A stretch of 64,000 nt of DNA. Source: Raillietiella orientalis. Lineage: Eukaryota. Below are positions 1-64,000 of this stretch, one piece after another. The position numbers and the translations under genes were made by a program. The first letter of the stretch is position 1; each line of letters opens with the position of its first letter. The notes beneath the pieces are model-generated. The model was not told where the DNA came from. It ran no database searches and worked only from the letters and a program-made list of their open reading frames with translations. The stretch lies in the NCBI GenBank assembly GCA_036172245.1, contig JAYWIR010000011.1:2790001-2854000 (forward strand), read 5' to 3'.

Positions 1-1809
1 TGCACGCCTCATCACGGAATCCAATTACGGGGGCTCCGGGATTCATGCGCGCGCTCCCGTTTGACCCAGGAGGGTCCACGGGCCTAGATCCTCCTTTCTG
101 ATTGACTCTAAAACTTTTCAGCATGCTGCAGCATCTCATCACGGGAGGAGACCTGCAGAGAAACGGCTGCTGCTTGCCTGCCCGAATCCTCGCTCACCAA
201 CACGTTGCCTGAGCAGCCTCCCGTTTCCTCCGTTTCCCCCGAGGCAAGCTCGCCCAGGCTGAGCCAAAGCGATCGTTTGAGAACCACCCGCTATCCGACC
301 ACCCCGAGCGAGCTGGTTCGGCGGCGGACGAAACGTCCGGACCTCGGATCGCACTTGCTGCTTCCCTGTAGCGTCGCGCAAGCGTCTTCGCGTAGGTTTC
401 CGGTCGGCCCGAGAGGCGGAAAGCTAGGAAGTTGGCGGCACCGTCCGAATCTTTAGGGAGCATCCCGTGCCGCTTAGCCGGAAAGGGGAAGAGGGCCCCG
501 TGCAGTTCGGCACACCGTCAGTCCCTCCCTTTCTTCAACGGAAAAGGAACGCAAGCTGCTTGCGAAGAGTTCGCGGACTGTGACGGCAGCCGCGGAGGGC
601 GGTGCGGCGCGAGAGTGCGTGCTGCGCTCCCGTCCAGCCTTCCATGGGGAAGCGGAAGCTGCTTGCGTGTTCCGAGTCCGAGGTCTCCGTTCCAAAACCA
701 GAGGTCTCCGGCTCCAGCGAGATTCGCGGCGGCACATGCGTGAAGGCCATTGGAGGAAAAGATCGCCCTCCTGCCCCCTGAGCCCCGTGGACGTCCTCTG
801 GGACCCTTCCCTCCTTCCTTCCCTCCGGAATCCTTGCCGCCCTCCTCTGGCCGTATCGGGATCCCCAAGCAGTCCTGTGGAAACGTTCGCCGTTCCCCCT
901 TATGAGGTCCAACTCTTCCCCATCGCGCTCGCCGAGTCCGCTGGCTGCACCGCGGACGATCTCTCCTCGCCTGACACCTTCCTTTGAGATGCAAATTGGC
1001 TCCGAAGCGACTGATTAAGAAACACTCGAACGCCCAAGCAGTGCTTCGAGGTTCTGACGCCGCTCTCCGACGTCTTCGGCTTACGAAAATGCTAATAAAA
1101 ATAAAAAATGGCCCATCCGTTCCCTGATTCCAAACGGGAATGCGATCCCCACTCTCCGACACCAGGAGATAAATCGTGCTGGGTGTGCGAGAGACGGAGG
1201 AAGAAAACCCCAGAATTTACAGGTGGCGCTCGGCACGCGCGAGCATCTGGTCCACTCGTGCTGCACGTCTCGCGTTCCTTTGAAGTTGCCAGCAGCGGCA
1301 GCCCCGCGCACCGACCGCAGCTCCCTCTCCGTGCGTCGCGGAAGCACCGGGAAGGGCGGGCGATGGCCACCGCGGGCGCGTCGCCGTCGCGCCGGACGAC
1401 AGGAAGCTAGGACCAACTACGCAAGCCTTCTTGAAGCTCCCTGGCGCGCAGGAGGGGACTGGCAGCCGGAGACGGGGATCGCGCGCGCCCTCCCCGCTCG
1501 ACCCCAAACCACCAACTCTGCAGAAGAGCGGCAACGATGTTGTGGTGTAGGAAGGGGCGAGACGTGACCCCGTCCGCCTGCTGCGCAAGAGGGTGCTTGT
1601 CCCGCCCTCCGCATCTTTCAGGAAGTTCAGGAACGCAACGGCCCCGCAAGGCGATGTGCCAAAGGGACGACAGAAGGGATTGTTGAGCGTTGGGTGGGTC
1701 CCCAGCGCTGGAGGGCTAGGAAGGAAAAGCGAATGCCCGGCTTCGGCGTTCCGCCATAAATCCGCCGTGAATCCGCCGTGGACCACTCGATTTCTCCCGC
1801 ACACCAGCA

Positions 1810-2194
1810 ACACTCTGAAGAGGCAACCCCCTGAAAGGTGTATCAACCAGTTTCATGGTACGCGATGGATGGTCTCCCCCGAAGGCATTAAAGGCCTTCA
1901 TTTCACAACTGGAAGGAGGAAACCCCGAAGGAAACCGACTCCTTGATCCCTGGAAGGATCCTGGAAGGTCAACTTCCAATCCCGACCGGTCAACGGGGGC
2001 ATCCGGGAGTTTCTGGCTTTCACCAGTGCCGCACCCGAAGTCAACTGAGTCCAATCAGCGTCATCATGCGGAGGACACTCGAAACTCGCGGCGCACCATT
2101 TCTAGGCGCCGATCCTTGCTCGGACAGGATTCGAACCCGCGACGCTTTGGTGTCAGGCGCAAAGACCGCGGCCACACCGGCCGCCAACGCGGAC
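1810..2194 (-). mobile_element. tRNA-derived SINE, copy A (3'-truncated or degenerate)
   Basis: Minus strand reads GTCCGCGTTGGCGGCCGGTGTGG...GCCTGACACC...GGGTTCGAATCC (B-box at 2127-2137). The body (e.g. gatccctggaaggatcctggaaggtcaacttccaatcc) aligns by eye with 56235-56275 and with the reverse complement of 17665-17700 and 36320-36350. Confidence 0.65.
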
Positions 2195-5100
2195 ATGCTG
2201 TGGACCAGAAGAGAGGCAGAGGGGAATCCCTCTGACGAGTGAGGCGGGAGGCAGCCGAAAGGAAGACGCTTTCTTCGGGAACCAGAAAAGATTTGTGCTC
2301 GTCCACTTCTCCGGCGGAATCCAATGTTGATGGTTGAAAATTTCTGCGACGGAGAAGTCGGGAGCAGAGGATGGACTCCTCTCGTGAATACGCCCTGGAA
2401 GCAGGCGTGCCAGCGCGGGGGAGTCCAAGAGAATCGCTCTTTCCTTAGCGGGTGCACGCGGGAGGAGCGCCAAGGCGTGCATGTGAGCAGGATGTCTCCA
2501 GACGCCCGCATAACACGAAAGGCACCTTCCTTCTCTTTGGCTCCTCACCCCTCCCCTTCTTTCCCTTCACCGCTTTGCCCAAGACACGGAGCGCCGGAGA
2601 TGCGAGTTTCAATCCTCCGGAGGGATGAGGTCTGCTGGAGTTCCTTCTCTGATCAACCCTCCGAGATTCCTTCCATCCACGCCGGAGAGGGTGCATTGGA
2701 AGGCGTTTGTCTTCTTTTCTGCGGCCCCCTGCCGCCCCTCTCCTGAAGAGAGGCTCTGCAGTCGCCTTCTCTTTCCTCGGGACTGCATTCGTATTCCCAG
2801 CGCAGGTTACTGGGATCCGCGAAGCAGTCCCCTGCCACCAGGTCCTTCCGACTTTCGGAAGCCATTCTCTAACCTAGCTGCGCACTGGCAGGGCCTATCG
2901 GGCTTCAGTGTCTCCTCCCCCGCACAGGACGATCACCGACCCCTGTAAAGCAACAACCCGTAACCAGAAGAGAGGGAGGGGCCACGGGTCCCACCACATA
3001 GGTACGCCTATAGATTGCATATTCCTCCTCAAAGAAAAAGAAAAAGTCACGCGCATCCACGTCCCACTGCTTGTTGGACGAGCCATCAGACGCAAAGGTT
3101 GCATGTCTCTAGGCAGCAAAGGGACTCTCCCATCCTATTCCTCATCCAAATGCTCCAGAAGCTTGTATGAAGATGAAGGACAACTTCCGGAAGAAGACAG
3201 CTGCCCTCTTCCCTGACGTCGCATCTTCAGACTTTCTGAGGCGCGAGAGCACGGAGGGCGTCTACAGACCCAAAGCGGGCAAGGAGCTACCTCGGACCTC
3301 AGGTAGATCGGAGAGAGACCTAGCAGGAACGGCCGCAGGGCACGCAGTGATGTGTGGGAGGCATCGCTTCGATAGGGGGGTGGGGTGGAGTCGCACAGCT
3401 TCTTCGAACGAAGGGATTCGTATCGGCGAGCCATCTTCTTGCTCCACGGTCTCTTTGCTTTAGAGGTTTCACGCATCGGACCGGTGTTTCTCTTTTATTT
3501 CGTTTCCTTTCGTGTCCTTAGAAGGCAGCCATTTCGCTGCTCCGACGAACGGCATTGTTGGGAGGCAGCCATTTTGCTGTTTACCCTAAGCCACTTCACT
3601 CTCGCACTCTTCTTCTGCGGTATTTTATGGGTTGTGGTCTGGAGCTTCGGCTACAATGCGCGAGACCTGTTTGATGGCTCCTTCGTGGGGTTACTGCCGG
3701 CACTTTCCACCCCGCTGTTGACTGCGAGACGGAGGATTACCGGCAGAAAGGTGACGCCAAAGGTGCGTCTGCAGGCAGAAGGAATGGAAGCTCTCTTCGA
3801 GGCTCCGGCAGCCGTTTCTCAGCTCTTGTGCAGGCTTCGGGGAGGCTCGCACTCGTGGCCGGGTGGGGAGACCGGGACTCTTCCTCTCCAGGTCCTCCCC
3901 TTCCGCCACTACAGAAACCTTGCCTCCAGGACTGATTTCACCGAGGAACGATTTTGTGTTTGTCTTTCTACTTTCTCTGCTGCGTCTCTCGAGGCTACGC
4001 AGGTTTGCTCGAGAGGATCGCCTGTACACTTTGCAAGTGTGCCTACCGGGCGCGGCAGCGTTCCCGCGATCGCGCGGCATTCCCTCCGACGCAGGTGAGC
4101 GGGAGCCAGCAGGCAGCGACTGGTGGCTGCTGATTGGCTCGTTCGTTCCCAGGAAGAAAGGGAAAAGCAAAACAAGGGACGAAGAGTGCAACTGTTGAAT
4201 TTGTTTGCTGCGGTGCGCACCTCCTCATCTCCCACTTTCTCACTCTCTCCTTTTTTCAGGAAAAAAACAAGGTCGTTTTCGAAAGAAGAAGATCCAAGGC
4301 ATCTCTGGAGAACCGGTTGGCACCTCCGCCTTCGAGGGAAGTGCACGATTTCCTGCGTGACCAGCACTTTCCGTCCTCTTGCTTTCAGGAAGTGATCGGA
4401 AAATACCTTGGTCAATCCTGCAACAAGGAAGGTGCATCTCTTTTGCAGTGTTCGTCGGAATCTTCCGCGTGATCCACAGCGGCAGGCATGACCGCCGTCT
4501 ACAAAGGGATGGATCCGAAGTGTTCCAGGAGTCTCGAAGGTAGTCCCGGGACAGGCAGCTTCCCTTCAAGGGAAGACTGCCTGTTTGAACGTCGTGAAGC
4601 TCGGAGAGCGATATCCCTCCATCTCCATTACATCCATCTCGTTGGTGTGGGAGCACCGTCCACGCGACAGCGGAGGAGACGGGAGCTCTCTGCATAGGAG
4701 TTGGCGTGTCTAGGGAAGCCAGGACGGTTTTTACGCCATTGGTCTGGCGTCTCCCAGGCTCGCAAAAAAAAAAATAAAAACAAAAACAACACCAACGTCG
4801 TCTCCTGCCGAGCTTCTTTTATGGAGACGGTTTCGCTATGGAGCGTCAGTCATCGTCAGTCATCATCAGCACCGTGAATTTCCGATTCGCGAGGGACTCT
4901 TCTGCGTAGTCGGAAGGGCACCACGCCATCCACGCGCTCGAATGCCGTGGCGAATCAGGAAAGGTACCGATTCTGTGTCATCAACCTGGAATCGCCTTCT
5001 GCTCGATCCTTTGTGGCCACTCTTCGGATTTCGATTTCGATTCGCATCCACCTCCCCCCTCCCCATCCAAGCTGCGGAAGTCGTTCTTCTTCGGCTACGT

Positions 5101-5197
5101 CGTCGCTCGTCGTGGACGAAGGTGGTGGAGCGAGACAAAACTCTTCCCTTTTCTCTCTCACAAAGGAAGGCGCCACGGTGCCACCCGTGCCGCTACA

Positions 5198-5273
5198 AAA
5201 GAAGGGGTTCTCCTTTTTTTTTTTTTTTTTTTGTCCCTCCAGAGAGAAAAAAAAAACAAAGAAGGGGTCCTCC
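5198..5273. repeat. 16-bp direct repeat flanking T19 + 14 nt + A10 (possible minimal retroposon insertion with TSD)
   Basis: aaagaaggggt(t/c)ctcc at 5198-5213 and 5258-5273 (1 mismatch) brackets poly-T 5214-5232 and poly-A 5247-5256. Confidence 0.5.
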
Positions 5274-8200
5274 GCCGCATCGTGGATGGTGTCACGAAGA
5301 CCGTTCCTCCTTGAGCTGACAGAGGTGGGTGAGAAGAGTCGAAGCGAAACGAGCGCCGCAAGGCACAAGGCAGAAACTCACGTTCCACGACCGAGGAAGA
5401 CGGAGGATCACCTCTGGACAGCGCACGACACGGCGTGGCACTTCGAAGCCACCGGACCAGGGGAAGGTGAGGGCTTGTTCGGGACAAAATCGCGCCCCAG
5501 GGTATTCTCATAAAACCGTTTGTCCTTGGACTCGATTCCTATTCGATGCCTGACCGAACCACCTGCACCTACGAGCACCGCCCAGAAGGCGCTGGAGCTG
5601 ACGAGCGCGTAGAAGAGGTTATGCCTTCATCCACTGCACCTTCAGCCACCAAATGGGGATCACGGAACGAGAGGATGCAGTAGCGGATCAAGAGGACTAC
5701 GGTGGAACAAGCGGTGGGAACTGGTGTACCTCGACCATACCGTCCCAGAAGTCCACTGCGAAAGATCGGTCATCGTTCTCGGCGCGGTATACCAAGAGGA
5801 CACTCTCCAGGGAGATGGGTTGCACAAGGCAGAAGAAAAGAGCGCTCACGCCCAGCCATCGGACTCGCGCTTCTCCTCGAAGGGAGTCCCGGCGGCCGCT
5901 GCTGAGGAAGTCGCCATCGCTCTCCCTTGAGACCGTTGAGCAACCGACAGGCGGCGACGCACCACGGAGGCGGAAGACACCGAAAAGACAGGTAGACAGC
6001 CAAGCGCAAGAGGCAGGATGATTCGCAAAGGCACCCGGATTCCCAGAGGCGCGTACGGGAAGCGCCGGACGGGTCGCTGACCAAAGGGAGCCCGTGTCGG
6101 GGTTCCGTCCCGTGTTTCTTCTTGTTTCTTTGTCTGGGAATCTTTGTTCTCGGACAGTTTTTCAATAAACGCCCCGGCGCACCCGGGTGGAAAAACCAAA
6201 GGGAGCCCCGGAGCGCGCGCGCCCGGAAGACTCGCCAGAGCAAGACGAGCAGATGGGGCAGGGGGAGGGGGAAGGGCGAGAGAGCGCTCACCTCATCTCG
6301 CGCCCACACGGACGTGACGTCGTTCCGCGAGTGAAAAATTCCGAACGGGTTGCTAGGCGGTGCCGCCGCTGCTGCTGCACGTACGCCGTCGGATGCGGGA
6401 GCCGGAGCGGGAACGGGATTCCGGAAGCTCGCCGGACGTCGGACGGACAGGCGGTTTCCCGCCCGCTCAGGTGAAGAAACGGAGCCGAGCGTTCCGTCTA
6501 ATGCTGACGCGACACTCCGGCCGCGCTCCTTTCCCTACTCCTCCGTCATCGCCCCCCTTCTTCCTCCCCCACAGCTCGCGTCGCTTGCGGGGATTACACG
6601 TCACGGATCTCGGAAATCCGGATGTTGGTAAGGCGAACCCACTTTTCGTCCTTCCCTCCCCGGGAAGGGACTGGCCGAAGAAACGTGCGAAGCCAGCGGA
6701 CTCACTGGGGGGGATCCATATGTCGCGAGGGACGACCCCAGGCCTTCCCGCGCCTCCCGCTCCCAGATGGAGGAAGAAATTTTTAAACTGCAGCTTCCGG
6801 ATTGGATTCGAGGTGGTCCGGGTGCAGACCCCCTCCCCCTACGAACCGACCCACTCCTCTTCGGTGACCTTGGAATGAGGATGATGATGCACAGGAGGTC
6901 CACACCTTGAAGGGATGCCTCTGGGAAAGCCACTTCTCTAGCGCTCCCCCCTTCTCTCCGGCGATAAATCTTTGTAGGGCTGGGACGACCCCGTGAGCTC
7001 GCTCTCCCTCCTTAACGTTCTCCCTCCAGGGATCCCCTGGGGTCCAGGTTCGCGGAGTATTTCAACCCGAGGAAGTGAGGCTCTGAGGGACCCCTCATGG
7101 GAAGAAAGGGGCGCTGCCTCCACGCCCCTGGCGGACGCGGATGAAAGCGTGAGGCGCTTCCCGCCGGCCGATGAAAGTCCTCGCGGGGAGGAAGCGGGAG
7201 GACCCCCTTTTGAGGGCTTTGCGGCGCGTCCACCGGGGTTGGCGGCAGGTGAGCTGGCTGCTGCTGCTGCCTCCTCCAGGAGCCGACGCGAATTCTCTCG
7301 GGAAGAACGGAGCCGGGTGGACGCCAGGCTTTTCCGTTCTTCGGCCTTTTGGGAAAGGGGGGGGGGGGCAGCGACGGCTCGTCACTTCCGCGGCTCGAGA
7401 GCGCCCGCGTATGATTCCCCAGGGAGCGGATGCTGCAGGATGGAAGGGCAACACAGCCACCGCTAGCGCTCCGGGAAATGCCTCAAGAAAATTAAGGCGA
7501 ACGCCGGATTGGAAGCGAAGTGTGCCTGCGAGGGTCCGGCGTGCGAACCGGATGGGGAAAGATCGTCCCGATGTCGGTGGAAGGCAGAGGAAGGAACGGG
7601 ACGTCCATCAAATAGAAGTGGGAGAGGATGCGCAAGGGGGAGGGGAGGGGGTGATTTGCCCGGGGGGAAGGAGCGCCGATAGCAAGCCCAGGCAGGGAGC
7701 AAGAAGGGACAGCTTCGATCCGCAGAGATGCCGGGCAGCTGCCGCCACCACTGCCCGGAGAGCCCCACCCTGAAAGGTCCCTTCCCGCCTCTCTCGTCGG
7801 GCAGCAACGAAGGCAGGATCTCTGGAGGGAGTGAGCAGTCACCGCCACCCTCTCATGACAAATCTTCGAGCGTGCGAGGAACGAGCGGGAGACAGGAAGG
7901 GGGTGGGGAGCACATAAAAACACACACACACACAAAATGGAAATGACGTAAGCAGCACGCCAGGCAAAAAGATCAAAGTAGAGATGGACGAGGCCGCTCG
8001 GTTTTCCGGTTTTCTCGAAGCTTCCAAGAGCGGGTGACTCGGACCCAGAGCCCGCGGGAGTCCCAGCGGACTGAGGCCGCCCGCTCGTTAGAGAGTGGCG
8101 AGGGGGAGGAGGAGGAGGCTGGCAGCGGATAGGGCGTTCCGCCGAGGGCGCCCGGGCGCCTCGGCGGGGCGCGCGCGGAACCTTCCCAGAAGCCGGGACT

Positions 8201-9257
8201 CCTCGGAGAGGCTGGCTCTGCGCTGCCCTGCAGAGGGGTCCCTCGAGACGTGATTTCCCTTCTGCTCCCCCCCCCCGGCGAATAGGCGGGCGGGCGGGAG
8301 TCAGCCGCCGCCCCGCAGGACGTGGCCGCGCAGGGGTAAAACCAGCAGGGAAATCTTCGAGGCGTCCCTCGGAAATTTCCCTCGCAACTTCCCGTCTCCC
8401 CTGCCGTTCCCGGGCGCTCGGAACTTTCATCGGGAACTTCTCGACATCAATAAGCGGGCGCCTCATTTCCTTCCCTGTCCAGGGCAGGGGAGCGCTCGGG
8501 TGGCGCCATCGGAACGGGGAGGTGTCCAGCATCCTTCTCTTCCCATCCCGGAAACAGCAGGGAGCGGGCCGGGAAAGCGGGCCCTTGCGCAGGGTGGAGG
8601 ACACGGGCCGCCGAGAGATCTCAAGCCCGCTTTCCTCCGCCTTCGGCATGGGAGGCGAAGGATGCCGGGCGGCCTCCAGTCGCACCCCTCCCCTCCCCTC
8701 TTCTTCTCCCTGTCACGAGAGAGTCCCGCTCTCTCGTGACGAAGGGGCCAAATTGGTGAGTGCCCAGGCCCTCGCGGACACTCCCGTTTCCCTGATGCCC
8801 CTCCGACCTTTTGGGAGCTCTCGGGGAGAAAGGAGGCGGCTGCAGCTTCCAGGATTTCTCGTCCCGAAAGCGCAGAGCGAATTCCAGCGCCACGAACCGG
8901 TGGAGGGCAGCGGTTCCGCTCTCCCACCGACCCCATCCAGCTGGCCCCGACTCAAGGGGAAAGGAGGGAGGCAGAGAGGTTCCCCTCCTCCCTTCTCCGA
9001 GGCAGTGAATTCTCACCTCTTCCCAGGGATTTCTCCGGAATTTCTCCGGGATTCGCATCCTACCGGGACACATTCCGGCAAGATGCGGATCGGGAGGCCG
9101 GGGTGTCGGAAAGGGGAAAGGAAGCATTCAGGGATGGTCAGGGTCGCGTCCTCGCCGCGGGAGATGGAGGCGTTCCCGCCTGCGCCATCTCCCCGTCTCC
9201 CGGGAAACCCGGCTGGGCTGCCGGAGAGGCGCCTCCTTCCTCGCACCGGTAAGCGAA

Positions 9258-9325
9258 CGGAAGGAACTCGCACCTTCCCGGACCTCCTTGGCTGCGGCAA
9301 CGCCCAGTCCTCCCAGGAGAAGGGA
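9258..9325 (+). repeat. Dispersed repeat core (unclassified), copy 1
   Basis: cggaaggaactcgcaccttcccggacctcc...cggcaacgcccag...gagaaggg recurs at 10176-10243; weaker inverted similarity near 26860-26930. Confidence 0.6.
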
Positions 9326-10175
9326 AAGGGACGACTCTCGTTCGTTTCCCTTTTCCAGGAATCCCTGCATGTTGGAATTCTCCGGTAGGAGACTCGGAGA
9401 AGACCCACTCTTCTTGCGTGGAAGGAAGGCGGAAGCCTAGCCGCTCCTTATCACCCTGGAACCTTACTGCCACAACTCCCACTGCCATCCCGCTTCGCCC
9501 CGGAGAGAAGTCTCCACTCCCGGAAGTGTGGAAGAGGGAACAGGTCGGGAGGAGGAAGGAAGGGAGGACTACGGGGCACTTCTTCCATCCCTGCATCTCC
9601 TGGGTCGTCTCTTCCCCTCCTTTGCCTTTTTCTGTGCCTTCATTACGAGAAGTGCGGACGCCGCGACGGCAGTGTCATCTCCTAGCGGCAGCAGCAAGTT
9701 CCCGAGGGTGATGCCGCAGCTCACTGCACCCCCTTTCCCTCCCCCTCCTCTCTATTCGGACGCCTTGTCATCCGACCCCCCTTTGCCTGTGAAACCGCTC
9801 AGACGGAGTCGCTGCGGCAACAGTCTGCCCGAGAATAACGGATACCCTCCCGCGCCGAGTCCGGCGGAGAAGCTCCCGTGCGCGTCTGCGGAGGGACACA
9901 GAGAGAGGTCGCAGCCGCCGCCGATCCCGTCCCGCCACTCCCTCTCCCTCCCCTAAAGGCAGAGATCACCCTCTGCCTCTCCCCTTTTTTTCTCTCTTCT
10001 CTAGCACTTCCAGGCGGCGTCTCTTCCGGCACCCTGCGGCGACTTCCCGGAGGCGCTGTGAGCAGAAAGAACGAGCGCTGGCACCGCACCTGGGTGGTGG
10101 GACGCCTCAGGGTGGCTCCCGATGTGCGTGACGTTGCCCCTCCCTCCACCGCGCGCGAGCGGGCGGGCGGGAAGC

Positions 10176-10243
10176 CGGAAGGAGCTCGCGCTTTCCCGGA
10201 CCTCCGTCGCCTCGGCAACGCCCAGCACCCCTCGCGAGAAGGG
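10176..10243 (+). repeat. Dispersed repeat core (unclassified), copy 2
   Basis: cggaaggagctcgcgctttcccggacctcc...cggcaacgcccag...gagaaggg matches 9258-9325. Confidence 0.6.
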
Positions 10244-13200
10244 CGGGAGCGACCCGAGGGTACGGGAAACGGCGGTGCGCGTGAGTCGCACGGGGAAAGA
10301 GAAGGGGAGGAAAGAGAGAGAGAGGAAGGGGGAGGGACTTACCGGGAACGATGGAGGCCGGCGTCGTCTGGATGCTCGTCCTTGCGTGGACGCAGACGAG
10401 AATGAGCGTCAGGAAGCGCCCCCAGGGCTGGGCGGCGCTGAGGGACATCCGGGAGGGGAGGAGGCGTTCGTTCGCCTTTCGAGCCGCGTCGGCCCAGCCG
10501 CCGGCTTGCCGACTCTTCCGGGGGAGGAGGAGAGCAGGGCGGTCCATCGCAGTGGAAGGCGGGAGGGCCCCCCTCGAGAGGGTCTCCCGATGCGCCTCCT
10601 TCGCACAAGGGGTGGCTTCTACGGCCTCCAGGTCCCGCGAGCGGTTCCCCCTCTTGCCCCCGGCGGCATCCGGGAAGGGCCGAGGACTTGCTGCCGCTCG
10701 CGTCCCTCTGTCCATTCGTTCTCTCCCCGGAGGGGAACAAAGGGGGGGTCCCGCTGGCCGGGAGGAAAGAGGGAGGAGGGGAGATACGTCCCCGCTCCTT
10801 CTCCTCGGAGCACCCCGGGGGTGGGCTGCGGAATGGGCAGGTAAGGTCTCCCTACGAGTCGATCGACCCTCCTCGGGCCGCCGGGGGGGGCTGCGCGGGC
10901 CGGGGCTCCGGCGGTCCGCGTCCCGGATTCTTGGCTTTCCTCCCTTCCGGGGGTGTTGTCCCGCCTCTCATCCCGGCGGAGGGGTCGGAGGAGGCGGCGG
11001 CCCCCTTCCCTGCCCTCCTCCCGGAGAAGGGGGCTGGATGAGGCGGGGGATAAAGGGGTCCTCTTCTTCCTGGACCCGTTCCGGATGCGTTTGGACTCAC
11101 CCGAGGGTGGTGACGGCAGGTGCAGGAGGGAGGAATGGGAAGGGAGGCGCGCGCTCCTTTCCCGAGAAGAGCGCGAAGGGGACAGGCAGGGGCGGGCGAG
11201 CAGCTCCCGAAAGGGCCGCGCGACGGAGCGGGAGGAGGGGCGGGCGGGCGGGCGAGGGTCTTCACTGCGTCGGGAGAGCGGCTCCTGTAGCCATCATCCC
11301 GAGCCACCTGCGTCCCTCGACTGCGGGCTGCTCCCGAGCGGCTCGACCGGAGCGCCCGACTTCCGCCGCCGCCGCGCACGCGCGCGCACTTGCGCGGTGG
11401 CGGCGGCGCCCGGTACCGCCCTTGGGAAGGGAGTCGTCGCCGCCTCCGTCCCGCCTGCCCTCCGGCGCTTCCTCGCCCTCCCCCTTCGTCTGGGAGGGAC
11501 TCGCAAGGCCAGAGCAAGGAGGGGAGAGACGACTCAACTCCCCGCCCTCTCCCCCCCCCCGTCCTCGCCACCGTCCTCTTTGCCCTGGAGAGACTCAGGC
11601 GTCCTCGGACCTTATTTGCCGTCCTCCACACCGTGACCTCTCCGGCCTCAGGGGGATCCGGGCCCAGGATCAGCATCCCCTGTCCCTCTCCGCAGCCTGG
11701 GAGTGGAGGCGAAGCCGGAACAGCCACAACACGGGAGGGGCGTTGCGGAGTCCAGGATGGGGCAGCTCGGCACTCCCTTGCCAATACCCCTCCTTCCCTC
11801 TTTCCGGTGTTTCTTCCTGGAAGAGGAGGCTTCTCCGGAGAGTCGGGGACGAGACGCGTTCTCCTCCTCCTGGAGGGAATCGGGAGGAATCCCCGAGACT
11901 AATCCGATTCCCTCGGGACCCTCCCGCTCCCGGGAAGAATTCTTTTCTCGTCTCCCAAGGAGCCGCGGGAAACCGACGCCCTTTGAGGGGTTCCACGGTC
12001 CAGACGGCGCATCCGGGAGCACGAAATCTCGCCATCGGGAGGAGTGAGGAAGAGGTCTCCGAGTGGCCAAGAGGCAGCGGTGCATCTTTCCCCCTCCTAT
12101 TCTTCCGCTCTCGCCGCAGGGTGGGCAAAAAATGCCGTGCTCCGGGGGGTCCCTGTCTGGTCCCAGTCTCGCGGAAAGGGGTTCTGTGTAGCCAATGACC
12201 CCCCCCTGTGTGTTCTCGAGCAAGGGCACCTCTCTGATCCTTCTGAGATCACCCCTGGTGTTCTGGTTCCGCGGGTCTCTTTGCCCAGGGAGACGCCGCG
12301 GCGTTTGCGGTACCAGGCGAGGCTGTCCCGGCCACCCTTGGGAGACAGGCAGGGGACTGGAAGTGTCCGGGAGGGGGATCAGACGAAAGGAGAGGGAGCA
12401 GGGAGCCACACCCTGTCCCTTGCCAATCCCTTCGGGAGCATTCCTTCTTGGCGAGGGCTGGCGAAGGGCGCTCCTTTGACGGCTGCGCAGCAGGTTTACC
12501 CTTCCGTTCGTGCCTTGAGGGGATTCCCCTCGCGCATGGAATCAAAGATGACTCCCGCCCCCCTTCCCTACCCTCCTTCGCAGCCTCGCCTTCCTTCATT
12601 TTCGGGAAATCCCTGAGACCTCCTTCCTCTCTCGGAACGGACGACCCTTCACCATTCCGGGAGAGCAGCGCGAACATAGCCTTGCGGCAGCCTGGCGAGG
12701 TCCTGGCGAGCGTCCGAAGGGCCTCGCCGGCCGATCTCTGGGCGTTCGCGACCTGCGTAGATAGACTGGACTTCTCCTTCACACAGCCTGCTGCCGGATG
12801 CGTCGAGATGGTGACCTCCGGTGCTTCCGACGCCAAGAGGGTGCCCACGACGACCTTTCCTGGCGCCTCCCTGAAACGCAGCACCAGCTGGTGGAACTCA
12901 GAGGGCGCCGCAGCGTCTTGCTGCGCAACGAGGCCCGCAGACCTCCATCTTCCGAGCAAAGACTAGCAGCAGCCGACTGTGCCATGAGACGGCATCGCAC
13001 CAGCTGGCGCGCCCGAGGTCGGCCACAAGGAGCCTGCTGGCGAAGCAGCAGGAGTAGGACCGGAGCCTGGAGTCGCTGCCCTCCGACGCGCCAGGGCACT
13101 CAGGTCGGCCTGGATGGGCGCCAACGCGAAGAGGCGTGTCGGCTTGCCGAGGAAGTCGCTGCGCGTCAACAAGGTCGAGGAGCTCGTCAGCCCCAGCAAG

Positions 13201-13665
13201 CTCACACCAGTCTCAGCTCGGTCGCCACGGGTCTGGTGGAGCTGCGCGAGTCCACCCTGAGGCTATTGAAGCCGCCGACGCCTGGCTGCGGTCCGCGGCC
13301 CATGAGCCGCGGACCGCCACGACCGCCGACTCGTATCACTCCGGTGGCGCAGGAGGTGGGGGGCCGCGCAGGCCCCGGCAACACGCGCCTCTCCCGAGGG
13401 AGCTTCCCTCCCACCGGCCCGCATCCTCGAGCGCTCAGAGGTTCCTCATGCGTTGAGAGGATGCGGAGATCTGCGGAAACCACGGGATTCAGGAGAATCG
13501 TTGCGGGCAGAGGGAGGCGACTCCCCTTCCAGAAGCGAAGAGGAAATTCCCTTAAGGGATCAGGGAGTTCCCGACGGAGTGGCGACGAAAGGCAGAACTC
13601 AAAGAGCCTGCAGTTCGCTTCCGGAGACAGAGGTCCGAAGAAGGGAGCGTTCTCCGAGGTGGAGG

Positions 13666-15012
13666 GTGACCCGGCACCTTCCTTTCGCGCCGGCCTCGGC
13701 GCCCCAGTACCGACGAGCGCAGCGCCGCCTCAGCCCTCGACACGGCTGGTCAGCGCCCCCCGGCGCTTTCGCGAGTTCCCCAGCTCGCCTCCTTGCCTCT
13801 CCGGAAAATACCGCAGGCAGGCGCGACGCAAAGCAGCCCTCGGGCCACCTCGGTCTTTCGACTTCTGCTGACCACTCCTCGGCGCTCCACTAGCATGCGC
13901 GCCCGCCGCGCTCCGAAGAGTCGGCCTGTGCCCCCAGGCGGCGGCTCCTCCCCATCGAAGGAGAAGGCGCGCAAAGTAGGCAACCCCGGGGAAGGAACGA
14001 GGCGCGCAAAAGCCAAGGGTGCGCGACCCATGAGGAAAGGTCAGCAGAGAGTGGGGAGGAGGAACCGTGCCCTCCACCGCTTCGGGCGGGCGCCCCGCCC
14101 ATCCTGCGGAGGAGGCGGAACACCCGCAGAAGTGGCGTCTTCTTCGTTGCGTCTTCGAGGCGGAGTCCCGGGCTGCCGCAGCAGGTTCGCACTTTCACAA
14201 CCGCCTCGGGGAAGACGCCCCTCTTCGGGTGCAGTCGTGCCAACGTCCGTGAGTGGGAAACCCCGCTGCAGGGAAAGCGGGCGCTGGCTCTTCCCCCACC
14301 TCAGCCGGCGGGACGTTCGGAAGCTCAGTCCGAAGGAGCAGCCCGACGGGCGCCGGTCTCTTCCCACTAGGCGCTTTCTCCCGGGGAGCGATGACCCCAC
14401 CGCCCCGTCTGGAAATCGCCCTCTCTTCCCGGTTGGAGTCTACTCGTTCGCGGTCCGACGGGGAGACCCTCCTGAGGTCGAGTGCGGGAAGGTTGACCCC
14501 CGGCCTGAAGCGTGGCGGAAGGGCAAAGGGGCGCGCTCGTGTCCCTCTTCAACCGCGCTTCGTAGAGCATCGGGCGGCAGGAGATTCGCTCCAGTTGGGA
14601 GCCGCTCTGCGGGAACCCCGCAGGTTTGACGGCAGGAGCATGCGAGTTGGAAGGTGAAGGAGAAGCGTCCTGGGTATGCGCTAATGAGGAGCTGGGGTTT
14701 TAGCCGTGCACTTCTGTCTGCCCGTAGGGCTCCCATTTGTTCTGCGCGTGGAGGTTTGCGGGCCTACGCGAGCTCTCCTGTGGGTCCTCAGGGCAAGAGG
14801 AAGCGGTACGGGTCCTCTCGGCGCTCCAGGAGGGAAGACGCGAGAGTTCTCTTAAGCTGGTCCGTAGAGCTGTTCCCGAGGGGCGGCAGAGAGGCGCTCG
14901 ACGTGGATGACTGCCAGCTCCCCTTTCCGTCCGGCTCAGGGGCGACGGGGTAGTGGACGCAGTCTGTTCCCTCCCGCTCGACCCAGGCGCGCGCATCAGC
15001 GCACAGGCAGTA
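13666..15012 (-). mobile_element. Unclassified interspersed repeat / putative TE, copy 1
   Basis: 13666-14595 is duplicated directly at 51067-51990. 14390-14625 and 14885-15010 occur inverted at about 22100-22320 and 21950-22065. The minus strand gives peptide-like text shared between copies (ADARAxxEREGTD..YPxAPEPDxKGSWQSSTS; ERVDxxREERxISRRGGGVIA). Confidence 0.75.
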
Positions 15013-17469
15013 CAGGGATGGGGCGGAGCGCGGTGACGTTGGGAAGCCGTCACGGGAATCCCGGGAAGAACGAGTGGCAGTTTTTCGAGGTGGATCTCCC
15101 CGTTTCAGGGCTGCCTGGAGACGGGCGCTTGTATCCCTGGGAGTTCGGAGTGAGGGAGGGGGGAAAGGGAACCGGAAGCCTCCTCTTAAAGGATCCAGGG
15201 GCCCGGTTGGCTTCGAAACGGAATCCCACACGATTAGAGTATTCCTGCGGAATCTCGAAAATTCTTCGAACCCGAACTCCGGAGAATTCCGGAAAGATTC
15301 CGGGAACACGATAAAAAATGACAGCTGCGGTGAAACGAGGATTACGGCGTTGGAGTTTGGGAATTTGCATGAGGGAACGATCCGGGGCTGTGCTGTTCCT
15401 CGCTCGACGGGAAACCCCAGTGGGGTTACGTAGGCGCACCATGCTTCCCCTCCCCCTTCTCCTCCCTCCTCCCTCGAGAACTGGGAGGCAGATAAAGGGC
15501 AGGGTCCTCCCTCGCTTCGCTCTCGTCACCTTCCGTGCCCCCTCACCCTTTTCCTCTCGTTCTCCCCTCCTTGTTCAGCGTCGCGGGGAGGGGAGGGAGG
15601 GGCAAGCAGTTTCGCTTCCTCCCATGCCGGAGCGCTCTTCCTTCATCGGATGGGTTGAGTCCCACTCAGGACTGCCAGTCCTCCCAGCTCGGAATCCTCG
15701 CCGATCCGTCACGAGCCGTTCTTCGGCGGCACGCCCAGGCCGGCACGAGTGGGGGACGGAAGGGGCTGCAATCCTGCAGGCGCGCGACCCCTGAGGGGTG
15801 CCTCGAGGCGAAACGACCCCCCTCCTTTTCCTCCCACGCTCATTCGGCTCGAAACTGGATGCCCTCCATTCCTGGCGACGGGGACGGGAGGGACGGGCGC
15901 AGCTCTTGGAAGGGAACCGGTTCCCTAACGTTCCCATCCCGTCCCGGGGGGATCCACCCGGTTACGTCAGCAGAGCAGCCCGCATCAAGCCGAAGATCCG
16001 CGAGATAAAAAAAAAAAAAAGAAGGCTGGAAGATTTTTCCCGATGCATCATCGCCTCTTATCGAAGGCCGAGCGGTTCCATTAATCTCGCAGGTCTCAGC
16101 TGCCGAACCAGGAGAGGAAGAACGGAGCGGTTCGCGCGTTTTTTTCCCATTTGGCTGCGAAGAAGAGGATGTCAATGGATGATGAATGTCTAAAAATAAC
16201 TTTTCATAACTTGACTTATGGAACGGGCGGCCGAACAAGTTCGAAGCGACTTGCCCTGCTCCAGGCGGACGGCAGGATGGCGGGGTGAACGTCTCACTCA
16301 TCTCCCCCTCTGTAGCAGATCTCCGCTCCCGATTTCGGGAGGTGACCGGAGGAAGGGTGGGAAGGGGAAGTACACAGCGTAGGGGGGACGTGACCCCGGG
16401 TCTCTGCGTCCGGGATCCCTTGCAGCTTCGAGACCAGACATCGCCGGTCCCCCTGGGAGGACCGGATGGAGGAGGAAGGGAGGGTCCCGCGCCCGCGTAG
16501 GCAGCAAGGAAGGGGTGGGAGGTGTATGGGTCTCGCCGCGAACCACGCGTCGTTGCGGCCCCTCGCAGGAAACTCCAGCAGGCGAGGTACCTCGGCGGCT
16601 CTCGAGCGGACGGGGACGCATCGGGGAAGCTGCGTCGGATCGGAATTTGATGCATCTGAGAGGGAAAAAGGGAGAGAAAGAAAGAAAAGATGACTGCATG
16701 TGTTTTTGCAACGAACACGAGATGAGTTCGGGGGTACAAGCGGGCGGGGAATGAAGCAACACTTGGGCCACGTAGTGCGAAGGTTCACGAGCAACGCTCG
16801 CTCGCTGACGGTCCTGCGAAACACACACGCGGCGCATGGAAATCTCATTTCCCATGCATCCACGTGGGAGGGGGGAACGTTGCTCAGGTGTCGCAAATGA
16901 TCCCTGCACATCTCGTCCATGCGCTCTCTTCTTCCTCCGCTTCTTTCCTTCCTTTCTTTCTTTTTTCGTGCGTATTCCTTTCTTTTCGCCGAAAACACGC
17001 AGCACACCTGGTTCCCCTGCCTCCCGTCCGTCCACCACCAACCCCCCTCTGAGAAGGAGGAAAGACTGCACCGCTCTTGGGAACGCCATCTCTCGCGCGC
17101 CAGCCGCAGCACGCACAGCGAGCGGGCAGCTCCGACCGAGTTCTGCGAAGGCGCCATCTCTCGAATGCACGCGGAACTCACTTGCCCGGACGCGCTAAAG
17201 AAAGGGCGCTGCCATGCCAGCCAGGTTTCTCGAGCTGAAAAGCCTCGGGACAGGATCTGCCCCCTGGGTTCTGCGACGCCAGCGGGACTCCCTCTGCTGA
17301 CCACTCACCATCCGATCGCCTTCCCCGAGAGGGCGCGGATCCCGGACAGGCGGTTGATCGATGCGCGTGGTGGAAGGGGGCAGGAAGAGGCGGAAGTGGG
17401 ATGTTTCTCTTCGCTCCAGACGGCAAGCAAGGAAGGCCTGCACAGCTCTTGGGTGCGGAAAGGAGGAGT

Positions 17470-18245
17470 GCCCGCGTCGGAGGCTTGGTGGTTAAGACTC
17501 CCGCGCGTGACACCATGCGCCGCGAGTTCGAATACTCCGGCATGAAGCTGACGCCACTGCGTCGTTAGGTTCCGGGTTTCTCCTACAATGGCGCTGGTTG
17601 CCGAAACATCCCGGCGTGGCACCGGTAGCGGTTAAATCCCGGAAACCCCCGATGTAGGCCTGAACAATGGGAGTCGACCTTCGGGTCTTTCCAGGAATCC
17701 AGAAGTGGGAAGTTCCCCCTCCGGTCTTACATCGGAGAGCGAACCCCCCTCACCGGCGGACCCCTCCGGTTTCAAGATGGAGCAGGAGCCTTCACAGACA
17801 CCTCTCCAGTAGTTTAAAGGAGCTCACCCCCATCTGTTGGAGGGGGACCCTTTGAGTCGCCGTCTCTCCAGAAGAGTGCAAGGAAGCAAGCGAGAGCTAT
17901 CCCCCTGCGGGAAGCTGCAGCGCCCCTTCTGAGTTTCGGAAGCGTCCCTTCGGGGCTCTCTTCAGAGGAGTGAACAGGAGCAGTTCCCTTGCGGGTTCCC
18001 TCCGGAAGAGGAATTCCTACTAGCGGATCCTTTCCGGGTTCCCTTCGAAGAAGATGAAATGGAGAGGACCACCCCCCTTCCGGGGGGTCCCTTCGGAGAG
18101 AATGAGGAAGGAGATTCCCTTTTGGGTTCTCCTTCGGAGACAACCAGGGTGGGGGAGGTGCGATCCCCCCTCCCCAAGCGTGAGAGGAACGGACTTCGAT
18201 CCCTTCCTGGATTCATAGTGCGGGCCCCCTTCCGGGGTGTCCCCT
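17470..18245 (+). mobile_element. tRNA-derived SINE, copy B (most complete)
   Basis: Head GCCCGCG..GGCTTGGTGGTTAAGACT..GTGACACC..GAGTTCGAATAC has A-box-like and B-box-like motifs at tRNA spacing. The ~0.7 kb body is colinear with 36128-36690 (e.g. ttctga(g/a)tttcggaagcgtcccttc...ctcttcagaggagt) and inverted with 55850-56473. Confidence 0.75.
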
Positions 18246-18779
18246 ATCTTGAAGAATACACACACCCTCCGCAGGTGGCGTAGAACAGTGTTAAAGAGCC
18301 ATGTGCGCCGTGAGGCATGCGACCGGTTCTTGAGGTACTTAGCGAACCAAAAAAAAGAAGCCTGAAGAAACGAGGAGAAAGAGAAGGAAGGCAGACGACA
18401 ACAATAGAGATAAAGCAAAGACTGGAGGATCCCACCGGGCGATAGCTCTTTCGGCATAGGGGTCGAAGGACAGGAAGGGAAAGGAAAAGTCATGGTGTCT
18501 TTCACATGCCTCCTCCGTCTTCCTGCTATTCAGAAGGCGTGTCGCCTTTCACTATTGTCGGGACGGGGAGGTGTCGCCACATTGCTGCATCCTTCAGCTT
18601 GGGAGGCGTGGAAGAGGAGGAGGAAGGGTGAAGTGTCCGGCCGCCTCGTTCCCCCAAATGCCGAGCCTCCACTGCTGCGCGGGTGCAGCGCAAGACGGCC
18701 CGTCGGAGGTACTTGAGGAGCGGAAGAACCTCCAAAGAGGCTGCGGAGGCAAGTCACCCAGGCTGCCACGGGTCTGACA

Positions 18780-19811
18780 TCCTCCGTGAGGCAAACCGCA
18801 GTCCATCAGCAGGAAGTTGCAGAAGTTGTACAATCTCCCCACATCCGGCACAGTTCGGGGACCAGTCCCCTCCTGCTTACCGATATGGGTAGCATGCTAA
18901 GAAACTCCTGCTCAAGAAGAGGATCTCCGTGTGCTGATTGGTCATTCTGGGAGAAGGACTGGTCCGGTGATAGGGCTCACGAGTACGGGTGCTCCCTGTT
19001 AAAGCTAGAGCCCAGCTGTACCCTTCATTCTGCCTGGATCCAAATCTCCAGCCTTGCTCCCGGAGCGTTTTTTTTTCCCCTTCTCCCCCCCAAAAAGGTC
19101 TGCTAGCTTGCGTCGCTCGTCCTCCGTGTTGAGCGGCTTTAAGAGTTGGTGACCTCGGCCTGGTAGTAGGCTAGGCACGATGCATTTTCCGAGAGACTCC
19201 AAATGAGGTCATGTCTGCAGCAGCATGGAAGACAGTCTCAAGCAAATCAGCACGCTCCCGGTCTAGAATCGACACTTCGTCCAGACCTGCTCGTATCCAA
19301 GGGCAACGAGATGGTGTTCGTGGATATCTCCCGCCCATCTGAGAACGGAGAGGAATCATGTTCCGCAGCAAGGAAGCAAAGAAAGAAGCAAAAAAAGCAG
19401 GGAATCGCCTCTCGATGCTTTCAGAAAGGTCTGCAAGCGGAGGCCCACGCCTTTATCGTGGGATCTCTTGGAGCACGAGATCCCTTAAATGATGGCGTCC
19501 TTCGAGATCTTGGCAATCCCAGATTATACTCCGTTGAGATGCAAGAACTGATGGTTGCCCCTTGCTTCAGTCACAGCCGACACATATATTGGACGCATCG
19601 GCTGGGTTATCGGCTGGATGATGAGGTGCAGGAATACCTCCTCGAATAGGAAAGTTATGGCAGCAGCTGAATGAGTACACAACTGAAAGAAATTTTCACC
19701 CTATCAATTACCACATGTCCATGTGGTAAGCAGGATAAGAAGAGAGAAAGATTGGCGAGAGCCCTTCCCTCCACATTGGTTTTTCTTGTACTCTCCTTGC
19801 TTTAAATAAAA
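18780..19811 (+). mobile_element. 3' part of RLE-type non-LTR retrotransposon (NeSL/Utopia-like), degenerate
   Basis: One frame 19173-19649 reads RHDAFSERL...LRPDLLV...VFVDISRPSENG...AARKQRK...FIVGSLGARDPLNDGVLRDLG...LMV...SRHIYWTHRLGYR. This is the RHD / PD..D restriction-like endonuclease / VGSLG series with a Utopia-like C-terminus. A KLYNLP fragment lies upstream (~18820). The 3' UTR ends at tttaaataaaa (19801-19811). Confidence 0.85.
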
Positions 19812-19849
19812 CCTATGCTCCTCAGCTTACTCCACCCATCTGATACAGT

Positions 19850-21480
19850 TTCTTGAACTACGCTTTGGAAGTGGGTGGGGGTCTTGAAGATTGTGGCTCT
19901 GTGTGCTCCGCCGTTTGGAGGATGACCGTAGATATAAGCGGGGGTCGGTTGCTTGGAGAGCATGGTGCTAGCTGAGCTGATTCGCCAATTCGCCAACATC
20001 TTTGGAGTTTTCCACCTTCGAGGGGGAAAGAGTCGCCTGTACCAGTCTGAGTTCAGAGGTAAACTCGAGACTGAGGATCCAGGGCTGCTGCCATCCGCAC
20101 AGTCGCCCGCATCATCGAGGTACCGCTGCAGAGCTCGAGCATTCAAATGCATGGACCGGGAGAGGCGACCTTGTGCTTTTAGGCGCCTGACCTTTATCAC
20201 CTCCCTGCTGCGAGATGCTGCCTCCGAGCGCAAGTGCTTAGTCACGGTGAGCTGCCACCTACAACTCTTATGCGTGTGCCCTTATGCGTGCTCATCAGTT
20301 CTCATCCACAACATGCAGCTGCAAATAGAACTCTCGTGCGATTCTCTACGATCTTCTAGTTCGATCTCTGGAAGGAGGCTGAAGCTGGAGAAATGGAGGG
20401 AGAAGGAAAGTGCGGTGGACATCCACTTTTTTCGCAACCGAGAGATCAAGAAATGAGAAGAAGCGATGCATCCTTGCATGGAAAGTGCTTTTCACTTCCG
20501 AGAATGAAAACTTCTGCAGCAGGAGAAGATGAACCTTGGAAAGACACTCTTCCTGGTTGTCTTCGCTGCGTCGCGACCAAATCACAAGTGTTGAGTCGCC
20601 ATTGGGCAGCCGAGTCGCGGGATGCTGGAAGCGATCTCAATTCGGCGCACATCCAATGATCCAATGATAATCCGATCCATGATCAGAAGTGGTCTGATGG
20701 GTCGTCATGCCATTTACTACTCTCGGTTCTTCGTTGCAGCTAAAAGCAACGGTCCTCGGCGAAGGAAAACTCACCAGTTCTGGACGCCAGGGAAAGAATA
20801 ACAACAGATCTAGCCGTGCGCTTCTTCTCTCCTTTTCTCCCCCGCCTGCATTTGCAGCGATCTCGAAGTGCGACGAAAGAGCGGTGCCAACCTGCTCCAT
20901 GGGATCACATCGATGGAGCAGGGTGGAGCCGCGAGTGGACAGCCGCTGCAACCTGCTTTATGATTGGCACGCGCGCTGCTGGATTGCGTCTGCTAATCGC
21001 GCGAGCGGCGCCTCCAGGGAACGGTGCGGACGCCATGTCCTGAAGAAGGTGCGGTCCAGCAGTGGGAGGAGTCCTCAGCAGGGTTCACCTCCCTGATCGA
21101 CACCTTAACACCCTGCATCTCGCCTTGTCCTTGTGCCTTCCGGGTTCCGGCATCTCCTTTGCGTGAAGGTCGCGAATCCCCAGAGCAGTGGGAGACGCGT
21201 ACCAGGGACCACACTCTGGATTACCGAGATGAACAACTGCCGGTGATCTTCTGGTCAGATGACCGGGATTTGGGAACTGTGAAGGATGCGCCACGAGTCT
21301 GTCGGTGTGTCGATCACCAAATCGAAACGAATTCCGCTGCTTTTCCATCCGAGAAACCTCGGCTGAGAAAGGATCAGTCATTAAGAGTGTCGGACCACTC
21401 TTCATTGCTTCCTCAAAGCATCTCCGGGAACACCCATTCAATCTCTTCGTTAATCCCTTGGTGTACTCCAACTAACGCGT
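19850..21480 (-). mobile_element. L1-type ORF2 relic (APE endonuclease plus linker)
   Basis: Ordered, frameshifted APE-like motifs on the minus strand: WYASP (VYAP-like), SARLDLLLF (SRLDRF-like, ~20800-20825), TSDH (~20680-20692), then linker WYRRLF (~20030). Confidence 0.55.
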
Positions 21481-21849
21481 GAAATTGGACCATTACCCGG
21501 AACTCTTCCTGCGTGCTTCCTTTCGGAGGCTACGCCCACCACTTTTTTGTCCTCTTTTGCCCTTGAGAGAAAGAGACAGAGATGAACTCATGGAGAAGCA
21601 TCACTTCCATTCACGCGTGGGAGCACTTCGCTTTCCGTGCAGAGTCATCCGTTCGTCCAGAGGAGCAGGCTTTCTGCGGCGGGAGCTGCTCGTCCGGCCG
21701 CCTCCGTTGTCGCGGGCAGCCAACACGTCTGCCCGTTCACCTTGGCACTGGTTTGTCTACTTGCCTTCTCTCCTTTTGAAAATCTTGGAAAGACTTCGCG
21801 TTTCACCAGGGGAACGGTGCTCTTTGAGGAACGCTTCTCCGGCCGGCCT

Positions 21850-22320
21850 TGAGAAGTGTGCGCGTTGCACCCTCGAGGGAATTCCCTGTGGCCGTGGCAA
21901 TGTGGAAGAAGCACTCCGCTGCCATCTCTGTGCTGCTTGTGCGCCTGCGTGCCGACGCGCGCGCCCAGTTCGAGCGGGAAGGGACAGACCGCACCCGCTA
22001 CCCCACTGCCCCTGAGCCGGACGCAAAGGGAAGCTGGCAGTCGTCCACGTCGGGCGCCTCTCTGGAGCTCATCGGCATGAAACTCTGCGGGAATCCCACA
22101 GGCTTGGGGTTCCCGCAGAATGACTTTCTACTGGAGCGAATCTCCTGACGCTCGATGCCCTACGAAGCGCAGCGGAAGGAGGCAGCGTGCACGCCCCCTT
22201 CAGACCGGAGGTCATCGTCACGTGCGCGACCTCGGGAGGGTCTCCCCATCGGAGCACGAACGAGTAGATCCCGATCGGGAAGGAAGGGTGATTTCCAGCC
22301 GGGGCGGTGGGGGCTGTCGC
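21850..22320 (+). mobile_element. Unclassified repeat / putative TE, copy 2 (inverted, internally deleted)
   Basis: 21950-22065 is the reverse complement of about 14885-15005, and 22100-22320 is the reverse complement of about 14390-14620. The intervening ~260 bp of copy 1 is absent. Confidence 0.75.
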
Positions 22321-23519
22321 TCCCCTAATCTTTCCGGAGAAGCTGGCAAGGGGACGAAAGGAAACACTGGCGCTCCGCTTCTCTACCCTGAGGTTGATGG
22401 CGACTCAGGCGCATAGATGGCTCCCGTTTCGGGAGGCGTTCCTTCCCTTTGTCGGAGGGTGGGTGAGGCGTGCACACCAGGATGCAGACCGTTTCCCCTC
22501 CAGCCCGGTGCGTCTCGTGCTGGAAAGGCCTCCGGACCCGCCCTACGCTATCCGCAGGTTCTCTCGGGCGAGCGGCAGGCGAGGTCAGGCGGCAACCCCA
22601 CCCTTTGACCTCTATGTCACTTCCTTTGTCCTCGGCACCGCTCCATTTTTCCCCCTCTCTTTCTGTTTCCGCTCTGTGGAGTCTGGACGCGACGGTGCGT
22701 TGCGAGGAAGGACAGAGCGGCAAGCATACGCTGTCTCCATTGTCTGCAAAGGCTGCGAGAAGGAGAAGAGGGGAGCGAGGAACGGAGAAAGGGGGGAGGG
22801 GGGAACGGGGAAAGGAAGCTTCCATGGAAAACTGACAGGCGGGAGCAACATGTTGATGACGCCAGCCTGCGGAGTATCGAGGCGCGCTTCCTGCTCGTCG
22901 TGCTTATTGTCTGCGAATAACAGGAGGGAAGGAACGATGCCTCGTTCCTCCTGGCTTATTAATTCCGCTGAGAGCAGGACGAAGAGCGAGGGGACGGACG
23001 GACGCACATGTCTCTGTCCTGTTCCCCGCTAAGTGGCCCGCCGAGCACCTCCTCACCACTGCCGCACTCTGGAAAGAGAGGACCTCGAAAAACTTCAGGA
23101 AGGGACCGGTGTGGTGTTTCGAGGAATGCCCGAGCAGAAACGAGGAAGGGTCTACCCTCTGCTCTGCCCGGCAGCGAGCGTGAGGACTCGCCCAAGGCGA
23201 CTCTGATTATGAACGAGCAGAACAGTTTTCCCGCCAGGGATGCAACCTCGTGCTGCGTTCGCGGAACCCGAGAGGCGCTTCTCGCTCTTGGACCAGCATG
23301 CAGGGTAACCGTTCAGCTGACCACCTCCCTGCCGACTAGGGGAGAGATCAGCCTGAGAGAGAGGAAAAAACAGGAGTGAACGAGACCCCTGTCCCCGTTT
23401 TACCGTGCGGACAGGACTGCATTCTTGTATTCGTGCTTGCTCTTGGGTCGTGCCTGTTCTTCCGATGTCCTCATCTCCGTTATAGACCTCGGATAAAGCC
23501 GAACTAGTCCGCCTAAGAC

Positions 23520-24950
23520 TTTTGGAGGATTCTTGGTGGATCTCATTCTGCTTGCTTCACCACGTTGAAGAGAAGCACCCCTTGATGACCGATTGGGGAT
23601 CCTAGTATGCTTTTTACGTCCCCAATGTAGATTGTCCTGCTCTCAGCAGTGGTGCTGAAGAGGAGAGCCGGGCCCGAAGAGATGGATTTGCGGTGGATAA
23701 CGGATGTGTCTCGCTTGCAAAGAATCCACAGATCCCCAGCAAGGGGAGGCGACTCGAAACTGCGAAGCGGGCGCAGTGGACAGGACATGGCCCGCTGAGG
23801 TTGGATTCTGGGGGTCGCAGCCATCCCCTGTGGGAGGGTCTGAGATGGCAGTAAAGAAGGTGGGATGACTGCCGCAAAGTTTCATCTTCATCGGAGGAGC
23901 CGTCAAGAAACCGAAGGCTGCCCGATGGACCGCAGAAAGCGTCAGAGAGCGCGGGTGGTGGTCTCTTCCACTGGGCTGCTCTGCCTGATCACGTTCGGTC
24001 CCAGGATCTTCCGGGAAGAATGTTCATTGCTTCGAGTTTGCCAACTGCCATTTTCCTGGTCATCTCCTTTCACGTTCGAGAGCAGCAGCAGTAGCAGGGA
24101 TGGGAGGAGGCTGCCAGTGCCATTCAAGGGAACCGTCAGCAACCGTCACTTCCCAGCACAGCTCAAGAAGGTGGCTCAATCTGGAAGATGGTGGAGCAGG
24201 GGCCTCAGGAGAATTGTGGACAGACTGTCATTATCAGCGACCAGGTTCCTCCCTCTTTCCCTGCCTGAAGCAGGTTCTTGGGAATCGTCATGACGACCAC
24301 AGAGTGTGCAACAATCCATCCGGTCTCTGCTTATCTGTGTGTCCACCCTCGAACCCTTCCTCTTGCTCCTACGTTCTTTCCTCCTTAGTCCTGTTCCCAG
24401 TAGGGTCTGAACCCTCTCTCGTCACCTCAGATGGAGCGGCCAGACTCTCTGGCTGAAGAAGCTGAGTATGGAACCACAGTCGATAGGACTGATTGGCAGA
24501 AGCGTCCTTTTCCCATTCCCCTAATGCATTCCTAAACCTGCTCGCAATTTCATTCATTCGTTTCAAGGGATGAGAAAGCTGCTGCGCTCAGAAGAGCATG
24601 CCATCCCCTTACCAAAGTGAGGAGGGATTCTTCCGCGCCATCTCGAGCACGGTGAGATGGTGACGCGCGCGTCTCGGGGCTGGCGTTCCAGGATGCTTCC
24701 AAGCCCGTTACACTCAGGAGTACGAAAAAGATCGGATTGCAGGCTGTTCGCCTTATCAAGGCACCCACCTTGATCTCTCAAGTGCTGTCGACCTTTCTTC
24801 TCCCGTCCTCACAGATGGACCATACCTGGCAGATTCCTCTACCCGGCCGATCAGCTCGGAACTCTCGGGGTCAAAACATTCGTAAACAGGCTGCTCTTCG
24901 TGCTTCAGGTCTCCATGGGAAACCAAGGTCTTCTCCGCCATGTTCTTCCA
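23520..24950 (-). mobile_element. L1-type relic (possible ORF1 end plus APE start)
   Basis: Minus-strand TIYIGDVKSIL (~23605-23640) resembles the APE I.GDFN..L motif. Upstream pieces (EIASRF..LGE..D...RLWF) loosely resemble an L1 ORF1 C-terminus. Heavily decayed. Confidence 0.35.
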
Positions 24951-24998
24951 GCAGATGCGAATGGTCTGGCAGCAGCACCGGCAGGCGACGGTGCAGCG

Positions 24999-25027
24999 CT
25001 TACCTTACCTTACCTTACCTTACCTTC
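24999..25027. repeat. (CTTAC)n pentanucleotide microsatellite
   Basis: cttaccttaccttaccttaccttaccttc seen directly. Confidence 0.9.
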
Positions 25028-27779
25028 ACTCTCCTGGGGGATGCCTCTCGATGCCTCGCTACTCGTCAAAAGGTTCTGTTTTTCCTTGTTCTTCCTGCTT
25101 TTTGTTTTTCTTGGCTTTACAGGATTCACCTCCCGGGGGCCGAAGCAGCCTTCTGTGACCCTCCGCTCCGTCCGCTGCTCCAGCTCGGAAGAAGAGCCCA
25201 GATCTCTCCCTCCCCTATGCCCAGGTCAGCGGCAGCCCTCCTTGGTCTTGCGCACCGGGATCAATCCGGGGATCTCGTGGGACGACGGGCGGCTCGGCCG
25301 TTCGATTCGCAGTCCAGCGCGGGCTGGGCCGCTTCTGCGTGGCGCGCTTTCTCTACCCGGAGACGTCATGGTGACCGCAGCGTCGCTCAGCCTGCAGCAA
25401 GGTTCAAAAAGAATCGTCTAGGATTCTCCCTCTTTTCCTTCACCGCCTCTTCCCTTTTTATTCCCCCCCTCTCCCCCCTTCCTCCCATCGCCCTCTCTAC
25501 CTCTTTCGCCTTTGCTTTCTGATTTTCTCCTTTCCTCAGCTCCTTCTTCACCTCTTCTTTGGTCCCTGAGGCGGCTGCTCACCGGTGGGAGTCCGGGTGC
25601 TCAGCGAGAACCTAGACAATCTCCTCAACTTCCTTTGACCCCGAGCTTGCGCCGCCGGTGCTGGCTGGGGAATGGATTAAGAAAGAAGGGGTGAAGACAC
25701 CGGACCTGCAAAGTGGTCAGCGATGCATCGCGTGGAATGTGTTACCTGGGAGGCCCACATCGGATTCAAATGCCTGGTGAGGTAAGAGGAGGGCAGTTCT
25801 CCTTCATCCTTCCGTTCTCTTCCGTCTCTTGTTCATCTTTCCGGACGAGAAACTCCCTCGGCAATTTTGGCAAAGTCGGAGGGAGAGGCGCGTGCAAGTT
25901 CTTTTCATGGGGGAGGTGGACGAACGCTCGGGGAGAGGGGTCAGAGGATCGAAGTGAAGGGAGGAAGGGATGTGACCAAGCCAACGGGACAGCAGACCGT
26001 CGCCCCTCTGAAAGGGAAGGGATCGGAAGCGATCCGAAGAGGGAGGAGAACCTCTCCGATTTCGCCTGGGAGCGCCTAGTCACAGAGCTCCCGACAATCG
26101 GATTTCCCTAGAAGGGAACCTCCGAAGAATGCCTAGAGGCGACCCGCTCCCGACTATTTGACAGCCCTGCAGGAAGCAAGCCAAGAAGCAACTTCAGGAA
26201 GGTCGGGGAACGGGATGGACTCCCCGGGGCTTCCCTCTCCAAACTGCGTCCAGCTCGGGGAGGGAGGGGGAGATAAAGCGGTACAGAAGATCCGACCCCG
26301 CGTCTGAAGGGAGGACGGTGCCTGGAGGATGCTCCCACAACGAGTTTTGGGACGATGGGTTGCACTCCTTGCCATCCGTCCTGGGAAGATGCGAAAAGGG
26401 AAGGAGGAAGCCAGGAAACCTGAAGCATCGCCCCCGTGTTGGGATCAGAAGTCACCGTGAGTCCTCCCTTTCGGGAGGCAGGTGGTAGGGACGGCCTGCC
26501 GAGCTTGTCCGGGAAGCGGATTCCTCCCCCTCCTCCTCGCTTCCCCTTCGCCCTCAATCCCGCCTGGCCGTCCTCAGAAAGCAGGAACGCCTCCTCGAGA
26601 AGAGGTCAGCTCACTTCTTCCCCTCACTCAACTCGCTCTCCTCCCGAACCAGAGGTTGCTTCCCCTTTGCTATTACCCCTACTCCCACCTCACCCTGGGA
26701 AGAAGCGGGAGACCCCTCCCTCTCTCCCGGGGATGAACGTCAAGGACTCCTGCCCTGAGACCCCGCCGAAGGAAGAAGCGTTGGCAACTCCTCACCTGGT
26801 TCCCAAGGAAACCCTCAGGGTCAGGAGGAAGCGATCTAAGCATCTTCGGGATCGACTCCTCCCCTTTCCCTCCCGGAGAGATGGGCGAGGCGAGGAGCAC
26901 CGGAAGACCTCGGCATCCCTGCCAGAAAGGTCTCTGGGAGCGCGGGAACGGCGGCGGCTGGAAACGTCCGAGGCATCGCATCGCTCGAGGGAGGAAGAGG
27001 GACCTCCGATGCCGCGTGCCCCCGGAAAGGTGGCCTCCGCAGGAGACCGAGCAGCTCCCGGGATTTTCCCTTTGTCCGCTGCAATGTGGAGGAGCGCTGG
27101 CCTGAGGGGCTGAGCGCTCCCGCCGGGATCTCCAGCGAGCGCAAGCTGGGAACGCCCCAGGGGAGCGAAAGACTTCCCGAGACAAGACCGGGACTGCGTG
27201 GACACCGGTGCACTTCCGGGCCTTCGCGAGCAGCTGAGGGAGAATCGCCCTCTTTCTAGGAAGACTCAAGAGCGGTGGCGGGAGGGAGGAGGAGAAAGGA
27301 GGGGCAGTGATGATGAACCTGAAATGGGAACGGTCGCTTCAATCGATGGGGATCCGGGACTCGCGCACTTCCAGTTCCCCCTTTCCCTTGGCTCAGCGTC
27401 CCGTTGCCCCTAATGCCGCTGCTTCCACCTTCCTCCTCCACTTCCTCTCCTCCCCGGCTGCGCCCCCCACCTCCCCCCCGTGCTTCCCGACTCGGGCTGG
27501 ACGCAGCAACCGATGGGGCGGCAAAGCAACACACGCCCTCCAAGCGCCGCCTCTTCCCACCGGGGCTTCTCTGAGGAGGAGTGGGCACAGGGGCCCTGCT
27601 CTGGAGATGACCCTCACGGCGTCCTCCGGACGGCGCTCATTCCTTTTCCCTCGTGGGCCGCCAGGGTCGGTAAGCGTCCGCCTCCTAGATCGCGCACCGC
27701 GACACCGCTTTTCCGCCGGAGACCGTAGGGACGCTCGGGGCTGCTGCGTGGTTTTCGGGAGATGACCTTTGCGCTAGGA

Positions 27780-28100
27780 TCGGGTAGCAGAGAGCGAACG
27801 ACAGTTGGGTTCGGCAGGGACACAAACCATCGGGAACCGCGGGTTTCGATGGACCGAGCACATCCCTAGTGGCGCGCGACCGCGTGACCTGGCCTTTGCC
27901 TTCTGCCGGGGGAAGCTCACGGAAACAGAAAGGTCCAGAAGCGCAGGGAGTCCCGGTGCCCCGCGATCCGCACTCGAGTGGCTTCCAGGAAGTTTGTCCC
28001 GACTTCTCCAGATGTGGCTGTTCAACGACGCGCGTTCCCGGGGCGCTTAAGCGCAGAGTTCCTAGGAGAGACCCGAGGCACCTAGGAACTGCTTCCCGCG
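27780..28100 (+). mobile_element. RLE-type (NeSL/Utopia-like) non-LTR relic, linker/CCHC region
   Basis: EHIPSG...LAFAFCRGKL followed (frameshift) by SRCGCSTTRVPGALKR...RH resembles the H(F/I)..G..F..RARL and CRRCG..ET..H.L..C...RH succession upstream of the RLE domain. Confidence 0.4.
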
Positions 28101-30204
28101 AGGGCCACACTTGATTCCCTCTCTGCCCACTCCAGAATGTGGGAGGAGGAGGTTGCGCTGAAGGGAAGGGAAGCAGCATGCCAGCCCCCCTGGGTCGTGG
28201 CGACGGCAGGAGGACGAGAAAGGAGAGGGAAGGGGGTCAACATGTCAACGTTGAGCACTTTGTCCTTCTACCCAGGCTGCTGCTGAGCTCCTCATGCAGG
28301 AGCCTCCTCGCCGGGCGAGGTCCAGAGCTCGGAGGAAAGGTCCGTCGGGTGGAGGAAGAACGCGCTTAATCAGGACCGCTCCCTCCCTAGGATTCCCCAG
28401 AGTGAATTGCGCTCTTGCCGGGAACGTGACGAAAGGCGACTCTTCCTGAGCGCCCCTCTCCCACGATCCTGGTTCCAGACTGGAGAATCCCGTGGGAAAC
28501 GCGAAGACGAGCCGCGAAGGCGGCGGGGAGGACGGCGCGACGGGAATCACTGCCTTGGAAGGGAACCTCTGTTTTTTTCAGGTAGGGGCGGCTGCAGGAC
28601 GGAGTCCCTAGATCTGGAAGCCGAAGGGGAAGGGGAGAATCGAAGGACTGCGAGCAGCGGCAGAGGAGAAATGCGGGATGTCGCTACCACGTGGGCGGAC
28701 GGGGAGGAGGGGACGCAGGGCAGCTGCACCCTACAGCCCTATACAGCGGAAAGCCTTGCCGCACCCCTTTCGCCCCTTCTTCGTGCGCCCCACCTCGAAG
28801 CATGCACGCCAGGGATGGGTGGAGAGGGGGGGAAAAGGCGTCTCGAACAGATGGGTCCCCGGCTGCTGTCGGAACCTGAGGAGGGCACCCGAAGAACTGC
28901 AGCCCCGCTGACGGACTTCCTGGAGGGCATGCTCGAGAGATGCAGGGCACTTCCTGGTGCCGACGCCGCCCAGCTTCTCGATGAAGCTCAAGGATGGAGC
29001 GACGGAAGTCATGAAGTGCCCAGGCCGGTCCAATCCTTCCACGGTGATGTGGAGGATACCGTGTTCCGGAGCACGTAGCAGACGGCGACCTCCCGTCTCT
29101 GTCAGCCGCGACCACAACAAGTTCGAATTACTGGAGCTAATCCGAAAAGGAGCGGAAGGGGGAAGAGTCCAGTCCAGGGAAGGGGGCAGGCAGGTGAACA
29201 GCCCGGACGGCGCACTCCTCACCCCTGTCGGAGCCATGATTGAAACGGTGGTCACCAAGCACTCGGGCGAACCTCATTCCTGGGTCACAAATCACCCTCC
29301 AAAATAGGTGTCGCGCCTTCGGGGAAAGGGACCTGAAGGACAGGTTCCTTGCTCTTCCTGAAGAAGTGAGGAACCGTTTGGTGACGCTGGCAGCGGCGGG
29401 AAGCCCTGGATCCAAGCGACCAGCCGAGAGGCACATCTCCGCCGTCGCAGATGATAGCAGCCTCTTGACAGGACAGCAGAAGTCGGGAGCTGATACCCAC
29501 CCATCATCCCTCACCACCTGATTGGTGACCTCTTGCGTTGCCAGATGCACCTCAGAGCATGTCTGGCAGCGATAAAGAGAGAAGGTTGTCCTGACTTCTC
29601 TTCGGCAGCTCGAGACCCGTGCACAGCGTCCATGCGACAGAGAGACGCTACCGGAGCAAGGGAGGAGTTGCCTTCTTCGTGCATTGCTGTCCCCTCCTTT
29701 CGCATCCTTCTGTTTAGATTCCCGCTCCCCTCCTCCTCCTCCCCACACCAGACCCTTTCTTTGTTTTTTCTCTCTCTTTTGGATCAAATCACTGCTTCCG
29801 CCTTCCCCTCCCCCTTACACGCTACGCCAGTGCAGTGCCTCGCGCCTTCCTGGCTGATCCACCTAGAAATCGGCCGGAACCTGGGACCTGCTTTTTCTGT
29901 CCTGCCCTCTTCTTATCTCTCATCTCTCTTCCCCGGACCGCGAACCCGAGATTTCTCGTGGCGTTGATTCCTCGCACCCTCTCCTTGGACGCCAACGCGG
30001 AGCAGCTACGCGTGCGCCACCGACGGCAGGAGGGACACCTCGCGGCTTCTCTCTCCCGCTTCCGGCGTGCACTAAACCAACGCCCGGGAGCACCATCCTC
30101 GCCACCTGTTCATCCTGGCGGGAAGGCTTTCTGTGTCTGACTTGAGACTTGCGCGAAAGGGCATGCCGAAGGGGGAGGACTGCTGGAAAAATGTCCCGTC
30201 CGAA

Positions 30205-30301
30205 TGCCTCCTTCTCCTCCTTCCTTCTCCTCCTTCCTTCTCCTCCTTCCTTCTCCTCCTTTCTTCTCCTCCTTCCTTCTCCTCCTTCCTTCTCCTCCTC
30301 C
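30205..30301. repeat. Polypyrimidine (CCT/CCTT) low-complexity tandem repeat
   Basis: Repeating cttctcctccttc units; similar tracts at 44690-44860 and 47828-47968. Confidence 0.85.
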
Positions 30302-30499
30302 TGCTGAGGCCTCTCACTTATGCTCACGTGTAGGACCGCTGGCGGTGGCCCATCTGAAGTCTCCAAAAGGACTCCCGAAGTGCAAAATGTCTCTCCTTGC
30401 CTCCTTGAAATTGCAGATTCTCTTGGTCCTTGGAGTTTTCCGGGTCCAGCCACAAAGGCAGGCAGGGATAAGGGCACTTCCATCCCTTCCGGCGCCTTC

Positions 30500-32310
30500 T
30501 ACGCGGCTCCTCCCGAGTGGATAGGCTCTTTTTGCTCTACAGCAGCGCCAGATCAGGCCGCAGACTGTCTGCCCCAGAGTCCCTTCTCTATCGCTCTTCT
30601 GAGTCTCTCCACGAACTCGTCGAGGCGTTTGATGCCTCTGCTCAGCTATAGGTGGCGCAACGGTCGAGTGCATGCCGAAAGGATCCCCCCTCCCCCCCAA
30701 GCAGAATACTTCCCACCTGGACGGAGGGCATCATAATAGCTCTGAATGCCTCGAGCCCTCATCCTCAAGGCTTTTGTGACCACCACGGGAAGGGTCCGGG
30801 ACTTCCTCGGTCGAGCTGCGTCACCATGCGGGAGCGCGACGCCTCCCCGCGTTGCAGCTTGCGCGACCCAGCGGCCCATTCTTCCCAGGTTGCCTTCAGC
30901 GACGGTGAGGTCTCCGACCCCGGTCCTTGGTTCTCCGCCATCGGAGGCCCATCCATGTCGCCTTTAGTTGGGTGGACGCCTGTGGTCCACTAAGGTCGCT
31001 GCGGGGCCGGGCTGAGCAAGAATCGCCCCAGTTCGTCACCCGTTGGCCCCGCCCGCGTTTTCCCCTGGACTGTGGCGAATTCTTCGGAAGAGATGCTCAG
31101 CGTCCGGACGTAGAGATGCGAGCAGCTTGGAGATACTCGGGGGGGTGATCGCTTCGAGCTATTTCGCAGTTGGTTGGGAGGAACGAGGCATCCTCTGCAG
31201 CGGTCCGCGTGGAAGAATTCGGAAACCGCTCTTCCCAACACTCGCGGGAGTTTCTGGATGTGCCAACCTGGTGCAGAGGAACATCCGCCCCGCCTTCCTG
31301 AATGCTCCAGTCCTCCGGATGGAAGGTCTGAGCCCATCTTTTGCCGCTGAACGAGAACGGGGTCCACTACGCGGAGGTCTCTCTCCGGTGGCAGCGTTTC
31401 TGTGGCTGCTCCCGGGGAAGAATCTCCGGGCCACCCGCTTCCTGGAAGGCTTGCGGACTTCATCAGGTGTTCCAGGGATGGTTTGATCAGTCCTCCCTTC
31501 ACAGCCGTGCAGTGGAGATGCTGCATGGGTGGACGCCATTCTTTGGCGGCCGGTTGCCCAGACGACGCTTGGGCCCTCCCTGCTCCTCCTCTGAGTTTTT
31601 CCAATGAAGAATCCGGCTCGCAACTTCATTCCCTGCTTTTCCCCTCGTAACTTTTTCCCGATCGGAAGCTCTCGCGAGGTCGGCAGTACCTGGAAGGTAA
31701 GGGACGCGCATAGTCCAGAGACCCTCGGGAATGGATCGAGAGGGGCCTTTCACCACACACGACCCTCCACGGGAAAAGGGGGCAGAGAGCAACGCAGTTC
31801 TTCGCTTCCCATGCGGCTGCACGCGTCGTCGGCAAGGAAGGAGCCTCTCGCGCGGCGGTCCAGCACCTCTGCAGCGACTGAGCGGTATCAGGAGCAGAGG
31901 TCCGAGTTCTCGCTTCCCCTCCCCCCCCCTTCCAATGAGCGGGGGGGTGAGAGGAGAGAAGGAGGAGGAATTTGTGGCCGCTCTGCTCTTCCGCGGATTC
32001 CTTCCTAAGTGAGCTCGTCGCCTCCGTCGAAGGCGCCTCGCCATGCGACCGCGCTTCCTCCTCCGGGAAGGGGAAGGGGGAAGAAGGAGCCTCCCCTCTG
32101 GGCAGAGGTTCCTTAAATCCTCCCGAGGAACCTCTCCTTGGCAGCGCCAGATTTCAGCTCCAGGAGCAGGTCCACAGCGCGGAACGAATAGGCGGCTTAA
32201 CGTCCTGTGCCGGATTAGAAACCGGGAAGGGAATGCATCTTCCCGGGATAAGTCGGAAGCTACTCCGCCCTGGAACGCCGTACTGGGCAACGAAGCGGTT
32301 CCTGTCGAAA
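30500..32310 (+). mobile_element. RLE-type non-LTR retrotransposon relic (RT C-terminal part to linker)
   Basis: Ordered decayed motifs: WRYSGG (YxYLG-like, ~31130), VSLRWQRF (LAPWQK-like, ~31380), RRRLGPP (GGLG-like, ~31565), RRLNVL (RARLNxL-like, ~32195). Confidence 0.45.
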
Positions 32311-32899
32311 GCCTAATAGGTCCTGGGGGCCATTCCTGCGGATTGCTTGCCCTCATTCCCCTTTCTCCCCCTTCCATCCCCATCCCCATCCCACTGTCCT
32401 TCCCGTCCTCATCCCATTTTCGCGACCGTAACGAAATTCGCGATTCGCGGGATGCGGGCACCCCGACTGCAGCTCCTCGAGGATTGGATCCCCCCTTCCC
32501 CCCCTCCACCGCTGTGACGGATTGTCCCCACGATTGGGAATCAATGAAAGTCGCGCGCTCACATCCCTGCGGGACTGGCCACGGGGAATCCTTTAATTGG
32601 GACCGCTCCGGCGGTCCGGGGGAGATCGTAACTCATCCCGCCGGACTTTCTCAATCCCGCTGCTCGCTATCACATCTCCTCTAGATGCTCCCGTCCTTTT
32701 TCGCTTCCTCTTTTCCGGGAGCGCCTCTTCCTCCCCCCTTTTCCCGCTTCCTTCTTCGGCGGCTCTTCCCTTTCCCAGGAGAGAGAGCGGTCGACTCGAT
32801 CCGCAAGAGGGAACTTCGGCCTCCCTCCCTCTTCCTCATCCCCGCGAATCAAGGAACCTCCTTCCTCCCCACCATGACCACCACTCTCCCTGATATCCT

Positions 32900-34437
32900 T
32901 CCCTCTCTCTGAGTGTCCGTGCTGCACCTCTCTTTGTGGATCCAGGAGCGAGACTAAACCCCCTGCGACGGAGAAGAAGGATCGCGACCTCGTCTCCACG
33001 TTGCATCTCCTGTCCAGCTGTCCTGAAGCGGTTGCAGAGGCGGAAGCTGGGTCACGTAACCGTTCTCCTTGACCGATAGGACGAAACTCCCTACTGTGAT
33101 TCCTGAAACGCCAGAAAAAAAGGTGCCACCGGGGAAGGTGGGTCAAGTGGGGCTCGTGACCTCACCGGCGATGTCGCCAGATCCCCTCCCCTGCTCTGGG
33201 ATTCTTTTTCCCAGGAAAACCCTGCATTTCCTTCTTCTGACGACCCATATTGCCATCTCACACCTCCGCGGCCGCATCTTCCCCCCTCCCCCCCCCTCTC
33301 TCCCTTTCCTTCTTTGGTGTTGCCTCCCATCCATCCCAGACCGTTGGAAGGCTGCTGCTCCTGATGGAGGAGGAGGATGTCCTCCCCTCCTTCACCACAG
33401 GGACGCCTCTGCCGTTTCGAGCCTCGGAAGGATAGTTTTGATGGGGATTTCAAGCCGAGTCTCTCGAGACCACGCTCTCTGCCGCCGGCGCTGGAGCCGA
33501 GAACTCGACCGCCTTCTTCGTTTCGGCTGACCTCGAGCGCACAGTCCCGAAGGGACCGGCTGTCGAGTGGGAAACGCTGGGGGGAAAGAGGGGAGACGAC
33601 GCTGGTGCCTGTCGGGAAAGCGCAGGGGAGGCTGCTTGTGAGCGCGGACTCTTCCCTCGCGGTCCTCGAGCCGTCCTTGACCCATGACCCTCCGATCAGG
33701 GATTCTGCCTCATCCCTCGATCACTGAATTTTAGATTTCTGTTGTGTAGAACGGATGCCCCTCAGATGTTCTCCAGCTGTTCCGGTATACGGTCACCTCG
33801 CTGAAAGAGCGAAGCTGCGTCTGGATTACTGTGGACACCATTAGTCCCGGTCCCTCTCCCAGAGGGTAAGCCCAGCGCACGTCCTAGCTGCGCTCGACGG
33901 TGGTGCACCCTCCACCCTGCCGTTGCCGCCGCTTCCTCGGGCGTCGCCTGCCTGTTCGCGGGGCCCCATGCCTCTTGTTCGAGGTCCCCGGAGCTGCCAT
34001 TGACCATGCCGTCTTCCCGGAATCGGTACTCCCTGAAGGCGAAGAAGGAGGAGGGAGCACCCTCCCTTGTTTCACTCTTCGCCGCACTTCCTCCTGCTGC
34101 CGCCTTGTGCCCAGGAAGCGTCGAGCGGGATGACACGACTTTTGTATGCTGGAGGAAGTGGTGGTCTTCGGTTTCATTTGTCCCTTTCTTTCTAGAAGCG
34201 GCTGTGAATGGTGGTCGTCTCCCTGGCGATGTCTTATGGCAGGTGAGGGTTACTTTGCAGCCGTCCTCGCGAAGGCAACTGCCAGCTGGTGGACTTCCTC
34301 TGCTGCGAACGAGGCTCCATCACAGGACGGTTGCTGTGACGAGGGCGCAGAGGCAGCATCTCGTCGCGATTACGGTGCCCGCCGTTTCAACCCACCTTCC
34401 GTGAAACTATCGTACTCCATATAAAATACAAATAAAT
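32900..34437 (+). mobile_element. L1-type element lacking RT (APE joined to C-terminal zinc finger)
   Basis: DGDFKPSL (~33440), RLLVS, SLDH (~33720) then FRF give the end of an APE domain. About 400 bp later come LCPGSVERDDTTFVC (zf-RVT-like) and WW..AANE, ending in the A-rich ataaaatacaaataaa (~34421-34437). Confidence 0.5.
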
Positions 34438-34899
34438 GTAATGGGGCTTTGACTTTGTAACCACTGCATCCTAAGAATGGTTCCTCTTAGTGTTCCGCCT
34501 TAAGGCAACTTTGGCGTTGCCTCCTGCTGTTTTTGTACCTCATCTTTTTGCAATAGGATGACCACTTCCTCGATTCATCTTCCACTGAAGAAGTTCCCTC
34601 AAATTCACTACGTGTTGCCAGAGTTTATCAGCTCACTCACTCATATTGCTGCATGCTCTCGGAACAAAAGCGAAAAGGCTGATACGTTACTGATATATAT
34701 ACATATTAAAAAAAGAAAACGAAGTAAAGAAGCTTCACATCAGTCTTTGGTGCCGTCCTCCGGGTGGCGAACTGCCGAAGCGAGTCGCCGCCACATGTCC
34801 TCCGTGGCACCGCGGTCCAACAGTTCGGGGAGGCAACTCCCACGCGAACCAGGAGCCTGCGCTGGTTGCAGGAAAATCTCAGCGCAGAAACAACAAAGA

Positions 34900-37560
34900 A
34901 TCCTGTGATTTCCACCGCAGAAGTAGCACCGTGGTGTCTGCACACGTGGTGGAAAGGTGGGGGGAAAAAGGTAGCGCATTCTTCGAGGCGCACAACGAGC
35001 AGGTCGTTCCACCGAAGGAGCCCCTTCGCCCAGGGCCGAGGAGTGGCGGCGTCCGCCAACTCGCTCATCTTGAAACGGTCTAGGAGTTTCTCGACTCCCG
35101 CAACGCTGCAAGATAACTCCCACCACCACGCTGGCTGGCTTCCGCCGTCGGTTGCCCTGAGGGTAGGCAGCGCTGCGGCAAGGGACGGGATGGCTATCCG
35201 GGACCGTTGCGTCCAGCCAAGCAGGGTATCTCCTAGAGGTTCGCAGAGGAGTTTCCTCAGAGGGAGAAGTTTCTCTGGAGCTTTCGGACCCTTCCCGGTT
35301 AGGTCTCCGGTACCGCCTGGCTGGAGGTCGCCGACTTTCCCTGCAGCGCCTCCTCGACAAGGCTGACCTCTCGACAAGGTTCGAATTCTACACGGAGGTT
35401 CAGAAGGCACATTCCTGGGTGCATAAAGATGCAGATTCCGCGACAGACGCCTCGGACGTTTTTGTCCCGCCCCACTGCTCTCACGGCTCACCGAGCACAA
35501 GACGGATGGCGCGTACGCAGCGGTAACACGTGATTTCAATCACTCGTCTCCAGAGAGCAGCACCGGGGATGCTCGAGTCTGGGCAGCCGGCTTTGGATCT
35601 TTCCCTCCTCGCTGGTCTTTCTCTGGAAACGCCAGTCCTCAGAACCGACCGAGTAAGCTCTGGCGGACCGCTACCTACCCTGAAGTGTTCCATCCTTGAG
35701 AATCTTCCTTCGTTCAGTCGTCCTCTGCTCAGAAAGCTGGTGGCAGCAGCTTCTTAGTCATGCTGAGCACGAATGGAGCCCGGAGATCGTCTTCCATTAT
35801 CCAGAGACCCACGTTTGGACTTCCCGGGATGTACAGGAAGATTTTCATCCCCTCCTTCACTTTGCATTGGACTATGTTGAAAAGGAGTCTTCTTGAAGGA
35901 CTCCTCTGGATAAGGGAAGCCGCAGTGCAAAAGGAGGAGAGCCACGTCTTCGGCATGTGCATCGCCATCTGGTTCGAATAGGATCCGAGTTTCCTCCCAC
36001 TAGGTCTGTGTCTGAGTTTTCCACAAAGTCATGGTCCCAAGCACTCCTGGAAGTGCCAGTCCAAAGTCCAAGCATCTTCAATGGTCTGCACGGTTTCCGT
36101 GGAGAGATCCAGCAATTATCTGAACCTGCTTGCGTCCACCGACGAAAAACCCCACGTGGTACCATGAGTCGCGGGATCGAATACTCCGAAGAAATTGACG
36201 CAGTGAGTCATGGGTCCCGAGTTCACCCCACAAGATGACGCCGGTTGGCCTACATTCATCCGGGTGCGGCACTGGTAGCGGTTGAAACCGGATGCCCCCC
36301 AATGAGGGCCGGGACAAATGGGAGTGGACCTCCGGGTACTTCCAGGAATCACGGAGTGGGAGCTCCCCTCCGGTTGTGAAGGAGCGGACCCCCCATTCCA
36401 AGGGGAACCCCTCCGCGTCGGACTGATGGAGTAGGTATGTCGCCACCACCTCTCCAGAGAGTGCAGAGACGCGGGCTGATCCCTTCGGGGAAGTTGCATC
36501 CTTCTGAATTTCGGAAGCGTCCCTTCTAAGTTCTCTTCAGAGGAGTAAAAACAGGAGCGATCTCTTGCGGGTTCCTTTCAGAAAAGAAAAGCTGGAGCGA
36601 ACTCCTCCAAGGGTCTCTGGAATCTCTAAGGAAAGAGATTTCCTGCTGGATCCCCCTTCGGTGACTTCCTCTCGACTTCTTTCCTCCATCCCCTCAAAGT
36701 CACTCGTTATAAAGGAGGTGAGAAGGAATGCTTTAGTGGCAGCAGCCAAAAAAGTGGACCTTGAAGGCAAGCCGGAGCTGCTATCCAGGTATGCTCACTC
36801 CTGTGCTCTCTTCGGACGGTGGACTCGAGGAAAATGAGAACAAAAAGCATAGGAAAGAAGGCGACGTGCTCGCAGAGCCTGGCAAAGGGCATCTTCCTCG
36901 ACCAAGGGTTCCAGCAGCGTTCGTAGGCATGCGATGAGGCCGCAGGGCAGCGGCAAATCACCCTCCACTCACTAGTCCTGTTCCACTCCGACCCGCTTTC
37001 CGTTCGAGGATAAAAGTGAAGCCCCTCCACTTCGGAAAGGGGATCGGAGGGAAACAGTCCCAAGGCTGAAAGGAGAGGGAGAGAGAGTAAGTCTCGAAGA
37101 GCCAATGCAAAAAAAACAGAAAAGAAAGAGGCGGCAGGACAAACCGGAGTTGCAGTATCGAGAGAAGCAGGTGGTCACGGCACTTCGATGCAAAAAACGC
37201 GCAAGTGAATTTTCGGAAGAGTGCGAAGGGGTCATCGAAAACGACTCTGCAGCCATCAGCGGAAGAAGAGAGCACTTCACCTCTATCACTCGTTAGAGGG
37301 TCAGGAGGTGAGGGAGTTCTTCTAGTAGGTTCCTTTTCCCAGAAAGCCACCAGAACTCATTGTGGACAGGGAGTTCTGTTTTTTTTGAATAAAAAAGAAG
37401 AAAAAATCTCTCCTGAACTCATCTCATGGCTGCGACCACCGCTGCGATTAGTTGCTCACAGTACAATCACCGGAAGTCTTCTCTTGTTCTTAGCTTTTCT
37501 GACTCCCAGTGACAAGGCATCAAGGATCCGGGCGACGATATTCGACCGTTCCTCACTGAA
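34900..37560 (-). mobile_element. L1-type relic (ORF1 end, APE, RT start) interrupted by SINE copy C
   Basis: Minus-strand order: ORF1-like LSALG..P...RV..YERC (36900-37090); APE-like DTDLVG, LYIP, IMEDDL (35780-36090); RT-start-like LTGKGP...VEKLLDR...AKGL (35010-35310). Confidence 0.45.
36128..36690 (+). mobile_element. tRNA-derived SINE, copy C (degenerate head)
   Basis: cgcgggatcgaatactccg (36170-36188) matches cgcgagttcgaatactccg of copy B. The body is colinear with 17540-18050 (ggcactggtagcggttgaa; ttccaggaatc; ctctccagagagtgca; tttcggaagcgtcccttc). Confidence 0.7.
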
Positions 37561-38192
37561 AGGGAAAGCGGAGTGAAAAGGCGCTGTTGTGGGCAGGCAA
37601 AGTCGTTTCCACGTCTCTCATGTCTCTTCCCGACTCAGACTGGGATCGCTATTTATTCATTATTAGCCTCTGACCTTTACCCGTTAGTAGCCTTCCCTTC
37701 TCACCCTCACGCTCCCTTAGCAGCCTCTCTCCCGGCGAAGTTCAAACCCCTTCCTCATCGGACCGGAAGACGTCATCACACATTCCTGTTCCTGTTTTAT
37801 TTAATTTGAATAAATGTTCATGCACACCGGGCCTGCTCGGGGATGGTGGTACGTAAGTTGAGGACACAGGCGGCAGGTGGGATAAGTACCATCTGTACCC
37901 GTAACGCGCGCGCCTGGCTTCAGAGGTAGCCTGCATTTTAGGGAATCCCAACCGACCGAACCGGAAGTGGCATGAACGTTTATGCTCCAGTCTCCTCTGG
38001 AGTGTAAGTTTGGGAGCTTGAAGAAGTCCACGCATGCCACGACGCAACCTGAAATCCGAAATGGAACGATAAAAAACAAGAGATTCCTGTTGTTCTTCTC
38101 AACAAATGTTTTCTTGCTGGAAAGTAAAATTGCCTGGGGCGACCACCCCCTCAATGACGGAGCTACATGCGAATCGGGGACGACTGTGCTTT

Positions 38193-38281
38193 ATGTCTCC
38201 ACCCCTCATCTTCGTCTCTGGATGGGCGACATCCAGAGACGAAGATAAGGGGTGGAGACATCTTCGTCTCTGGATGTCGCC
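38193..38281. repeat. Triple inverted repeat (A-A'-A)
   Basis: 38193-38224 pairs with 38230-38261 (31/32, 5-nt loop). 38225-38246 pairs perfectly with 38260-38281 (22/22). Confidence 0.95.
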
Positions 38282-38559
38282 TGGGGCTGCCGATCCATCG
38301 CACCCAGAGGACCTACTCCGCAACGCAAAAAGGCGCGAAAGGACCGCCCAGGGGAGCCCGGACATCGCGGCGCGGCTTTGCCATTCTGGCAGCGCTTGTG
38401 ACCGACACGCATTTAAACCGACAGATCCTTCCTTGACCGCTGAAGGGAGCAAGAGAAAAAACCTCTCCAGAAAACGCGAATTCAGGTCCTTGTAGCAGAA
38501 GAGTCCTTAGTAAGCAGGACACCTGGCAGGTCAGGGAAGAGAACAGTGAGGGGGATGAT

Positions 38560-39130
38560 CTGTCCCGATGCGATCCACTCACCTTGCGACCACCCTGGAA
38601 AAGGAAATGGGGAAAAAGAGTCAGCCTGGCTCCTCCAGGACCTTCCTTTCCTGTGTGTGCAGGCACTTCGGTTCCTCCTTAAAAAGCGAGCGCGAGGTGC
38701 TCTTGTTTCTGCGCTGGGGCTTCTGGGCGCAGTCAGTGCTGTCTTCCCCCCGTATCTGGAAGAGTTGCGACGTCTCCAAACTGCCCGAGGTCCGGGGCGA
38801 TTGGGTAGTTGCCGCATTTCTTGATGGAATGCAGCGGAGGCTGTCTCCAGCACCCCTGCTCCCGGAAAACACCACCTACACGTTTATGAACGCGAGGAGG
38901 CTTACGGCAGACTCGTGCCGCCTCGTGTGACGCCTTCCTCTTACAGCAGGCGGTCGTGACCGTGGCGGTGGGTGATCGCATCCGCGCCAACGTCACAGCT
39001 TGCAGAGAGCTGGAGTCTCTTGGAGCTGAGAAGGAAGGCCATCACCTCATGAGGCGCGCTTCTTCCAGATGAGGCTGAGAGCTGGCCTCTCCTGGAAGAA
39101 GTCTCCGCCGAGACTGACGCTTCTGTCCTA
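38560..39130 (-). mobile_element. L1-type ORF2 C-terminal relic (zf-RVT region)
   Basis: APHEVMAFLL (P.KV..FLW-like), ACCKRKASHEAARVC and AVWRRRN (IW..RN-like) in the expected order, downstream of the RT at 40.5-41.9 kb. Confidence 0.6.
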
Positions 39131-40469
39131 GGAACCAAAGAGTGGCTCGTTCCAAAGCTTCACTTCCTTCCTTCCTTTTTTATTGGTTTTTTTTTTTCTA
39201 TTCGTGGATTCATTGTCCCCTCGTCTCTGCTCCAGACTTCCTCAGAGTTCGGCCTAAGTGCAGTTGATCCCTTCCTTTCTATCGTTGTTCTCAGAGAACT
39301 GAGCTTCCAACTTGTTTGTTCATTCATTTATTTTTAAGCAATCGCAAGGCGCACCAGGCTAAAAAGAAAAAAAAACAAAATTGAAAAATAAAGCGAAGCC
39401 TCCTAGAGGCGAGACTCGGCAATAGCAGAAGAACCCGCGCGTCTGAGTTCCCAAATGAAGCTGCTGGGTCGACGCAACTCAGCCTAAGAATAAAAGGGGA
39501 AGAAGTGGGACCAGACATTTCACAAGTTCCCTGGAGGACTCCGTGATCAGACTCGGCGGGGTAGCTCTGTTTTCTTGCCCTTCCTAGGAACACGTTCACA
39601 AACGTCCCCGCTTTCCAGCACACTCGGAAATCGAATTGCTGGGAATCGGGTGGCATTTTTTGGAAGGCTCTGCCGGAGGAAACGGCGCCAGGAAGCCCAA
39701 GACGGAGCTTTCCCTCTCCGGATGTGACGGGACCTCTTCTGTGGAATGTTTTTTGCGGCGGCGACCGTCGCGGCCTCCCCTCACCCGGAATACAGGTGGG
39801 ACTGTAGGGAGGCATCGTTTAGCGCCTCCGGAAGGCTTCCCGATTGCCAAGACAGGGAGCGGGATCCTTCGTCGAGTCGCAGCAAGGCTCGGGAACGCAG
39901 CTGCGGACCCCCGAAGGCCATCCAGCGAGGGGAAGGAGGGGGGAGCGCTCCGAAAGAATTCGCGAGTTCTTCAATTCGGATGCACGGCGCACATCTTGGA
40001 GCAAAATCAGACCCTGCCAGAAAACAGGAAGCATCGAGGTCGTACGGAATTAACAGAAGGCACATGCGAATTATCACGGGTGCTGTATGATAATGATGAT
40101 TACCCAGTTATGACAGAGCCTTCATTACGTAGAGTAATAAAAATACAGTTTTGTATGTATCTGAACCTGCCGAAAAGCGGTGCGCAGACCGGCGAGGCCC
40201 GCCTTGGCAGCGTGGGGGAGGGGAAAACAAAAAAACAAAAAACGGGGGAGGGTGAATGGGGGTGCAAGTCCGTGGGGTGGCACACTCGGGGTCGCAGCGT
40301 CCGTTACTTTCCGAGTTGTCCACTCCCCAAGAAGTTTCATCTTTGCTGCTATGCTGCAAATAACTTCCCGCCTTACCGGGATTACACTGTCCCTTGCATT
40401 CCTTAGGGAGAGCAGCACTGAAGTCGGATGGATGAGGCTCATCGCATCTTTTGCGGGTTGGGGATTATC

Positions 40470-41900
40470 TCCTCCAACGACTTGCGAGTGTTGACGCCCC
40501 GCTGTAGGCAGGCGTACCCCGCCTCGCTCGAGCCGTGGATCTTTCCTCAGGCGAAGACTGACTCCTGAGGCCAAGCAGTGCAGTTCGCGCGGGGGGGTGG
40601 GGCAGGAGATCCAGGTGTTCTCCTCCACCAGGGCAACCATCTAGCGGAGTTGGTATCAGCAATCTCTCATGAGCGACAAGGAGAAATGTGAGTCCCTCGC
40701 AGCCGGTTGCGTTCTTCTCGAGGAGCCGTGCTGGTGTGCACCAGGGCGTTGTCCATAGTCTCGCCACGAGGACGAGTCTTCTAACTTGCCGTTCTGGATC
40801 GCCATCTCAACCTTTTGGAGACGGTCGGACCAGGCTTCTGCTGGGCAGAAGTCCCCCAACGGAACGCCAAAGTACTTGAAGTACCTGCCCGTGGGGATCT
40901 TCAAGCAAATCCAGTTCGGCCGCCTGGAGCACGCCGCACCGACAGGCACTACGGACGACTTCGTCCTGTCTACCTCAAGTCCGGTCCCGCGACCGAGCAG
41001 CTCGAAGAAGCGCTCGAGTGCAGACGCAGAAGTGGACATGGGGAGCAGCAGCAGAAGATCGTCTGCATAAGCCGGCACGGCAGACGTCATGATCTTAGAG
41101 CTAGACTGCTATCCAAAAATCTGGGCAGCACCTCCATGGATTCCACAAACGCCTCCTCCATGGTCTTGCATTTAGTAAACTCTTAAGACCTTGTAAATCG
41201 AAGATTTCATCATTGTAATTTCCAGAGGGGAAGGGGGGGACAAGGGGCAAGGGCAGTGTCTGTGAGGTGAGGGCGCTAAGTTTGCAACATCTGTAAGCAT
41301 CCGTTGCAGAATGAAGCAGGGATGTGCCCTGACTTCGCCATTGTTGAGCATGGAGATGAAACACTTTCGCATGCCAAAGACACCGTTCGTTCAGACACGG
41401 CTCGTTTTCTGTGCACGCAGATGACCCCCTCCCCCCTTCTCTTCCTTTTCGACAGCCAGCATGCTGGAAAAACTACAAGAGCAACTCTCCCTTTTCGAGG
41501 AGCTGTTCAGAGCTGCTCAGCCACGAGCCCCAAGAAGAGTGGCCATCACCCTCCATTTCAGAGCGACTACGCCTTGTGGTTCGTCGGCCAAGGGCAGACG
41601 TTCCGAATAAACCAATCAGGGATTCCTGTAATCGAGGCATTCCAGGAGTGGCAAATACCTTGGTAAGCCGTTTCGTATTGATCTGCTAAAGAGTAATCCC
41701 TCCAGAGAGTAGATAGCGGCCGAGGAGGAGACCCGATGGACTATGGGCGCTCTGTCTGGCGGAAGCTGGATGCGCTGAAAACCTTCTTTTATTGTGAACC
41801 AATGCGCCTAGAACGGCTCCTTATAGGAAGTTGGGCATCCACAGACGGAAAGATCAGAGGTCTGATCGACGTCTAAATCTCTTAAGCAGAGCCACAAATC
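40470..41900 (-). mobile_element. L1-type reverse transcriptase (pseudogenised ORF2)
   Basis: ORF 40656-41090 reads AYADDLLLL (YADD at 41058-41069)...FELLGRGTGLEVDRTKS...YFKYFGVPL. Upstream frameshifted pieces include CPLSP (~41230), RLTKV and a decayed PGPDG..FYK-like GCPTSYKEPF (~41810-41840). Confidence 0.9.
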
Positions 41901-42436
41901 AGCATCCGCATGGAAAGCGCACGCCAAAGAATCCCCAGAGCTCAAGGAGGTGCTGGACGGTGACGCCGTCTTCCTTATGGGCAGATGCTTTGAGCTGCTC
42001 CCGACCTGCCTCACCGCTCCATGTGGAACACCTCGCTTCACCCTGCGAGATGTGGACAGGAAGGGGGATCCCGTCGGCACTCCCCTCCGAAAGGGGGCGC
42101 AAGAGGCCGCGTGTCCAGGAAATGCAAGGAGGGGGAGGACTCGAGCCGAGGATCGTGAGGGGTGTGTATGTCGGCAGAAGACAGGCGTCCAGTCACATGA
42201 AGACCCTCTCTGGTCTATCACTGATGGCAAACCTGAGGGGATGGCTGGGATGTCAGCTTCCAGCAAGAGAGAGGGAAGGGGAAAAAGACGTGAAGACGAG
42301 GATTGCAGCCAACACGCGCTGACCCTGCGTAGCAGCACCCTCGTTCCAACGCCCCCGGACGAAGAGAAAGCCGCATCGTGCGCAGGATCACACCATCCTC
42401 TCACGTGCGTATCCCCGGTTCACGCGTGAGTCTCGA

Positions 42437-42875
42437 TCAAACTTTCCCGCCGCAAGAGGAGAGGTCAGAAGACAAGGCGGAAGTACGCTGCATGCAGACA
42501 GCGAGGCCGCGGGATGGTGCAAAGACGCGACGCGCGCGTCGGCGAAGACCGTCGCAAGAGCGGCACGCGGAGTCCAGAACTGAAAATGGAGGACACGGAA
42601 TCACAGCTGCCCCCGAATCTCCTATCACTGGTAAGAGATCAGCGCATAATTTCAGACGTGGTACGTCCTTTCGAGAACACCCCAGGAGCATCCAGACTGG
42701 CTCGGGAGAACGTGGAGAGTATAGATCGAGCGCATATCACATTATCGCTCTCCGGATGCCCTCCAAGGGGACCGCAATGTCAGCGCGCGTAATCCTCGCG
42801 GGATCACTAGGAGCTCGGTATCCGACCAATGATCGAGCACTTGAAGGTCTGGGAATCGATCCCACGCTGATCGCC
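42437..42875 (+). mobile_element. RLE endonuclease fragment of NeSL/Utopia-like non-LTR element
   Basis: LPPNLLSL..IISDVVRPFENTPGASRLARE, then (frameshift) ILAGSLGARYPTNDRALEGLGI; homologous to 19203-19649 at protein level. Confidence 0.85.
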
Positions 42876-43749
42876 TGAGGAAATTCACGGCACTCTGCAA
42901 CCCCGGGAGCAGGGGAAGGTGCACCGTCCGAACTTCGCTCCGGGAGACACGAAGACCAGCCTGCGATCCGACCCGCGAGAAGGGGGGGGAGGATTCCACC
43001 CAACGAGGGGTGAGGACGAGCTCACCGCCAGTCGATGCTTCCGGCACATCGTCCGCGGGGTCCGAGACGGAAAACACACGGAGGCGTGGGCTTCGACCTC
43101 CCGGGAGGAAACGAAAGCAGAGAGGGTAATTGTTGAGGCTGGGAGTCGGGTAACTTGGCTCCAGATTCGAGGGACTTCGAAGGCACGGAAAAGACAAGGA
43201 TCCTCCTCCCTTTCTCCTCCTCCTCCCCTCCTCCCTTCCTCCTCCCTTCTTCCCATCAGTTTTCCTACGAGTTTTCCCGAACTCTCTACGATTCAACGCG
43301 TTTCCTTCAAGTGCACGGTTGGGCTTTCCTGAAAGAGAAGAGCATGCCGGAACTAAAGATCCACGTGCCCTCAACGCTATTATTGCAAAGCTCCAGCAGC
43401 GAGAAATCCAAGCACTTCCGCGTGCCCCAAAGTTCACAGAGCTGAGATCGGAAAAGGAGACAGCGCTCGATTTCCGTGACTGCACTCGGAGACGTGCAGA
43501 ACTTCGCACTCATCTCTCCAGGCTCCCTCCCTTTCCCCCTCCTCTGAACCAGCAATGCAGAAGCTTCCCGTGGCCTCGTCCACCCTACAAGCCCGATTCC
43601 GGGAACAAACCACCCGCAGCGTTCACCCCACCGCAACTCTGGCGCCTATCCTGCACCCGACCATCTTCCCATCCATTCGTTGAGGCACCCCCTTCCTTGG
43701 ACGGAGCAGTCATCCTCAGGCTGCGCGAAGCTATTATCCCACCTCTGCC

Positions 43750-44430
43750 GCTAATGCATCCGAACCAGGATGTTATGCTCAGACAAAGTCTCGCGCAACA
43801 CCCCTTTACCATCGTCAACAGCACGCCGAACAATCCCTGCACCATTATCGGCACATGCTGCAGTCTCCCGAATCAAAAAATAGAAAGATAAAAAGGACAG
43901 CAACATTCCAACCACCCAATCCTTTCCTGACAGCCTGGCTTCGCTATCGCGGAAGATGAAAACTCTTTTTCTCCGCCGATCGGAAGTCCAGCCACGTAGA
44001 GGGTGAAGCAGCCGAGCGGACTGCAAATCGGTAAATCTTTCCCTGATGGATATGCATTGCAGACGACCAAAGTCGTTTGAGCATCGGTCTGAACACTTCA
44101 TGGAAACGAACCTCTGCAGCGAAGCAGAGAAATCGCCCGCATCCAATCATGAACTCACTGTCGCCTCGCCGTGGTTCTCCATCATTAGTCGCTCGCGGCC
44201 ACACGCCGCCCTTGCTCAAGAGGCTCGTGGGCCGCCGCAGTTGCTGGCTCCCCAGTGCCCTGCACTCCGCGGACGAGCCACGACAAGTCTGCAGTCACCT
44301 CCGCCGGCGGGAGTGCAACAAGTGAGGAGGCAGGGAGAACGCTTGGCTTCTGAGATCTTTCCGACCTCCTCGCTTCCCTCCCATGAAGCTGCGCCCCTTC
44401 GTGGGGACTGGCTAGGACGGCGGTAATTCA
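43750..44430 (-). mobile_element. L1-type APE endonuclease relic
   Basis: ORF 43751-44146 contains AGDFSA (GDFN-like), EARL and LSEHNI (SDH-like); same strand as, and upstream of, the RT at 40.5-41.9 kb. Confidence 0.55.
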
Positions 44431-45789
44431 ACCGAACGTCATCGCCTCGGGCAGAAGCTACTGATGACGAGAATAAGGCGGCCAGTGATTCCCCATCACG
44501 TAGTCTCTACTGCTGGTGACAGGAGAAGAAGGACGAGATTCCTCCAGGGACTAATGCTGGACCGCAAACAGGTCTCTAAGATTGCATCTCTAAAGGTGTA
44601 GAGTGCCGAGGTCATCGTGACTGGCGTGCATGCAAGTCAGTGAGCACAAGAGGATCCAGTGAGGGCTCCCGAATTTTAAGGTCGATAGTTCTTCCTTCCT
44701 CCTTCTTCCACCTTTCCCTTCCTTTTCTCTTCTTCCTCCCTCCTCCCTTCCTCCTCGCGGCAGTCTCTTCCTGCGATTCCTCACCCTCTGCTTCATATTT
44801 CTCTTCTCTCTCCAATCTCTTTTACCCCTCTCCTCTCCTTCCACGCCTCTTCCTCCTTTCAGACCACCTCATTTCTTGCGACAAAAATACTGATTCCCGC
44901 CGTGAAGAGAGGCACAGTCTGAGAGTTCGGTTCCGGCGTTCTGCGGACGAGTGTTCGGGAAAACAGGAGTGAAACCCGAACGAATCCTGGCTCAGGCAAA
45001 AAGAAGTCCCTCCTCTGTTTTTTTCCCTTTCCGCCTTCCCATCCGGGATGCGTGAACTGTCGGTGAAAGGGGAAGCCACTTCTTCAACTCTCGGCACTCT
45101 CGAGATACGCAGCTTCGGGCCTAGGGCAAGGAGAGCGGGCGGCCCGAGTGGACGGGCGAGAATCAAGGAAGAACCCATCCAAAACTGACTGACTGCAAGC
45201 CTTTCAGGTTTCGAGATCTCCCTCCTTCGCATCCTCCTCGGAGTCCCCAGATCACTCCTGCTCCGACGCGAAGTTTCCCTTAAGCATCGCCGCCCTCTCA
45301 ACGGGCTTAGCAGCAGAAGTGGTCGCCTCCCCCTCGCATCCCATCTCACCTGTCCCCCACCTCTCTCCCCCTCATTCCCCCCTTTGCCAGCCGGATGCAG
45401 AAGAGGCCAGCCGGAGGCGGAACTGACCATCTCTCTGCCTCGGCGTCGTGGGGTGGAGTCCTCCCGCTCCCTTCCCACGACTCCCCGGGAAACCGAGATC
45501 CACAACGCTTCCTGTGCTCGAGAAGGGAGCGAAGAAGCGCCACCTTGGTCCAGGAGCCTCCAGGTGGCGGGTGCCGTCGCTCCCACTAGCGAAGATGCGG
45601 GAGGGCGGCGACTCTGCCACACGCTCCCGCGGGAGCGCGAGAAACGGGAGGAGGGGAAGAAGAAAATACACGCACATAGCAGGAGACTCCGTCCTCGGGG
45701 CGCGAGGGCTCCCTGAGGGAACGGAGGCCTCTCTGAGTCCCCAGGTGAGTGATCCGGACCTCTCGTCCTTTCCAAGCTGCGGGCGGAAC

Positions 45790-46170
45790 TCAACCCCAAG
45801 AGAGCAGGTGGCGTCGCTCCGGCGAGGCGGGAGACGAGAGCAGGAAGAAGCGCAGGTAGCCAGCGCGGACAGCGTGACCGTCGGGTTCGCGACCCGAGAA
45901 GCACGGTGCACTGCCGTCGGGGTCTGGGTCCGCGGGCAGAGCCAGTGGAACGGAGGTCGCGACCGGTTTCCCACGTTCCTCCCGGGATGGCACTTCCTGG
46001 GGGAGCGCCATCCCGGGAGCCGAGAACCGCGAGCGAATTCTCCGAATATCTTTGGCAGAGGAGGGACGCCGCCGCGGACAGGTGGCACCAAGGCTTTGGC
46101 GCGATCCCGAAAGCAAGTTCAGTGTCCAGCCTGCCATCGACTCCAGGGTCGGCGGGAGGGGAACAACCCT
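45790..46170 (-). mobile_element. Non-LTR RT N-terminal relic
   Basis: DPGVDG (PGPDG motif, ~46135-46152)...PWCHL...ALVSRL (LA.RL-like) within ORF 44822-46228. Confidence 0.5.
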
Positions 46171-47827
46171 CTCCTGCCATCTGCGTAGTTCTCGGAGGCA
46201 GCGGCTCCTCGCTCCGGTCGGTCGGCACGCGGGTGCGCCTCCAAAAGGCGGCCCCTCAGCGGTGGCTGTGCGACCCAGACCGCCTTGGGGGGGTTTGGGG
46301 GCGCCAACCCAAAATCCAGGGAAATCCTCCGGCAGAAGGCGGCGAATTCGCCCGGGCATGGTTGCGTAGGGAAGGGCGACTCCCTCCCACCCTTGATAGA
46401 GGCGTTCGGAGAGACTCTGGACCAGGAAAGGCAGGACTGGATCGCGTGCCCACGCTGGACGCGTACCCTGTTTCCAGAGTGAGCTTCTGCGATGCCCCCC
46501 GGTCCAAGACCGCGTTCCGGGGTCTACCTTCCGATGATGTCCCCTCCCTCTCTCCCCGAGTAAGAGAGGGGGAGGGGGAGTCGAGCGCAGCGTCTCTCGG
46601 GAACTCTTCCCCTGGGGCGAAGGGGGAGAAGGGGGCGACGCCTTCCGCCCCTCCCTCCTCCTCCAGCGCCGGAAAGGTAAATTCCTCTTTCTCGTTTACA
46701 GAACATCCCGATCTTCGAGGAGCGGTCCGGCAAGTCCCCCTGCGCGCTTCAGAGTTCCCTCGACCTCCTTCCCTTCCTCCTTTGGCCTGTCCCCATTCCC
46801 TGCCTTCCCCCCATAGCGTTCGTAGGGAGTCAGCAGGCGGAAGGGTGAGGGAGAGGACTCTCCGGGAGATCTCACCTCGCCCTTCCCGCTGCAAGCAAAA
46901 GGAAGAGCAGAGGCACCCCTTCCCTCCTCTTCCGTCTGTACCCTCGCGAGCCGCTCTCGAGAGGCGCTTCCCGCCTGTCCCCACCCTCGCTCTCTGGCAG
47001 TGGGAAATGTCCGTCCGGAAGGAGGAAAGGCACTTGGAAACGGCTCCCCCACCGAGTCCTCTGCATCAGGATGTGGAGGGTCGTGACCGTGACGGTTTCC
47101 TCCCTCTCGGAGGTGCCTTCCTCACGGGGTGATCCTGGATTCTGGGCCCTCCCGCTCACCATCTCATCAGATGAATATAGCATCCGCGCCCGCACTGGGG
47201 AAGCTCTCCCTTGGCCTCCCGTTCATCTGCATCCACCTTTTCGCCCCTTCTTTTTGTTTTGTCCGGTAGAGGAGTGAGAGAGGAGAGAACTCTCTCTCGG
47301 GAAGAGGAGAAAGGGAGCGAGCTGCCTCGGAAGGGGCGGTTTGTTCCCTTACTTTACACGCAGGATGCCGCCTACACGCAGAACCGCGCGGGGTCAGCCG
47401 GCGTGCAGAGTCCTGGCCGACCCGCCCCGCAATCTCCAGAAGGGTGCATTCCTTCCCTGGCCGTCTGAATAGGCGTCCAGAGGGCCTACGAAATCCGGAG
47501 GAGGTGGGCGACCCGTCCTCGGCAAGAAGCTCGAGGGGAAGGATGTCGTAAGGAGGGGAGGAAGCGACAGCGGGACGCAGTAGCCGATGAGAAAAAATGC
47601 ATCCAGGACGTCCTGGGAGCGAGTCCGGGGAGGGAGGAAGTCCGCACCTGGCGGATGGCGCCCAGTGCCCTATCCTATCGCCATCCCGCCCTTCGACTTT
47701 CCGCTTTCTCCTGCCGTGCGCGACTCTTTCCCAGGGCTCCTGTCCCCCCGGAGGCGGGCGGGCGGGCTACCGGAGCCAGGAAGCGTCCCGAGGGACGTGC
47801 GAGAAACCGGCATCCAAGCCGATCGAT

Positions 47828-47968
47828 CTTCCTCCTCCTCCTCCTCCTCGTAATCATTAACTCTTCCTCCTTTCCTCCCCCCCTTCTTCCCTCCCTCCTC
47901 CTTCTCCTCCTTCCTTCTCCTCCTCCTCCTCCCTTCCTCCTCCTCCTCCCTTCCTCCTCCTCCTCCCT
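47828..47968. repeat. (CCT)n-rich low-complexity tract
   Basis: Directly visible cct/cctt repeats. Confidence 0.85.
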
Positions 47969-48989
47969 GCTCTATTCCAGCCGGACGTGCCTCGAGGCGG
48001 CGACGGCGCGACGGCGGAGGAGATACCCCGCAGGAGGTTCGGTCCACTCCCTGAGGGCAAACTTGCCAAGAGATTAGCTCCTGCCCTCCTGAATTTTCTT
48101 CCCGCCTCAAGCAGGTTGCGAGGGAGCGTCCGACGTCTTCCTCTCTCCCCTGTTCCCTTAGGCGGAGTGCTGTGAATCTCGCCCACCCTCCCCGTTTACA
48201 CCTCATTATCCCTTCTCTCTTCCTCCCGAGCAGGTGTGGCGAGGGAACGGAGGGCGGACGACCTTCGCGCGAAGTGGATCCCCCGGCTCCGCTGAAACCC
48301 ATCACCATCACCCGCTCTTGTGGCGCCACCGCTTCCGCGAACGCATCCTGGAGGCGACGATGCTATCACAGGAGAGGGGGCCTTCAGGTTCATGGAGAAT
48401 CCGTTCCAGGGTGGCTGTCGTCCTTACAAGGGGCCCCTCCCCCCGCGCGAGCGTGGAGAAGATTCGAGCTTCGGGGTACTTCCGGGACGGAAGGAGGGTC
48501 GAAGGCAGTCTTTCTGGAATGCTAGGAAACACCTCGACCCGGGTCGAGCGACTACCCGCGAGCAGGTGGCGGCGTCCCTCTGGCCCCTACGGATGCGTTC
48601 GTTCACGATCCTCCTTGTCCCAGTAGGCAGCGGCGTTCCGGCAGCTTCCTCAAGGTGCGAGCCGGACAGAGGTCGCAGCGGCAGGAGAACCATCGTCTTT
48701 GCGGTCCGGTTGCTCAGGATGACATCGACGCGGACCCGACGGGGACGCAACCTTCTAGGAGCTCCTTGGGCATCCCGCGAAGGATGCAGAGGACCCGATG
48801 GCGCGGAACCCTGCGATCCCTTTTTTTCCCACCACCTTTTTAAGACTAGGAACAGCCTCCACATCCATTTTTATTTTATCTTTTTTTTTTAGGGGGATGG
48901 GGAAGGGAGGGACGTGCATAAATACATTGGGGTCACAAGATACCTTTATTTACCCCTCTTTCCTCAGCCACCCTGGCGCGAGGTGGACC

Positions 48990-49840
48990 TCTTCCGTCTA
49001 AGCGCCTCGCTATAGACAGCGTCCGGTTCGAGTCTCTTGGACCACAGCAACGACTAGCCACTCGACGGGAGGTGTCTCCAAACGTTCGATGACCCTGGTG
49101 CTGTAAGCCATCCGGGATGTGCCTTCTCTGAGCCAACCGGCATCCTTCTTCTCGTTTCCTGCAAGGGCTTCCAAGGGAGCAGCTCGACCCGTTTCCAGGA
49201 CGAGGAGGAAGCGGTTGGTGGACGGTCCCTCCTTCCCTCCGTGACTCCACCCGCTCTTTCAGATCTCTGGCGAGGATCCGCTCCCGCTGGCTCCGCGTCA
49301 GATACGCCGCCTTCGTCTGAGGACAATCACACAGAGCCACTTTCCGGAAGTGGAGGTGGCACTGGCTCGCTACCTTTTCCGCTGCTGCCGTGACGACCGC
49401 AGCACCTCCGGCACCGTCCCAACGATGCCCCTCGTCAGAGGACCGTAACGCAGTTGGTCGCACTTCAACAGAAGAGGAATTCCTCCTTCCCCCCTCCTTC
49501 CTGCAGGTAGATCTGGAAGCACTGTCCTCGCGGCGTCAAACCACAAGTTCCAGGAAGCGGTCCAGCGATTGTGGAGGATGACGAAGGCACAGCTTAGTTG
49601 GACAGGCACGAAGCTGTTTTCACCTCCTGGTTTCGTCGATGTCCTCTTCCAGACTTCCTTATCCACGGGATCCGTTAGTAAAGGGCAAAGGAATCACGGC
49701 GCCACCAGAGTGAGGATTGGACGTCCATTTTGATCCTTTCTTGAAATCACCTCGACGCGTTCCCGAGAATGGGAGTGGTGGTCCTTTCGTTCTGATCAAA
49801 CCCAAGCAACACGTATTTCATCTGGACGCTCCACATCCCG
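48990..49840 (-). mobile_element. L1-type APE endonuclease relic
   Basis: GEGGIPLLLK (GG.A.L-like, ~49465-49495) and SIARRLD (SRLD-like, ~48995-49015) in the expected order. Confidence 0.45.
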
Positions 49841-50759
49841 ACCTCTAGGGCAGGAACAGGCGCATCACTCCCTACGCTGCTTCCTGGGAGCGTCGCCGCT
49901 ACTCTTCGCTTCCTCCTTCCGAGTCCAGCGACCGACCCGCTGCTCTTCCGCCGAGACGGCGGGCCCTGAAAGAGCCCCCGGGCCATATCCGCACCATTTT
50001 CTGCCGCGGGGGGTGTTGATCGCTCGGAGAAGCGAGACGGTCTACACACTGGCGGCGGCGAGCTGTCACGCCGAAGCTCCAGGGGACTTCCTTACGGACA
50101 AACACTGCTCCGGGATGAGACGAGGAGAGAAGAGATGCGCCCTTCTTTCCCGGTTCCTCTCTTCGGCTCAACGGAGGAGAATTCTCGAACCACAGACCTG
50201 TGCCCTCTTCCTGGAAGGAGACCCTTGAAGGGCATTCCAACTTCTTATCCTTTTTCGCTCCTGCCCAACTTCCTTCCGAGAATCCTTCCGGATGACCACT
50301 CTTCAGTCTCGGCTGGATTCTTCGCCGGACTCGTTTCGCCCTCGCACCAGTCCTTGTGGCCTCCTCTCGGCAACCAGCTACTCATCTTTCTTCGAAGGGG
50401 TTCCTCCAAAATGCGCTCTCTGAACGGCTTCAGCAGCTTTCCGGGAACCTTTCCTCGAGGGAGCAGGAAGCATTAAGTCGGCGGCGAGGAAGGTTCTGCT
50501 GACGTTCCCTGCCTCGTTCTCCAGTCGATATCGGCCGGTTCTGCTGCCGGCTCTGCTCTGCTTAGCTCTTGTGGTAGCCTGGAAACGAATGACGAGAGGA
50601 GGCCTCCCGCCAGCCACCGGGATCCCTCGCAGGACAGCACTCCTCGAGCGGTCGCATCAGCGGAGCATCTCTCCGCAGCAGCACAGCGTGCTCCCTTCAT
50701 GACTCGATTGGTCGAGGGTACCTCCCGACCTACCAGGTTCATTGCTGTTCGCGATGACC

Positions 50760-50953
50760 TGGCAGGTCTTTCCTCATCTCTTTCCTCGTCTTCTCGTCTC
50801 CGTCTTCATCTTCATGCTCTTCCTCCTTCCCTTCTTTGTCTTCATGCTCTTCCCGTTACCTTCCTCGCCTTACTCTCCTCAATCGTCTTTCTTGTCTTCC
50901 TCATCTTCCTCCTCCTCTGCTTTCCTGATGATGAAGAGAAATACGAGAAAGGA
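50760..50953 (+). repeat. Pyrimidine-rich repeat with conserved end, copy 1
   Basis: ..cttcatgctcttcc..ctctgctttcctgatgatgaagagaaatacgagaaagga matches the reverse complement of 53255-53470. Confidence 0.6.
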
Positions 50954-51066
50954 TGACGTGATGACAGTCACCGGGATGGCTCCTCTCCAGAGTGTCGTTA
51001 TGTCTCTCTTTCCTCAGCAGGAACTCGCCTTGGTCCCATTGGGTGCGGGGGAATAGTTCGCTTCCA

Positions 51067-63084: not shown

Positions 63085-63690
63085 TCACTCACTGATTCCC
63101 CGTGCACTGACTCAGTTGCTCTGGGATCTTGGTTCAGAACCTTATACTTCCATCCTTCCGATCCACCATCCCGCAAATTCATCACGTTTGCAATCGGCGG
63201 ATCTCCGCACACGTGCCACATGTTGCCAAGCAAAAGGGCAACGCGAACCTGAGATGCTGGCCGAAGCCAGATGCTGAACAGCGCCTGCAGCAGCAGGTGA
63301 TGCTGTCGAAGGAAAGATCCGAGGAGCTTGGATCCGCGGCCCGGCACATGGGGAACGGCATTTCGATCTCTCCCTCTGTACGTGGGTTCACCGATGAGGG
63401 AAGGACACATCTGCTCAGGCTGCGCGCCAGCTCTCACGCCGGTGGTCTTTCAGTGCGATTTCGGAACTTCCGAGCGCCAGCAAACACACTGCACATGCAT
63501 CAACTCCTTCAAAGTAACGGAAGCGAACGTCGCTCCAGAAATCTGAAAGGACCATCCTCCGCGTACGGGTGAGGGAGGAATAAGGAATTCGTGCGCCCAA
63601 TGGCTGTAAAAAAACGCGGTTAGCAACGGTTCGTTTACCCAGGCAGCAATGATTCATTCGTACACCACCGATGGCGGCCACATCAGTGCC
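63085..63690 (+). mobile_element. Ty3/gypsy-like integrase relic (zinc-binding and core start)
   Basis: LIPRALTQLL...HHP...LRTRATCCQAK (VP..LR..L..H..H..C..CQ..K-like), then ISI...G...GRTHLL. Confidence 0.4.
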
Positions 63691-64000
63691 TACTTCATGA
63701 GCAGGCCTGCACCTACATTCTGGATCTATTGAGTCCCTCTGGAAAAAGGAGTCGAGAAAACCACAGCGGTAGTGGAAAAAAGATTGCAGTGTGCAGGGGG
63801 AAAAAAAAAAAAAAAAAAAAAAAGCAGCAACACCAACAACTACTTTAACAACACCTGACTGAATAAGCTGGTGGTTAATGGTTACTTACAAACTGCCGCT
63901 GCGCAGACGTGATTCAACATGATCTACTTCACCTTCCCCACGTTCACAGTCAGTCCCGCCGACCAACTGAAAATCTACTGCTTTAACATCCACAAGCATT

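Follow-up and report, generated by a model that had tools for sequence, protein, structure and literature searches.

Two truncated retrotransposon copies on the plus strand

The window, a GC-rich stretch of 64,000 nucleotides that was analysed as a whole, carries the remains of two RLE-type non-LTR retrotransposon copies, designated relic A and relic B. Both lie on the plus strand, as an earlier sequence-only reading of this DNA had it. Relic A (19170-19649, +), identified by its ORF, by phmmer, by HMM and by fold, codes for the C-terminal RLE (PD-(D/E)xK) part of a protein from a non-LTR retrotransposon. The reading frame runs uninterrupted through 159 codons to a TAG stop. A phmmer search against 1.84 billion representatives returned 303 matches at E<=1e-3, of which 44 reached E<=1e-10, located at the C-terminal ends of long RT proteins of about 1000 residues. 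Among the 50 long relatives scanned with Pfam, 48 showed RVT_1, and seven had Peptidase_C48, the Ulp1 protease, N-terminal to the RT; a Myb domain was detectable in none. When a family HMM was built from 25 full-length matches with relic A itself left out, relic A scored 119.1 bits (E=1.8e-35) over HMM positions 975-1121 of 1129, against maxima of 1.5 to 4.7 bits for reversed-ORF controls. The RLE domain previously claimed at 19173-19649 is thus confirmed in its place. Relic A starts immediately past the CCHC motif of the protein, which indicates that the copy is 5'-truncated; stops directly adjoin the frame on its upstream side and a start context is absent.

Two frameshifts interrupt relic B (about 41757-42950, +), the older of the two copies. 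Its upstream piece (41757-41858, +) carries the post-RT linker motif W.KLDA..TF and scored 6.2 bits with the HMM, compared with a reversed-ORF maximum of 1.5. The HMM found the first half of the RLE (42553-42719, +) in the frame of 42430, where RPD has decayed to PPN and the D.. and PFEN motifs are retained, and the second half (42720-42875, +) past the frameshift in the frame of 42333, which carries the GSLGAR..P.N motif and ends with a TGA stop. The RLE motif set is partly retained. The two frames are collinear with the family HMM (42574-42708 with positions 997-1043, and 42732-42860 with positions 1048-1090), and relic B joined with X at its two breaks scored 39.8 bits (E=3e-11), so that a domain reported earlier at 42437-42875 is indeed there, in broken form. 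A possible decayed C-terminal tail in a third frame (42878-42980, +) was read by eye; it is uncertain, and the HMM left it unaligned. No alignment between relics A and B was obtained at the DNA level.

The sequence-only reading had also placed weaker relics of upstream domains around 27.8 kb and between 30.5 and 32.3 kb, which would bring the RLE family to at least four relics between 18.8 and 42.9 kb, with N-terminal or RT pieces at the two additional places. That arrangement, which came from inspection by eye only, is very unlikely: two full-length family HMMs, one of them spanning the Ulp1 and zinc-finger regions, gave no match at E<=10 at either place, and the Pfam matches there were noise at chance level (DUF4633, E=0.08; LRRCT, E=0.038; PurK_C, E=0.041). 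The same two HMMs found no RT upstream of relic A or relic B on the plus strand, consistent with 5' truncation of both copies. No Ulp1 remnant was found in the window with an HMM of the Ulp1-bearing clade; 5' truncation alone would already remove this N-terminal protease.

In the window as a whole, the 148 longest ORFs gave zero Pfam matches, telomere-type motifs had no matches, and the sole signal of a period-3 scan was a low-complexity stretch at 53.1-53.6 kb. A weak RT-like relic of a type that could not be assigned lies on the minus strand at 40659-41108 (7.7 bits, compared with a control maximum of 1.5).

Nuclease fold and motifs

The relic A sequence by itself matched no solved R2 protein in the PDB at E<=10. 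A profile made from relic A and 62 short matches recovered solved R2 proteins at their C-terminal RLE (9nl3, 3.8e-22; 9dou, 4.7e-22; 9nl2, 2.7e-18; 8gh6, 6.5e-8). The AlphaFold2 model of relic A had a pLDDT of 89.1, and its top PDB matches were the RLE domains of R2Tg, R2Pm and R2Bm, with query-normalised TM values of 0.64-0.75. Of the RLE motif set given in Govindaraju et al. 2016 (PMC4838377), relic A was found to retain most: RH, PD, D, E and, within K..KY, the two lysines. The Y of this last motif, a position that is Y in 143 of 143 matches, has been lost, as has the W of the G.W motif. By motifs, profile and fold, relic A therefore carries the C-terminal PD-(D/E)xK domain by which RLE membership is recognized, with the same fold and motifs as the 28S rDNA-specific R2 elements, of which R2Bm, R2Tg and R2Pm are solved. 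Both relics have R at a column where the 143 matches mostly have W (112) or Y (21) and R only once. An IYW.H motif is common to relic A and five of the seven Ulp1-bearing relatives; whether or not a row has IYW made no difference to its mean identity with relic A (0.305 with the motif, 0.315 without).

Two explanations that do without a dead element copy can be weighed at this point. If the matches were chance open frames in GC-rich DNA, the high number of such frames would be the only observation in favor; this explanation is already refuted by the E values of both relics, set against reversed controls of at most 4.7 bits, and by the match of the relic A fold with solved RLE domains, and it has practically no probability left. 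The other is that relic A is a retained fragment of a nuclease gene in use by the host, to which its uninterrupted frame and the retention of seven of eight near-invariant alignment positions would be favorable. However, frames of at least 150 codons are common in this GC-rich window (n=156), the stops directly upstream and the missing start context do not fit a gene, K..KY has lost its invariant Y and G.W its W, and relic A is on a long branch. Host use of relic A is thus extremely improbable.

Insertion sites and 3' ends

The probable 3' UTR of relic A extends over 19650-19815 (+), as read by eye, with AATAAA near its end (about 19803-19812). The 3' terminus of the element is probably close to this signal, judging from the single copy. 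By eye only, the 3' UTR resembles the 3' termini of turtle Utopia elements in S1 Fig of PMC4640811, and the same kind of comparison with the turtle and alligator Utopia families given there indicates that their 3' regions also end near AATAAA. A 12-base motif from the turtle 3' end had no match with one mismatch or fewer, and no convincing target-site duplication was found around relic A.

At the gathering score, no Rfam family was reported anywhere in the window, and a threshold of E<=1 brought up nothing relevant. U2 was not found at E<=10 near relic A or at E<=1 anywhere in the window, in agreement with the earlier placement of the relics outside U2 genes. Spliced-leader RNA families had no match at E<=1, no rRNA was found by Rfam, no tRNA genes were found, and neither relic adjoins a U2, spliced-leader, rRNA or tRNA gene. 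The window showed no enrichment of the U2 target motif (allowing up to 3 mismatches, 6 matches against 3.94 expected), with none of the matches at a junction, and neither a microsatellite nor an rRNA target follows the 3' end of relic A or B. Accordingly, neither relic occupies the specific U2 snRNA gene site, with a 3' flank from the TCTGTTCTTATCAG region, that defines Utopia insertions, and the spliced-leader gene and Ulp1 remnant that would identify NeSL in the strict sense were both missing from the window.

Reference elements and phylogenetic placement

Reference elements were typed by the RNA gene flanking them, as assigned by Rfam, U2-inserted elements being taken as Utopia and 28S-inserted elements as R2. 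Three RLE elements (L083, L084 and L085) have U2 flanks in which the junction at the U2 site could be read directly, and three others (L006, L008 and L096) adjoin 28S rRNA. The set contained no named Repbase families and no named NeSL element, and HERO, R4, R5 and YURE were left out of it. A metagenome scan with nine closer proteins as the query yielded L001 and L002 as the closest metagenome relatives, with short 3' flanks in which there is no RNA gene; a scan of viral contigs found no relative. In L023, a further candidate, the U2 target motif is present without a mismatch, but the element is of the APE type (Keno-like) and was rejected as an RLE reference.

Relic A scored 77.8 bits with P0004, 54.6 with L002 and 24.6-36.8 with the U2-inserted elements, all on the Utopia/NeSL side, as opposed to 5.6 bits with L006, -0.3 with L008 and at most 2.2 with any ORF of L096 on the R2 side. 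The sequence-only reading had likened the C-terminus of relic A to the Utopia type. The C-terminal motif it pointed to does correspond to the consensus of the relic A relatives, but it is missing from U2-inserted L083, whose C-terminal tail differs from that of relic A, and is therefore not diagnostic of Utopia.

A tree of RT and RLE together, with 56 rows and 794 columns, contained a clade of 46 (SH-aLRT 94) made up of the full-length relatives of relic A (42 of 42), L002 and the U2-inserted L083, L084 and L085. This clade was nested in a clade of 50 (SH-aLRT 100) with the six 28S-type rows outside. The Ulp1-bearing relatives formed a single clade in this tree (SH-aLRT 99). Since the RT is absent from the window, the defining RT phylogeny is not possible for the relics themselves, and these were placed by the RLE. 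In an initial RLE tree (144 rows), relic A had no supported place and the Ulp1 rows were scattered. A and B both fell on the Utopia/NeSL side in the two RLE-only trees that included them, with a support of 94/98 for the split in the second tree. With the HMM-based alignment, A and B formed a sister pair (96/92) beside the Ulp1 clade (96/89); with the MAFFT alignment they were apart and their placements unsupported. The position of A and B inside the Utopia/NeSL clade thus depends on the alignment.

These placements have to be weighed against the possibility that A and B belong to another RLE clade, namely R2, R4/Dong, HERO, R5 or an unnamed one. AU tests with the RLE only did not reject relic A among R2-type, 28S-inserted rows (p=0.113; p=0.093 with B) or at the base beside all outside rows (p=0.447), nor did they reject A and B together with the U2-inserted elements (p=0.219). 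Named HERO, R4 and R5 elements were not in the comparison, and both copies lie outside U2 and spliced-leader genes. On the other hand, forcing relic A to group with the R2 type cost 23 log-likelihood units, its scores were below 6 bits with L006 and L008 compared with 25-78 bits for rows on the Utopia/NeSL side, its sequence alone found no solved R2 protein, and the 3' ends of both copies lack an rRNA or microsatellite target. Taken together, membership in another clade is unlikely, and for R2 in particular relic A has neither the insertion into 28S nor the close similarity that would be expected. As for the phylogeny against known clades called for by the sequence-only reading, the separation of the relic A relatives from 28S-inserted R2 is supported, while the AU tests are compatible with more than one placement of relic A itself. 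The two relics are likely to be Utopia/NeSL-like.

Interpretation

With a probability of roughly 0.7, relics A and B are dead, 5'-truncated copies of RLE non-LTR retrotransposons, most likely of the Utopia/NeSL group and probably of one host-specific lineage. Their formation would follow the insertion mechanism of R2, which we infer to be common to A and B. In elements of this kind the RLE nicks the target DNA, and the RT copies the element RNA beginning at the 3' end, a process known as target-primed reverse transcription; an early stop of copying leaves only the 3' part, that is, the RLE-coding end of the ORF and the 3' UTR. The finding that A and B hold just an RLE-coding end and a 3' part is what would be expected from incomplete target-primed reverse transcription. 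Insertion at a site outside U2 genes may be due to weak target specificity.

Like Utopia, A and B are of the RLE non-LTR type, and the relatives of A group with elements inserted in the Utopia site of U2 genes; unlike Utopia, they have neither a U2 or U2-like target nor an RT. According to Kojima and Jurka 2015 (PMC4640811), Utopia includes families whose copies are mostly without U2 flanks, among them reptile and some ant families mostly outside U2 genes, and the reptile families, like A and B, comprise old, truncated copies outside these genes. A difference from the reptile families is that the CpG observed/expected ratio of the window is 0.87, which is not depleted and so argues against a vertebrate host. 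A coccidian host, suggested by the base composition, was weighed with the help of PMC4337577 and PMC9141347 and rejected, as nothing connects the window with coccidians. Kojima and Jurka 2015 is also the source of the link between the Ulp1 cysteine protease and NeSL; the NeSL-1 or Utopia-1_TSP type of organization, with an N-terminal Ulp1, is represented by the seven Ulp1-bearing relatives of A and contrasts with a window in which neither an Ulp1 remnant nor a spliced-leader gene was found.

The relaxed or altered target specificity proposed in the sequence-only reading may apply to these copies, which are outside U2 genes, but it is not new: Utopia copies in such positions have been in print since 2015 (PMC4640811), which makes the finding an ordinary one. 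Genomes commonly contain debris in the form of decayed RLE retrotransposon tails with the 5' part missing, and the significance of A and B is small as matters stand. A more specific reading, which we regard as possible yet doubtful, is that the host is a GC-rich non-vertebrate, possibly a protist in which Utopia/NeSL elements are uncatalogued, and that A and B represent a host-specific lineage, recognizable by an R where G.W has its near-invariant W, that lost U2 or spliced-leader targeting and spread in non-coding DNA. If true, target choice would have been relaxed once more, independently, in a group that is otherwise site-specific, and a host lineage unrecorded for the group would provide a data point on the frequency of target loss and on the eukaryotic reach of these elements. 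As a by-product, the typing of relics by means of references flanked by RNA genes, here U2-inserted and 28S-inserted elements of stray eukaryotic contigs, may be useful where no named library is at hand.

Relic A and its nuclease domain

Relic A occupies positions 19170-19649 of the plus strand, where an open frame of 159 codons ends in TAG. A phmmer search of 1.84 billion representative proteins gave 303 matches at E<=1e-3, of which 44 reached E<=1e-10 and 2 reached E<=1e-30, and the region matched was mostly the last 150 residues of proteins of 800-2500 residues. Among 50 long matches, Pfam placed RVT_1 in 48 (the exceptions were the database proteins P0001 and P0033) and Peptidase_C48, the Ulp1 protease domain, upstream of the reverse transcriptase (RT) in seven; an RNase H or Myb domain was found in none of the 50. 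A family HMM built from 25 full-length matches, with A itself left out, scored A at 119.1 bits (E=1.8e-35) over model positions 975-1121 of 1129, and the best reversed open frame of the window, taken as a control, scored 1.5 bits. Upstream of 19170 the frame is shut by stops and the family HMMs gave no further match. Since A starts just past the place of the CCHC motif, it is 5'-truncated. About 165 bases follow its stop codon and end near an AATAAA signal; by eye only, this 3' region resembles the 3' termini of the turtle and alligator Utopia families as drawn in S1 Fig of Kojima and Jurka (PMC4640811). The two best-scoring matches, P0001 and P0002, have three or four tandem restriction-like endonuclease (RLE) domains per predicted protein, and these are probably head-to-tail truncated element copies fused by gene prediction.

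Relic A alone had no match among solved structures. A profile of A with 62 short matches led to solved R2 proteins, at their C-terminal RLE: 9nl3 (3.8e-22), 9dou (R2Tg, 4.7e-22), 9nl2 (R2 of Platysternon, 2.7e-18) and 8gh6 (R2Bm, 6.5e-8). An AlphaFold2 model made from the same alignment had a mean pLDDT of 89.1 and a pTM of 0.80, and its top six Foldseek matches in the PDB were those R2 proteins, with query-normalised TM-scores of 0.58-0.75. By the profile and the modelled fold, A is a restriction-like endonuclease domain. Cleavage requires the motifs RH, PD, D/E, K..KY and RG.W according to Govindaraju et al. 2016 (PMC4838377). A retains RH, PD, D, both K..KY lysines and the E of FEN. It carries K where all 143 aligned matches have the Y of K..KY, R where the G.W motif shows W in 112 of 143, and S where F is present in 119 of 143. 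The RLE tail is thus well preserved, not pristine.

Relic B and the other proposed relics

Relic B, also on the plus strand, was recovered in pieces. One, at 42574-42708 (model positions 997-1043), has RPD decayed to PPN and keeps ..DV..PFEN; another lies past a frameshift at 42732-42860 (model positions 1048-1090) and reads GSLGAR.P.N; the third (41757-41858), upstream at a collinear distance, has W.KLDA..TF, a motif that comes after the RT in A's protein family. Scored one by one, the pieces reached 8.6, 12.4 and 6.2 bits, where no reversed frame exceeded 1.5, and when B was joined across its two breaks with X the score was 39.8 bits (E=3e-11). Relic B is therefore real; it extends over about 1.2 kb and is older than A. 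Relics A and B have in common an R at the G.W column, seen in only one of 143 matches, which is one item of independent support for their kinship.

Four relics of RLE retrotransposons had been proposed in the sequence-only reading. A and B stand, and the stretches at 27.8 kb and 30.5-32.3 kb lack support: neither matched at E<=10 the family HMM or a second one, built from 11 Ulp1-clade proteins with their N-terminal parts included. Their plus-strand frames gave just DUF4633 (E=0.08), LRRCT (0.038) and PurK_C (0.041) in Pfam.

Elements of the R2 type insert by a nick that the RLE makes in one DNA strand; from this nick the RT starts to copy the RNA at its 3' end. If the same holds here, an early stop of copying would leave dead 5'-truncated copies made of the 3' UTR and the part of the ORF that codes for the RLE. 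A and B are both exactly of this shape, and by this analogy neither can have been active once inserted.

Reference elements and clade placement

References were labelled by insertion target. Nine full-length matches of A were aligned and used for scans, which yielded 80 metagenome loci and 78 loci on eukaryotic contigs binned into prokaryote genomes, and an RLE was present in 6 and 15 of these, respectively. By Rfam, locus L083 has a 1417-residue ORF with U2 fragments at either side, and U2 lies immediately upstream of the ORF in L085 and downstream of it in L084; the junctions of L083 are at the published Utopia site, with a duplication of about 25 bp. Because these three are in U2 genes, they are Utopia elements by definition. 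Full-length RLE elements in U2 genes, at the site used by Utopia, span L083 804-5563, L085 357-5172 and L084 2-3531, with L081 and L101 as further cases. On one 25-kb contig, several copies of U2-inserted RLE elements lie a few kb apart. The contigs of the U2-inserted elements are titled as a bacterial MAG, so the bin appears to contain eukaryotic DNA. Loci L006 (4743-4984), L008 (1-209 and 4141-4456) and L096 (1-595) adjoin eukaryotic 28S rRNA and are therefore R2-type; L096 and its relatives L092 and L094 are titled as a bacterial endosymbiont MAG, which suggests that host rDNA went into the same bin. The metagenome contig L023 holds at 968-5188 an element with a 1183-residue ORF, in which an N-terminal half read by eye as AP-endonuclease-like precedes a reverse transcriptase, and a U2 gene directly follows the element, starting at the U2 target word used by Utopia; with its AP-endonuclease domain so read, this is a Keno-like element at Utopia's site.

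An RT+RLE tree of 56 rows and 794 columns (quick search, SH-aLRT support only) was built without P0001, P0002 and all matches under 800 residues. A clade of 50 (SH-aLRT 100) left six 28S-type rows outside, and a clade of 46 (94) held three U2-inserted elements, all 42 full-length matches of A, and L002; seven Ulp1 rows fell within one subclade of 11 (99). The tree gives the same picture as Kojima and Jurka (PMC4640811), who report that Ulp1-bearing NeSL branches from within Utopia. Relic A scored 77.8 bits against its database match P0004, 54.6 against L002 and 24.6-36.8 against the U2-inserted elements. The scores were 5.6 bits with L006 and -0.3 with L008, both 28S-inserted, and at most 2.2 with any L096 ORF. 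The C-terminal motif S.xIY..H..G, likened to a Utopia-type C-terminus in the sequence-only reading, is the consensus of A's relatives, and 19 of 143 matches, five of the seven Ulp1 rows among them, show its IYW.H form. The U2-inserted L083 has an unlike tail, so the motif is not diagnostic of Utopia.

Trees with A and B themselves had only about 155 RLE columns. An HMM-guided alignment kept 52 rows, six (five of them 28S-type) being dropped for poor coverage, and made A and B sisters (96/92) that joined the 11-row Ulp1 clade (96/89). With MAFFT and all 58 rows they were separate, neither with a supported partner, and a 94/98 split put both with the Utopia/NeSL rows, away from the R2-type rows and four further outside rows. 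A tree of 144 RLE rows gave no supported place for A. AU tests did not reject A with the six R2-type rows (p=0.113, at a loss of 23.1 log-likelihood units), A and B together with those rows (p=0.093) or with the R2-type L008 (p=0.179), or A beside all outside rows (p=0.447). Nor did they reject a grouping of both relics with the elements found in U2 (p=0.219) or a sister relation of A and B (p=0.503). Given these non-rejections and the unsupported place among 144 rows, the clade call comes mainly from the similarity scores and the position of A's relatives; on these, the proposed Utopia/NeSL affinity of A and B is likely, at a probability of roughly 0.7.

Insertion sites and target specificity

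Across the whole window no Rfam family reached its gathering score. A cut-off of E<=1 brought up a palindrome at 38.2 kb and one weak match of miRNA type and nothing else, and around A there was nothing relevant at E<=10. No tandem repeats were found at the 3' end of A or B, and no target-site duplication was recognisable flanking A. The U2 target word of Kojima and Jurka occurred six times in the window with up to three mismatches (3.94 expected), none of them at a junction. Relaxed target specificity, as had been suggested, is not new biology: crocodilian copies inserting outside U2 over tens of millions of years are described by Kojima and Jurka (PMC4640811), so that a lineage of this kind has been in print since 2015. 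Utopia-like proteins in sponges are reported in PMC13188248 (2026). In the literature library searched, nothing beyond Kojima and Jurka 2015 linked NeSL, Ulp1 and retrotransposons, and among the six papers listed from 2016 on for NeSL and 'restriction-like endonuclease' none concerned dispersed copies, by title and start of abstract. We consider the clade plausible and the biology already known; if the host lineage is one in which Utopia/NeSL elements are unrecorded, the relics would be a modest range extension.

Composition and other repeats of the window

GC content was 46-70% in 2-kb steps and about 58% overall, and over the whole 64 kb the observed/expected ratios were 0.87 for CpG and 0.41 for TpA, values that differ from what vertebrate DNA shows. 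The 148 longest open frames had no Pfam match at E<=0.001, no tRNAs were found in the window, and a strong period-3 signal came from a low-complexity stretch only, with no coding periodicity otherwise. The window appears to be a long, GC-rich, non-coding stretch without CpG depletion.

A dispersed repeat of 953 bases has two copies (13666-14616 and 51067-52013) at 92.8% identity, with no Pfam match; it is far more recent than the RLE relics, and a further match to its right end lies inverted at 22106-22325. An older dispersed family is represented by four or more partial copies, 68-74% identical (17506-18013, 36155-36589, 1935-2195 and 56233-56474), and the distance from one of them to relic A, which lies downstream of it, is about 1.2 kb. 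The near-perfect palindrome of about 70 bases (38189-38265) was hit on either strand by the models mir-4716 and MIR4374, at values far short of their gathering scores, and looks like a hairpin or a small inverted-repeat element. Seven copies of the 13-base unit TCCTTCTCCTCCT (30209-30299, 97% identity) form a tandem repeat within a stretch that the sequence-only reading took for a weak relic. Adjoining relic B on the minus strand is a weak reverse-transcriptase relic (40659-41108, perhaps on to 40468) with YADD and ..YFGVPLG, which scored 7.7 bits, where the best reversed control had 1.5, and may be L1-like or of another type.
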